Shown: positions 1 through 37,040 of the stretch, piece by piece
Layout of the letters: every line of letters begins with the position of its first letter
How positions within the stretch are numbered: the first letter of the stretch is position 1
From: an uncultured archaeon
Lineage (GTDB): Archaea; Asgardarchaeota; Heimdallarchaeia; Heimdallarchaeales; Heimdallarchaeaceae
DNA: 37,040 nt
Direction: 5' to 3'
NCBI GenBank assembly: GCA_964549075.1
Contig: CAZJUB010000009.1
Coordinates: 31,159-68,198, forward strand
Position numbers and translations under genes: made by a program
The notes under the pieces: generated by a model
Seen by the model: only the letters and a program-made list of their open reading frames with translations
The model's database searches: none
What the model was told of the DNA's origin: nothing

Positions 1-90
1 CTTCGCTGGAACTTCCTTTACTGGAGCTTTCTTCGCTGGAACTTCCTTTACTGGAGCTTTCTTCGCTGGAACTTCCTTTACTGGAACTTC
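1..90 (-). repeat. 30-bp coding tandem repeat encoding KKAPVKEVPA in the Rpb5 tail
   Basis: cttcgctggaacttcctttactggagcttt is exact at 1-30 and 31-60, with a partial copy from 61; no spacers; truncated by the window edge. Confidence 0.95.
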
Positions 91-768
91 TTTGGTAGGT
101 GTTTTCTTTGCTTCACTTGCCTTCTTGGTAGCTGTTGTTTTTTTAGTTGCTGTTTTTTTAGTTGTAGATTTTGTATCAGATAGTCTTAATCTTGATGATG
201 ATTTTATGATGACTCTATAATAAGCTCCTTCTTCACCCATCTCAGGATTACGAATAATTTTTATAACGTCTCCTGGTTTTGCTTGGATCGCTTTGACTGC
301 TGGATCAGTTTCAAGTATCTTGGGAATCTGATGTTTTTCTATCTGATATTTTCCAAGAAAATCACTAACTTCTTTTTTCTTCAATCTAATATGGTGTGGA
401 ACCAATTCATGATCAAATATATTGAAAAGAGGATTTGAACTACTAATAATTTCTATCCCTAATTTAACTGATTCCTTTTTAGCATAATGTGTTAGAGCCG
501 ATTCTGCGACTAATAATGCTTCATCAAGATCTTCTTCTTGTTGCTTTTTTCCTAAAGTTCTGATAGTTTTAACTCCAATTTGTGGATTTTTTGGAAATCG
601 AGCAATGGCAGTGATTTTATCTCCTTCCTCCTGTTTTTTCTCAGCGTAAACATCAATGTATTCATCATCTTCTTGAGGTTTTTTAGTAGTAAATCCTCTA
701 AATTCTAGAATCTCTATAATTCCTTTTTTGATTCTATCTTCTTTTGCTTGCTGTTCTTTAGTTACCAA
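1..768 (-). CDS. rpo5: DNA-directed RNA polymerase subunit Rpo5/Rpb5 with eukaryote-type N-terminal jaw domain and repetitive Lys/Pro-rich C-terminal tail (3' end runs off the window)
   Basis: Not in the ORF track; translated by hand. TTG start at 768 with GAGGT upstream, frame open to base 1. RpoH/Rpb5-C motifs FNIFDHELVPHHIRL...QIPKILETDPAVKAIQAKPGDVIKIIR...YYRVI. N-terminal IIEILEFRGF...FPKNPQIGVKTIR resembles the Rpb5 N domain. Confidence 0.93.
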   Translation of the reverse strand, partial: MVTKEQQAKEDRIKKGIIEILEFRGFTTKKPQEDDEYIDVYAEKKQEEGDKITAIARFPKNPQIGVKTIRTLGKKQQEEDLDEALLVAESALTHYAKKESVKLGIEIISSSNPLFNIFDHELVPHHIRLKKKEVSDFLGKYQIEKHQIPKILETDPAVKAIQAKPGDVIKIIRNPEMGEEGAYYRVIIKSSSRLRLSDTKSTTKKTATKKTTATKKASEAKKTPTKEVPVKEVPAKKAPVKEVPAKKAPVKEVPAK

Positions 769-824
769 GGAAGTTACCTCGCTCTCATTTACTATCAAAT
801 GGTTTAAAATCTTTTGAAAAGTGA

Positions 825-1202
825 CTACTTCTGGTTTTCCTTATTATCATCCTCAGATTTCTGAAATTTTATGAAATAAGATCCATCTTTATCTCTACTA
901 ATAATTGGATTTTGATTATCATTTTCCGAAAGAAGTTTCTCAATATCTACCTCAAAAACACCATTGGTTGTTAATCTAATTGACTCAACACCCTCTGTTA
1001 TTCCTGTTTTTTCAATTTCATCTTCTATAATTAATTCGAGTTCTTTTTCTTTTATCTCAGAATCATCAGTTTGTCTATAAGTTTTAAATTTAAAAGATCC
1101 ACAAAAAGGGCAACCATTAATAAGAATCTGAGTGTTTAATTCAATCTCTTTTTCACACAAACCACAAATGGTAATTTTTTTCTGAGGTTCTGCCATATTC
1201 AA
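825..1202 (-). CDS. oapC: OapC/DUF2072-like Zn-ribbon protein
   Basis: CGLC...GCPFCGSFKF Zn ribbon, then ESIRLTTNGVFEVDIEKL...IISRDKDGSYFI, the pattern of the archaeal DUF2072/OapC family. Confidence 0.72.
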   Translation of the reverse strand: MNMAEPQKKITICGLCEKEIELNTQILINGCPFCGSFKFKTYRQTDDSEIKEKELELIIEDEIEKTGITEGVESIRLTTNGVFEVDIEKLLSENDNQNPIISRDKDGSYFIKFQKSEDDNKENQK

Positions 1203-1237
1203 CCATTACCTTTACCCTTATTATTTTTTATTCTATA

Positions 1238-2092
1238 TCATTCCATGTTTACAGTTGAATTGTAAAGAAAAGGACCACCATATTTACATTCGGGGCAATG
1301 AGTTTCTTCTAGTATTGATAAGGTTTTGAAATCACCTTTCTCGCCAACCAAGTGAATTTTTCCACATTTGCATTTGTAAGGTTTTGGTGAGGTTGTACTC
1401 TCTCTAAAATACATTGGACCAAAATAATGATTAGTAATTGTTTCTTTTGTATCTTTTTTTACTTTCAACAAGTAAATATCAGAAGTGAATCTCCTAAATG
1501 GTGTTTGAAATTCATATTTATTGAAATCTTGAATTTTCTTGTCAATTTCCAAGTTCATTAGTTCAACCATTTCTTCTATCCATCCATCCTTTTCTGTTCT
1601 ATTATCAAATGTAAGAATAATTCTCGAATCGGATTCTTTTATTGCACATTGAACAGCTCTAGATAATCCTACTTCTAAACCTTCTTTGGTAAATGGAGGT
1701 TCAAGAAAAATGTAGTTAAACTGATTTTTCATTATATTTAGCATTCTGATTCTGATATCATGATTGATGAATTTGATAGAGCGTATTTTGTAATCAAATT
1801 TCATTTTAAAAATAATTTCAGGAATTTTCTTATCTATGTCCATTACTGCTATATCTCTTGGTTTTGCTATCATTCCTAAAGTTAAAGAGGATAGATCCAT
1901 GTCACCAAGAAAAACAATGCGTTTATGGTCATAATTTCTTGGATTCTCAAGCAATATTCTCTGATAACTTGTATCTAATGTAACAAAATACTGGTCATAA
2001 TCTGGATCAGGTTTTCCTCTAAATTCTTGAATTTCAGAAAAAGCATCTCTTATATCATCTGGAATATCGTTTTCAAGAGATTTAGCATTCAT
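1238..2092 (-). CDS. BpsA/DUF43-family SAM-fold protein (branched-chain polyamine synthase-like), divergent, with C-terminal Zn ribbon
   Basis: PDPDYDQ...R...IVFLGDMDLSSL, VMDID, HDIR, EPPFT...GL...LSRA match the BpsA C-terminal domain; C-terminal CKC...CPEC. Confidence 0.7.
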   Translation of the reverse strand: MNAKSLENDIPDDIRDAFSEIQEFRGKPDPDYDQYFVTLDTSYQRILLENPRNYDHKRIVFLGDMDLSSLTLGMIAKPRDIAVMDIDKKIPEIIFKMKFDYKIRSIKFINHDIRIRMLNIMKNQFNYIFLEPPFTKEGLEVGLSRAVQCAIKESDSRIILTFDNRTEKDGWIEEMVELMNLEIDKKIQDFNKYEFQTPFRRFTSDIYLLKVKKDTKETITNHYFGPMYFRESTTSPKPYKCKCGKIHLVGEKGDFKTLSILEETHCPECKYGGPFLYNSTVNME

Positions 2093-2139
2093 TGAAGGAA
2101 GTTCATTTTACTACTTTAAAAAGGTTCACTGAAGTATCT

Positions 2140-4404
2140 TCATGATAGGAAAGTTAGTTGTTTAAGTATATTGAATAACTCATCGATAGGTAATTTCTGA
2201 AGTTTTTTATTGTCTCTAGTTTTTCTTTCCATTTCCATCAATAGAAGTCCGTATTCATATGCTGATTTGGCTATTTGAGCAAAAGTAGAATCATACTGAG
2301 AAATCGTTTGTAGTTTTTCACTTGCGTTATTTGCTTCTTTAGAAGCTTCTAAAAAGAAAGAAGCTGCTTTGTAATTGTCATTGTTTGTATCAGCACCAAT
2401 CCCTAGTATTGCACTTTTAGTAGCTTCTAGAAAATTCGTGAGTGCTTCTGAGAGAACTTTTTTTATTTCAATTGCATTCCAATTTATGTTGGAATCCTTT
2501 AACTCAAACATGTTTTTGTGTTTAAGTAGTTCACCACAATCCTCACTTATTCTGATATTTATTGCATTAAATAAAACAAATTGGTTAAAGTTATGTTTGA
2601 TTATGAGCTGATAATTTTCTTTAGAAGTCTCTTTTTGAGTAACAGCTATTTTGTAACTTCTAGCAATGAGATCTATTACAATATTTAAGAAAAGAAACTG
2701 CCTTGTTAGTTCAAATAGCCTTAATTCTACATCCTCCCCTTGAATAAAGGTTTGACTATATCTGTGTTCTACCCACAATTTGTCAATTTTTGATTTATCA
2801 CTTAATTGAGAAATTTCAAGCGCTTTTGTTGAGTAGTAGTGAGCTTTTGCGTGATAAATTATGTCCAATACCTCGTTAGAATCCTTTTCAATCAGACTGT
2901 TTTCTAAGTAAATCGAATTTGCCATAAATTCTAGACACTCTATATCTTTAATTATGTACACTTTACTCTCAGATTTTGGTAGAAAATAGGCTGATAGTTT
3001 TATATTGGAAATATTTTCAAGCAAAGGTTCAATAATTTCTGGTTTGATTTTCTCTCCTCGTTTCTCTATTTCTATTAGTTGTTCTGAAATATCTTTGATA
3101 GCATATTCAAGACTTTCAATGAATCTTAATAGATTTTGTTCTGCTTTATTTATGGCTTTATCAATTGATAGATTCTCAAGTGAAGCAATTTTAAGCTCTT
3201 GAACAAAATTAAGATACACATATGGTAAGCTACTAACATAGTTGATATTTACCTTCAATCCAGGTTTGTTTACTATCTTTTCGATTTCTTTAATTATTTT
3301 CTGAACTTCTTTTTTTGTATTTGTATCAATAATGGCGTTTAATTGTGATGTTTTTGCTGCAAGCTCTGCAATACCATGAAAGAATATATGAACAATCTCA
3401 TTTTTAGTGATCTCTTCCTTTATTTTCTGATTTCTTTCTTCAGATTCTTCAGTTGATGAAAGAACTTCAAGAGCTTCTTTTTCTAAACCTAAAACCAAAT
3501 TAAGAAATTGTACACTTGCAATAAAACTGTCACTTTTAGCTGCTTCAAAACTTAATCTAAGATAATGACCGATTAATTCCTTGTTTCTTAGAGCTTGGTT
3601 TAATAAAAGATGACTGCTCTCTATTTGTTTACTCCTTAACTCAGGATCTTCTGGCAGCTTACTATAATATGAAAGTGCTTTCTCTAAGTGCGATTGACTC
3701 CTCTCGTAAGCAAAATGTGTAGCTATTGGATCTCTCCACCACCAGTCATTTCCTAGACGTTTTAAAAATTGAGCAGTGAATGATACATCAAATTCTGCAA
3801 GCACCATTTCATAAGCTCCTTTCTCTTCGAGTAATCTCTCTTTGTTTACTCCTTTAGGAGATTCTTCAAGAAGGTGGATTATCTGATTTTTCTGATTTAG
3901 AAGTAAAAATGTTAGCATAACTTCTTCAATGCTTGAAGCTCGAGGATGTGTAGAATCAAAGTAAGTCTGCGAAATGGAATTTAAGATTCTATAACCTTCA
4001 ATATAGGAAGTACAATAATCCTCAGAAGGTTGAGTACTAAAAATACCTGTGTTAACAATATCAGCATAGATTATCATTAAATTGGCAAGTTCCATCTGGA
4101 ATTCTTGTAGATCTTCTAATTTTGCTGTTAACATCTCTTTTCTCTCTGAATCTGATTCGATTTGCAATTTATCGCGAGTCCATTCATCAAGAAAACGGCT
4201 ATATAGCAGATGAGCTAGTGATGATATATTATTTAGAGTTTCTGCGCAAAATCTAGAAAAACTTAACCAAACTTGGCTTAGTTCATCTAAATCATCTATC
4301 TGGACAAAAGAGTGGTAAATTCTTTCTCTTTCTAACTCCATTAAAACAAATTGTTTGAAAGGTGAATCGCTTAACAGTTCTATTGTCTCTTTGGAAAATG
4401 CCAT
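2140..4404 (-). CDS. Large alpha-helical hypothetical protein (754 aa)
   Basis: Long ORF with L/E/K/A-rich amphipathic helical patterning; no TM segments or catalytic motif recognised. Confidence 0.8.
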   Translation of the reverse strand: MAFSKETIELLSDSPFKQFVLMELERERIYHSFVQIDDLDELSQVWLSFSRFCAETLNNISSLAHLLYSRFLDEWTRDKLQIESDSERKEMLTAKLEDLQEFQMELANLMIIYADIVNTGIFSTQPSEDYCTSYIEGYRILNSISQTYFDSTHPRASSIEEVMLTFLLLNQKNQIIHLLEESPKGVNKERLLEEKGAYEMVLAEFDVSFTAQFLKRLGNDWWWRDPIATHFAYERSQSHLEKALSYYSKLPEDPELRSKQIESSHLLLNQALRNKELIGHYLRLSFEAAKSDSFIASVQFLNLVLGLEKEALEVLSSTEESEERNQKIKEEITKNEIVHIFFHGIAELAAKTSQLNAIIDTNTKKEVQKIIKEIEKIVNKPGLKVNINYVSSLPYVYLNFVQELKIASLENLSIDKAINKAEQNLLRFIESLEYAIKDISEQLIEIEKRGEKIKPEIIEPLLENISNIKLSAYFLPKSESKVYIIKDIECLEFMANSIYLENSLIEKDSNEVLDIIYHAKAHYYSTKALEISQLSDKSKIDKLWVEHRYSQTFIQGEDVELRLFELTRQFLFLNIVIDLIARSYKIAVTQKETSKENYQLIIKHNFNQFVLFNAINIRISEDCGELLKHKNMFELKDSNINWNAIEIKKVLSEALTNFLEATKSAILGIGADTNNDNYKAASFFLEASKEANNASEKLQTISQYDSTFAQIAKSAYEYGLLLMEMERKTRDNKKLQKLPIDELFNILKQLTFLS

Positions 4405-4486
4405 TAGATATTATAAAGGATGTTAGTAAAAAAACATTTTGACACTTCTAATCTAATATCAAAGTGCTTTTTCATAGTATTAGAGA

Positions 4487-4723
4487 TTAATTCTCACCTT
4501 TATACCACTTTGGTGCTTTCAATTCTCCTAATTTCTTATTAAATTCTTGAACAAGTTTTCTTGCATGCAAATTTGTATCTGCAGATATCTTCTGAGTTTT
4601 ATTTAGATCAATAGTTTGTCCACAATAAGGACATTTTTTTGTTTTTTGTTTCGATTTACAGTAAGTAAACTTCCCACACTCTTTTTTTGTACATCTAATT
4701 ACTATATATTCAGAATTGATCAT
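4487..4723 (-). CDS. DUF1922-like small Zn-ribbon protein
   Basis: YIVIRCTKKECGKFTY...KTKKCPYCG; start lies 1 nt after the yjbQ stop, so probably coupled. Confidence 0.7.
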   Translation of the reverse strand: MINSEYIVIRCTKKECGKFTYCKSKQKTKKCPYCGQTIDLNKTQKISADTNLHARKLVQEFNKKLGELKAPKWYKGEN

Positions 4724-4724
4724 A

Positions 4725-5138
4725 TTAATCTCCTATAATTGTTACTGCTACTTTGCGAGATCTAGCTCTAACGTCTAAACAGACGAAAACAGGTTGTTGC
4801 CATGTTCCAAGCTGCAATTCTCCACCATGAATAGCAATTGTTAAACTAGGTCCAATGAGTGAAGCTCTTAAGTGTGAATGTGCATTTGAATCAATTAAAT
4901 CATGTTTGTATCCTGCGCCTTTAGGAACAAGTTGATTTAATAGATTTCTAAAATCATCTAATACTCTAGATTCATACTCAATTGAAGTTAAAGCTCCTGT
5001 TGAACCAATAACATTTGCAGATAGCAATCCGTTTTTTACACCGGATTTATTTACTAATTTTTGAAAATCACTAGTCAAATCAACTATACTTATCTCACCT
5101 TGAGTTTGAAAACTTACTTTTTCTGTTAGTGTTTTCAT
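4725..5138 (-). CDS. yjbQ: YjbQ/UPF0047 family protein (secondary thiamine-phosphate synthase)
   Basis: YKHD...NAHSHLRASLIGPS...LQLGTWQ signature. Confidence 0.92.
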   Translation of the reverse strand: MKTLTEKVSFQTQGEISIVDLTSDFQKLVNKSGVKNGLLSANVIGSTGALTSIEYESRVLDDFRNLLNQLVPKGAGYKHDLIDSNAHSHLRASLIGPSLTIAIHGGELQLGTWQQPVFVCLDVRARSRKVAVTIIGD

Positions 5139-5275
5139 GAATAGTTCTCCTTATTACAACATAAGTAATCTAGTAGAATATTTATTAAAAAGTACTCGAT
5201 TAAAATTTGATGTAAAACCTTACTACTCCTTCCAAAAAAAATAAGAATTAAAAATTCCATTATAATTAGAGAGAA

Positions 5276-5980
5276 ATGTCAGATTCAGAGAAAAAAATGA
5301 ATATTCTCATAGAAGAAGCAAATGCTAATTATAACGCAAATAGGTACAAGGACGCAGCAAGGACCTTTGAACATCTCATAACATTAGCAATTCAAAATAA
5401 TGAAGAAGAAGAAGCAATTTATTTTGCATATAGATCCGCTGATTGTTGGAGAAAAGATAAAAACGAGATGAATCGGGCAATTATCTTTAGAGATATTGGA
5501 AATTTAGCCTATAGTTTTTGTTCCAAAATAATTGATGATTTTGCTTCAAAATCAAAAAGTCCTGAGGACAAAGCAAAAGCTTTACTACTAGCTGGTGAAT
5601 GCTTGATTTCGCAAGATAAGACAAATGCACATAAGAAGCTAACAGAAGCAAAGGAAATATTCGAAGATTTAGCGAGTAAAACCAAGGATACTAAGGCGAA
5701 ATCTAAATATCTAATGGAAGCTCTTGTGTGTGTTAATAAAATCGGGGATAAAAAACAAATAAAAGAATTGCAAATTAGAGTTGCAAATCACCACGTTACT
5801 TCCGCTGAAAGGAATATTAAAAATGATACCCCGGAAGATTTACAATCTGCTTTAAGGTCATATGAAGATGCTTTGGAATTATTTGAAAGTTTGAAAATGA
5901 AAGAAGATATCCAAACAATATCAAAGAAAATAGAAGCTCTGAAGAAAAAAGTAGCTGAGTATGATCCATTCGCAACATAA
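5276..5980 (+). CDS. TPR/SNAP-like helical repeat protein
   Basis: TPR-like helices: ANANYNANRYKDAARTF, AYRSADCWRK, LLAGECL, ALRSYEDALELFESL. Confidence 0.7.
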   Translation: MSDSEKKMNILIEEANANYNANRYKDAARTFEHLITLAIQNNEEEEAIYFAYRSADCWRKDKNEMNRAIIFRDIGNLAYSFCSKIIDDFASKSKSPEDKAKALLLAGECLISQDKTNAHKKLTEAKEIFEDLASKTKDTKAKSKYLMEALVCVNKIGDKKQIKELQIRVANHHVTSAERNIKNDTPEDLQSALRSYEDALELFESLKMKEDIQTISKKIEALKKKVAEYDPFAT

Positions 5981-6070
5981 TTAAGTTATAGTTTAGCTTT
6001 ATTTGATTGAGAAAAGGATTTTAATTTTGTACAGTAATATTCAAAAACTAATAATTTTATGAAAAAATAG

Positions 6071-6148
6071 GGTCCTGTAGCTCAGTTTGGATAGAGCGTC
6101 TGCCTCCTAAGTAGACGGTCGCGCGTTCGAATCGCGTCAGGACCGCCA
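6071..6148 (+). tRNA. tRNA-Arg(CCU), CCA encoded
   Basis: Acceptor stem GGTCCTG/CAGGACC, anticodon arm TCTGC-CTCCTAA-GTAGA, T-loop TTCGAAT, ends GCCA. Confidence 0.97.
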
Positions 6149-6172
6149 ATTTATTTCTCTAGGAGAGTAGAA

Positions 6173-6712
6173 ATGATGATGACAGATAATTCTAATTCAA
6201 TAAACGTTTTTATCTGTAATTTTCATACTTGTAATCCTAAGAAGTGTACTGCAAATCGAATTATAAAATTTAATAAAGCTAGAGAAATAAAAATTAGCCA
6301 AATTAAATTAAAGCAAATTGTTTTAACACCTTTCTCTGAAATCGCTTTATCACCAGCTGATAATGAAAAAGCTGTAGCTTATGGTCTTGTTGGGATAGAT
6401 TGCTCTTGGAATAATATAGAAGGTGGAAAACGTGCTTTAGAGAAAGGAACAGGTAGGTCTCTTCCTTTTCTTGTTGCAGCAAATCCAAATAATTATGGTG
6501 TTCCTTCCAAATTAAGTACACTTGAAGCAATTGGAGCTAGTTTGTTTATTTTAGGATACAAAGAACAGAGTAAGGAGATTTTATCGTTAGTTAGTTGGGG
6601 ATCTGAGTTTCTAAAAATTAATCAAGAATATTTAGATGAGTATGCTTTAACAAAGACTAGCAAAGAAGTTGTTAAAAAACAAGCTAAATTTATGAAAAAT
6701 CTATATGGATGA
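6173..6712 (+). CDS. tsr3: SSU rRNA aminocarboxypropyltransferase Tsr3
   Basis: CNPKKCTA, LTPF...LSPAD, IDCSW, RSLPFLVAANPNNYG...KLSTLEA, WGSEFLKIN. Confidence 0.95.
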   Translation: MMMTDNSNSINVFICNFHTCNPKKCTANRIIKFNKAREIKISQIKLKQIVLTPFSEIALSPADNEKAVAYGLVGIDCSWNNIEGGKRALEKGTGRSLPFLVAANPNNYGVPSKLSTLEAIGASLFILGYKEQSKEILSLVSWGSEFLKINQEYLDEYALTKTSKEVVKKQAKFMKNLYG

Positions 6713-6771
6713 AACCTCGAAAAAAGGTCTATACACAATTTTTTTAAAATACATAGTAAACCAAGATTTAG

Positions 6772-7887
6772 ATGAAAATAGGAATAAATTGCTTTCCAAC
6801 AGTTGGTGGATCAGGTATTGTTGCTACTCAACTAGCTATTGAGATGGCAAAGAAAGGTCATGATATACACTTGATAAGTTATGATACTCCGTTTTTACTT
6901 CGAACTTTTAGACATCCAAACATAACTTTAGATCTTGTTGATATTCTCTCATATCCATTATTCAAAGATATTGGAACCCCTTATACTATACTTGCAGCTT
7001 CCAAATTAGTACAAATAGCAATGAAAACAGAAGTTGAGTTGTTTCACATACATTATGCTGTTCCTGTTGGTGTTTCAGCCTACCTAGCAAAGGACATAAC
7101 TAATATCCCTTTTGCAATTACTGCTCATGGTTCTGATATCCATACTCTCGGTATTGATCCAGCATACAATCCAGTCCTCTCTCATGTTTTCAATAAAGCT
7201 GATGGCTTATCTACTGTGTCAAATTATCTGAAAAAAGAAATTCAAATAAAATTTGCGTATAAACGGGATTTAGAGGTTTTTTATAATCCAATTGATATTA
7301 AAAAATACAAAAAAATTGATACTCAACTTTGTGATTTTAGAATTAAGTATGATAAAAATTTCATACATGTTTCAAACTTCCGTCCAGTAAAGAATGCTCC
7401 TTTTATAGTCGAAGCTTTTGCTGATGTAGTAAAAGAACAGCCTGATACAGGTCTGATAATGGTAGGGGAAGGACCAGAAAGAAAAGAGTGTGAAGATCTC
7501 GCATATAAACTCGGTATTTCAGAGAATGTAATTTTCCAAGGAGTAAGAGTTTCTATTGCTCCTATCTACAGCTGTGGTTCTGCACTTATTTCTGCTAGCA
7601 CAAACGAGAGTTTCGGATTAACATTAGCAGAAGCTATGGCTTGTGAAACACCAGTAATAGCTCCAAGAGTCGGGGGAATTCCAGAAGTTGTTGACCATGA
7701 GAAAAATGGTTTTGTTTATGAATTTGGTGATATGAAAAGTCTCACAGAATATATGCTGAGATTAGTTGATGACAAAGAATTAGTGAAAAAACTAGGAACT
7801 AATGGTAGAAAGAAAGTAGTTGATAAATTTGAATCAAGCAAAATTGCTGATTCTTACCTTGCTTGGTATGAGAAAATTCTCTCTTAA
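6772..7887 (+). CDS. bshA: N-acetyl-alpha-D-glucosaminyl L-malate synthase BshA (GT4)
   Basis: BshA-diagnostic MKIGINCFPTVGGSGIVAT, HIHYAVP, TAHGSDI, HVSNFRPVK, ESFGLTLAEAMAC. Confidence 0.9.
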   Translation: MKIGINCFPTVGGSGIVATQLAIEMAKKGHDIHLISYDTPFLLRTFRHPNITLDLVDILSYPLFKDIGTPYTILAASKLVQIAMKTEVELFHIHYAVPVGVSAYLAKDITNIPFAITAHGSDIHTLGIDPAYNPVLSHVFNKADGLSTVSNYLKKEIQIKFAYKRDLEVFYNPIDIKKYKKIDTQLCDFRIKYDKNFIHVSNFRPVKNAPFIVEAFADVVKEQPDTGLIMVGEGPERKECEDLAYKLGISENVIFQGVRVSIAPIYSCGSALISASTNESFGLTLAEAMACETPVIAPRVGGIPEVVDHEKNGFVYEFGDMKSLTEYMLRLVDDKELVKKLGTNGRKKVVDKFESSKIADSYLAWYEKILS

Positions 7888-7888
7888 T

Positions 7889-9511
7889 TTACAATCTGGT
7901 ATTTATGTAACCTATCCCACCTATAGGTGTTTCACTTGAATAATGTCTTTTGTAAGAAGCGAGGTAATCACCTAAACCTGTAATTGTTGCCATTACAAAC
8001 CATGGCCAACTTACTTCTTGCCATTGATGATGACTATCATACATACCAAATTGCCAAGATTTGTATTTTTCAATTAGGCTTATCGATTTATCACTCACCG
8101 TTATAACTTCATCCATTTTATCCCTTATTCTATTAGATAATTTGTTTGTTGCCACTTTCAGATTTTCGCTATCTTTCTTTCTTCTTGCTTTTGCTACGCT
8201 TCCTAATATTTTAAAAAAATCATCTGAAAAAAGAGACAAGGATTGAGGTTCTAAATCTCTAGAAACGTTTTCTATCCAAGGGGTATTATACAAAATTCTT
8301 GTATACTTAACAAATATTGGAAATTGTATGCCAATCTTTGTTACTGCGGGAATTACTTGTGCATTATAATTAATCTCACCTGGTCCTGAAACCCTGATAT
8401 AGATAGGTATAATTGATTGTAACAAAGCTTGATTGGTATCCAATCTTGGGATTAAATTCAGAAAGTGTTCATCTAAATCAATTTTATTCTTGTTTATAGT
8501 AAAATTATACTCTTCTTTATTCAATGGGCATTTTCCATTAAAATGAAGATTATTTTCGTCTTCAGTACAAGATAACTCTACTCTATACCCATCATTTGGA
8601 CATTCATAAAAGAAAGGAGCAAAATCCTGTTCTTTTATAGCTGTAGTAGGTTTCAATCCAAGACCTAGTATTTTCTCTGTTGTTTTATTAAATTCGTTTA
8701 GATATTCTTTTCTATTTTTTAAGAAAGGATTGTATCCTTTTAAGGTTAATTTACGAATTTCAGGATGTGATGATGGAAAGAAGATAACTCCCCAGTCGTT
8801 TAGTATGTTAGCTTGTATCCCCCAAATAAGTGTAATCCATTCTCCCATATTTGTTGAATTTCGATATGTTTCTCTTAGATAAGTAATTATGTGTTCAATT
8901 CTTTCCATAAATAATTTTTGAGAATTTAAATCAACAGAATTTTTGAATTCACTGAAAATATTTTTAATAACTTGAAGATTTTCTTCAAGCCAATCATAGT
9001 TGTCAGTTTTGATTCTATTTACAATCACTCCTTCAACCGAATCTTCTAAAACTATTGGTTTACTAATTGAAGATTGGTTGTTTGGAATATGTATTGAGGT
9101 GATTTCTGGTTGAATACTATCATGAGTATTGACTAGAAATATTGGAACAAGATAGTTATCAGTCTCTCTACTCATTTCAGAAAGGGCTGATATGGTCGCA
9201 ATCTTATTGCCTATTATACCTGATCCTCCAAAAATAGTTGTCTGTTGTCCTCCTAAAACTACCCCTTCTTGTATTAAATTAATATTTTCAAGTACTTTTG
9301 GAGTTAATAATCCTAGCTTCTTATGATATTCAATTAAGATGTTTTTTAGATTGGCAACTTTAACAAGATCTACTTCCAGTCTGGGCATTTGATTAACTTG
9401 TTTTAATACCTCTGAAAATGATCTTGGTAAATATCTGTAGAAATGATTGATCTCAGAAAAAGTATTATCTCCTCTCATATAGGATTCATAATAATCTCCA
9501 ATTGTGTCCAT
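7889..9511 (-). CDS. bshC: Bacillithiol biosynthesis cysteine-adding enzyme BshC-like (probable start ATG 9511, MDTIG; track start 9574)
   Basis: VLGGQQTTIFGG...NKIAT, VPIFLVNTHD, SGPGEINYNAQ correspond to the BshC motifs GQQ, VPVFW..EDHD and GPGE..Y.AQ; convergent with bshA, stop codons 1 nt apart. Confidence 0.82.
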   Translation of the reverse strand: MDTIGDYYESYMRGDNTFSEINHFYRYLPRSFSEVLKQVNQMPRLEVDLVKVANLKNILIEYHKKLGLLTPKVLENINLIQEGVVLGGQQTTIFGGSGIIGNKIATISALSEMSRETDNYLVPIFLVNTHDSIQPEITSIHIPNNQSSISKPIVLEDSVEGVIVNRIKTDNYDWLEENLQVIKNIFSEFKNSVDLNSQKLFMERIEHIITYLRETYRNSTNMGEWITLIWGIQANILNDWGVIFFPSSHPEIRKLTLKGYNPFLKNRKEYLNEFNKTTEKILGLGLKPTTAIKEQDFAPFFYECPNDGYRVELSCTEDENNLHFNGKCPLNKEEYNFTINKNKIDLDEHFLNLIPRLDTNQALLQSIIPIYIRVSGPGEINYNAQVIPAVTKIGIQFPIFVKYTRILYNTPWIENVSRDLEPQSLSLFSDDFFKILGSVAKARRKKDSENLKVATNKLSNRIRDKMDEVITVSDKSISLIEKYKSWQFGMYDSHHQWQEVSWPWFVMATITGLGDYLASYKRHYSSETPIGGIGYINTRL

Positions 9512-9831
9512 GGATTTCTTATAAACTAATCGGTTCTTATTAGTTTTTGTATAAGTTAAATTAGAGTAAAACAAAAACCAAAAGAGTATAGTTATTGTTT
9601 AAATTATCGTGCTTAACAAAAATCCTTTTTATCTAGAACACTACCTTTTGTTATTCCTTTAAAAGGAATGTCTTAACTTCCGACAAAAAGCATTTAACGC
9701 CCTTTTTCTTCATAAATTCTTTTTTAGATTAAACGTTCCTCTGTTATTTCTTCTTGAATCTTACACAAATTTTTTAAATGAAGACTTTATAATGAAACCA
9801 CAAGAAATAATTTTCAAGGTGAAAATAAGAA

Positions 9832-9996
9832 ATGGCTAAAGAATGCCCTAAATGTCACAGTAAAAGTCTAAAAGAAGTAGAGGATAAGTCCAAACCAATA
9901 GCTTATTTCGGACATAATCCTATTTACAAAAAGAAATTCGTTTGTAAAGAATGTACATATGAATGGTTTGATGAAGGCGGCGTAGAGGCAGGATAA
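9832..9996 (+). CDS. Unannotated 54-aa Zn-ribbon protein
   Basis: MAKECPKCHSKSLKEVEDKSKPIAYFGHNPIYKKKFVCKECTYEWFDEGGVEAG*; two CxxC motifs; AGGTGA ribosome-binding site about 10 nt upstream; shorter than any ORF in the track. Confidence 0.85.
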   Translation: MAKECPKCHSKSLKEVEDKSKPIAYFGHNPIYKKKFVCKECTYEWFDEGGVEAG

Positions 9997-10081
9997 TACC
10001 TATATGTGTATTTTCTTCCTCCATTTCTCCATCTAGAGATGATTCCTTCTCTTTTCGCATATTTTTACTTCACGTAGGGCT

Positions 10082-11221
10082 ATGAATATGAAAATTAAAG
10101 ATTTTTTAAGAAAATATACTTTTCGAATTATTATTTTTCTGATAATGGTTGGATTCTTAATATACTTCTTTTACGGATTAGATTTTCATGGTTCTTTTGA
10201 AGTTCTTAAAGAGGCATCAATTCTATATTTGTTAATCGCACTTTTTTTCATGCTAGTTAGTGCTGCAGTTAAAGCATATCGTTTCTATATGCTATTAAAA
10301 CCCAATAATCCTGATTTAAAATTTAAAAAGTTTCTACTACCTTATCTTGTAGGATATGGATTTAGTGTATTAGGACCATTTAAAACAGGAGAAGTTGCTA
10401 GTGTAGAGATAAATAAAAGAAATCTAGATATACCTCGTTCTTCATCTTTTGCAGCATTGGCATTTTTCAGAGTTGTAGATGTATTAGTAGTTCTAGTTTT
10501 CTTTATAATCGCTTTAGGAGTGACTCTACCAAAGATTATAAACAATACAGTTGATCCTGATTTAGCCTCAAAAATTCAAATAGGAACAAATATAGTCTTT
10601 TATTTGGCAATAGCAGGAACAATCGTTCTAATTGCTATATTATTTATTCCACAGATTGGAAGATTTTTCCTTAAAATAACTACAAAGGTAATAGGTAAAA
10701 TTTCTAGCAAAGCAGGCAGCTGGTTAGACAGAGTTGTTGAACCTGCTTTAAATGAATATTATAAGTCACTTAGATTTCTTTACAGCAAAATTTTCATTGC
10801 TTCAATTGTAATTATTACAACTGTGTTGAGGTGGATACTAGAAATTTATTCATTAAAATTTACATTGATAGCTTTCGGTAGCAATATAAACCTGATAGAT
10901 GCAGCATCAGTCATGTCCATAGCATTACTAATTGGTTTGATTACTCTTGTTCCTGCTGGCATAGGAACTGGAACTATTACGACACAAGTTCTACTCATCG
11001 GTTTACTTATTCCTAAAGATATAGCTACTATACCAGTACTTTATCAAGCACGCAAAGCCATAATAGACACTTCAATTCTCTATCAAGCTTTAATTGGTAT
11101 CATACTCACTTTACTACTAGCAGCGATAGCTTCTCCTTTCTTAAAAGAAGTAAAGAGAGAATTTTCTGAGGAGAAAGAAGGAAACAAATCACAAGCAATA
11201 AACAGCGAAATAGAAAATTAA
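10082..11221 (+). CDS. Lysylphosphatidylglycerol synthase TM-region / UPF0104 flippase-like membrane protein
   Basis: Multiple TM helices; KAYRF, GPFKTGEVA, RVVD and VPAGIG motifs. Confidence 0.85.
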   Translation: MNMKIKDFLRKYTFRIIIFLIMVGFLIYFFYGLDFHGSFEVLKEASILYLLIALFFMLVSAAVKAYRFYMLLKPNNPDLKFKKFLLPYLVGYGFSVLGPFKTGEVASVEINKRNLDIPRSSSFAALAFFRVVDVLVVLVFFIIALGVTLPKIINNTVDPDLASKIQIGTNIVFYLAIAGTIVLIAILFIPQIGRFFLKITTKVIGKISSKAGSWLDRVVEPALNEYYKSLRFLYSKIFIASIVIITTVLRWILEIYSLKFTLIAFGSNINLIDAASVMSIALLIGLITLVPAGIGTGTITTQVLLIGLLIPKDIATIPVLYQARKAIIDTSILYQALIGIILTLLLAAIASPFLKEVKREFSEEKEGNKSQAINSEIEN

Positions 11222-11940
11222 ATACCCCGTCGTAAACGACTTATAAGAAAATGATGAAATCCTAGTTCTTCCATTTTTTTACAAGTAGTTTCGACATCAT
11301 ACTCAAGTCTAATGTGTTCATACTCGAAATCTTTTGATTTTTCATTTATTCTAAATGTCATAAACGAAGCTCTAGGATCATTGTCTCTAGGTTGACCAAC
11401 AGAACCAGGATTTAAGAGATGTTTTCCTTCATTAACAATATGAAGAGGTTTATGGGTGTGTCCTAAAAAGAGGAAGTCAATCTCTGTAAATTCTCTCGTT
11501 ATCTCAAAAAAGATATTATAAGACCATGAAGGTAAATCTGGAGATACATAATCTCTTAAAGGTCTTCTTGGAGAACCATGAACAAACATTGCATTCCCTT
11601 CTGTAATAAAAAGTGGAAAAATGGAGAAAAACGGGTGAGATCCCAAGAGAAGTTTTTCTTGTTCTGTTAGTATATTTTTAGTCCAAGACAACGAAATTTT
11701 AGGTAAAGGATTAAAATACTTGAAATTATCCTTAAAAATTGCATAATCATGATTCCCGACAACATGTATCTGTGCTAGATTTTCAACTATTTCCAAACAT
11801 TCTCTTGGATTAGGTCCATATCCAACTGTATCTCCAAGATAGATAATAATGTCAGGAGATAAATCTTTGATTTTATCAGCTACTTCAGATAATGCTTCAA
11901 GATTTGAATGAACATCTGAAAAGATAGCTAGAGTAATCAT
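11218..11940 (-). CDS. Metallophosphoesterase (calcineurin-like, MJ0912-type)
   Basis: SDVHSN, LGDTVGYGP, GNHD, HGSP, GHTH, NPGSVGQPRD. Confidence 0.92.
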   Translation of the reverse strand: MITLAIFSDVHSNLEALSEVADKIKDLSPDIIIYLGDTVGYGPNPRECLEIVENLAQIHVVGNHDYAIFKDNFKYFNPLPKISLSWTKNILTEQEKLLLGSHPFFSIFPLFITEGNAMFVHGSPRRPLRDYVSPDLPSWSYNIFFEITREFTEIDFLFLGHTHKPLHIVNEGKHLLNPGSVGQPRDNDPRASFMTFRINEKSKDFEYEHIRLEYDVETTCKKMEELGFHHFLISRLRRGI

Positions 11941-12033
11941 TTATATTTCTCTCTTATATTTTCTTAATTATCTTTCATTTAAATAAAGTATTTGTTAAAA
12001 AATGAAAAGATAAAGGTAAGGAGATTAAATAAC

Positions 12034-14034
12034 TTATACTTCTTCTTCTTTACCTTTGTATTTTATTGTGGCAAAACCGCCAAGAATAACTAATCCTAAA
12101 GATACAATGAAAAGTATCATTGCTAAATAATCTATTGAAATTGGATTACCTACTGTAGGCTGAACGTAAATCTCATATAACTCCGTTTGGTTATAACCAT
12201 ATCCTCTTTTATGCATACGTATAGTAACATCGATAAAATCTGCTTTAATTGTATTTGCAGGAGTGATAGTTCCATTAAAGTGCCTATTATCTCCGGTGTT
12301 TACAAGATTTTCTTGGTTTCGATCAGCCTTAAGTTCGAGAATTACTACCCACACATGAAGGTTTTCAACTGTTGTATTATTATCACTATAAACTGTTATA
12401 TGAACATTGATAAAGCCACCTGCTAATATCTCTGTTTCTTCAACAACAAAGTCTTCATAAGATAGTAGATGTTGCAAGTTAAATAGCCATTGAACTTGAC
12501 TGATAAATAGATATTTATTATCTGCTTTAATAATGTTAGATGAATTAAAAATATCTGCAGATGCTGTAGCAATAAGTTTACCTCCTCTTTGTAACTCGAC
12601 TGCTGCTTGGAAAACTGCTGAGTCATTCAGGTTGTAATCTGCACTGCTGTTATACATTCTATCATCATCTAGATCAACGTAGAATTCACCTGTTTTGTTC
12701 AAAGTTGCATATAGGTCTCCTTGTTGAAATTGTATATACATCTCTCCAGAAGTACCATTATTTGTAAAATTTAAAGCTGATCCTTGGTAGAAGATTGAAG
12801 TAACATCTTGATTAGAAAGAATTGATGAATCCGTGAAGTATGGAATATCAGCTATATCTGCAGAATCCAGTGTTATTGTAGAATTAACACCTAAATCTTC
12901 AGAGAAAATTGTTGAATTAAATATTTGTAGACCGAAGTTTTCTAATAGTTTATTGATGGGTTTTGTATCTGCTGAAATCTCGCCTAAAATATACAAGCTA
13001 CCACCTGATGCAGTATAGAATCTGAGAGCTTCAACATCATTATCAGTTAGATCATTTAAGGCTCCAACTAAGATTATTAGGTCGTAACTATCAATTACAT
13101 TATATACAAATTCGTAACCATTTGACTCAAATTTTTCAGTTATATTAAATCCATAACTGTTTAGTATGTTATTAATTACTGAAAGATTATGTTCTAGAGA
13201 ATTTTGAGAATCAGAAATGTATGTGAGAACACTTTTTGCTGACAGATCTTCTTCATAAGAGAAATATTCGTATGTTGGATATAATCTAAAAGATTTCCAC
13301 TGACTGACTCTGTTATATAGTTCTGTATAATTATAATTTGCTGTGTTATTTTTAAAGAGAATAACCAGATAACTAATAGTATCTCCATCATTAAGTTCAA
13401 TATCTCTACCAGCAGTGTCTTTTGAATTCAATTCTTTAGCTATCTCAATAGATACTTCATATCTGTTAAAATCATCTAAATGTTTGTTTAAAGCAGCAAC
13501 TGAGTTTTCAACTCCTGTAGCGTTATTATCACCAATCATTGAGTTATAAGCTGTTCCGTTTATGAACATGTCTTGTCCTCCTAATTGTCTGTAATTAATA
13601 GCTACACAATCATCAGCAGTGATGTTAGAAGAGCCAATTAAAGCATCAAAACTGTTATCAAAAACTACAGCTAACCAAGTATGATTAACAGAATTGTAAT
13701 CTACATAGACAGCACTAGTATAACTTATGCCCATAAATAAATGGGTAGAATTTGCTTGAACACGTATTGTTACAGATATTTCATTTTGAGAAGGACCTAT
13801 AGAAACAGTTTGGACTGTAGCATTTTCCCATTCTCCTAAATAACTTTCTAAATTACCATCTATTATTGGTTCTGTATTGTTTAAAAACACAATATCCCCT
13901 TGAGGTGATATTTGAGAAATTTTCTTTTCATCTGAAATCATCGCTTTTGATGAAACACTGCTAAAACTTGAGAGTATTAGTCCTAGTATAATAGTTAAAA
14001 CTACAATTATTTTCTTAACATATCGTGTTCGCAC
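12034..14034 (-). CDS. Single-pass surface protein: signal peptide, DOMON/CBM9-like domain, GIFT domain, Ig-like domain, C-terminal TM (OST48/Wbp1-like)
   Basis: Hydrophobic N-terminus; IDGNL...GEWENA; YDLIILVG...DVEALRFYTASGGSLYILGE...INKLLENFG...GKLIATASADIF...DN..F....QWL; TM LAMILFIVSLGLVILGGFATI then KYKGKEEEV; many NxS/T sequons. Confidence 0.72.
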   Translation of the reverse strand: MRTRYVKKIIVVLTIILGLILSSFSSVSSKAMISDEKKISQISPQGDIVFLNNTEPIIDGNLESYLGEWENATVQTVSIGPSQNEISVTIRVQANSTHLFMGISYTSAVYVDYNSVNHTWLAVVFDNSFDALIGSSNITADDCVAINYRQLGGQDMFINGTAYNSMIGDNNATGVENSVAALNKHLDDFNRYEVSIEIAKELNSKDTAGRDIELNDGDTISYLVILFKNNTANYNYTELYNRVSQWKSFRLYPTYEYFSYEEDLSAKSVLTYISDSQNSLEHNLSVINNILNSYGFNITEKFESNGYEFVYNVIDSYDLIILVGALNDLTDNDVEALRFYTASGGSLYILGEISADTKPINKLLENFGLQIFNSTIFSEDLGVNSTITLDSADIADIPYFTDSSILSNQDVTSIFYQGSALNFTNNGTSGEMYIQFQQGDLYATLNKTGEFYVDLDDDRMYNSSADYNLNDSAVFQAAVELQRGGKLIATASADIFNSSNIIKADNKYLFISQVQWLFNLQHLLSYEDFVVEETEILAGGFINVHITVYSDNNTTVENLHVWVVILELKADRNQENLVNTGDNRHFNGTITPANTIKADFIDVTIRMHKRGYGYNQTELYEIYVQPTVGNPISIDYLAMILFIVSLGLVILGGFATIKYKGKEEEV

Positions 14035-14209
14035 TTGAGTCTACTCCATTGAGTTTATTAAAGGCCTAGCTTTTGCCTTTTTAAACTTTATTTCTTCAAA
14101 GAAGTTCAAGGCACTTATAATGCAACAGTAGCAAAATACTTATTTGAATATGGAAATACTGTATAATCGTAATCTAAATAATCTGTATCTGACTGATGGA
14201 GATAAGAAC

Positions 14210-15433
14210 ATGTCTGAGCTTAAGAATAAACTTCTAAAAGAAGAGTATAAAGATCAACCTGAAGTAAAAAAGTTACCAATTTTAGCGTTATTAGAAATTT
14301 CTGAAGATGAAGCAAAATTTTTGAAGGAAATTGGCTTAGAAACTATTGAAGGTCTTGCTACTGAGTGGAGTAATTATTATGATAAAATAGCAAAAAGAAT
14401 TCCAAAGGAAAGGATAAACAGCTGGATCGCTGCTAGCAGACTCCTATCACTTGAAGACACAAAAAAAGTTACTTCAGGAGCTAAAATCATCATGGTGGGA
14501 ATTGATAATGCTGGAAAAACTTCATTATCAATCGCTTTGAAACATCGTGGAGCATTATCTTTATTATTCCAAAAATTATATGCTTTAACTCCAACAAGAG
14601 GTTTACTCAGAAGCAAAATTGAGGTATTTGGATTAGATGTGCACATGCATGAACTTGGAGGACAAAGTATCTACCGAGAAGATTATTTGAACAATCCCCA
14701 ACAATATTTTATTGGAACTGATATTATTATTTTCGTTTTAGATGTGCAAGCAAAAGAAAGATTTGAAGAAAGTTTTGAATATTTGAAACAAATCACAAAC
14801 GTTACAAATTCATTAAAATTAAAAGTTCCTTGGAAGATATTTTTCCATAAATCAGATCCAGAATATGAAATTGATGATAAAAGTGCTGAAATATTTAGTT
14901 CGATTATTGACTACATGTCTAAAAACTGCCCCCATTTCAATCCTGCAAAAGATTTCTTTAGAACAAGTGTAAAAATTAGGTCATCAATTTTAGGTGCTTT
15001 TTCACATATTTTCAGGGAAATTTCTCTAATTCAAGATGGTGTTAAGAATGCATCTCAAAAAATAGCTGAAGAGCTAAATGCAGATTTCTTCGGATTATAT
15101 GACTTTAGAAGTAATGTGTGTTTTGCTCAATTCGCAAAAGAAGAAAATCTAACTGACGTATCACATAATGCATACTATGAAGCTATTGAAACTATAGTTA
15201 ATATGAGAGAACCATTTCTTAGAATTCGAAGATATACTCTTGAAAATGAAGTAAATGAAATTTTCATTTTAAGAGACCTGCGTTTTGGTGGAGATCGTTA
15301 CATTATGGCAATGTTAACGCAAGATGAAGAAATAGCAAGAAATCTTGATCAAGATGCTATTCAAGAAATCATTGATGAACAATTACAAGATTGGATAGAA
15401 TTCAGAGGATATGCAACGTTTCCACTTGAATAG
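14210..15433 (+). CDS. Rag/Gtr-like small GTPase with N-terminal HhH-like domain and C-terminal roadblock/longin-like domain (probable start ATG 14210; track start 14144)
   Basis: G1 GIDNAGKTS, G2 PTRG, G3 ELGGQ, G4 HKSD, G5 TSV; GGAGA upstream of ATG 14210. Confidence 0.85.
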   Translation: MSELKNKLLKEEYKDQPEVKKLPILALLEISEDEAKFLKEIGLETIEGLATEWSNYYDKIAKRIPKERINSWIAASRLLSLEDTKKVTSGAKIIMVGIDNAGKTSLSIALKHRGALSLLFQKLYALTPTRGLLRSKIEVFGLDVHMHELGGQSIYREDYLNNPQQYFIGTDIIIFVLDVQAKERFEESFEYLKQITNVTNSLKLKVPWKIFFHKSDPEYEIDDKSAEIFSSIIDYMSKNCPHFNPAKDFFRTSVKIRSSILGAFSHIFREISLIQDGVKNASQKIAEELNADFFGLYDFRSNVCFAQFAKEENLTDVSHNAYYEAIETIVNMREPFLRIRRYTLENEVNEIFILRDLRFGGDRYIMAMLTQDEEIARNLDQDAIQEIIDEQLQDWIEFRGYATFPLE

Positions 15434-15520
15434 TATTTACTACATCTTAAACGTCATTTATTTTTTCGCATTAATAAAAAGATAAATCTTTAAGATAGTT
15501 AGATTTCAATGAGCAAAGAT

Positions 15521-15611
15521 GCTCCGATAGCTCAGCCCGGCTAGAGCGGTGATCTCGTAAAGTTATCGAGAAAGTCGCAGAACGGGGGTTCAAATCCCCC
15601 TCGGAGCTCCA
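15521..15611 (+). tRNA. tRNA-Thr(CGU) with a 13-nt intron at position 37/38 (15560-15572), CCA encoded
   Basis: Acceptor stem GCTCCGA/TCGGAGC, discriminator T, anticodon CGT at 15556-15558; intron AAGTTATCGAGAA forms a CTCG/CGAG central helix with 3-nt bulges; T arm GGGGG-TTCAAAT-CCCCC. Confidence 0.92.
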
Positions 15612-15654
15612 TTTTCCGCTCAAAGTTTAAATATATCTGTAATTCTATCCAACT

Positions 15655-16587
15655 ATGACAAAATATCTCTTTATTGTAAATCCTCACGCAAGAAATAAGG
15701 CAATAGGTAAAATGTGGCCAGAAGTTGAAGGAGAGATACTAAAACGAGGTTGGGATCACACTACTATTTATACACGAGAAACTAAGCATGCAATTGATAT
15801 TGCAAAAAACAAAGCAAAAAATTACGATGTCATTGTTGCAACTGGAGGTGATGGTACCGTAAACGAAGTTGCAAATGGTTTATATGGAACAGGTAAAACT
15901 TTTGGAGTATTACCACTCGGAAATGGAAATGATTTTGCATATGGAATCCTTCTTGATGATAATTTCATGAGAAGTTTAGATGTTCTGGAAAAAGGCATAA
16001 CTACAGATCTTACAGTAGGTATTGCTGAAGCAGATGAAGACAAACGTTATTTCATAAATATAGTAGATACAGGAGTTGGTGCAAAAATTTCTGTCTCAGC
16101 TTTTACTGATGCAAAATGGCTAAGCGGTTTTCTAAAATATTATTATTTGGCTCTTAAGGGAGTATTGAAATATAGGTTAGTAAAATCAAAAATCCAAGTT
16201 GATGATCAAGATCCGTTTGAATGTGGGCTAGTTATTTTAGCTGCTGGAATGGGTCACCGTTTTGGTGCAGGTTTTCAAATACTTCCTGATAATTATGGAT
16301 TCGAACCAGATTTTGCTATTTGTTATGCGCATGATATAAGTAAAATGAAGCAAATTGAGCTACTCAATGTGTTGAAAGGAGGACATCACATAGGGAAAGA
16401 AAATGTAGAGTATATAAGAGGTAGTAAAATCAGTTTAGAATTAGAAAAACCTCTTCCAGTTGAAGTTGAAGGTGAAATTGTAAACTTTGGTGCTAAAAAT
16501 GTGAAATTTGAAGTAGCTCCTGAGAAACTAAGAACAGTTGTTCCTGATGAGTTCATTCAACTTAAAGAATCTAGGCAACACAAATAA
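15655..16587 (+). CDS. Diacylglycerol/sphingosine kinase-family lipid kinase (YegS/BmrU-like)
   Basis: IVNPHA, GGDGTVNEV, LPLGNGNDFA, FINIVDTGVGA, EVEGE. Confidence 0.92.
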   Translation: MTKYLFIVNPHARNKAIGKMWPEVEGEILKRGWDHTTIYTRETKHAIDIAKNKAKNYDVIVATGGDGTVNEVANGLYGTGKTFGVLPLGNGNDFAYGILLDDNFMRSLDVLEKGITTDLTVGIAEADEDKRYFINIVDTGVGAKISVSAFTDAKWLSGFLKYYYLALKGVLKYRLVKSKIQVDDQDPFECGLVILAAGMGHRFGAGFQILPDNYGFEPDFAICYAHDISKMKQIELLNVLKGGHHIGKENVEYIRGSKISLELEKPLPVEVEGEIVNFGAKNVKFEVAPEKLRTVVPDEFIQLKESRQHK

Positions 16588-16661
16588 AGATGTAAGTACT
16601 TCATTAAACAAAAAGGAAGAATATTTCTTCAAGCATCTTTCAATCTCTTGGAGAGATTTAT

Positions 16662-17120
16662 TTGCATGTAGGATTTATCGTTCAAAAATTAACAAAAGAG
16701 GAAATTGATAGTTTAACTATTACTATATCGAAAAAAGATTTGGAGATGTTTCCTAATGAAGGAGTTCTTTTTTTTATTGAATCGTATGATGAAATATTTG
16801 GCTGTTATATCGATTCTAATGGGAACATAACTGGACTTGAGGGATGGTTTCAAAAATTTCCTGTAGCCAGAGATGATATTGTGATTATTTCGAAGTATTC
16901 TGAAGGATTTTTCCTTTCAACAATGTCAGAAATAGTTGAACAACAGCAACATTTTGTAATAGAAATGGACAGAATTTTATCTTCAGAACCAACTGATATC
17001 TTCTGTCCAAATTGCAGATATAATCTCGAACATGGAGGAAGAACTTCTAGAGAAGACTCTTATATACTCAAATGTGCAAGATGTGGTTTTACACTTGTGA
17101 AAAAGAGTCTTTTAGATTGA
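16662..17120 (+). CDS. Hypothetical protein, possible B3/EcoRII-N-like barrel plus C-terminal Zn ribbon
   Basis: ITGLEGWFQKF...DDIVIISK; CPNC...CARCG. Confidence 0.65.
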   Translation: MHVGFIVQKLTKEEIDSLTITISKKDLEMFPNEGVLFFIESYDEIFGCYIDSNGNITGLEGWFQKFPVARDDIVIISKYSEGFFLSTMSEIVEQQQHFVIEMDRILSSEPTDIFCPNCRYNLEHGGRTSREDSYILKCARCGFTLVKKSLLD

Positions 17121-17161
17121 CATCATAAAACAAATTTATAATTTGAAAACTAAATTTAATC

Positions 17162-18187
17162 TTGAGTAGAATGAGAGCATATTTATCCAAAGCAATTCAA
17201 ATTAAAGGAAAAAATTGGAAAATAGCTTGTGATAGCACAAATTCTACTTATTACCCTCTAGTTTTCTACAGTCATGCTCACTCTGATCATATCCCTAGAC
17301 GTTTACCTAAAACTAATATAATAACTTCAAAAACAACACAAACACTTCTCCGAAATCTAACTTCTAATTATAGCGAACCAATTTACTATGAAGAGTATTC
17401 ACAAGAAGATCTTAAAATTACACAGAAATCTAGTGGACATATTATAGGTTCTACAGCTCTAAAAATTGATTCTTCAGAAGGAAAGCTAATTTATACAGGT
17501 GATGTTTCTATTAGAGACAAAGGATTCTTAGAACCGTTTAAACCTGAAAAGTGTGACATATTAATTATTGAAAGTACATTTGGTTCTCCTGATTATATTT
17601 TCCCAGAATACAGTCACATTATAAACGAAACAAGAGATCAAATTTTAAATTATCTTGAAAATGGCTTTCCCGTTGTTTTGATGGGTTATGCTTTAGGTAA
17701 GGCACAAATGTTGTATCATGCATTCTCAAAACTGTCTGAAACTATTATTATGCATGAAGCAAATTATAAAATCAACTCGCTTCTTTTGGAAAATGAGATT
17801 CACGGTTCTATCTCAGCTATTTCCTATAATGATGCAAAGGAAAGGGCGTTATTAGAAAAAGCAAATAATTGGATTCTTTATACACCTCTAAAATCAGGAA
17901 GGGACACCTTTTTCACTTATCTAAAAAAGAAGTATAATGTTAAAATTTTTGCTTTTAGTGGTTGGTGTATCTTTCCTAATTACAAGTTCAGGATGGCTAT
18001 AGATCATGGTGTAACCATAAGTGATCACGCTGATTTTCAAGAGCTGATTCAAATTTGTAAAATGTGTGATCCAAAGCAAATCTATACTATTTACGGAGAT
18101 AACATTAGATTTGCTGCAGAATTAAGAAAACTGGGATTCAATGCAACACCATTATCAAAACAAACTCTTCTGGAATCATTTTTTTAG
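17162..18187 (+). CDS. MBL-fold beta-CASP nuclease with C-terminal PIP box
   Basis: SHAHSDH, GHIIGS, YTGD, IESTFG, GYALGKAQ, SDHADF; ends QTLLESFF. Confidence 0.9.
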   Translation: MSRMRAYLSKAIQIKGKNWKIACDSTNSTYYPLVFYSHAHSDHIPRRLPKTNIITSKTTQTLLRNLTSNYSEPIYYEEYSQEDLKITQKSSGHIIGSTALKIDSSEGKLIYTGDVSIRDKGFLEPFKPEKCDILIIESTFGSPDYIFPEYSHIINETRDQILNYLENGFPVVLMGYALGKAQMLYHAFSKLSETIIMHEANYKINSLLLENEIHGSISAISYNDAKERALLEKANNWILYTPLKSGRDTFFTYLKKKYNVKIFAFSGWCIFPNYKFRMAIDHGVTISDHADFQELIQICKMCDPKQIYTIYGDNIRFAAELRKLGFNATPLSKQTLLESFF

Positions 18188-18189
18188 TT

Positions 18190-18558
18190 TTAGTAACATG
18201 TTATCAAATCTTCTATTTTCCTTTCTTTATAGATGATTTCATTTAAATGTACTATTTGAATAGGTATATCTCTACGAGCAAGAAAATCTCTTGCATTGGT
18301 ACTGATGGAATTGCAAATTAAAACCAACTTCTTTAAGTTCAAAGAATTAATAAGTTGCTCAAGTTGAAGGATTTTGTTTGTTGGAATTGTTCTTTTCCAG
18401 TTAATTGTAACAATTCCAATTTTTTGATTCTGTAGATAAAAATCTATCACATACTTCTGTCTTCCAAATCTAAAAGTGGCATTCTCTCTTATTGGAATAT
18501 TTCTTGTGTTAAATTCGTTTCTAAGTAAATAATTAATGACAGATTCTTCTGTGTTCAT
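18190..18558 (-). CDS. Restriction-endonuclease-like (PD-(D/E)xK/Mrr fold) small protein, probably inactive
   Basis: EESVINYL...G...YVIDFYL...WKRTIP...VLICNSIS..A pattern; the catalytic E-x-K glutamate is not seen. Confidence 0.55.
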   Translation of the reverse strand: MNTEESVINYLLRNEFNTRNIPIRENATFRFGRQKYVIDFYLQNQKIGIVTINWKRTIPTNKILQLEQLINSLNLKKLVLICNSISTNARDFLARRDIPIQIVHLNEIIYKERKIEDLITCY

Positions 18559-18700
18559 TGAACAAAAGTATTGCTGATTATTAAAAACACACCTTATTAC
18601 CGGTGTAATATACTGGAAACATCAAAAAATGTATTTTATTGACAAAAAACAAGATAAACCAGTTTTGAGAAAAATGTATTTGGAACATTTTTTTATGTTT

Positions 18701-21244
18701 TTATCCAAAAATATATTTCATATCTTTTCTATTAGATAGTCTTGCGATTAAACGATCAAATAGAGAAATGTGCTTTTTTACAAGAGCTTTAGGAGTGTTA
18801 GAGAAAACATAAACATAATCAACTTTCTTTCTTTCGACTTGATTTTCTTTTGCCCTAATTTTATATGTTATTTTTTCATCATCTGCTTCTGTTAAAACAC
18901 ATGCTATCCCTGTTTCTAACTCTTCTTTAGTAAATAAGATTACAGATTTTCCAATTACAGTCTTGATTAGAGAAGTCTGTTGCTCAATTTTATCTTCCAA
19001 TAATCTTAATAAAACCGGAGGAAGCTCGAAAAATAATTCTGAACCTCTATAATCAAATGTTTTTTCACCACTTTTTCCGGTTACTTTCATTTGAAAAATT
19101 GAATTAGCAAATTTATTTTTGAATCCTATATCTTCCAAAATTGCTTTTCGATCTGCTCCATCTTTATAAATGAAGATTTCTTTTCCAATGTTTTTCACAA
19201 AATAGGTTTTTGGTCTTCCAGTATAATGCTTCTGAAAAGTTTCTGAAGAATTACTTAGCTTTTTGAATGTGAAAATTGGATTTTCTGATTTCTCTGAAGG
19301 TTTCCATGATACAAGTTCTCCCATTTTTCCATTTTTTAATATGTAGGTTTCTCCTATATCTGCTTCATGGATATCATAATCTGTATAAAGTATCTGTTTT
19401 TCATCTTGATTATGTTTAACATTAAGCAATAGTGGTGTACATATTTGATTGCTTATTGTGAGACCTGTTACCTTCCCTTCAACAATATTGTGGAAGGTAC
19501 GGTCATAAGCAACTATTTTTTTACCTTCAATTTCTGAAATTAATTCATCCATTCTGGTGATATCTATGAATTCTTTAACTCCATCTTTTCCATGATACTC
19601 ATCAAATCGTTCTGAAATCATAGAAGAAAATTCTTCTCGTTTTTCACTTAACTTCTTTAATGCTTTTTTTCTAATAAAACCAGGCAATATGAACCAAAAT
19701 GGAAGAAGTGCTCCTTTTACTGGTGAAACTCTTTCATCTATAACAGCAACGATTCTGTAAGCTGTTCTGGGATGAGACATGAAAATGTTTGCTATCATGT
19801 CCCATCTAGTTGGTCTGTATAAATGTTTGTAAAGTCTAATTGCAGCTTCACCTTGAAATCTCAATTTTTCATCTTCTGTGAATTCTTTGCCTGTTAAGAG
19901 TTGAACATTCAAACCAAAATCACCAGCCACACCTTGATAAAATCCTTCTAATTTGTACAATGCTTGAGCTAGTTCTTTTCCATATCCTGCCTTTTTAGTC
20001 TGTAAATCTGCATCCCCTTCTAAAACCCTAACAAATATGTATAAGACTGCGATAATTCCATAACTAATAAGAAAATACCATCCAAAAGGAATTTTTACTT
20101 TGATAGCAGCATAATCAAGTGTTGTGGCTGGAAGAAGGAATGCTTTCTTGATTATCATTTCAACCCACGCCAATAATTGTAACCAAATTATGTGAGCTCT
20201 TTTATTATGAGCTAACTCATGTGCTACAATACCTCGGATGTCCTCATCACTAAAATCATTGATGTCTGAAGCAATCAAAGCAACTCTCTGATCAAACAAT
20301 GGTCCATAAGCCATAGCATTTAAGATAGGTGCTTCAACAACCCCTACTTTGATTTTTCTCTTTATACCTAACTTCAATCTTACTTCTTCGATTAACTTCA
20401 AAATTCTTTCATCATCAGTAGGTTTGATACCTAATAATTTGGTTAATAACCAACCTGATATTAAATATACTAAAATAGAAACTACAATAATCATTTCCCA
20501 AGGTCCTATGGAAAGAAAAATCACTCTATCAACAAGCTGTGTCCTTGCAAAAAAACTGTTTGATCTAACAAGCCCTCCAAATGTGGAGTTATCTCGAGGA
20601 AGAGAAAAAGTACTGGAATCAAAGAAAGAAGAAAAAGTATAAGAATAAATTCCCAAGTAATTCCAAGTTAGATTATCAAATCCTGGTACTAGTCTACCGA
20701 CACCATATAGTACGACATAAACAATTGCAAAAAGGGTTAGATAAAGAATCTGAGGTGACATTAATCTGCTTACTAATACGAATTTCTTACCAAAGAAGAT
20801 TAATGCAAGAATGATAAAAACATAGAGCATAAGATTATAAGCCCAGCCTGTAAATATCTCGGTTTTCTCGTGTTTTACAAGTTCCCATATTTTATCTCCA
20901 ACTGTACCAACTAAAAATACAAAATATGTTACTAAAGATATAATCATGAGTTCTCTCCACACTGGAGAGTGCCTTAATTGGTATGTTTGGTAGATAGCTA
21001 GAACAAAAAGACTCAGTGCTATTCCCAATAGCCATTGTTCTAGAAAGAATAATACTAATCCAAAAGTAATCGCTATAGAGGACAACATTAGATTTTCAGA
21101 AGTTGTTCCGTGTTTAATTTTTGTTCTAATCTCTGATAAGAGAAAGAATAACCCTATCGCAGTTATCAATATTCCTAAAATTAAAGTAATATTACCGCCA
21201 ACAACTCGAGCCCACTTATCAGCAAAATAGTCCACCAAACTCAT
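18701..21244 (-). CDS. M48 (HtpX/Ste24) membrane zinc metalloprotease with extra N-terminal TM helices and a long C-terminal soluble region
   Basis: LNAMAYG, AHELAH (HExxH), EGDAD, ALYKL, SHP..RI; multiple TM helices. Confidence 0.9.
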   Translation of the reverse strand: MSLVDYFADKWARVVGGNITLILGILITAIGLFFLLSEIRTKIKHGTTSENLMLSSIAITFGLVLFFLEQWLLGIALSLFVLAIYQTYQLRHSPVWRELMIISLVTYFVFLVGTVGDKIWELVKHEKTEIFTGWAYNLMLYVFIILALIFFGKKFVLVSRLMSPQILYLTLFAIVYVVLYGVGRLVPGFDNLTWNYLGIYSYTFSSFFDSSTFSLPRDNSTFGGLVRSNSFFARTQLVDRVIFLSIGPWEMIIVVSILVYLISGWLLTKLLGIKPTDDERILKLIEEVRLKLGIKRKIKVGVVEAPILNAMAYGPLFDQRVALIASDINDFSDEDIRGIVAHELAHNKRAHIIWLQLLAWVEMIIKKAFLLPATTLDYAAIKVKIPFGWYFLISYGIIAVLYIFVRVLEGDADLQTKKAGYGKELAQALYKLEGFYQGVAGDFGLNVQLLTGKEFTEDEKLRFQGEAAIRLYKHLYRPTRWDMIANIFMSHPRTAYRIVAVIDERVSPVKGALLPFWFILPGFIRKKALKKLSEKREEFSSMISERFDEYHGKDGVKEFIDITRMDELISEIEGKKIVAYDRTFHNIVEGKVTGLTISNQICTPLLLNVKHNQDEKQILYTDYDIHEADIGETYILKNGKMGELVSWKPSEKSENPIFTFKKLSNSSETFQKHYTGRPKTYFVKNIGKEIFIYKDGADRKAILEDIGFKNKFANSIFQMKVTGKSGEKTFDYRGSELFFELPPVLLRLLEDKIEQQTSLIKTVIGKSVILFTKEELETGIACVLTEADDEKITYKIRAKENQVERKKVDYVYVFSNTPKALVKKHISLFDRLIARLSNRKDMKYIFG

Positions 21245-21297
21245 TTCATCATGGGTGTGATGATGAGTGTTTTAAAATCTTTGTCTTTGAAAGAATT

Positions 21298-21924
21298 TCA
21301 AGATACGGGAATTTGACGTATCACATCGTTATTGAGTAGATCCTTTGTCGCTAATTGAGCATCTGTTTCAGTGAGTTTCATTAATTTAACAATATCATTA
21401 AGAGTAGCAGTTCCTTTGTATTTCAGTAAGGATATTACCTTTTTCTGTTGCCTACTATAGGATCTGTTGATATCTTGTGTTATGATTTTTGGATTTAATT
21501 CAAGCTTAGTGCTAGCTAGATTTTCTACGGGCATTGTATACTTCTTTAAATACCTATCAATATACTCCTCCATCATAGAGAAATGTTCTACTCTCCCATT
21601 CCAATCCTTTAGTTCTTCAGAATAACGGTTTTGGAATTCTTCTTGGATTTTCTTCAAGTCTGATCTAATTCGATTATCTTCTTCATTACAATCTGTACAA
21701 ACTACTGTTACTAGTTGATTAGATGTGGCATAGATGAACTTGAAATTTTTAGTTTGAAGAAAATCACATCCTTCGTCAACATTCTGTGCAAAAATTTCGA
21801 TTGCGCTTAAGAAACTGGTTATCAGATTCTCATCATGGTCTATGCTTCCATACTTTTTGTGATAAAGACATTCACCTGTATCTTTAGCTATCCAGATATT
21901 ATGTAACATAGACTTCAAGAACAT
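21298..21924 (-). CDS. Longin-domain protein fused to a C-terminal winged helix
   Basis: IWIAKDTGECLY...DENLITSFLSAIEIFA...LKKIQEEFQNRY...WNG is the Asgard longin pattern; QKKVISLLKYKGTATLNDIVKLM...LLNNDVIR is wHTH-like. Confidence 0.8.
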   Translation of the reverse strand: MFLKSMLHNIWIAKDTGECLYHKKYGSIDHDENLITSFLSAIEIFAQNVDEGCDFLQTKNFKFIYATSNQLVTVVCTDCNEEDNRIRSDLKKIQEEFQNRYSEELKDWNGRVEHFSMMEEYIDRYLKKYTMPVENLASTKLELNPKIITQDINRSYSRQQKKVISLLKYKGTATLNDIVKLMKLTETDAQLATKDLLNNDVIRQIPVS

Positions 21925-22044
21925 AAAATAAACTCAGCACAAAAAGTCTCATAATACATGGATATTTTCACATTCACACTTTTAGTGAAAATTTAACAAT
22001 AATTTCAAAAGAAAAATGAAATAAAAATAAGGAAAAAAAGTAGT

Positions 22045-22701
22045 TTATGCTTTGTAAGGCATAACCTCTAAAACTATGTTTTCATCCGATAATTCAGCAT
22101 CTCGAGCAGCTTTTCGAATTGCTTCTTTTGCAATCTCAACCATTTGCTCAGTTGTTAAATCCTCGTTGTATGTTTCTTTCAAATGTGCTATAGCTTCAGA
22201 ATCTCCTTCACCCATTGCTTTCGCTTTGCAAGACATTACTCCACCACCAGGATCAACAAAATGAAGGCTTGGGCCTGTTTGATCTATTCCACCATATAAT
22301 AATCCAACTCCAAATGGTCGAAGACCACCTTGTTGAGTGAACATTTGAATGTAATCTCCTATCTTAATTGATAGTCCTCTAACATCTATTGGATCGGCGT
22401 AAGTTAACTTGAAGATTTCTGCTTCTAGTCTAGAACGCGAGATAAGAATTCTTCCATCTGCAGCAACACCAGCAAAAATAGCTTGAATGTTCTCTGAAAT
22501 TTTGTGAATCTTTAAATCAGGTTCATTTAAATCTACGATTCTGAGTAATCCTGCAAGTACTACTCCATGGTTACTTTTTATTCCTATTGCTATACTTCCT
22601 CTTCTGACTGATTCTCTTGCATATTCAGTTTGAATGATACGTCCTTCAGGTGAGTACATAGTTGTTGTTCTGTCATATCCCATTGATTGTGGTCCTAACA
22701 T
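22045..22701 (-). CDS. psmA: 20S proteasome alpha subunit (divergent, short)
   Basis: GYDRTTTMYSPEGRIIQTEYA, AGVAADGR, TQQGGLRPFGV, VDPGG. Confidence 0.95.
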   Translation of the reverse strand: MLGPQSMGYDRTTTMYSPEGRIIQTEYARESVRRGSIAIGIKSNHGVVLAGLLRIVDLNEPDLKIHKISENIQAIFAGVAADGRILISRSRLEAEIFKLTYADPIDVRGLSIKIGDYIQMFTQQGGLRPFGVGLLYGGIDQTGPSLHFVDPGGGVMSCKAKAMGEGDSEAIAHLKETYNEDLTTEQMVEIAKEAIRKAARDAELSDENIVLEVMPYKA

Positions 22702-22705
22702 TTTC

Positions 22706-23368
22706 TTATGCCTCCAAGTATTTCTTTACTTCTTCTGAAGTCAATCTTTTGACTCCTTTTTTATTGACTATTACAACATCCATTCCGTCTCCAGTAGCAG
22801 CATCTCTGCTAATAGCAGTAGCTAAAGCTAATATAGCTATTTTCAAGCCTTCTTCTTCAGTTAAATCTTCTTTCCATTGGGATTCCAAAACACCATATGC
22901 AACAGGCGAACCTGATCCAGTTGATGCAAAATCCTCATCTGATATACCTCCAGCCATATCAAGTGTATAGACGTGAGGTCCATCTTTATCTAAACCAGCA
23001 ACAATCATTTGAACCCAATAAGGGAAGTAGGATCTATATTGTTCATACATTATAGAAGCAAGTAAATTTCCTGCCATTTTTGTTGAAGGCGAGTATCCTC
23101 TTCCTAGTTCATAGAGATTCAGATTAGCTCTTGTTAAATTAACAAGATATTGAGCATCTGAAACCATTCCAGCAATTGTAGCAACTGTAAAATTGTTGAG
23201 TTCATGTAACTTATCTGCTTTTTTAGATGCAACAAAAGTACCCATTGAAGCTCTTTTGTCAGCTGCTGCTGCAATTCCTCCTTTGAATCTTAGTGCAATG
23301 GTAGTTGTACCATGCTTTGGTTCCATATATGAGTTGTTTGCCATCCCATTAAAGTTTGGATTGTTCAT
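22706..23368 (-). CDS. psmB: 20S proteasome beta subunit with 20-aa propeptide
   Basis: HG|TTTIAL autocleavage site, ADKRAS, AGMVSDAQ, STGSGS, RDAATGDG. Confidence 0.96.
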   Translation of the reverse strand: MNNPNFNGMANNSYMEPKHGTTTIALRFKGGIAAAADKRASMGTFVASKKADKLHELNNFTVATIAGMVSDAQYLVNLTRANLNLYELGRGYSPSTKMAGNLLASIMYEQYRSYFPYWVQMIVAGLDKDGPHVYTLDMAGGISDEDFASTGSGSPVAYGVLESQWKEDLTEEEGLKIAILALATAISRDAATGDGMDVVIVNKKGVKRLTSEEVKKYLEA

Positions 23369-23430
23369 AACATTACCTCAATTTTTTTAGTTTTCTTTCG
23401 CTTAAATATTTAGTGTTTTCACTGTTTATA

Positions 23431-24162
23431 TTAATTATAAGTTATTTCATCAGTGTGAGTTATTATCTTGTCTTCATAAACGTCTAAACTCACATTGTCT
23501 AATTCTATTAATTCACCACTCACCCAATTCACGACCATATTAATACTTGAACTTGACGGATGATTCTCCTGATATTCAATATCGATTATACCATCTTTAT
23601 GAATATTTAAATGAACGCGATTTTTATCTAAATCCTCCCAACATAGCTGAATATAGCTCTTAGTTTGCTTTTTATAGATAAAACGAAAATTACCAAACCA
23701 CCTTTTTTCAAGAATTGAACTAATGATATCTTGTTCTAATGGTGGTATTGTGTGTAACCTTTTCCATTTAGAACTATAGTTGTTATTTTGTATATCAATG
23801 GCTTTAACATTTAGTAAATCTCGTATCAAAGATTTGGTATATCTGCTTCCGGAATTGGTAAGTTCATATGATCCCAAATCGTTTTTTGAGAGGTACTTAC
23901 GATCTTGTAGTCTTTTGAGTGCTTTTGTTAGTTGATGTTGGTGAAGTTCAGTAGTCTTTCTTAAACCTGAAAAACTATAAGCTACGTTAGAATCCGATAA
24001 TGTGAGAAGTAATTGAACCTCAGGTAGAGTCATGTATTCATACTCTAAACTATAGAAGTAATCATCTGGTAAATTATCTAATTTCAAACTTTTATCTTCT
24101 TGCTTGAAGCTTGATAAATCATAATACCCTTGGTCCATATTCATAATATTATCAATATACAA
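23431..24162 (-). CDS. Winged-helix (MarR-like) putative regulator with C-terminal alpha/beta domain
   Basis: EVQLLLTL...SFSGLRKTTELHQHQLTKALKRLQDRKYL...YELTNSG; the start may be a downstream Met. Confidence 0.75.
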   Translation of the reverse strand: MYIDNIMNMDQGYYDLSSFKQEDKSLKLDNLPDDYFYSLEYEYMTLPEVQLLLTLSDSNVAYSFSGLRKTTELHQHQLTKALKRLQDRKYLSKNDLGSYELTNSGSRYTKSLIRDLLNVKAIDIQNNNYSSKWKRLHTIPPLEQDIISSILEKRWFGNFRFIYKKQTKSYIQLCWEDLDKNRVHLNIHKDGIIDIEYQENHPSSSSINMVVNWVSGELIELDNVSLDVYEDKIITHTDEITYN

Positions 24163-24207
24163 TACTGCTTATCAGTATATAATGACTTGGTTTTATACGA
24201 ATATTGT

Positions 24208-25965
24208 TTAATTGTTGTTTGTTTCCTCGCCTGAATTATTTTCAGATTCCTCAGTTGAATCTTGTGTTGTTGATACAGAAGTTGGATGTAAATACACTTC
24301 CCCTTCTAAAATAGTATAAGGTATTCGACGTTCATCAATCCAAGGAGCTTCTTCTCGGAACTCTTTAAACATATCATTTGAAATTATCATAGCATTTTCT
24401 TCATCAGCAAGTCGTAAAATGAATTTATCTCCATCTACTCGTGCGGGTAGCATCTTAATTGCTCCTTCTTTTACTAACTGATCTAATCTCTTCTGTTCAT
24501 CAATTTGGTATCTAAGAGCAGCATCAGCTACAGTAATTATTTTCTTGAAATTCGCTCTACTTAGTCTGTTTATCATTGCTTCAATATTGGCTATCTTAGG
24601 TTTATTAGCGGAATTTTTTTCTTCCCAAGCGATATTAGAGCCATCCAGAATTGCTGTTTCAAATGGGTAGTTTAATTCTGGAAAAATTCTGTCTCTATTA
24701 AGTTGTGCTTTTGTAGCTAGACCAAGGAAAATATCCCTTGAAAAATAAGCTAATCCCAAGAGTAAAGTTGTAAAAACAATTCCAAAAGCAATTTGAGATG
24801 TAAGGGTTGGATTAGTTACTGGTTCTGATGAAAGAACTATTACTTCTTGAAATCTAGTTAATAATAAAGTTGTATACCAATTAGTTCCAGAGAGAGTTGT
24901 CCATTCTAGATCAATTGAGAAAAATAGAGCTACAATCCCTGTGTTTACCGGATCCCCTGATAAAATCAAGAAGTTTTTTCCATTAATAACCCTGACAGAG
25001 GTTTCGATATCATTAAACATGATATTTTCACACTCTACCCTAGGTTGAACATAGAGTGATACACCTTCACTATTTGTAATTTCATAATCTATTAAATATT
25101 CTTCACCCATGGTCACGTTTATTGGAAGATACCAATTATCAACTGTTATATAAGGCTCGACTATAATCTCTAGTGTATCACTTTCTGTAACTCTTTCAGT
25201 ATCTGGATCATCAATAGATCGGTAAGTCAAAGTAAAGGTGTGCTTCTGATATAAAGAAGTGTCTGGATAAAATCCAATAGTATCTGAAAACGTTTTACCA
25301 CTCTCAATTTCTAAATTGTAGACAGAAACTGATCGTGTAATGGATCCAGTTGTTCCTGTTTTATGGATTTCATTTGTTACTGTAACGTTAGTTACTGTCG
25401 TTCCTCCTGTATTGGATATAACGAATTGAACATCATTAGTTTGATCCCTTGTAAGATAAACTGTTCTTAGTGGAAAATACATTCTTACTATTCCAAATGG
25501 TAGAACTACCAATTCAAATGTTTTAAAAGTGGAATACATTTTGGAGGTCGTACTATTAGCAAAAGCATTAACACTATAATTGCCAGCATCTTGACCATTG
25601 AATGTAGACCATGGAACAGTGTGATTGACATATCCTGTAGCTGTCTCATTCAGTAATATTGAGTTATCATAAATCATTTCATGACTAGGATTTGTAATAT
25701 TTAGTCGTATATATGAATCAGGGATGTAGGATTCATTTTCATAGGTATATTGAAATAAAACAATAAGATCATCTTCTCCCCTTGTTAAAACAGATGAATT
25801 TAATCCCATGACAAAAGTAGCATTTTCAAGAAGATTTAAACTAGGAAATTGAGAACTAATATTAGAAGGATTTCTGGCCTCAATTATGGAATTTGTAGGA
25901 TTAACCACTAGTGTAAAGAACATGAATCCTACAACTAATAAGTAGACCTTTGACCTCCTATACAT
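24208..25965 (-). CDS. Single-pass membrane protein: signal peptide, Ig-like/CARDB-like ectodomain, TM helix, cytoplasmic Zc3h12a (Regnase)/NYN ribonuclease domain
   Basis: N-terminal hydrophobic signal; beta-rich, sequon-rich region (VISNTGGTTVTNVTV); TM IAFGIVFTTLLLGLAYF; AILDGSNIAW, VADAALRY, PARVDGDKFILRLA, IISNDMFKEF. Confidence 0.88.
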   Translation of the reverse strand: MYRRSKVYLLVVGFMFFTLVVNPTNSIIEARNPSNISSQFPSLNLLENATFVMGLNSSVLTRGEDDLIVLFQYTYENESYIPDSYIRLNITNPSHEMIYDNSILLNETATGYVNHTVPWSTFNGQDAGNYSVNAFANSTTSKMYSTFKTFELVVLPFGIVRMYFPLRTVYLTRDQTNDVQFVISNTGGTTVTNVTVTNEIHKTGTTGSITRSVSVYNLEIESGKTFSDTIGFYPDTSLYQKHTFTLTYRSIDDPDTERVTESDTLEIIVEPYITVDNWYLPINVTMGEEYLIDYEITNSEGVSLYVQPRVECENIMFNDIETSVRVINGKNFLILSGDPVNTGIVALFFSIDLEWTTLSGTNWYTTLLLTRFQEVIVLSSEPVTNPTLTSQIAFGIVFTTLLLGLAYFSRDIFLGLATKAQLNRDRIFPELNYPFETAILDGSNIAWEEKNSANKPKIANIEAMINRLSRANFKKIITVADAALRYQIDEQKRLDQLVKEGAIKMLPARVDGDKFILRLADEENAMIISNDMFKEFREEAPWIDERRIPYTILEGEVYLHPTSVSTTQDSTEESENNSGEETNNN

Positions 25966-26062
25966 AATTACACTTCTATTTTATTATTTAACTAATATTT
26001 TTTTTAGGTTTAATAAGTTTAACGTGAGTAAACGTTTTTTTACATGAAAAAATGAAAAATGT

Positions 26063-26393
26063 TGAACGATGCGAAAATACCCCTGATTCTGTTGGGAAGC
26101 CGTCAAGGACCTTCCGGGCAACATTCGTCTAAGCACTTTACCCAGTTCATGAGAACTCTACTTAAGCTTGCTCCTCGATGATTGACCGTTTCAACGTTTC
26201 CTATATTCTCCTCAGCAAGTTATCTCTAAAGATGTTACCATTTTATTCATCGCATCATTGTCTCCGAATATAGGCCGTGCCGTTTCTGTTCCAAGAGCCA
26301 TGTTCTCACATGGTGGATTTGCATCCACATCGATTTTGATGGAGTCAGGAGGTTCCTCAGCAAATGCCGATAGTTGCCATTTCGCTTCGTTCA
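26063..26393 (-). ncRNA. rnpB: RNase P RNA (archaeal)
   Basis: Minus strand: P1 UGAACGAAGCGAAA/UUUCGCAUCGUUCA; CR-I GAGGAACCUCCUGA pairs with CR-V AACAGAAUCAGGGGUA (P4 with bulged U); ACAGAAA, UGAAAC, GAGCAAG and GCUUAG..GAAUG elements in the expected order. Confidence 0.93.
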
Positions 26394-26455
26394 TGTACTG
26401 AATAGTAGCTATATAAAATAAAATTATCTGTTCTTGTTAAGAGCTGGGCAATTTT

Positions 26456-27670
26456 TTATATTACATCCATGCTCTTACCTATTTTTCCCATGGTTTCAAG
26501 AATAAAATCAACCTCTTCCTCGGTATGTGTTGCCATAACACAACAACGTAACCTTCCTGCTTCTTTAGGCACAGCAGGGAAAACTATCGGAGGAACAAAA
26601 ATTCCTTCTTTTTTCATTTTCTTAGCAAAACGGAAAGTTTTGATATCATCACCAATTATAACAGGAACTATTGGTGTATCTTTACTTCTTAAAGTATCAA
26701 ACCCTAATTCTTGGACTCCAGTAATGAAATGTGTATAGTTCTTCTGAAGTTTTCTAATAAGATCTTTATCTTTTTCAATTATATCAAATGCTTTTAGAGC
26801 TACAGCTGCACATACCGGTGGTAGAGCTGCACTAAATACAAAAGCATTAGACGTAAACTTAAGATAGGAAATTACTTCTTTTCTTGCAGCTATATATCCT
26901 CCTATAGATGGTATCGCTTTACTTAAAGTTCCCATGAATATATCTACTGAACCGGGTGCAAGATTAAAATAATCATCAACTCCTCTTCCATTAGGACCTA
27001 TCGTACCTAATGCATGAGCTTCATCGACCATTGTAAAAGAATCATATTTTTTAGCAGTTTCTATGATTTCTGGCATAGAAGCAATATCTCCATCCATACT
27101 ATATACGCCATCAACAATAACTAGAACTCGTTTATAATTAGGACGATGCTCTTTCAATAATCGTTCTAAATCATTCATGTCGTTATGATTAAATCTCTTC
27201 CATTCAGCTTTGGATAAGATACAGCCATCATATATGCTCTGGTGATCATATTTATCGATTAAAATCAAATCTTCTTTACCAAAAAGTGAAGATATTAATG
27301 TCATATTTGTGACATAACCACTACTGTAAACTACAGCACCTTCTGTATTCTTAAATTCTGCAATTCGATTTTCTAAATCTTCATGAATATCAGCGGTACC
27401 TGTCAGCAATCTCACTCCTCCAGCTCCACTCCCATACTTATCTATTGCTTCATGTGCAGCAGCAATTATCTCAGGATGAGTTATTAAACCTAGGTAACTA
27501 TAGGAACCTAACATCAGAAGTTCTTGATTATCTACCATAACCTTATGGGAAGCTGAACCTTGTATAGGTAGCATATAAGTCATCAATCCAAATCTATGAA
27601 GTTTCTTCTCTCTCTCCAACAAATCCTTAATTTTTCTGTTATCTATGATTTCTGTAATCTGTCTCACCAC
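26456..27670 (-). CDS. Alpha-oxoamine synthase family PLP enzyme (serine palmitoyltransferase-like / BioF / Kbl family)
   Basis: LGSYSYLGL, GVRLLTGT, DHQSIYDG, DGVYSMDGD, DEAHALG, GTLSKAI (PLP lysine). Confidence 0.9.
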   Translation of the reverse strand: MVRQITEIIDNRKIKDLLEREKKLHRFGLMTYMLPIQGSASHKVMVDNQELLMLGSYSYLGLITHPEIIAAAHEAIDKYGSGAGGVRLLTGTADIHEDLENRIAEFKNTEGAVVYSSGYVTNMTLISSLFGKEDLILIDKYDHQSIYDGCILSKAEWKRFNHNDMNDLERLLKEHRPNYKRVLVIVDGVYSMDGDIASMPEIIETAKKYDSFTMVDEAHALGTIGPNGRGVDDYFNLAPGSVDIFMGTLSKAIPSIGGYIAARKEVISYLKFTSNAFVFSAALPPVCAAVALKAFDIIEKDKDLIRKLQKNYTHFITGVQELGFDTLRSKDTPIVPVIIGDDIKTFRFAKKMKKEGIFVPPIVFPAVPKEAGRLRCCVMATHTEEEVDFILETMGKIGKSMDVI

Positions 27671-27817
27671 TTACTGATTATGAAACGATATTCGTTATAC
27701 CAAATAATATCTTATTAATAAAACTTCACATCAAAATACGAGAAAAATCTAAAAAGTGCTCTTTTATATATTTGTGGGGTTTAAATAGGTTCATTCCACA
27801 GAGATTACTGAAAGTAA

Positions 27818-28183
27818 ATGACAAGATTTTGGGGTGACAATGAAGAAGCTCGAACTATAGCTAAAAAAACAATAGAGACTCACCTACAAACAATTACTCG
27901 CCGACAAGAATATGTCAATATCCAAGATCTTTTCAAATTGCTATGGAACGATTATCATCTTTTTGATCATTATCTCAGACTAGTTCTTAGATTAGAAGAA
28001 CTAGAAAGTGAAGCAAAAATAACTATTGATCCACAAAAAAATCTTAGACCTGTGAAAATGACTGTTTTAGAAACTTCTGGATTGAAGGAAATAGAAGTGT
28101 GGGATTTTTACAAAAAAAAGGAACAAGTTGATTTTAACAAGAAAATTATTGAAAGATATAAAAAAATCAATCCTATTGTTTAA
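27818..28183 (+). CDS. Hypothetical protein (121 aa)
   Basis: Clean ORF filling the gap between the AOS gene and a tRNA; no motif recognised. Confidence 0.7.
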   Translation: MTRFWGDNEEARTIAKKTIETHLQTITRRQEYVNIQDLFKLLWNDYHLFDHYLRLVLRLEELESEAKITIDPQKNLRPVKMTVLETSGLKEIEVWDFYKKKEQVDFNKKIIERYKKINPIV

Positions 28184-28256
28184 TTCTGTTTATTATTTTA
28201 ATCGAAAAATATAAAGAGGGAGAAGTTTAGATGAAAACAAGTTCCTGAATTTTCAC

Positions 28257-28332
28257 GACCAAGTAGTTCAGTGGATAGAATGGCTGCCTGCGGAGCAGTT
28301 GGTCGCCGGTTCAAATCCGGCCTTGGTCGCCA
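28257..28332 (+). tRNA. tRNA-Arg(GCG), CCA encoded
   Basis: Acceptor stem GACCAAG/CTTGGTC, anticodon arm GCTGC-CTGCGGA-GCAGT, T arm GCCGG-TTCAAAT-CCGGC. Confidence 0.97.
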
Positions 28333-28371
28333 ATATCCTTTCTTTGTATCTATTAGAACTGAAATCTTCAC

Positions 28372-29022
28372 CTAAAGCTCCGAATGTTTAGATTCATAAA
28401 ATGGACTGTTCTTTTTCAAAGGTATTTGCGAGAAAGCTTCTGCATATTCTGTTGATGCTTGTGTTCCTCTCATTTTTGTTCTATATTTATGAAAATTAAC
28501 ATAGAAATTCTCTCCACCTTTGTACAGTTGTGATTTGTAACATTTAATTGCTGATTCTTTAATATCATAATACTCAGAGATATCTACAAGAATTTGAGGA
28601 TTTGGAATTAGAATGGTTGTTTCTGTAACGTAGAGTTTAGAAACTAAATGTGGATTATCATACTGTGTTTCATGAGCTGCCCATTCAATAGCTTCTCTTA
28701 CAATTCTATAACAAGTTCTATGGTCAATATGATAGTCATCTTCTAAGTGTGTAATGATTATCTCAGGTCGAAACTCCAAAAGGAAAGATATGAAATCTTT
28801 TGTTATTTCTCTCTCAAAATCAATAACATTCTCATAATCATAAATCCTAGTTTCTTCACAACCTAACTCTTTTATTGCCTCAAAATACTCTTTTTTCCTT
28901 TCTGGAGAAGAAGAAAAACATACTGAACACACCTTGTGATCTGTTCTGGAATATTTGGCTATCGTACCACCAGAACTCAGTGATTCATCATCGGGATGAG
29001 CAAATACAAAAGCGATTTTCAC
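28372..29022 (-). CDS. PIG-L/LmbE family deacetylase, BshB-like
   Basis: AHPDDE, FRPEIIITH...HIDH, VDIS...K..AIKCYKSQ, RGTQASTEYAEAF (BshB1-like RG..(G)..YAEAF ending). Confidence 0.82.
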   Translation of the reverse strand: MKIAFVFAHPDDESLSSGGTIAKYSRTDHKVCSVCFSSSPERKKEYFEAIKELGCEETRIYDYENVIDFEREITKDFISFLLEFRPEIIITHLEDDYHIDHRTCYRIVREAIEWAAHETQYDNPHLVSKLYVTETTILIPNPQILVDISEYYDIKESAIKCYKSQLYKGGENFYVNFHKYRTKMRGTQASTEYAEAFSQIPLKKNSPFYESKHSEL

Positions 29023-29073
29023 AGCAACATGATTGGTAAGAAGATATAAAAATACTTCCTCTGTTCGTAGAAT

Positions 29074-30009
29074 CTATTTCTTTAGGTATTCAACAGCATA
29101 GTTACCTGCTTTGTATCCGTCACCCATTAAAATAGGCGCATAATCAAGTTCCCCTCTGATTGTACCTGCAGCAAAAATACCTTTAACATTAGTTTCATTG
29201 GATTTGCTTGTTTGAACATAACCATCCTCATTAATATTCAAGTCTATATTTTTCAAGTAGCTTAAATCTGGTTTATCCTTTAATTCTATAAAAATAACAT
29301 CAGTTGAAATTTCTTTTTCTTCTCCTTCCTTTGTAAACTTTACTCCTTGTACAACATTTGTTCCAACAATTTCAACAGAATCTAAATCTATATTATAATT
29401 GGATTGTATTGTTGGTGTTGCTTCTATCTTTTTCAAGAATCTTTTATCGCAACCTAGTTCAGCATCAGGGCATATTATGGTTATTTTACGACAATACTTT
29501 CGCAAAAATAGTGCTCCTCTAGCGATAAAATTACCAGTACCAATTATTATAGCTTTTCTCCCTCTGAAGAGTGCCCCATCACACACAGCACAATGAGATA
29601 CTCCTTTATGAGTAAAGCTCTCTTCACCTTTAATTGTGTTTTTCAACTCAGGTAAACCAGTAGTTAAAATGACAGTTTTTGCGACATACTTAGCTTCTTC
29701 TATGGTGATCTCAAAGCCAGAATCAATTTTATTTATGTTTTTAACGTTTTCATTAATGGTACTTATTGATGAAGATTCAGTGTTCAAATTATCTAATTGT
29801 TCAGTTATTTTTTGGATTAAATCTACACCAACAATTTTATCAAAACCCGGTATATTCTCGATTTCACCTTTCTTTGCTGTATTAGAATCGAATGATATTC
29901 CAAAGAGATTTATTTTTAAATCAGGATCTTTTGAAAAAGCTGCAATTGCTGCTGACATTCCAGTTAAACCAGGTCCTATGATTGCTATGTCACAAGTGTC
30001 TTCATCCAT
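29074..30009 (-). CDS. Thioredoxin-reductase-like flavoprotein, divergent (probable start ATG 30009; track start 30117)
   Basis: IIGPGLTGMSAA, IENIPGF, GEESFTHKGVSHCAVCDG (CxxC), TNVKGIFAAG; the NADPH-binding motifs are altered. Confidence 0.85.
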   Translation of the reverse strand: MDEDTCDIAIIGPGLTGMSAAIAAFSKDPDLKINLFGISFDSNTAKKGEIENIPGFDKIVGVDLIQKITEQLDNLNTESSSISTINENVKNINKIDSGFEITIEEAKYVAKTVILTTGLPELKNTIKGEESFTHKGVSHCAVCDGALFRGRKAIIIGTGNFIARGALFLRKYCRKITIICPDAELGCDKRFLKKIEATPTIQSNYNIDLDSVEIVGTNVVQGVKFTKEGEEKEISTDVIFIELKDKPDLSYLKNIDLNINEDGYVQTSKSNETNVKGIFAAGTIRGELDYAPILMGDGYKAGNYAVEYLKK

Positions 30010-30142
30010 ATTTTTAAAACAAAATCTAAATACAAAAACTTTGTTGAAAAGGAAATGAAACAAAGACGTGAGACAAAAATAAAAAGAAAATATGCTAGTA
30101 ATTAACAACAAATACAAGATAGAAGGAAAAAAGGGGGCTTAG

Positions 30143-30361
30143 TTAATTGTCATCTACTAAGAAATAGAAGACAGAACGCATATCATTTAAGTTGCTCCTT
30201 TTGACGATTAAACCTAATTCAATCAATCTTCTCAAAGCATATCTTGCAGTTCTTGCAGGAATTGCTGATGCTTTAATCAATTGTTTTTGGGTTAATGGTC
30301 CCTTTTTTTCCAAGATTGTTAGTAGTTTCTTGCCTGAAACTGGTATTTCTTCATCTGCCAT
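30143..30361 (-). CDS. Small winged-helix DNA-binding protein
   Basis: SGKKLLTILEKKGPLTQKQL...RTARYALRRLIELGLI...DMRSVFY. Confidence 0.88.
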   Translation of the reverse strand: MADEEIPVSGKKLLTILEKKGPLTQKQLIKASAIPARTARYALRRLIELGLIVKRSNLNDMRSVFYFLVDDN

Positions 30362-30427
30362 TGTGGTTATTCCCCTTGCTTCGTAAGTAATACGAATAAG
30401 CTTCTTTTATAAAAGCAATCTCAGTAT

Positions 30428-30472
30428 TTTATCCGCAATTACCTTATAATTTCTAGAAGGTTTATCCGCAAT
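30428..30472. promoter_or_regulatory. Pair of 12-bp direct repeats TTTATCCGCAAT, putative operator
   Basis: Exact copies at 30428-30439 and 30461-30472 (33-bp period) in the divergent intergenic region upstream of the small wHTH gene. Confidence 0.45.
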
Positions 30473-30693
30473 AGTAAGTTTAATGCATTCTTTTTAATGT
30501 TCGATATTTTTCTCATAATATCTTACTAATACAACCTTGCTCCATTCCTTACTATTTTAATACTTAACCTTTTAAGTATATAAACACCCAATTTTCTTTC
30601 TTATAAATTCATGTAACACTTAAGGAAACTAGTCAGAACCACAACAAAGCTTATATTAGATTATTCGTCTAATGTATTTCTTAGTGAGAAACT

Positions 30694-31152
30694 GTGAGTC
30701 ACAAAGTTGAAAGCTCCCCAGAAATATACCATTTGGCTAATCAACTACAGCGAATCAACTATTTGGGGAATGTTCAAACTATTCAAATTGAGTTTGAATT
30801 TATTTCTGAAGATAAGAAAGCTGAACTTGAACGAAATTTCACAGATTCAACTGCCCTCGGTCAGTATAAATCTGATATGATCATTCTAGAACAGATTTCT
30901 GGACGGGATATGCTAGAGATTATTAACACACTTCACAATATCAGTCTAATCTTCGGAGATCTTTCTGCTATAGATGGGATTACTGCTCTTGTTGAAATTA
31001 GCTATAAAGGAGAAACATTCTTTGTTGTTGTATCTTATAATCCAACAACAAGTGGTTTAGAATTGATTTCCACATCAGAAAGTCAGCTATATTTTGAGTT
31101 ATTAAACTTCATAAGGACAAAATGGGCTCTTTCCAAAACATTTCTAAAATAA
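30694..31152 (+). CDS. Hypothetical protein (152 aa)
   Basis: GTG start; globular composition; no motif recognised. Confidence 0.75.
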   Translation: MSHKVESSPEIYHLANQLQRINYLGNVQTIQIEFEFISEDKKAELERNFTDSTALGQYKSDMIILEQISGRDMLEIINTLHNISLIFGDLSAIDGITALVEISYKGETFFVVVSYNPTTSGLELISTSESQLYFELLNFIRTKWALSKTFLK

Positions 31153-31160
31153 TTCTCTTT

Positions 31161-32258
31161 TTAAAATTTTATTATTTCTTCATTTAAGACCTTTATTAAT
31201 AATCTTAGTTTTGAATAAATATCAGAAGAATCTAAAGTACATTTTTGTGTTTCAATCTTGTCACTAATATCGTAGAGAATATATGATGCAATATGGAAAT
31301 TTATCGTTAAACCTTCAGGATATAAATCCTCTAGGTCAAAATTTGCTCCTAATTTTCTAAGTGCAAAATTATATCCATTCAGAAATGCAAAAATATCTTT
31401 CTTTGTATCATCTATATTTCCATATTTCTCAAACTCTTTCATACATGGTTTTGCAAAAAATGTGCCAATATCTTCAGATCTATCTCTTCCTGGCATTATA
31501 AATTCAGGGTCAATTATATAGACTTTAATTTTAGGAGGAAATTCTTCAATTACATCCTGCGACATGGTTGTAACATCGGAAGAAAATAGGAGATTTCCTT
31601 GATGAAAATCTCCATGTATCATTGTCGCTCCTAATGATTTCTCTAATGAAACAAACGATGGAAGCATTAGCTCCAAAATCTCCTCTTGTATTGAAGAATC
31701 TCCCAGTATTGAAAGTAAATAGAGTATAAGTTTCTTGTAAGGTTCTGTCACAAATTTCCCAGTATCTGTTCCATGAATAGCTGCAAGAGTTTGGCCTGCT
31801 AATTTGTGTTTGTAGTCCTTATCAAGTTTTGTTTCTCTAAAACTCTTACCAGTCACTCCTTCATAGATGATACTCCTATTTTGTTCGCTTTTGTAGAGTA
31901 TCTTTGGGATATAAATACCTGGAAATCTCTCAGGAACCATTGAGATAATCTCATAATTTTTTATCTCTTTGTTAAATCTAAGATCATCAGCAGAAAATTT
32001 GACGACAAGGTTTATTGAGTGTACTCCGATATCTGTATTAAGATAATATGTGACAAAATGTACTTTAGATTTTGATGTTCCTTTTTCTACTGAGTTGACA
32101 TCCTTGATAGAAATAACTGAAGGCATTTCTCCTGTATTTTCAAAAATTTGTGTTTTGAAAACTTTCTCTAAACTATCACCTATCGTAGTTAAAATTGTTT
32201 TTAGTTTTTGTTTTTTTCTTATCGCATCAGAAGATGGATTTTGTCCTTCAATACTCAA
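31161..32258 (-). CDS. APH/choline-kinase-like phosphotransferase (protein-kinase-like fold)
   Basis: VVKF...E..NY, LAAIH, IHGDFHQGNLLF, IIDPEF. Confidence 0.85.
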   Translation of the reverse strand: MSIEGQNPSSDAIRKKQKLKTILTTIGDSLEKVFKTQIFENTGEMPSVISIKDVNSVEKGTSKSKVHFVTYYLNTDIGVHSINLVVKFSADDLRFNKEIKNYEIISMVPERFPGIYIPKILYKSEQNRSIIYEGVTGKSFRETKLDKDYKHKLAGQTLAAIHGTDTGKFVTEPYKKLILYLLSILGDSSIQEEILELMLPSFVSLEKSLGATMIHGDFHQGNLLFSSDVTTMSQDVIEEFPPKIKVYIIDPEFIMPGRDRSEDIGTFFAKPCMKEFEKYGNIDDTKKDIFAFLNGYNFALRKLGANFDLEDLYPEGLTINFHIASYILYDISDKIETQKCTLDSSDIYSKLRLLIKVLNEEIIKF

Positions 32259-32318
32259 TTTAATACAATTTCCTATATAAAATTACAAAAACCTACTCAA
32301 AAACTTAACTCTATTTTT

Positions 32319-32702
32319 TTAAATCAAAAGATTAAGTGGATTGACCATTCCTATAATTTTATCTCCGTCTACTACAATCAAATGATTGATTTTTTGTTCT
32401 CTCATTTTTAATAGAGCTGATGAAATGGTGTCCTCAGCATTTATTGTAATAACTGGTGTCTGCATGACATCTTTTACTTTAACTTTTTTCAGTTCTTTAT
32501 TTTCTACTAAAATCTTGATAATATCTTTACTTGTTATGATACCAACTGCCACTCCGTTATCAACCACAAGTAATGAACCTACGTCAAAATCATTCATTAT
32601 TGTAATTGCATCTAAGAGATTCTTTGATGACTTAATTGAGAGTGTTCCTTTAGTCATCACACTTGATACTGGATCATCTGTTTCATATGTTTTTAAGGTC
32701 AT
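32319..32702 (-). CDS. Stand-alone CBS-pair protein
   Basis: VSSVMT...VGSLLVVD...VGIITSKDI...VKDVMQTPVITI...HLIVVD..IIGMV. Confidence 0.92.
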   Translation of the reverse strand: MTLKTYETDDPVSSVMTKGTLSIKSSKNLLDAITIMNDFDVGSLLVVDNGVAVGIITSKDIIKILVENKELKKVKVKDVMQTPVITINAEDTISSALLKMREQKINHLIVVDGDKIIGMVNPLNLLI

Positions 32703-32803
32703 TATTATACTCTAGATTTGATATAAGTTAAAGATTTCTACTATTTGCAATCAACTGAACACAAGCGATAAAGATAATTAGCTATACTATCTTACTGTTC
32801 TTA

Positions 32804-34357
32804 ATGGCTAATCCTATTAGAATTATTCATTTCAGTGATACCCATATAACTCCGAGACAACAGTTTATTAGACCGAGTTTTGATAATGCCTTAAAAGTAA
32901 TTAATTCCACATCTCACGATTTTTCTATTTTTACAGGAGATTTAACACAAGATGGATTAATTGAAGAATATGTTTTAGCTGATGAATTAAGACGAAAAGT
33001 AAACTCTCCTAAAATTTATTGGATTATTGGGAATCATGATAGTAGAAGTGGAGGATTTGAAGTATGGGAGAAAAAGGTGGGTCCTAGAGAATTTCACGAT
33101 TTTTCGGATAATGTGCTTTTTATAGGGTTAGATTCCTGCATCCCTGATCGAGATGGGGGAAGATTTGGAAGAGAAGCGTTAGACTATACCAAAAAATTAC
33201 TTATGAAATTTAGTGATGCAAAAATAAAAATTGTAGCATTTCATCATCATATTTTACCAATTCCTAAAACTGGAAGAGAAAGATCCAACGCAATTGATGC
33301 TGGAGATATGCTTTCTGTACTATTAGATCACAGTGTGGATGCTGTTTTCACCGGACATAAGCACCACCCAAATGTATACAAAGTAGAAGACACTATCATT
33401 GTATCTGCTGGGAGTGTATCCAGTTTTAAAACACGTAGTGGCGGTTCTCGTTCCTTGAATTATGTTGAAATCACTCCTGAAAAAGAAGTGAAAACAAAAA
33501 TAATGAAGACATCTGGAGAGCCAATAAAAGAAGATGACAAGACTATCACTAGAAGATTTAGAATGGTTAGTACTGATGGAGGAAAATGGTTAAGATTAGC
33601 TCAAATCGCAGGAACAGACTTCGGTACTTCTTTTGAAGGACATTCGAAACTTTATGAAAAAGGAATGGAGTTAATTAATAATACCAATCCAGATTTAATA
33701 TTACATTGTGGAGATCTTACAGTAAAAGGAAGATCATCTGATTATGAAATAGCAGTAGAAAACATCTCTGATTACTCTGATAAATTTGTTTTCTGTCCAG
33801 GACCTAGTGATTTGAAAGGTTATGGTGAAACTCTGTTAAATAAATACTTTGACACTGAAAATGTGTTTGAGAAAAATGATTCCTGTTTTTATATACTTAA
33901 TACTTCAGTTCCAGAAACTGAAGTAGGTGTAGTAGGAAGAACTGTTCAAAACAGATTGGAAAGGTATGTTTATCATACACGTTTAGCAAAACTAGATAAA
34001 TTTCATACTGTGGTTATGCATCATCATCTCATCCCAATTCCTGGAACAAGAGAAACTTCAGCTTTAGAAGATGCTGGAGATGTTCTAAGATTGTTGACTG
34101 ACACAGGAGTAAATTTAGTTCTTTCTGGACACCTTGGTAGAGCTTTTTGTACTAGAGTAGAGAAAACAGCTTTTGTTAACTGCAATACTCTCGCTTCTCA
34201 AAATACTTCTTCTTTTGAAAATAGCTTTAATTTAATAGATATCTCAACAGATGGAGCTATAGTTGTTTCTGAAATTAATGTTCCCTCAGGATTCAGGCGA
34301 ATATTAGGTATATTTCCCGGTATTCTTCCCGACAAAAACAATACAATTGTTACTTAA
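32804..34357 (+). CDS. Tandem Icc/CpdA-like metallophosphoesterase; second domain degenerate
   Basis: Domain 1: SDTH, TGDLT, GNHD, HHH, GHKH. Domain 2: AGTD, CGDLT, GPSD, HHH, GHLG. Confidence 0.88.
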   Translation: MANPIRIIHFSDTHITPRQQFIRPSFDNALKVINSTSHDFSIFTGDLTQDGLIEEYVLADELRRKVNSPKIYWIIGNHDSRSGGFEVWEKKVGPREFHDFSDNVLFIGLDSCIPDRDGGRFGREALDYTKKLLMKFSDAKIKIVAFHHHILPIPKTGRERSNAIDAGDMLSVLLDHSVDAVFTGHKHHPNVYKVEDTIIVSAGSVSSFKTRSGGSRSLNYVEITPEKEVKTKIMKTSGEPIKEDDKTITRRFRMVSTDGGKWLRLAQIAGTDFGTSFEGHSKLYEKGMELINNTNPDLILHCGDLTVKGRSSDYEIAVENISDYSDKFVFCPGPSDLKGYGETLLNKYFDTENVFEKNDSCFYILNTSVPETEVGVVGRTVQNRLERYVYHTRLAKLDKFHTVVMHHHLIPIPGTRETSALEDAGDVLRLLTDTGVNLVLSGHLGRAFCTRVEKTAFVNCNTLASQNTSSFENSFNLIDISTDGAIVVSEINVPSGFRRILGIFPGILPDKNNTIVT

Positions 34358-34420
34358 GTTTTTAAAATTCATCAGCCTTTGTCGAAGGATTTTTTAAAGT
34401 AAGATGAATGTACAAAATTA

Positions 34421-37040
34421 ATGAAGCTTCCAAGAAATATTAGTAAACGTAAAAAGTTTACTTTATACATAATATCATATTATATTTTGATTTCAGTGAT
34501 GTTTGCACCTATACCACAGATATATGCATCATCAGCAATAAATAATAGATCATCACGAGCATATGATGGTACTAATCCATTTGCTAGTGAAGAGTATTAT
34601 AACGATATTACAGTAAATCCTGGTGCTAAGCTTGATATAAGACCAGAAGAGCTAGGTTATCCATATGTTCCCAATACACAATCAGGGGATACAAGTGATC
34701 AAATCTCTGCATCTGATTATTTATCAGTAAGCCATCCCAATACGTTTAGTTTAACAAATTTTGATGATACTGGAAAGATTAATAATAGTTACTCAATTAC
34801 TAACATAGCTGATTATACTGCTGATTCTTTAAATTATGGATTAACAGATATAGAATCAATAACTGATTATTATACAATTGAAGATGGTTATGATGGTGTT
34901 TTAACTTTTGATAAAGATGACTATTACTCTTTTGCTCAAGCATTTTCTGTGGAATGGCAATATGCACTTTTTTATGGTAGTTCACTATTTTTAACATACG
35001 ATACAGGGGCAGCAAATTCACTAGAAGATTATCAGCTTGAATTACTTCTAGTTGGTTCTAACAGCGGGGATGGAAAACCAAATATGACTAATATCATTAG
35101 TAGTTGTAATTCTAATCCTTTTATGCAAGGAGCAACTTATCTCGATGCAGGTCTTCAGTTTTTCGATTTTACAGATACACAATTGTTAAAAGGAACATAT
35201 TATATTGTAGCTAATTTGTCTCAAATAGACACAAGTGATGCTCCAAGACATTTTCAATGGGCTAAGAATGATCATACAACAGATGGTGTTAATGGTGGAG
35301 AAACATATTATAGAGTTACTGGTTTTCCTGGTCTTTGGAGTTCTGAAACTGGCTATGATTTTACTCTTTTAAATTACCTGCTCCCATGTGATAGCGGGAA
35401 CAATCCTATCACATTTACAGATCCTGTTCAAATAGATCTACAAGATAATAGCGTAAGTGTTACTTCAACAACTGAAGCAATTTCTGGTATAGGAAACCAT
35501 GAACTCACTGCAAATACATCAGTCTCTATCACATTTAATAACAGTTATATATTTACCAAAATATATAGTGGAAATGATATTTATGCTGCGTTTTCAGCAA
35601 CTAATGGTTCTTATTGGTCATATAGTATTGATTGGGATATAAACTGGACTACACCGTTGATAGATATATCTCCATATTCGAATCTTGAGCGGTATCAGAT
35701 AGTTTATGCACCTTCAGATTGGCATGATTCAGTTTTTACTTTTTACTTCGATGAGACTGAAGCAATGCCTGGATCATCGAGAGTCGCTTCTGGATATAGA
35801 CTTGATCTAGCTGATAATAATACTGCGAGTAATTGGTTGTTATCTACGAAGAGTCCGAATCACTTGAGTGATTTAGAACTTCTAGATGATACTATACCAA
35901 CAGAGAGATATCTTTTAGGATATTGGATAGGTACTGCTACCCAATCAATTGGTTATACTGGCTCAAAAATAATAGCAGACACACTTGTTCAAGGAGGTGG
36001 AATTTCAACTCCTTACAATGTAGAAACTGGAAGCTTGAATTTTACATTGTATGATGGAAATGGTAATATTATCCCTCTTAAAAGTGGTTTGCCAGGGAAT
36101 CTTGTTTATGCTGATTCAACTTCTTATACTGTAGTAAGTCTAACTCAAGATAGTCCTGGTGTATATACACCTGAAATCTACTTTGATCCTTCTGTATATG
36201 GAAGTGATGAACCAGGATTCTGGACTGCATCAGTATTGTGGCAAAATGGTACTGAGGTAGGATTTTATTCTCAAAGAATAGTTGTTCAAACACAAACACA
36301 ATTTGATTTCATTTGGGAAGAAGAACCATCAAATGCTAACTGGGTGACTGATGACATCTCAAGAAAAGGTCTTGATTCTATAAGTATAATAGGTTATTAC
36401 TTTAATATAAGCGAACCTTATACAACTGGTATAAGAAATGTAATTCCTTCTGCAACTGTTTCATATAACGTTTATAATGGGACTTGGAGTAAAAATAACG
36501 ATTTAACTTATGAAGGTTCAGCTCAATATAATACTTCGATATCAGTTGATTTCTCAGTTGGTACATATACAGTAGAAATTTCTGGAACAGGTGCTTTTCT
36601 TGAAACAAATTCAACATCATTCAATTTAACGGTTTTTTATGAACTAGCACTCATTCCTGAATACACTTCAACTTCAACCTATTACACTGATAATGTCGTT
36701 TTCAATATCGCGTTATATGATGTAACCGGTGACACGAACCTCACTTCTTACACTGACATAAATGTAACACTCTATGACGGAAGCTCTTATTATCTAACGA
36801 TACTAACAGATTACTCTTTTACTTATAGTGGCTCTCCTGATGAATGGATTCTAGATATAAATACCACTACTAATAGCCTGGATATCGGTTGGTACGATGT
36901 TTACATAGAAGTTATGATCGACAATTATAAAGCAAATTACACAAACACGTACGTGTCGGATGTGTATTCATTTGAGATTTTGGTTGCAGAAACAGAAATA
37001 CAAGTTGATGTTGCACCTACAACTATTCAGGTTTATCATG
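34421..37040 (+). CDS. Very large secreted/surface glycoprotein (about 870 aa visible, runs off the window)
   Basis: Not in the ORF track, consistent with having no stop in the window. ATG 34421 gives MKLPRNISKRKKFTLYIISYYILISVMFAPIPQIYA (signal peptide). The same frame reads cleanly at the edge (..VYSFEILVAETEIQVDVAPTTIQVYH). T/S/N/D/Y-rich beta composition with many sequons, e.g. WQNGTEVG. Confidence 0.85.
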   Translation, partial: MKLPRNISKRKKFTLYIISYYILISVMFAPIPQIYASSAINNRSSRAYDGTNPFASEEYYNDITVNPGAKLDIRPEELGYPYVPNTQSGDTSDQISASDYLSVSHPNTFSLTNFDDTGKINNSYSITNIADYTADSLNYGLTDIESITDYYTIEDGYDGVLTFDKDDYYSFAQAFSVEWQYALFYGSSLFLTYDTGAANSLEDYQLELLLVGSNSGDGKPNMTNIISSCNSNPFMQGATYLDAGLQFFDFTDTQLLKGTYYIVANLSQIDTSDAPRHFQWAKNDHTTDGVNGGETYYRVTGFPGLWSSETGYDFTLLNYLLPCDSGNNPITFTDPVQIDLQDNSVSVTSTTEAISGIGNHELTANTSVSITFNNSYIFTKIYSGNDIYAAFSATNGSYWSYSIDWDINWTTPLIDISPYSNLERYQIVYAPSDWHDSVFTFYFDETEAMPGSSRVASGYRLDLADNNTASNWLLSTKSPNHLSDLELLDDTIPTERYLLGYWIGTATQSIGYTGSKIIADTLVQGGGISTPYNVETGSLNFTLYDGNGNIIPLKSGLPGNLVYADSTSYTVVSLTQDSPGVYTPEIYFDPSVYGSDEPGFWTASVLWQNGTEVGFYSQRIVVQTQTQFDFIWEEEPSNANWVTDDISRKGLDSISIIGYYFNISEPYTTGIRNVIPSATVSYNVYNGTWSKNNDLTYEGSAQYNTSISVDFSVGTYTVEISGTGAFLETNSTSFNLTVFYELALIPEYTSTSTYYTDNVVFNIALYDVTGDTNLTSYTDINVTLYDGSSYYLTILTDYSFTYSGSPDEWILDINTTTNSLDIGWYDVYIEVMIDNYKANYTNTYVSDVYSFEILVAETEIQVDVAPTTIQVYH

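Follow-up and report, generated by a model that had tools for sequence, protein, structure and literature searches.

A Long-Form Rpo5 from a Heimdallarchaeaceae Genome Joins an RpoH Assembly Domain to an Mrr-Type Domain Probably Related to the Eukaryotic Rpb5 Jaw

The rpo5 Gene and Its Start Site

The stretch of DNA analyzed here (the window) comprises 37,040 nucleotides from an uncultured archaeon of the family Heimdallarchaeaceae. At its left edge, on the minus strand, lies an rpo5/rpoH reading frame covering positions 1 to 798 (from TTG798) or 1 to 768 (from TTG768), with no stop inside the window. The frame is absent from the ORF track because it is open at the window's left edge and would be listed only if open ends were allowed, so that an earlier reading of the DNA from sequence alone (the sequence-only reading) was right to report it as missed. 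The features of the gene are as follows.

1..768, minus strand: rpo5/rpoH coding sequence as far as the window edge, with TTG768 as its likely start (open frame and translation)
427..768, minus strand: N-terminal domain of 114 aa, an apparently catalytically dead Mrr-type PD-(D/E)XK domain, probably homologous to the Rpb5 jaw (AF2, Pfam and PDB profile)
208..426, minus strand: RpoH/Rpb5_C assembly domain, residues 125-197 from TTG798 (Pfam PF01191)
1..207, minus strand: start of the lysine/proline/alanine/threonine-rich C-terminal tail, predicted to be disordered (predicted structure, composition)
1..89, minus strand: 30-bp tandem repeat encoding a 10-residue tail repeat, 3.0 copies, 98% matches (L001 1501-1589)
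776..780, minus strand: GAGGT, putative Shine-Dalgarno-like element, 7 nt upstream of TTG768 (read from the sequence)
803..810, minus strand: ATTTTAAA, putative A/T-rich TATA-like box, 35-42 nt upstream of TTG768
796..798, minus strand: alternative upstream TTG start, adding 10 residues, less likely

Past the window the gene continues across a 100-N scaffold gap and reaches its stop at about position 1203 of L001, a numbering in which 1501 is window position 1. A gap-free copy found on other contigs (P0002) is 303 aa long when counted from TTG798. The three motifs quoted in the sequence-only reading have all been recovered in the translation of the minus-strand frame, as IIEILEFRGF (residues 27-36), FPKNPQIGVKTIR (residues 68-80) and ALTHYAKK (residues 101-108), numbered from TTG798. 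Of the two candidate starts, TTG768 is the likelier on sequence grounds, since its column is used as the start by 18 of 29 aligned relatives, a GAGGT stands 7 nt ahead of it and TTG798 has the ATTTTAAA box (803-810) too near to it; five of the 29, the window's own protein among them, reach further upstream than this column. Counted from TTG768, 114 residues lie ahead of the RpoH domain, in keeping with the previous estimate of about 115.

The Assembly Domain and Its Gene Neighborhood

The C-terminal domain is readily recognized, matching Pfam Rpb5_C (PF01191) with an E-value of 3.6e-25 and 87.9 bits against a cut-off of 23.5, and passing the NCBIfam subunit H equivalog (NF007129) with 88.4 bits against a cut-off of 83. 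It is the sole PF01191 match above cut-off in the genome (89.7% complete), where the next best match has an E-value of 0.11, and the rpo5 product thus appears to be the genome's own polymerase subunit, with no extra paralogue. Canonical archaeal RpoH/Rpo5 (77-84 aa; e.g., PDB 8cro_H, 4qiw_H, and 2waq_H) is likewise the product of a single-copy gene and matches the C-terminal domain (TM 0.78-0.82, 38-49% identity), whereas it lacks both the N-terminal domain and the tail that are present in the window protein.

A further difference concerns gene order. Canonical rpoH sits directly upstream of rpoB, as was seen in all five short-form Asgard loci, while the long-form gene in the window is detached from rpoB, which lies on a different contig, and is surrounded by genes for OapC-like, BpsA_C and CofD proteins. 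A regex test on loci with enough downstream sequence detected no rpoB downstream of long-form rpo5 (0/14, 0/9, and 0/22 loci). The association of the long form with loss of the rpoH-rpoB operon position constitutes a testable lead.

Relationship to Eukaryotic Rpb5 and to Mrr Nucleases

A profile of 24 archaeal N-terminal domains, with no RpoH residues included, was searched against the PDB and matched the RPB5 subunits of human (8.8e-11), Arabidopsis (8.2e-10) and yeast (2.6e-6), with the next, unrelated match at only 0.017. With a whole-protein profile (HMMER), the alignment runs as one stretch through both domains, collinear with residues 64-209 of human RPB5 and 3-205 of Arabidopsis NRPB5A. 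The human counterparts named in the sequence-only reading were found where it had placed them, with RGY, FPEEPKVGIKTIK and MTPSAKQ aligned by HMMER to the archaeal RGY, P..VGV..VR and T..AKK. Eukaryotic Rpb5/RPABC1 (POLR2E, yeast ABC27; PF03871 plus PF01191; PDB 1dzf, 8uhd_E, and 7eu0_E) shares with the window protein its two-domain order in collinear alignment, an assembly domain at the C-terminus, and RGY, P..VGVK.I and T..AK motifs at equivalent positions. In eukaryotic Rpb5_N, helix 1 is followed by an insertion of some 20 residues that is missing from the shorter archaeal domain; the eukaryotic sequences compared also lack the lysine-rich tail of the window protein, and they serve three polymerases where the archaeal host of the long form has one.

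The same domain also resembles the catalytic domain of Mrr nucleases (PF04471), with which it shares its fold and the motifs G[FY], [VI]G[VI]..[VI]R, [FY]T..A and E[LI][IL]. Pfam Rpb5_N (PF03871, cut-off 27 bits) misses the window domain, which scores 15.7 bits within the whole protein and 17.7 bits alone, and at E<=0.1 it detects 5 of the 24 archaeal domains, the best at 1.5e-5. The Mrr_cat cut-off of 21 bits, on the other hand, is passed by all 24 and by the window (28.4 bits whole protein, 30.8 bits N-terminal domain). Since the window domain falls under one cut-off and over the other, its homology to Rpb5_N is visible at the profile level only. The description of the protein as a eukaryote-like two-domain Rpb5 holds for profile, structure and tree comparisons and fails at the Pfam threshold; the Rpb5_N search on which the sequence-only reading had staked its claim came close to overturning it.

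Pairwise hhalign comparisons gave an E-value of 1.9e-14 (98.3%) for archaeal against eukaryotic N-terminal domains, a stronger 4.2e-24 for archaeal domains against Mrr, and 1e-8 for eukaryotic domains against Mrr, the weakest of the three pairings. In an exhaustive HMMER search of 1.84 billion proteins, the best genuine Mrr nuclease reached 2e-15 and eukaryotic Rpb5 7e-14. The PDB result was consequently dropped as a sign of specificity for Rpb5, given that Mrr nucleases score equally or better in the large search and in hhalign; the apparent specificity may be partly due to the small number of close Mrr_cat members with solved structures. For the same reason, homology to Rpb5 has been argued from architecture and from the tree.

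When the whole model was submitted to Foldseek, ranks 1-36 were all RPB5 chains (34 eukaryotic and 2 from ASFV), aligned over about 200 columns that include both domains. The AF2 model of the N-terminal domain alone (pLDDT 89.7, pTM 0.81) aligned to Arabidopsis NRPB5A with a VIA Z of 10.8 (rmsd 2.5 over 107 residues) and to AF1548 (1y88) and NucS (2vld) with Z of 11.3 and 10.2, so that fold searches with this domain place Rpb5_N level with AF1548, NucS and EndoMS.

A tree was built from 101 domains, namely 38 free Mrr nucleases, 51 archaeal fused domains and 12 eukaryotic domains. The branch parting the free nucleases from the RpoH-fused archaeal and eukaryotic domains received 99 UFBoot and 89 SH-aLRT, with Mrr and eukaryotic rows chosen as best matches to the archaeal profile and a bootstrap convergence of 0.987 that is not fully settled; the same bipartition occurs in 100% of 200 bootstrap trees. 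The eukaryotic clade is supported at 100/100 on a long branch (1.42), and its archaeal sister at only 34/0. The phylogeny proposed in the sequence-only reading accordingly came out in its favor, with the archaeal N-terminal domain grouping, as far as these alignments indicate, with eukaryotic Rpb5_N rather than with the free nucleases. Certain sequences were not counted as archaeal: two RPABC1-labelled, Rpb5_N-positive proteins of about 190-206 aa were rejected for C-terminal domains of eukaryotic or viral appearance, P0137, P0151, P0158, P0173, P0176, P0186, P0187, and P0201 were left out of alignment A4 on the same grounds, and P0073 and P0046 were likewise removed before it was built.

These data bear on whether archaea and eukaryotes could each have joined a different Mrr-type domain to RpoH, in which case the archaeal domain, jaw-like or otherwise, would be neither ancestor nor orthologue of Rpb5_N. 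Mrr domains readily join many partners (FtsK, RuvB_N, ankyrin, and TackOD1 are found among the matches), and convergence would agree with the Pfam assignments, with the stronger archaeal-Mrr pairing in hhalign and with the tied fold scores. It is nonetheless unlikely, because the order of the domains, their direct contiguity and the collinear alignment through both are the same in the two groups, the tree unites them against the 38 free nucleases, and a hydrophobic residue replaces the catalytic lysine in both. The weakness of the eukaryotic-Mrr pairing is what would be expected with the archaeal form as an intermediate, and it would be unparsimonious for domains of one superfamily to have been joined twice independently to this small subunit, each time at its N-terminal end. 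Homology of the N-terminal domain to the eukaryotic Rpb5 jaw domain is therefore supported, although at the Pfam level it is a borderline case.

Distribution of the Long Form

Across the phylum, 400 genomes were screened with the N-terminal domain profile, and 220 matched. Nearly every genome of the class (79 of 82, in families f1 to f7) matches it, with the frame open and conserved, while other Asgard families (f20, f9, f10 and f19) have the short form, beside rpoB, leaving a patchy distribution within the phylum. Of the 53 relatives, 10 have source names from which an organism can be read, in every case Heimdallarchaeota or Heimdallarchaeaceae, and 23 of the 25 named loci retrieved with a single-protein query belong to Bathyarchaeota or Bathyarchaeia. 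The sequence-only reading had proposed a jaw in this lineage; the long form is indeed found here, but it is not peculiar to the lineage. Its presence in Bathyarchaeia and its absence from some Asgard families mean that it is no simple synapomorphy of Asgard archaea and eukaryotes.

Such a distribution could also have arisen if the long form was born in eukaryotes or giant viruses and passed horizontally to Asgard archaea and Bathyarchaeia. Patchiness within the phylum, occurrence in two distant archaeal phyla and the 34/0 support for where eukaryotes fall within the archaeal radiation are all compatible with this scenario, which is nevertheless improbable. The archaeal domains are far more diverse than the eukaryotic ones and nearer to Mrr, and the eukaryotes form a single long-branched clade. 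At the column of the catalytic aspartate, an acidic residue is found in about 63% of the archaeal fused domains (D in 24 and E in 8 of 51) and in none of the 12 eukaryotic rows (T in 10, V in 2). Moreover, the window protein's C-terminal domain passes the archaeal subunit H equivalog, and eukaryote- or virus-like forms visibly differ from archaeal ones in this domain.

An Apparently Inactive Nuclease Fold Under Selection

Eukaryotic Rpb5 and the archaeal N-terminal domain both have a PD-(D/E)XK fold from which the catalytic lysine is missing. In the window, the catalytic D...(Q/E)-x-K of Mrr is incomplete: D49 is present, as a first catalytic aspartate that eukaryotic Rpb5 lacks, and R67 and F68 stand at the Q and K columns. 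Free Mrr nucleases keep the Q-x-K, with Q in 34 and K in 37 of the 38 sequences. Among the 51 archaeal fused domains, R, W or L occupies the Q column and I, F and L are the commonest residues at the K column, and the 12 eukaryotic domains have F at both. Judged from these columns, the Q-x-K of the nuclease is lost in both fused groups. Mrr domains are otherwise fused to DNA-recognition or ATPase modules, unlike the window domain with its polymerase subunit.

An active nuclease carried by the polymerase, for instance one that cuts DNA or RNA at stalled complexes, would fit a domain that passes the Mrr_cat cut-off and keeps D49 invariant within the window's family, where many other residues of the domain are invariant as well. 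Such activity is very improbable, given the R67 and F68 substitutions, the presence of I, F, L, Y or V at the lysine column in 43 of 51 archaeal fused domains and the retention of the helix-1 glutamate in only 11 of 51.

The N-terminal domain is under purifying selection, with dN/dS for within-genus pairs of 0.02-0.17, against 0.04-0.15 for RpoH (dS is saturated in these comparisons). As modelled, it is a conserved folded domain with a PD-(D/E)XK fold that has no nuclease active site. That the upstream 114 codons are untranslated, or are a separate gene joined by misassembly to a real RpoH of about 80 residues, is scarcely credible despite the TTG start and a scaffold gap that lies at the gene's other end, in view of the frame conserved in 79 of 82 genomes of families f1 to f7, dN/dS far below 1, the confident predicted fold, the Shine-Dalgarno-like GAGGT ahead of TTG768 and the identical fusion on hundreds of independent contigs.

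Architecture and Probable Origin of the Jaw

Rpb5 is common to all three nuclear RNA polymerases, with a jaw that borders the channel for downstream DNA and offers transcription factors a docking site. Rpb8 is a eukaryotic subunit for which orthologues were found earlier in archaea. The Rpb5 jaw has been stated to be exclusive to eukaryotes (Korkhin, 2009, PMC2675907; Sommer, 2014), and PF03871 is entered as 'Eukaryota' in a table of Steczkiewicz (2012). No account of an archaeal Rpo5 carrying an Rpb5-type N-terminal domain turned up in a literature search that stopped short of supplementary tables, which could list one.

The window most likely encodes a single Rpo5 in three parts. The first is a Mrr-type PD-(D/E)XK domain, about 114 residues long, whose active site has been lost and whose origin is probably shared with the eukaryotic Rpb5 jaw; the second, a canonical RpoH/Rpb5_C domain, would anchor the subunit to the largest subunit; and the third is a repeat-encoded polycationic tail predicted to be disordered. 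By analogy with Pol II, the N-terminal domain may act as a jaw, sitting at the polymerase's lower jaw next to the downstream DNA (compare the structural account in PMC2675907).

With somewhat less confidence, the Rpb5 jaw can be regarded as an archaeal invention, in which a Mrr-type domain would have been fused to RpoH and inactivated before eukaryotes arose, then inherited by them, where it diverged fast. In the window's family, a polycationic tail encoded by repeats and evolving fast would have been added as well, and it may hold the polymerase to DNA or chromatin. Long-form archaeal Rpo5 would thereby shift the origin of the jaw into archaea, with a dead Mrr-type nuclease as its source, a case comparable in kind to that of the archaeal Rpb8 orthologues. 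Archaea with the long form would also provide simple one-polymerase systems for asking what a jaw does.

The Lysine-Rich Tail

The tail begins within positions 1 to 768 of the window and had not been mentioned in the sequence-only reading. Residues 208-266 have a pLDDT below 50, and the 66 tail residues inside the window are 30% K+R with a net charge of +14. From there the tail crosses the 100-N gap to the stop beyond the window, with a further 4.3 copies of the 30-bp repeat past the gap (L001 1271-1400, outside the window). A histone H1-like or HC2 identity was considered and rejected, as PF07382 gave 19.4 bits against 40 and NF038053 31.1 bits against 80, a likeness of composition only.

In Sulfolobales, a lysine-rich C-terminal segment of Rpo13 has been proposed to contact downstream DNA, and this subunit is described as occupying a groove beside Rpo5 that is partly filled by the Rpb5 jaw in eukaryotes (Korkhin, 2009, PMC2675907). 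Rpo13 is a separate helix-turn-helix subunit, regarded as non-homologous, and the analogy would be functional only; by comparison with the lysine-rich C-terminus of Sulfolobus Rpo13, the tail may add non-specific DNA contacts. A role in DNA binding cannot be general, since 6 of 52 family members have acidic instead of basic tails. This variability in tail charge offers another testable lead.

Gene extent, start codon and domain organization

The minus-strand gene at window 1-768 encodes the normal Rpo5 of the lineage as a long form, in which the RpoH domain is preceded by an additional N-terminal domain (N-domain). Its frame is open and without stops from either TTG798 or TTG768 to window base 1, and because it reaches the first base of the window without a stop it was absent from the default ORF list, as had been noticed from the sequence alone. 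A 100-N scaffold gap directly precedes the window and sits in the 3' repeat array of rpo5 (1401-1500 of L001, the locus comprising the window gene and the contig beyond the window edge); past the gap, the frame stays open for 65 more residues before a stop. A gap-free copy on other contigs (P0002) measures 303 aa from TTG798, with its first 200 residues 100% identical. Taking into account this copy and the frame beyond the gap, the protein measured from TTG768 has a length of about 293 aa or more, the number of tail repeats being uncertain. P0002 has fewer repeats than both gap flanks summed.

Among 29 aligned relatives, the start falls on the TTG768 column in 18, two residues later in 4 and later still in 2, while an upstream extension occurs in 5 of the 29, the window's own translation counted. 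Two short boxes precede the TTG codons:

GAGGT, minus strand, 7 nt before TTG768
ATTTTAAA box, 803-810, minus strand, just 5 nt before TTG798

TTG768, the coordinate adopted in the sequence-only reading, is the probable start codon.

Pfam and NCBIfam detected a complete RpoH/Rpb5_C domain at residues 125-197, counted from TTG798 (E 3.6e-25), and the protein scored 88.4 bits against the NF007129 (NCBIfam) cut-off of 83. The three motifs previously singled out as Rpb5-like were found at residues 27-36, 68-80 and 101-108. The N-terminal part is a genuine protein on four grounds: it is conserved, has a low dN/dS, folds confidently, and the genome holds no other copy of RpoH (genome-wide search) or of the N-domain (domain searches). 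Conservation is strong, with many invariant positions across 29 aligned family members. Within-genus dN/dS was 0.02-0.17 for the N-domain vs 0.04-0.15 for the RpoH domain, values which, as dS is saturated, are read only as far below 1. AlphaFold2 gave a pLDDT of 88-93 for the N-domain inside the whole protein and 89.7 (pTM 0.81) alone, with a predicted topology of helix, two long strands, helix, strand, helix, strand. The two-domain, Rpb5-like organization first noticed is thus borne out by the RpoH match and by a conserved, confidently folded N-domain.

Fold and sequence relationships of the N-domain

The predicted fold places the N-domain in the PD-(D/E)XK (restriction-endonuclease-like) superfamily. 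When the N-only model was compared with 48,161 chains (VIA-align), the top group, within one Z unit, contained AF1548 (11.3), Arabidopsis NRPB5A (10.8; rmsd 2.5 over 107 residues) and NucS (10.2), followed by ASFV RPB5 (Z 9.5) and Pol V subunit 5A (Z 9.1). Foldseek likewise interspersed RPB5 chains with EndoMS and AF1548 (E about 2e-4 to 6e-4). Rpb5_N and Mrr-type nucleases are not separable by fold alone. With the whole two-domain model, RPB5 chains (34 eukaryotic, 2 ASFV) filled Foldseek ranks 1-36 over alignments of about 140-220 columns, and archaeal Rpo5 chains followed at ranks 37-48, matching in the C-domain only.

The family profile is collinear in one stretch with human RPB5 64-209 and Arabidopsis NRPB5A 3-205; against archaeal Rpo5 chains its match is confined to the C-domain. 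A second profile was built from 24 N-domains (the window and 23 loci from other genomes of the phylum), trimmed five residues before the H..VP.H motif to exclude any RpoH contribution. Against all PDB sequences this N-only profile found RPB5 N-domains (human 8.8e-11, Arabidopsis 8.2e-10, yeast 2.6e-6) and nothing else significant, the next unrelated match being at 0.017. Relative to the archaeal N-domains, eukaryotic RPB5 has an insertion of about 20 residues after helix 1.

Pfam, on the other hand, assigned all 24 archaeal N-domains to Mrr_cat (best 2.1e-12), and also to NA-iREase1; Rpb5_N appeared at E<=0.1 in just 5 of the 24 (best 1.5e-5), and the window domain scored 17.7 bits where the cut-off is 27. 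This assignment speaks against a simple Rpb5_N reading. Among 1.84 billion representative proteins the N-only profile had 1,940 matches at E<=0.001; the best 150 included 51 with Rpb5_C, 27 with Rpb5_N and about 50 bona fide Mrr_cat nucleases (E below 1e-20) joined to other modules. In these best 150, the genuine nucleases equal eukaryotic Rpb5 in score (best 2e-15 vs 7e-14). Two odd fusions among the matches, possibly chimeric gene calls, are P0087 (561 aa; N-type domain, Cpn60_TCP1 piece and partial Rpb5_C) and P0111 (227 aa; Rpb5_C continuing into an MS_channel domain). Profile-profile comparison of extracted domains gave E values of 4.2e-24 (archaeal-Mrr), 1.9e-14 (archaeal-eukaryotic) and 1e-8 (eukaryotic-Mrr), which make the archaeal domain an intermediate that resembles Mrr more closely than Rpb5_N and bridges two otherwise distantly alike families.

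Origin of the fused domain

A maximum-likelihood tree was inferred for 101 domains (51 RpoH-fused archaeal, 12 eukaryotic and 38 free Mrr) under LG+C20+F+G4. With only 112 columns, Mrr and eukaryotic rows that are the best matches to the archaeal profile, and a bootstrap not fully settled (0.987), it split the fused archaeal and eukaryotic domains from all 38 free Mrr domains at 99% ultrafast bootstrap and 89% SH-aLRT, the phylogeny thereby agreeing with the jaw proposed earlier; all 200 bootstrap trees contain this branch. A single eukaryotic clade (100/100), on a long branch, falls within a poorly resolved archaeal radiation, its sister group having a support of 34/0.

The active-site columns agree with the tree, as the nuclease Q and K are lost in both groups of fused domains. 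Q and K are present in 34/38 and 37/38 free Mrr domains, respectively; the two columns read R/W/L and I/F/L in the archaeal fused domains and F at both in the eukaryotic ones. The catalytic aspartate column holds D in 24/51 and E in 8/51 archaeal domains, whereas all 12 eukaryotic domains have T or V there. In the window the three columns are D49, R67 and F68. Considering the tree, the active-site columns and the identical domain order, it is quite probable that the fused and inactivated domain of archaea and eukaryotes arose only once. The evidence thus supports the N-domain as a dead Mrr-type nuclease fold of common origin with the Rpb5 jaw. The eukaryote-type jaw domain of the sequence-only reading is supported by profile, whole-model fold and tree, but the domain stands nearer to Mrr, is not lineage-specific and misses the Pfam Rpb5_N cut-off.

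Distribution and previous descriptions

As a single query, the window N-domain matched 164/400 genomes of the phylum; the profile matched 220/400 at E<=0.001, including 29/30 genomes of the window's family, 79/82 of its class (families f1-f7) and many other families. Matching open frames are mostly 180-230 aa, with the RpoH domain present in those spot-checked. One large family is essentially negative (3/135 genomes, all weak), and the profile had no match in families f9, f10, f11, f18, f21, f23 and f27. Since it also picks up free Mrr domains, weak matches are not all Rpo5. Several genomes have 2-3 N-domain matches each.

Outside the phylum, 647 proteins of a named collection matched at E<=1e-10; names among the best 120 of them include Jordarchaeaceae, Promethearchaeota and Bathyarchaeota. 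P0252 (Bathyarchaeota) contains the N-domain (hhalign 97.7%, E 2.5e-12) and has relatives in 25 species genomes, 23 of them titled Bathyarchaeota or Bathyarchaeia. Long-form Rpo5 therefore occurs widely in two or more archaeal phyla, and is not a clean Asgard-eukaryote synapomorphy; the jaw domain once ascribed to "this lineage" is present there and probably shares its origin with that of Rpb5, but is not restricted to it. Of the 25 loci, the other two (L067 and L074) show 91% and 77% identity to a Bathyarchaeota protein and come from MAGs titled as bacteria (Krumholzibacteriaceae and Desulfaltia), probably through mis-binning of archaeal contigs.

Rpo5 proteins of two families in the window's order are 432-493 aa long and bear two to three N-type (dead Mrr) domains in tandem before a single RpoH domain; P0057 and P0059 show 2-3 profile stretches each. 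This is paralleled by a eukaryote-type Rpb5, P0076 (456 aa), with a tripled jaw (three Pfam Rpb5_N stretches, 2.6e-49) and one Rpb5_C. In some genera of a different family of the phylum, a pair of two-domain rpo5 paralogues lie next to each other at a distance of about 650 bp.

L040, 487-1803, minus strand, multi-N-domain Rpo5
L041, 47-1342, plus strand, multi-N-domain Rpo5
L042, 194-1672, plus strand, multi-N-domain Rpo5
L055, 1-483 and 549-1127, plus strand, adjacent rpo5 paralogues
L056, 527-1150 and 1190-1846, plus strand, adjacent rpo5 paralogues

In its accessible text, one study describes RpoH as lacking the N-terminal extension, a domain "found only in eukarya" (Sommer, 2014), and the accessible part of another places PF03871 in the PD-(D/E)XK superfamily, listed as Eukaryota (Steczkiewicz, 2012). 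A paper from 2026 that deals with the small subunits of archaea modelled Rpo5 of Asgard and Bathyarchaeota, with no mention of a long Rpo5 in its accessible portion, and Rpb5 and RpoH are unmentioned in the main text of Eme (2023). No published description of archaeal long-form Rpo5 was found in the literature; a supplementary-table entry may exist. Database names of these proteins are "subunit H" or "RpoH/Rpb5 C-terminal domain-containing protein", with "RPABC1" on six of the best 120 of the 647.

C-terminal tail

The window Rpo5 also bears a lineage-specific charged tail. Residues past the RpoH domain are predicted to be disordered (pLDDT below 50) and are coded by a 30-bp tandem repeat flanking the gap (3.0 and 4.3 copies, 97-98% matches). 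The end-of-domain motif is present in 52 family proteins, a set that takes in fragments and copies of the window protein itself, and their tails measure 21-166 residues. Net charge is positive in 46 of them, K+R lying mostly at 30-43%, while the remaining six (P0043, P0044, P0046-P0049) are net acidic. Most long forms in other families stop directly behind the RpoH domain. The analogous lysine-rich C-terminus of Rpo13, located next to Rpo5 and close to downstream DNA (PMC2675907), suggests that the tail might contact DNA. Given the acidic variants, we argue that the tails share charge and flexibility rather than DNA binding as such. Histone H1-like matches of the tail were below cut-off, and this family assignment was rejected.

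Gene context

Upstream of rpo5 lie an OapC-like zinc-ribbon gene and a BpsA_C gene, and downstream of it is a CofD gene; rpoB of this genome is on a different contig. In negative families, 5/5 genomes checked (93-100% complete; L060-L064) have RpoH in a frame of 91-100 aa that immediately precedes rpoB. A regex for the rpoB N-terminal motif over 900 nt downstream, a rough test whose span is tight for long-tailed genes, was positive in 5/5 short-form controls and in none of the long-form loci whose downstream sequence spans 700 nt or more (0/14 in the window's family, 0/9 in other Asgard, 0/22 in the Bathyarchaeia set). The long form and loss of the rpoB-adjacent operon position seem to be associated. 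Elsewhere in the window, a 754-aa ORF at 2140-4404 (minus strand) has no Pfam family at E<=0.001, and a 234-aa protein at 5276-5980 (plus strand), with weak, sub-threshold SNAP, MIT and TPR matches, may be a eukaryote-like repeat protein.

Follow-up and report, generated by a model that had tools for sequence, protein, structure and literature searches.

All three genes with which bacteria make bacillithiol are present in one archaeon of the Heimdallarchaeaceae, and two of the three belong to a diverged archaeal type. They lie in a window of 37,040 nucleotides, the whole stretch of DNA that was analysed, and comprise bshA, a bshC-like gene and a bshB-like gene for a PIG-L deacetylase. The original prediction of a complete BshA, BshB-like and BshC-like set in an Asgard archaeon holds at the genomic level in profile searches, co-occurrence and clustering, and each of the three open reading frames was found where it had been placed. 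The product would most likely be bacillithiol or a close analogue, and we consider it probable, from the sequences, that the genes in the window are those of an archaeal-type pathway, in its Heimdallarchaeaceae version, leading to bacillithiol or a very close derivative. In the series of catalytic steps that we infer, BshA is predicted to couple L-malate with UDP-GlcNAc, the PIG-L protein would take off the acetyl group and the archaeal-type BshC-like protein would attach cysteine to give Cys-GlcN-malate, that is bacillithiol, or its near derivative, which would be the low-molecular-weight thiol of the cell.

The bshA gene (positions 6772 to 7887, plus strand) encodes a GT4 glycosyltransferase of 371 residues, a predicted N-acetylglucosaminyl L-malate synthase. 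The protein scored 359.5 bits against the NCBIfam equivalog TIGR03999 (cut-off 273.7), covering profile positions 1-374 of 375, and 234-260 bits against the BshA entries of the PDB. It is identical at 71 of the 92 columns that are invariant in 14 bacterial-type BshAs, whereas the four other GT4 paralogues of the genome are only 18-37% identical at those columns; His94, Tyr95, Pro98, Asn202, Arg204 and Tyr362 are invariant in all BshAs and missing from the paralogues. With a score over the equivalog cut-off and the family-specific residues kept, the assignment of this reading frame to BshA is borne out. A dN/dS of 0.04-0.19 over nine within-family pairs indicates purifying selection.

The bshC-like gene lies tail-to-tail with bshA, as had been noted, on the minus strand from 7889 to 9511, its end being one base from the BshA stop; bshC itself was originally found through linkage with bshA, according to the accessible part of one study (PMC5790435). 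Translation from the ATG at 9511 gives 540 residues, 100% identical to the publicly called protein P0001, although the mechanical call extends to an alternative TTG at 9574. The predicted cysteine-adding enzyme scored 97.9 bits against PF10079, the Pfam model of the Rossmann-like BshC N-terminal domain (cut-off 27), and 97.6 bits against the NCBIfam model TIGR03998, below the cut-off of 265.8, over profile positions 13-433 of 529. Its sole PDB relative is the BshC structure 4wbd (E 1.2e-9 with the single sequence, 2.3e-22 with the family profile), and alignment of archaeal against canonical BshC profiles with hhalign gave a probability of 100 and an E value of 5e-44 over 484 columns. These comparisons confirm a full-length but divergent BshC homologue, in agreement with the earlier description of a divergent BshC. 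Within the family its dN/dS is 0.09-0.22, again indicating purifying selection, and it falls outside canonical BshC, in an archaeal clade whose members carry the labels Heimdall, Thor and Bathyarchaeia.

The core residues of BshC are retained. The invariant positions shared with the family are Gln90, Lys103, Asp131, Glu136, Arg310, Gly376, Glu379, Tyr382, Gln498 and Glu499. Among these, Gln90, Lys103, Asp131 and Tyr382 occur in 77/77 archaeal and 9/9 canonical proteins, Glu136, Arg310 and Glu379 in 77/77 and 8/9, respectively, and Gln498 and Glu499 are kept in 75 of the 77 archaeal proteins. Three differences in motif had been read as hints of a variant thiol. NTHD does stand in place of EDHD, at residues 128-131, but the invariant aspartate, Asp131, is retained. 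The QER motif, of which no obvious copy had been seen, appears to be kept as QEV (Gln498-Glu499): the C-terminal coiled-coil domain that carries the conserved QER (PF24850) gave no Pfam match in the protein, but the hhalign alignment extends over its length to about 25 columns from the end and sets QEV on QER. The cysteine-containing segment ECPNDGYRVELSCTEDENNLHFNGKCP is likewise present, but as a remnant of an ancestral zinc ribbon (residues 304-331, positions 8519 to 8602, minus strand) and not as a new insert. Both cysteine knuckles occur in 24/24 Thor-clade and 27/27 Bathy-clade proteins, the C-terminal knuckle only in 5/5 other Heimdall proteins, and neither in 19 of 20 Heimdallarchaeaceae-like proteins, the window's among them; 8 of 9 canonical BshCs are without the ribbon. 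A CxnC...CxxC ribbon is ancestral to the archaeal BshC clade and has decayed in Heimdallarchaeaceae. The three differences in motif therefore do not in themselves point to a variant thiol.

The bshB-like gene (28372 to 29022, minus strand) encodes a PIG-L/LmbE protein of 216 residues, a predicted GlcNAc-malate deacetylase. It scored 78.2 bits against PF02585 (cut-off 28.2), 86.4 against the BshB1 model TIGR04001 (cut-off 182.5) and 66 against the BshB2 model (cut-off 195); the TIGR04001 alignment, over profile positions 7-219 of 226, takes in the C-terminus, which had been described as BshB1-like. In searches with the Bsh models, BshA is thus over its equivalog cut-off and the BshC-like and PIG-L proteins fall within their families, below theirs. 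In the PDB the deacetylase best matches 2ixd and 6p2t (GlcNAc-malate deacetylase 1 is the deposited name of 6p2t), and diacetylchitobiose deacetylases come next after these two BshB1-type entries. Its AHPDD and DYHIDH motifs align with the corresponding motifs of both structures, and His9, Asp11, Asp12 and His101 are invariant in 18 aligned proteins, one canonical BshB1 included; the zinc ligands of the Bacillus BshB enzyme are given as His12, Asp15 and His113 in the available portion of PMC5790435. The genome encodes three paralogous PIG-L proteins that score much alike with the BshB1 model (86.4, 79.8 and 70.0), and at one Heimdall locus (L073) the PIG-L protein adjoining bshA resembles another paralogue and not that of the window.

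The distribution of the genes was surveyed in 301 Asgard genomes grouped by family (f numbers), across which the three co-occur family by family. BshC and BshA, respectively, are present in 27/28 and 27/28 genomes of f1, 10/11 and 11/11 of f2, 67/76 and 69/76 of f11 and 17/19 and 16/19 of f17, and are nearly absent from f5 (1/21 and 0/21) and f14 (1/68 and 0/68). BshA accompanies BshC at 75 of 80 bshC-like loci; outside Heimdallarchaeaceae the median distance between the two genes is 13 bases. The 60 loci outside that family include 56 with BshA, 48 with an orthologue of the window's PIG-L (35-45% identity to it) and 47 with both within 8 kb; the presence of orthologues beside bshA/bshC at 48 of these 60 loci supports the window's PIG-L as the pathway deacetylase. 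In Heimdallarchaeaceae, bshB lies within 8 kb of bshA/bshC at 0/20 loci. Here the cluster is split, bshB having moved 10-25 kb away while bshA and bshC stayed tail-to-tail beside tsr3; of 20 Heimdallarchaeaceae-like loci, 19 have this bshC-bshA-tsr3 order. Heimdall, Thor and Bathy clades appear alike in the trees of BshA and of BshC. Bathyarchaeia-labelled clusters add DinB_2/MST-type proteins, a CxxC Thioredoxin_9 protein and an Amidohydro_2 gene; the genome studied here gave 11 above-cut-off matches to DinB_2. The DinB_2/MST-type and Thioredoxin_9 proteins are counted in favour of the pathway.

Directly upstream of the bshB-like gene is a gene for a thioredoxin-reductase-like flavoprotein (29074 to 30009, minus strand), a candidate reductase of the thiol system, which scored 200 bits against the thioredoxin reductase model TIGR01292, below the cut-off of 343. 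Its redox motif is CAVC; a stretch of the HRRxxxR type, the usual NADPH-binding motif, is lacking, and the gene forms an operon-like pair with bshB. The gene holds this position at 30/30 Heimdallarchaeaceae loci, and relatives with a CAVCD motif, whose best match in this genome is this gene, occur beside bshC-like genes in other Heimdall lineages. Its identification as the bacillithiol disulfide reductase YpdA/Bdr was rejected, as TIGR04018 gave 69.4 bits against a cut-off of 339.9 and the thioredoxin reductase score was better. Neither a bacilliredoxin (PF06491, PF11009) nor a YpdA over the cut-off was found in the genome, whose assembly is 89.7% complete, and a search of the genome for a GCS2-type glutamate-cysteine ligase was negative, which counts in favour of the bacillithiol reading. 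One tentative and rather doubtful proposal is that Heimdallarchaeaceae might have an archaeal bacillithiol redox system complete in itself, in which the thioredoxin-reductase-like protein would replace YpdA using a donor other than NADPH and the BshC ribbon would mark the docking site of an activated cysteine donor. Such a donor would be that of all BshC enzymes, the ribbon being dispensable in Heimdallarchaeaceae. If true, bacillithiol and not glutathione would have been the thiol used by the eukaryotic host's relatives among archaea.

Counted against the reading as an archaeal-type bacillithiol pathway are the scores of two proteins far below their equivalog cut-offs, the three similar PIG-L paralogues together with locus L073, the non-adjacent bshB and the lack of a detected bacilliredoxin or YpdA, as well as three published negatives taken up below: no detection of bacillithiol in archaea, no complete archaeal pathway in a 2025 survey and no reconstitution of the BshC reaction. 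The same pathway logic could lead to a bacillithiol analogue in which the amino acid or the acid aglycone differs or the cysteine amine is modified, as it is in N-methyl-bacillithiol, arising from the archaeal-type deacetylase and ligase or from an extra tailoring step. The GlcNAc-malate scaffold is however set by BshA, which is canonical here, and we regard an analogue as unlikely, although the BshC-like and PIG-L proteins are far from the bacterial equivalogs, in archaeal clades of their own, an Amidohydro_2 gene is inserted between bshB and bshC in the Bathyarchaeia-labelled clusters, and a natural derivative, N-methyl-bacillithiol, occurs in bacteria according to the accessible part of PMC12719100. 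The BshC-like protein retains the invariant residues of its family and the deacetylase its metal-ligand residues, and no methyltransferase or tailoring gene adjoins the bsh genes within the window.

Alternatively, the genes may not belong to a single thiol pathway: the GlcNAc glycoside made by BshA would serve some other end, for instance as a solute or a precursor of glycans, the BshC-like protein would have changed its role on losing the zinc ribbon, and the distant PIG-L would carry out another deacetylation, for which chitobiose-type and conjugate-amidase activities were considered. The split cluster, the decayed ribbon, the diacetylchitobiose deacetylases among the PDB relatives and the missing bacilliredoxin and YpdA would fit this, but Heimdallarchaeaceae genomes keep BshA in 27/28, BshC in 27/28 and PIG-L in 31/31 cases, bshA and bshC are under purifying selection, PIG-L shares a contig with bshA/bshC at 10-25 kb in 13 genomes of the family, and its orthologues lie inside the cluster in Thor, Bathy and other Heimdall lineages, all of which makes separate functions quite improbable. 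Contaminating bacterial DNA in the bin, or genes acquired from bacteria very recently, might be suspected since bacillithiol is otherwise a bacterial trait and one Heimdall-class family, f6, does have a bacterial-type bshC-bshB1-bshA operon. This is already contradicted, and has only the slightest chance of being right: the GC content of the contig is even (30-35%), the neighbouring genes are archaeal or Asgard-like (Rpb5, OapC, Tsr3, a Gtr1/RagA-Arf GTPase and proteasome alpha and beta subunits), the bshC-bshA-tsr3 order recurs, and the window's BshA and BshC-like proteins fall in Heimdall clades matching its lineage.

The reading as an archaeal-type bacillithiol pathway bears on which thiol chiefly buffers the cells of Asgard archaea. 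Bacillithiol has so far been measured only in bacteria and, in the available part of a 2020 review, is described as not detected in any archaeon (PMC7278568). From a native, conserved and selectively kept set of three genes, shared by Heimdallarchaeia, Thor-type Asgards and genomes labelled Bathyarchaeia, one would predict a bacillithiol-type thiol in many sediment archaea, relatives of the eukaryotic host lineage included. The prediction contradicts a 2025 BLAST survey of RefSeq which, in its accessible part, reports the complete pathway in no archaeon (PMC12719100). It had been suspected that surveys might already have noted archaeal bsh genes, and the same portion of the 2020 review does list Asgard BshA and BshC hits (PMC7278568); NCBI product names have also been assigned to these proteins. 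The basic idea thus being in place, the gain here is one of detail and not of kind. The archaeal clade further offers a second, very divergent sequence set for the problem of what BshC uses as its cysteine donor; as far as the available part of PMC5790435 states, no in vitro reconstitution of the BshC reaction has been achieved, even with the enzyme from bacteria.

Among known systems, the mycothiol route of Actinobacteria (MshA, MshB, MshC) has analogous chemistry, with a GT4 glycosyltransferase, a PIG-L deacetylase and a cysteine ligase, but the MshA, MshB and Mca models gave only 74.6, 49.6 and 40.5 bits on the window, far below the Bsh model scores, and an MshC-type ligase has no part in the set. 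The bacterial BshA/BshB1(B2)/BshC system of Bacillus subtilis, B. anthracis, Staphylococcus aureus and Deinococcus uses the same three enzyme families; common to both are a BshA over the equivalog cut-off, the overall BshC architecture, as far as the Rossmann-like domain and the profile alignment through the QE motif show it, the His/Asp/His of PIG-L and the bshC-bshA linkage. Unlike in bacteria, the window's BshC and BshB are below their equivalog cut-offs and in archaeal clades, the C-terminal region of BshC is shorter in the Heimdall clade, and BrxA/B/C and YpdA were not found in this genome. The f6 operon, from another family of the same class, has the same predicted pathway, but its proteins are all over the bacterial equivalog cut-offs (BshC 386.5, BshB1 222.5 and BshA 405-423 bits), whereas in the window only BshA is; the f6 BshA groups with bacterial-labelled sequences (SH-aLRT 96), which suggests a separate acquisition. 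In the clusters of MAGs labelled Thorarchaeota, Hermodarchaeota, Bathyarchaeia and other Heimdall, the three genes are adjacent, whereas the window's bshB is about 19 kb off behind the thioredoxin-reductase-like gene, and Thor- and Bathy-clade proteins keep intact the zinc ribbon that the window's BshC-like protein has lost; the BshA, PIG-L and BshC-like proteins of these MAGs are nevertheless orthologous to those of the window.

The original prediction of a complete bsh gene trio in an Asgard-type archaeon was borne out, in that all three genes are present, with BshA over its profile cut-off and the BshC-like protein and PIG-L deacetylase as homologues below the equivalog cut-offs. The bshA gene (6772-7887, + strand) was matched by TIGR03999 (359.5 bits; cut-off 273.7), and solved BshA structures match its product at 234-260 bits. 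The protein is identical at 71 of the 92 positions that are invariant in 14 bacterial-type BshAs, whereas identity at these positions is no more than 18-37% in four other GT4 paralogues of the genome; by every sequence test available, the product is BshA. Directly upstream lies tsr3 (6173-6712, + strand), of the 16S rRNA aminocarboxypropyltransferase family, which also adjoins bshA in sister lineages (loci L050, L052 and L076).

The bshC-like gene (7889-9511, − strand), whose stop lies one base from that of bshA, scored 97.9 bits with PF10079 (cut-off 27) and 97.6 bits with the NCBIfam equivalog, under its cut-off of 265.8. The match to BshC held in profile searches: the only structurally solved protein related to it is the BshC of B. 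subtilis (4wbd), detected at an E-value of 1.2e-9 from the single sequence and 2.3e-22 from the family profile, and comparison of a profile of 29 archaeal-type BshCs with one of 36 canonical BshCs gave a probability of 100 and an E-value of 5e-44 over 484 columns, extending from close to the N-terminus as far as the C-terminal motif, in which archaeal QEV is placed on canonical QER. A feature-based Atlas look-up listed BshC clusters only; together with the profile comparisons, it is our basis for calling the protein homologous to BshC. Searching a protein library at E ≤1e-3 retrieved 193 representatives, approximately 60 of them close relatives, with canonical BshCs following past a gap at 3e-12 or weaker and 22-28% identity. 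Residues Q90, K103, D131, E136, R310, G376, E379 and Y382 are invariant in 77 archaeal-type BshCs, Q498 and E499 are found in 75 of the 77, and each is present in 8 or 9 of nine canonical BshCs. In a quick maximum likelihood tree of 86 rows (LG+G4, SH-aLRT as the only support), the archaeal-type proteins form a single clade (98), and the sub-clades agree with the record labels, which are submitters' titles (Heimdall 98, Thor and Hermod 100, Bathyarchaeia 100). A locus labelled Krumholzibacteriaceae (L087) was rejected as a bacterial member, as it nests deep in the Bathyarchaeia clade in both the BshC and BshA trees; its contig is probably misbinned.

While the core of the original prediction is supported, three of its motif interpretations are corrected. 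It had described the BshC as divergent, with NTHD for EDHD, an inserted Cys cluster and no obvious QER motif. Divergence stands as a separate archaeal clade scoring below the equivalog cut-off; although the NTHD motif does differ, D131 is still conserved in archaeal-type and canonical BshCs, QEV aligns with the canonical QER, and the Cys cluster is a decayed zinc ribbon. Both knuckles (CxnC and CxxC) are found in all members of the label-based Thor (24/24) and Bathyarchaeia (27/27) clades and the C-terminal knuckle alone in the other Heimdall proteins (5/5), whereas 19 of the 20 Heimdallarchaeaceae-like proteins, the window's included, carry neither and one the C-terminal knuckle alone. Canonical BshCs have neither in eight of nine cases and the C-terminal knuckle alone in one. 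Of the four ribbon cysteines, the window protein retains only C304 and C328. Despite this decay the gene is under purifying selection, with dN/dS of 0.09-0.22 (nine pairs), comparable to the adjacent tsr3 (0.06-0.28).

The third gene (28372-29022, − strand) encodes a PIG-L domain protein whose best score was with BshB1 (86.4 bits; cut-off 182.5); two further PIG-L paralogues of the genome gave BshB1 scores of 79.8 and 70.0. The top solved relatives of the window protein are the Bacillus BshB1-type entries 2ixd and 6p2t, which rank ahead of diacetylchitobiose deacetylases. H9, D11, D12 and H101 are invariant across 18 aligned PIG-L proteins, one canonical BshB1 included, and correspond to the zinc ligands reported for the Bacillus enzyme (PMC5790435).

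Across 301 genomes of the phylum, PF10079 was found in 143 and BshA (E ≤1e-60) in 140, 134 of them over cut-off, and the two show the same family pattern: BshC and BshA occur in 27/28 and 27/28 genomes of family f1, 10/11 and 11/11 of f2, 10/11 and 10/11 of f6, 67/76 and 69/76 of f11 and 17/19 and 16/19 of f17, and in 1/21 and 0/21 of f5 and 1/68 and 0/68 of f14. Canonical BshCs (PF10079 227-280 bits) account for eleven of the matches, which come from f6 and a single f24 genome, and the remainder all score 100 bits or less. In f6, a compact bshC-bshB1-bshA operon (6162-9564 in L051, contig C90 of genome G229; likewise in L018-L028) encodes three proteins over the bacterial NCBIfam cut-offs in 10 of 11 genomes, and its BshA groups with bacterial-labelled sequences (SH-aLRT 96), although these rows are few (four labelled, six unlabelled). 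A bacterial-type operon and archaeal-type genes therefore represent two versions of the pathway within one archaeal class.

We also scanned species-representative genomes with a pattern derived from an 8-row alignment, giving at least 596 pattern matches and at least 261 confirmed loci, of which the best 80 were kept. Among these, the 60 non-Heimdallarchaeaceae-like loci have BshA in 56, an orthologue of the window PIG-L (35-45% identity) in 48 and both within 8 kb in 47, the misses being for the most part short contigs. The 20 Heimdallarchaeaceae-like loci of the same best 80 show the order bshC-bshA-tsr3 in 19, and none has the PIG-L orthologue within 8 kb. The orthologue is nevertheless present in 31 of 31 Heimdallarchaeaceae genomes, in 13 of them on the bshA/bshC contig at 10-25 kb distance. 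Because orthologues cluster with bshA and bshC outside the family and persist throughout it, the window PIG-L is best read as a pathway-linked deacetylase that was relocated in Heimdallarchaeaceae. One exception is L073, where the bshA-adjacent PIG-L resembles the paralogue on contig C18 of the window's genome and not the window protein. At the two Thor-type loci inspected (L079, 3438-4838; L098, 3978-5366), the cluster is flanked by a GlmM-like phosphoglucomutase/phosphomannomutase-family gene and a class I/II aminotransferase gene.

Bacterial contamination as the source of the bsh genes was ruled out by the even GC content (30-35% along the 37 kb), the archaeal, Asgard-like neighbours and the positions of BshC and BshA in the trees. 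Among the products of the window are an Rpb5/RpoH homologue, OapC, Tsr3, a Gtr1/RagA-Arf-type GTPase, proteasome alpha and beta subunits and an NYN RNase, and homologues of the window's proteins in public databases carry the names Candidatus Heimdallarchaeaceae or Heimdallarchaeota. Genome completeness is 89.7% and contamination 3.4%.

Several other genes were observed in the window. The Rpb5/RpoH homologue (1-798, − strand, continuing past the window edge) carries a repeated Lys/Pro/Val-rich tail (KKAPVKEVPA...) and an N-terminal restriction-endonuclease-like (Mrr_cat) domain, which may be the counterpart of the eukaryote-type Rpb5 N-terminal domain. At 12034-15433, the 429-aa Gtr1/RagA-Arf-type GTPase, which has an N-terminal extension of ~110 aa, is adjoined by a 666-aa protein that matches IFT52-GIFT and ABC_transp_aux weakly; together with a weakly longin-like protein (21298-21924), these are Asgard eukaryote-signature-type genes. 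A BioF/Kbl-family PLP acyltransferase gene (26456-27670, − strand) gave three near-equal scores, all under their cut-offs (serine palmitoyltransferase 406 bits, glycine C-acetyltransferase 401, BioF 394), and two large ORFs are without a Pfam match (2140-4404, − strand, 754 aa; 34421-37039, + strand, >873 aa, continuing past the window edge).

The PIG-L gene is immediately preceded, head-to-tail in the same orientation, by a gene for a thioredoxin-reductase-like flavoprotein (29074-30009, − strand), and this pair is found in 30 of 30 Heimdallarchaeaceae loci from five genera, with varying genes downstream. The protein has the redox motif CAVC, and CPDAELGC at the position of the His-Arg-Arg stretch, linked to NADPH binding, of NADPH-dependent enzymes such as 2q7v; its nearest solved relative, 3cty, likewise lacks this stretch. 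TrxR-like genes that share its GVSDCAVCD motif are found divergently beside bshC-like in further Heimdall lineages, and their top match in the window's genome is 29074-30009, by a modest margin (89-109 bits vs 74-96 for a paralogue). This linkage suggests a candidate reductase dedicated to the thiol system; an assignment as YpdA was rejected on its score, below cut-off. In one sister Heimdall lineage (L050, 7257-12263, contig C2 of G054), hydantoinase/oxoprolinase A and B genes separate the TrxR-like/bshC-like pair from bshA. The TrxR-like gene is in turn preceded, in 27 of 30 Heimdallarchaeaceae loci, by a winged-helix gene (MarR/HTH_24; 30143-30361, − strand; 72 aa, no cysteine). Its product is 91-99% identical within the genus and far better conserved than the neighbouring ones; one genome has the gene on the opposite strand, thus co-transcription is not implied. 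A k-mer search of the regions upstream of bshC and TrxR-like in Heimdallarchaeaceae brought this winged-helix gene to light, but gave no shared motif that occurs in 50% or more of each set.

Other features in and around the clusters hint at a thiol system. In the Bathyarchaeia-labelled clusters (L085, L087, L092, L106 and L112), bshB and bshC are separated by an Amidohydro_2 gene and bshC and bshA by a Thioredoxin_9 gene (WCGDC motif), and bshA is adjoined by one or two DinB_2/MST-type genes. DinB_2/MST is the superfamily of bacillithiol and mycothiol S-transferases; DinB_2 matches number 12 in the window's genome, 11 over cut-off. In the same genome we found no GCS2-type glutamate-cysteine ligase. 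Nor did we find BrxA/B, BrxC or YpdA over cut-off, which at 89.7% completeness does not prove their absence.

Taken together, the trio most likely serves to make bacillithiol or an analogue close to it: the archaeal-type BshC would act together with BshA and the BshB-type deacetylase that was relocated in this family, and we infer every catalytic step. A variant thiol had been envisaged in the original prediction on account of the divergent BshC. We consider an analogue unlikely, and bacillithiol itself, authentic or with a trivial modification, the probable product of the three enzymes. According to PMC5790435, no reconstitution of the BshC reaction has been achieved.

Archaeal bsh genes have been noted before. 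In section 13 of their article, Rawat and Maupin-Furlow 2020 (PMC7278568) gave InterPro hits from archaea, chiefly Asgard, 39 for BshA and 39 for BshC, with BshB unmentioned there. A 2025 paper (PMC12719100) states that the complete pathway is in no archaea, by RefSeq BLAST with Chlorobaculum queries at E ≤1e-20; divergent archaeal BshB and BshC, as well as MAG-only lineages, would escape such a search. A full-text literature search of the main texts of openly accessible articles found no description of the archaeal BshC clade, the zinc ribbon, the deacetylase orthologue or the TrxR-like linkage. NCBI product names for the homologues are already BshA and BshC; the existence of the genes was known, and it is the details of the variant that are new.

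Follow-up and report, generated by a model that had tools for sequence, protein, structure and literature searches.

A MarR-type winged-helix gene and a conserved upstream box accompany the 20S proteasome genes of Heimdallarchaeia: a candidate proteasome regulator

Results

Gene content of the locus

The window, by which we mean the whole 37,040-nt stretch of DNA analysed here, comes from an uncultured archaeon of the Heimdallarchaeaceae whose genome (89.7% complete) holds a single beta/alpha proteasome pair. The list of open reading frames places six consecutive genes, with products of 585, 243, 220, 218, 208 and 847 aa, on the minus strand between positions 18701 and 25965, and their coordinates reproduce the gaps of 45, 62, 4, 120 and 53 nt given in the original prediction, which had read the six as one candidate module resembling the unfolded protein response (UPR). 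As also predicted, the cluster lies directly downstream of rnpB, 101 nt away from it (Table 1). T-tracts can be read after the rnpB 3′ end, and rnpB adjoins the NYN gene in 5/5 family genera examined. Because the co-oriented run comprises nine features rather than six, namely orf122, the six genes, rnpB and a BioF/Kbl-type acyltransferase gene, the six-gene boundary is arbitrary.

Table 1. Features of the locus, with positions in the window
Feature	Position	Strand	Basis
MBL341, beta-CASP-type metallo-beta-lactamase nuclease	17162..18187	+	PDB CPSF-type matches, 5.9e-10; TIGR04122, 2.5e-42, below cut-off
orf122	18190..18558	-	Downstream partner of the M48 gene; no Pfam match
M48 metalloprotease, polytopic, 847 aa	18701..21244	-	PF01435, 2.2e-12; HELAH at residue 342
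208-aa protein, weak longin-like N-terminal half	21298..21924	-	Sub-threshold Pfam longin-fold matches
T-tract run directly after psmA stop	21990..22044	-	Sequence read
psmA, 20S proteasome alpha subunit	22045..22701	-	PF00227, 5.1e-44; PF10584 (alpha N-terminal signature), 1.4e-9
psmB, 20S proteasome beta subunit	22706..23368	-	PF00227, 1.2e-53; TIGR03634, 1.5e-60
Second conserved A/T-rich TATA-like element CACTAAATATTTAAGC	23398..23416	-	Alignment of psmB upstream regions of genus g1
wHTH243	23431..24162	-	MarR-type winged helix about 40-120; C-terminal alpha/beta domain about 124-242
Conserved box AGTCATTATATA, AGTCATT then TATA-like run	24176..24187	-	Footprint alignment
NYN585	24208..25965	-	PF11977, 5.3e-17, residues 437-558
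rnpB, archaeal RNase P RNA	26067..26389	-	Rfam RF00373, 157.4 bits; co-oriented with NYN gene

The domain assignments were mostly right: the NYN RNase, both proteasome subunits, the M48 protease and the winged helix of the 243-aa protein were recovered, the longin assignment is weak, and a C-terminal winged helix in the 208-aa protein was confirmed by no search run. The complete 20S core was borne out. The beta subunit has a propeptide and catalytic Thr, with HG|TTT at the propeptide end, and psmA, which starts 4 nt past psmB, is its same-strand neighbour in nearly every genome of an order-wide search in which both were found. The T-tracts after psmA resemble an archaeal terminator and may end the transcript there.

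Every Pfam match of wHTH243, MarR included, fell below cut-off. Its structural model (pLDDT 78.8) nevertheless aligned by VIA-align with MarR regulators at Z 12.0-12.6, and residues 128-238 of the model resemble the N-terminal domain of spermine synthase (Z 11.3). Atlas matches were MarR/HTH_5 archaeal clusters plus one record beginning at residue 7; on the strength of this record and the orthologue alignment, the true start is probably M7, at 24144.

NYN585 is a predicted single-pass membrane protein with a Zc3h12a-type NYN RNase domain. From the N-terminus, a hydrophobic segment (7-25) precedes an extracellular part built of three beta-sandwich domains (about 46-378), and a TM helix (388-410) then leads to the cytoplasmic NYN domain; N-x-S/T sequons number 11 in the ectodomain vs 1 inside. 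The ectodomain of the model (pLDDT 83) matches tandem Ig/MG-like arrays in Foldseek. Like the Zc3h12a-type RNases (Regnase-1/MCPIP1, ZC3H12B-D, KHNYN, N4BP1), NYN585 passes the PF11977 cut-off, matches PDB structures of ZC3H12C/B and KHNYN (8.9e-8, for ZC3H12C, to 6.9e-6) and keeps the acidic catalytic residues, with D441, N444, D481, D513, N530 and D531 invariant across an alignment of 24 orthologues. Unlike them, it is anchored in the membrane, carries an extracellular domain and has no CCCH zinc finger or KH domain match. About 32 cluster representatives are related to it at E<=1e-30, mostly of the same length and layout.

The M48 protein has about 7-8 hydrophobic segments, and its C-terminal 330 aa or so are uncharacterised. 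The original prediction called it an HtpX/Ste24-type protease; matches to the HtpX equivalogs were far below cut-off. The longin-like half of the 208-aa protein was seen in three sub-threshold Pfam matches (7.5e-4 to 7.5e-3) and weak AP-sigma matches in PDB (E 0.17-0.48), and its Atlas matches were unnamed Asgard clusters only.

The six-gene run is confined to close relatives

In the original prediction all six genes formed one envelope-stress module of the UPR/ERAD kind, with the RNase as stress sensor, the DNA-binding proteins as responders, and degradation by the 20S core and M48 protease. Such a module is favoured by co-orientation with short gaps in the window and two relatives (G020 and G023), by the receptor-like topology of the NYN protein, and by the closeness of M48 to psmBA, from which it is only a few kb away in every family locus holding it. 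The uninterrupted run was found, however, in the window, G020 and G023 only. Co-orientation extends to just 4/19 family genomes, and in one of the four, G001, an opposite-strand gene for a 529-aa beta-helix protein separates the longin gene from psmA. In 15 other family genomes, MBL341 directly follows psmA on the same strand and orf122-M48 lies on the opposite strand, convergent with psmA-MBL341; in the window MBL341 is inverted away. By tblastn, orf122 lies beside M48 in every fetched family locus holding the M48 3′ end. Because M48 faces psmA from the other strand in those 15 genomes, the six-gene run looks like the product of a recent event, the inversion of four genes in an ancestor that the window shares with three close relatives.

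Also against the module, the longin gene usually lies far off (in nine family genomes 17-29 kb separate it from psmB), T-tracts follow psmA, and, apart from one longin-like gene in G034, the psmBA and NYN loci fetched from other families yielded no M48 or longin homologues. Finally, no kinase or KEN domain was found by Pfam, and therefore there is no Ire1 homology. The likeness to the Ire1-HAC1/XBP1 pathway is one of topology only (an ectodomain joined through a single TM helix to a cytoplasmic RNase, with a transcription-factor gene near NYN585): the RNase is NYN/PIN-like rather than KEN, the kinase domain is absent, and the ectodomain consists of three beta-sandwich domains, so that the resemblance is analogy, not homology. 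Synteny largely refutes the six-gene module, which we regard as highly improbable.

The wHTH243 gene keeps company with the proteasome genes

What remains of the module, and is strengthened, is the tie between the winged-helix protein and the proteasome genes, supported by linkage across the class and a conserved upstream box. A wHTH243 orthologue was found, single-copy, in 68/71 class genomes, and in 4/7 families it adjoins psmB or sits 3.5-5 kb upstream. In family f6, 12/12 genomes have it immediately before psmB in the same orientation; in family f5, 18/20 genomes with both genes have it 3.5-5.2 kb upstream, again on the same strand, and the order there is hsp20-wHTH-aaRS-psmB-psmA. Families f1 and f2 show four arrangements relative to psmBA (operon head, separate upstream unit, divergent, operon tail), and the orthologue is unlinked to psmB in families f3 and f4 and genus g11. 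Among 18 family relatives fetched, NYN-wHTH-psmB-psmA is contiguous and co-oriented in 13; in two others (genus g13) wHTH is inverted in place, in two the contig ends inside wHTH, and in the g11 genome rnpB-NYN-wHTH and psmBA are on different contigs.

A conserved AGTCATT box precedes the unit

Footprint alignment revealed the box AGTCATTATATA about 20 nt past the NYN stop; from the box to the likely wHTH start is about 30 nt. AGTCATT stands upstream of wHTH in 13/13 loci of genera g1/g10 and upstream of psmB in 16/16 loci outside them, so that all 29 loci of the order have AGTCATT and a TATA-like run before psmB or wHTH-psmB; the genomes compared are related, and both these and the synteny counts overstate independent support. 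For comparison, AGTCATT occurs in 40/2534 (1.6%) of the 150-nt upstream windows of the source genome. A looser form, AGTCA with an A/T-rich run, precedes psmB in 20/20 loci of three other families, although in f5 only AGTCA is constant, a 5-mer that can arise by chance. The box provides a concrete candidate target site for the winged-helix protein, whose binding to the psmB upstream region the original prediction had raised as a possibility. The element CACTAAATATTTAAGC, just ahead of psmB, may be an internal promoter.

The exact 12-mer AGTCATTATAWA has two copies in the 3.2-Mb genome, one at the wHTH-psmB operon and the other 33 nt upstream of where a PAC2 proteasome-assembly-chaperone gene (PF09754, 4.9e-33) begins. 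The PAC2 copy is exact in 11 congeneric genomes, carries 1-2 mismatches in 12/12 further g1/g10 genomes, and is also present in two f3 genomes. It was absent from PAC2 homologues of f5/f6 (0/8 loci, 5 genomes) and from the PAC2 loci of genera g11, g12 and g13 and of G036, G040 and G027; the PAN gene is likewise without it. The box is not over-represented genome-wide (two exact copies vs 8 for the reversed control; promoter-position matches 8 vs 10), and its significance therefore lies in position and conservation alone.

Considering this distribution, the box could be real but recognised by a different factor, for instance an unlinked regulator or a TFB/TBP paralogue, with wHTH243 regulating other genes or being a proteasome-associated winged-helix protein. 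The BRE normally lies directly upstream of the TATA element, and the box occupies this position relative to its TATA-like run. Further, psmB keeps the box in f3, f4 and g11, where wHTH is unlinked and the wHTH genes themselves are without it (0/14), and in f5 the neighbouring hsp20 could be the wHTH target. Against this, the single-copy orthologue is nearly universal in the class and psmB-linked in four families in varied arrangements, and the box precedes wHTH itself in 2/4 f6 loci and in an f7 genome with wHTH unlinked to psmB. We consider a different reader of the box somewhat unlikely.

The NYN RNase is limited to one order

The full-length NYN protein was found in 30/34 relatives inside the order, with no full-length match in 22 f5, 12 f6 or 2 f7 genomes. 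Two families show it linked to wHTH/psmBA, and in a third the link is loose; it was not found in other orders searched, where wHTH-psmBA persists without NYN. A smaller module is conceivable, in which wHTH243 and the 20S genes cooperate with the NYN receptor RNase, for example if ectodomain-controlled RNA cleavage or membrane sequestration of wHTH tuned proteasome expression. Consistent with it, rnpB-NYN-wHTH stay together in all five family genera, even in g11, apart from psmBA; in family f2, the neighbouring NYN and psmB genes diverge from a common intergenic region that contains the box; and in three f3 genomes NYN is on the contig of psmBA or of ThrRS, the gene after psmA in other f3 genomes. 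Of these three, G040 has about 4 kb between NYN and psmA, G034 has about 12 kb between NYN and psmB, and G035 shows ThrRS only, at the contig start. On the other hand, f5, f6 and f7 keep wHTH-psmBA and the box without NYN, the two genes are on different contigs in 11/11 f3 and f4 genomes with both found, and footprint alignment gives the NYN gene a conserved promoter-like element of its own. Moreover, the conserved block also contains genes of unrelated kinds (PIG-L, acyltransferase, beta-CASP), and part of the linkage is therefore inherited gene order. We consider such cooperation distinctly unlikely.

The NYN RNase may instead belong to tRNA/RNA metabolism, its adjacency to the proteasome being one more case of RNA nuclease genes placed beside proteasome subunit genes, as is known in archaea, without any regulatory circuit. 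One account of NYN neighbourhoods points to tRNA/rRNA processing (PMC5499597), and an archaeal gene pair of aCPSF1 (a beta-CASP RNase) with psmB and an exosome-proteasome superoperon have been described (Koonin et al. 2001, as quoted in PMC3095777). Here NYN, rnpB and a beta-CASP paralogue (after psmA in the 15 family genomes) similarly adjoin proteasome subunit genes, and NYN neighbours rnpB, an AlaX-type tRNA-editing gene (4 f2/f3 genomes) and, nearby in f3, ThrRS. Unlike in those arrangements, the aCPSF1 orthologue of the source genome is on another contig, psmA is apart from exosome genes in the window, and the nucleases are NYN585, which is membrane-anchored, and a beta-CASP protein that is short and nearest ligase-associated exonucleases. 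Neighbourhood evidence of this kind is weak, and a membrane anchor with a putatively glycosylated three-domain ectodomain is unexpected for a tRNA-processing enzyme; we hold this explanation to be unlikely.

Discussion

With regard to gene content, synteny, box distribution and folds, we have high confidence in the structural and evolutionary picture. We hypothesize that the six genes make up several transcription units of different ages, and that the ancient, conserved unit, marked by a promoter signature of its own, is wHTH243-psmB-psmA rather than the six-gene set; for this explanation as a whole we see the balance as even. The class-wide core would be a psmB-psmA operon behind the AGTCATT box and TATA-like run, with the MarR-type gene kept close. 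In the source genus, wHTH243 lies between box and psmB and would probably be the first gene of the proteasome operon, co-transcribed with psmB and psmA from the box as putative promoter/operator. The NYN RNase would be an order-specific addition with a promoter-like element of its own, kept in the family as an rnpB-NYN-wHTH trio, and the longin-like gene and M48-orf122 would have become co-oriented neighbours through the four-gene inversion.

Within this proposal, the sequence comparisons make wHTH243 a candidate dedicated transcription regulator of the 20S proteasome genes, a role that we put forward tentatively, as falling just short of even. It would most likely act by binding the AGTCATT box and, in this lineage, would control the PAC2 gene too through the same box. 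Eukaryotes have dedicated proteasome regulons, Rpn4/PACE in yeast and Nrf1 (NFE2L1) in mammals, of which wHTH243, if this is correct, would be a prokaryote-style counterpart. As in these, a short cis-element is common to the promoters of 20S subunit and assembly genes (here psmBA and PAC2), and a candidate dedicated DNA-binding protein accompanies it. In contrast to these, wHTH243 is of the MarR winged-helix type with no sequence relation to either factor, its gene lies inside or beside the proteasome operon, and the regulon, to which its binding is putative, is tiny, comprising two promoters in the genome with PAN outside.

The proteasome cluster of actinobacteria consists of prcB-prcA with the winged-helix regulators pafB/pafC nearby. 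The present locus differs from it in its archaeal lineage, in that no Pup, Dop or PafA genes were seen within the window, and in that wHTH243 has no WYL-domain match in Pfam; common to both are beta followed by alpha in one operon and a winged-helix regulator gene in the cluster.

Recent origin of the six-gene run

The six consecutive minus-strand genes that encode a membrane RNase with a NYN domain (NYN585), a winged-helix protein (wHTH243), the proteasome subunits beta and alpha (psmB, psmA), a 208-aa longin-like protein and an 847-aa M48 protease had been read in the original prediction as a module resembling the unfolded protein response (UPR). The arrangement itself was reproduced: gaps of 45, 62, 4, 120 and 53 nt were recomputed from the ORF listing, and the archaeal RNase P RNA gene, rnpB (157.4 bits), lies where it had been placed, 101 nt upstream of the first gene. 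The co-oriented run extends beyond six genes to nine features, with orf122 (the partner gene 3′ of M48) at its downstream end and, upstream, rnpB and the gene for a BioF/Kbl-type acyltransferase, and a T-tract run directly follows the psmA stop codon. Homologues of the proteins in public collections are labelled Candidatus Heimdallarchaeaceae or Heimdallarchaeota. Coordinates are collected in the table.

Coordinates of the features discussed
Feature	Sequence	Position	Strand
125-aa protein matching OapC	window	825-1202	-
666-aa protein beside the GTPase gene	window	12034-14034	-
429-aa small GTPase	window	14144-15433	+
tRNA gene	window	15521-15611	+
MBL341, beta-CASP-type metallo-beta-lactamase nuclease	window	17162-18187	+
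Six-gene run, NYN585 to M48	window	18701-25965	-
Conserved block before the wHTH start	window	24176-24187	
Region upstream of NYN585	window	25990-26040	-
rnpB	window	26067-26389	-
Beta-helix gene inserted in G001	L033	5072-6661	+
hsp20 to psmA layout, family f5 (example)	L186	3396-9611	
psmB to AlaX pattern, family f3	L048	5951-14130	
psmB to AlaX pattern, family f3	L052	229-7170	
psmB to AlaX pattern, family f3	L045	5265-11432	

The locus was fetched from 18 relatives in the window's own family (f1), among which an intact six-gene run was found only in G020 and G023. A third genome, G001, has the orientation of the window, but a 529-aa opposite-strand gene separates the longin gene from psmA; the inserted gene encodes a right-handed beta-helix (NosD-like) protein. 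In the 15 other family genomes (nine from the window's genus, g1, and six spread over four other genera), MBL341 comes next after psmA in the same orientation, and the pair orf122–M48 is convergent on the opposite strand. The window differs from one of these arrangements, that of G006, by one inversion, which covers the segment [longin, M48, orf122, MBL341]. The longin gene adjoins M48 in only seven genomes and is located 17–29 kb from psmB in nine others. As the six-gene order is confined to very close relatives, the six-gene set is refuted as a conserved unit: the UPR-like module is largely the product of a recent inversion, and the attractive story built on it is unsupported. What survives is a smaller unit, the linkage of wHTH with psmB and psmA, which is class-wide.

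The individual products matched their proposed identities to different degrees. The 20S core is complete and ordinary, with the expected signatures in both subunits: the propeptide of psmB (220 aa) ends in HG before the catalytic Thr1 of TTTIAL, and psmA (218 aa) carries the alpha N-terminal signature (PF10584, 37.8 bits vs. a cut-off of 27.7). The NCBIfam archaeal beta and alpha models matched at 1.5e-60 and 1.5e-64, both slightly under their equivalog cut-offs, and no further PF00227 gene was detected in the genome, which is 89.7% complete. The 208-aa protein is weakly longin-like, with scores below cut-off for Fuz_longin_1 (20.2 bits vs. 26.1), Longin (18.5 vs. 26.2) and Clat_adaptor_s (16.7 vs. 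22.5) and weak matches to AP sigma subunits in the PDB (E 0.17–0.48). Of the two DNA-binding candidates that had been proposed, the fold of wHTH243 is borne out; the C-terminal winged helix of the 208-aa protein stays putative. Likewise, the presumed HtpX/Ste24-type protease is indeed a polytopic M48 protein (PF01435, 47.6 bits vs. a cut-off of 20.3) with HELAH at residue 342, about 7–8 hydrophobic segments and ~330 further residues of unassigned kind, but it is not an HtpX orthologue, the best HtpX equivalog model scoring 26.6 bits against a cut-off of 275.

Linkage of the wHTH gene to psmBA across the class

In 13 of the 18 family relatives, NYN–wHTH–psmB–psmA form an unbroken, co-oriented series. 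Among the others, two genomes from genus g13 have wHTH inverted in place, two loci break off within wHTH, and in genus g11 rnpB–NYN–wHTH occupies its own 3.1-kb contig with psmBA elsewhere, behind a PIG-L gene. A profile of wHTH243 recovered one orthologue per genome in 68 of 71 genomes of class Heimdallarchaeia, and psmB–psmA adjacency is kept across the window's order (families f1–f4). In f2, wHTH follows psmA and NYN is divergent from psmB. In two further families of the class the link recurs in other forms: wHTH immediately precedes psmB, in the same orientation, in 12 of 12 f6 genomes (four loci inspected), and of the 20 f5 genomes in which both genes were found, 18 have it co-oriented 3.5–5.2 kb upstream of psmB. 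The f5 layout (L186–L189) is hsp20–wHTH–987-aa class I aaRS–psmB–psmA, all on one strand; in this family, which belongs to another order, a proteostasis locus lies on either side of the wHTH gene. The wHTH gene is unlinked to psmB in f3, f4 and f7, and a search of the f3 and f4 NYN or psmBA loci with the wHTH243 HMM found nothing. Relatedness among the genomes drawn from each group means that these counts are not independent, and many fetched loci are cut by contig ends.

Within the window's order, full-length NYN was recovered from 30 of 34 relatives, compared with none of the genomes searched in f5 (0/22), f6 (0/12) or f7 (0/2). Because the wHTH–psmBA link persists class-wide and full-length NYN is limited to one order, the link is older than the NYN gene. 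The best-supported picture is therefore a layered one. Its oldest layer would be class-wide: a psmBA operon that has a special promoter in front of it and a winged-helix gene linked to it; the NYN RNase would have been added later, in the window's order only, giving in the window's family a block rnpB–NYN–wHTH–psmB–psmA–(beta-CASP); and a recent inversion would as the last step have brought longin–M48–orf122 into line.

A conserved box upstream of the proteasome operon

Alignment of the upstream regions revealed a block, AAC-N-N-AGTCATTATA(A/T)AG, ~30 nt before the wHTH start. Its core, AGTCATT followed by a TATA-like run (the box), was present upstream of wHTH at 13/13 loci from g1 and genus g10, and upstream of psmB at 16/16 loci from the remaining genera and families of the order. 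In g1 and g10 the 300 nt before psmB lack the box (14/14 loci) and hold a different conserved TATA-like element. The AGTCATT 7-mer alone occurs in 40 of 2534 upstream windows of 150 nt (1.6%) in the window's genome. Beyond the order, AGTCA with an A/T-rich run precedes psmB at 20/20 loci of three further families, with the full AGTCATT at ten; the f5 form, AGTCA(T/A)(A/T)ATAT, is short and looser. The box also stands 5′ of wHTH itself at two of four f6 loci and in one f7 genome where wHTH is unlinked to psmB.

Some psmB promoters hold a second copy of the box core. Those of genus g3 carry direct repeats, CAGTCA-N5-CAGTCA (L061, L062), and inverted repeats are found in L066 (AATGACT-T-AGTCATT) and L041 (AATGACT-N8-AGTCATT). 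Repeated cores of this kind would suit a dimeric binder.

Across the genome, the 12-mer AGTCATTATAWA is matched exactly at 2 sites, vs. 8 sites for its reversed control. The one outside the window starts 45 nt and stops 33 nt before a gene for a PAC2-family proteasome assembly chaperone (PF09754, 4.9e-33; TIGR00161, 3.5e-25), whose promoter is on contig C80 (8162–8173). An exact box was found at the PAC2 orthologue of 11 congeneric genomes, AGTCATTAA(A/T)A(A/G) occupies the same position in 12/12 further g1/g10 genomes, and similar boxes precede PAC2 in two f3 genomes. The box was missing at PAC2 in genera g11, g12 and g13 and in G036, G040 and G027, at all eight PAC2-family loci of five f5/f6 genomes, and upstream of PAN. 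A cis-element common to several proteasome-related genes, wHTH–psmBA and PAC2, is thus present, as in a PACE/Rpn4-like regulon, with wHTH243 as the candidate for the regulator role.

The box was not enriched in promoters at large (8 matches vs. 10 for the control), and a scan allowing one mismatch in the 12-mer was uninformative (78 matches vs. 147 for the reversed control). Twenty other exact 12-mer matches were retrieved from relatives: 11 lacked any ORF of ≥60 aa starting ≤200 nt downstream, and among the remaining nine downstream ORFs, whose products are unannotated, none was recurrent and none proteasome-like. An extended pattern, AACNNAGTCATTA, was set aside after giving three matches, the two others of which fall within coding regions.

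wHTH243 as a candidate regulator of the 20S genes

The predicted model of wHTH243 (pLDDT 78.8) contains a MarR-type winged helix, which VIA-align superposed on MarR regulators with Z 12.0–12.6 and an rmsd of 1.5–4.4 Å over 81–95 residues (model residues ~21–123). The C-terminal alpha/beta domain is not MarR-like and resembles the N-terminal domain of spermine synthase (Z 11.3). Sequence searches were less telling: nothing in Pfam exceeded its cut-off (MarR_2, 16.6 bits vs. 27), all profile–PDB matches had E≥0.075, and whole-protein Foldseek gave no clear match, the best being a Roco COR domain (3.4e-4, TM 0.31). The f2 orthologue scores just over the MarR_2 cut-off (28.6 bits). M7 is the likely start of the protein.

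In the window's genus wHTH lies between the box and psmB, so that it is probably co-transcribed with the operon. From the linkage, which recurs through at least four arrangements, from the presence of the box before wHTH itself in some lineages, and from the modelled fold, we infer that wHTH243 is a candidate dedicated regulator of the 20S genes acting at the box. The box could instead be read by another factor; the pattern in f3 and f4 allows this, and the box was missing upstream of the unlinked wHTH orthologues of f3, f4 and g11 at 14/14 loci.

NYN585, a receptor-like membrane RNase

The NYN domain of NYN585 (residues 437–558) matched PF11977 at 5.3e-17 and 62.4 bits, vs. a cut-off of 23, and orthologues scored 51–68 bits. 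Profile matches in the PDB were ZC3H12C/B, KHNYN and ZC3H12A (8.9e-8 to 1.9e-4). Residues D441, N444, D481, D513, N530 and D531 (pattern DxxN ... D ... D ... SND) are invariant across 24 orthologues and align with the ZC3H12C motifs DGSNVA, D-RFI and SND; in Regnases, the acidic residues of this set bind metal. About 32 cluster representatives were retrieved at E≤1e-30, mostly of like length and layout.

In the AlphaFold model (mean pLDDT 83), an N-terminal helix is followed by three beta-sandwich domains (~46–378), a long transmembrane helix and the NYN domain; N-x-S/T sequons number 11 outside and one inside. The ectodomain is just 22–27% identical between families, and Foldseek matched it only to generic tandem Ig/MG-like arrays (pilins, complement, S-layer). 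Ire1 was absent among the matches listed for this search, in which the three domains were submitted together. An orthologue profile of residues 177–260 weakly matched translocon-associated protein subunit beta (TRAP-beta; E 0.011). PF11977 is the sole Pfam match at E≤0.01, leaving no kinase or ribonuclease 2-5A/KEN domain; no CCCH zinc-finger family matched, and the protein ends ~25 residues past the NYN domain. "Receptor-like membrane RNase" is a fair label for the protein earlier described as a membrane sensor-like RNase; an Ire1-type kinase/KEN RNase was not found.

Two conserved elements, GTTAAACTTATTAAAC some 55 nt before the NYN start and ATAGAAGTG just 5′ of its ATG, are shared by g1 and g10 and are probably the gene's own promoter and ribosome-binding region. 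The NYN RNase appears to have been added in this order alone, and it has a promoter-like element to itself.

The neighbours of NYN bear on what it does. rnpB is directly 5′ of NYN in all five genera of the window's family, and NYN converges with an adjacent AlaX-type editing gene in four genomes from two families. In f3, G040 has the full pattern psmB–psmA–ThrRS–(~605-aa protein)–NYN–AlaX, and G035 and G034 have parts of it, the ~605-aa protein having a weak N-terminal PIN-like match; in four other f3 genomes NYN is located elsewhere. With rnpB, AlaX and ThrRS beside it, an RNA or tRNA role for NYN suits the neighbours at least as well as a proteostasis role. The neighbourhood also recalls a known archaeal pairing of RNA nucleases with proteasome genes, described in PMC3095777, and according to PMC5499597 NYN neighbourhoods point to tRNA/rRNA processing. 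Neither the aCPSF1–psmB pair nor the exosome superoperon was found here: the aCPSF1 orthologue (TIGR03675, 902.8 bits) is on contig C27 and psmB on C9, and no exosome family matched among the window ORFs scanned.

Two other readings of NYN were dropped. A role in defence found no PADLOC match, and the locus is single-copy and stable across an order; a toxin–antitoxin pair with wHTH was rejected, by informal judgement, on size, vertical inheritance and gene order.

A possible proteasome circuit

To our knowledge, how archaea set proteasome levels is essentially unknown. In a literature seen mostly as titles and abstracts, we found no paper on a proteasome-specific regulator, on this box or on this cluster in Asgard archaea. 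Heimdallarchaeia are among the closest archaeal relatives of eukaryotes, in which proteasome regulons (Rpn4, Nrf1) are central to proteostasis. The class-wide link of wHTH to the 20S operon, together with a conserved box that also occurs at an assembly-chaperone gene, is a directly testable candidate for a regulon dedicated to the proteasome in the archaea most closely related to eukaryotes.

A bolder extension, which we regard as improbable, is an autoregulated wHTH243–box proteasome circuit that in the window's order is wired to the cell surface through the NYN RNase. In such a circuit wHTH243 would read the AGTCATT box at the 20S operon and, in the window's order, also at PAC2, and under envelope stress the NYN RNase would either cleave the wHTH–psmBA message or hold the factor at the membrane. 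It would be a prokaryotic forerunner of Ire1/HAC1 and of the Nrf1 proteasome bounce-back in logic, not in homology.

Other features of the window

Several genes outside the run deserve mention. The 429-aa protein is an Asgard-type eukaryote-like small GTPase (Gtr1/RagA, 3.7e-18; Arf, 1.6e-16), and the 666-aa protein has a weak match to the IFT52 GIFT domain (1.8e-6). The tRNA gene (88–91 nt; Rfam, 49.9 bits) was given an undetermined type and a four-letter anticodon (cgta) by ARAGORN and may contain an intron or an unusual anticodon loop. Finally, the 125-aa protein matches the origin-associated protein OapC (1.3e-10), and a replication origin might accordingly lie near the start of the window.
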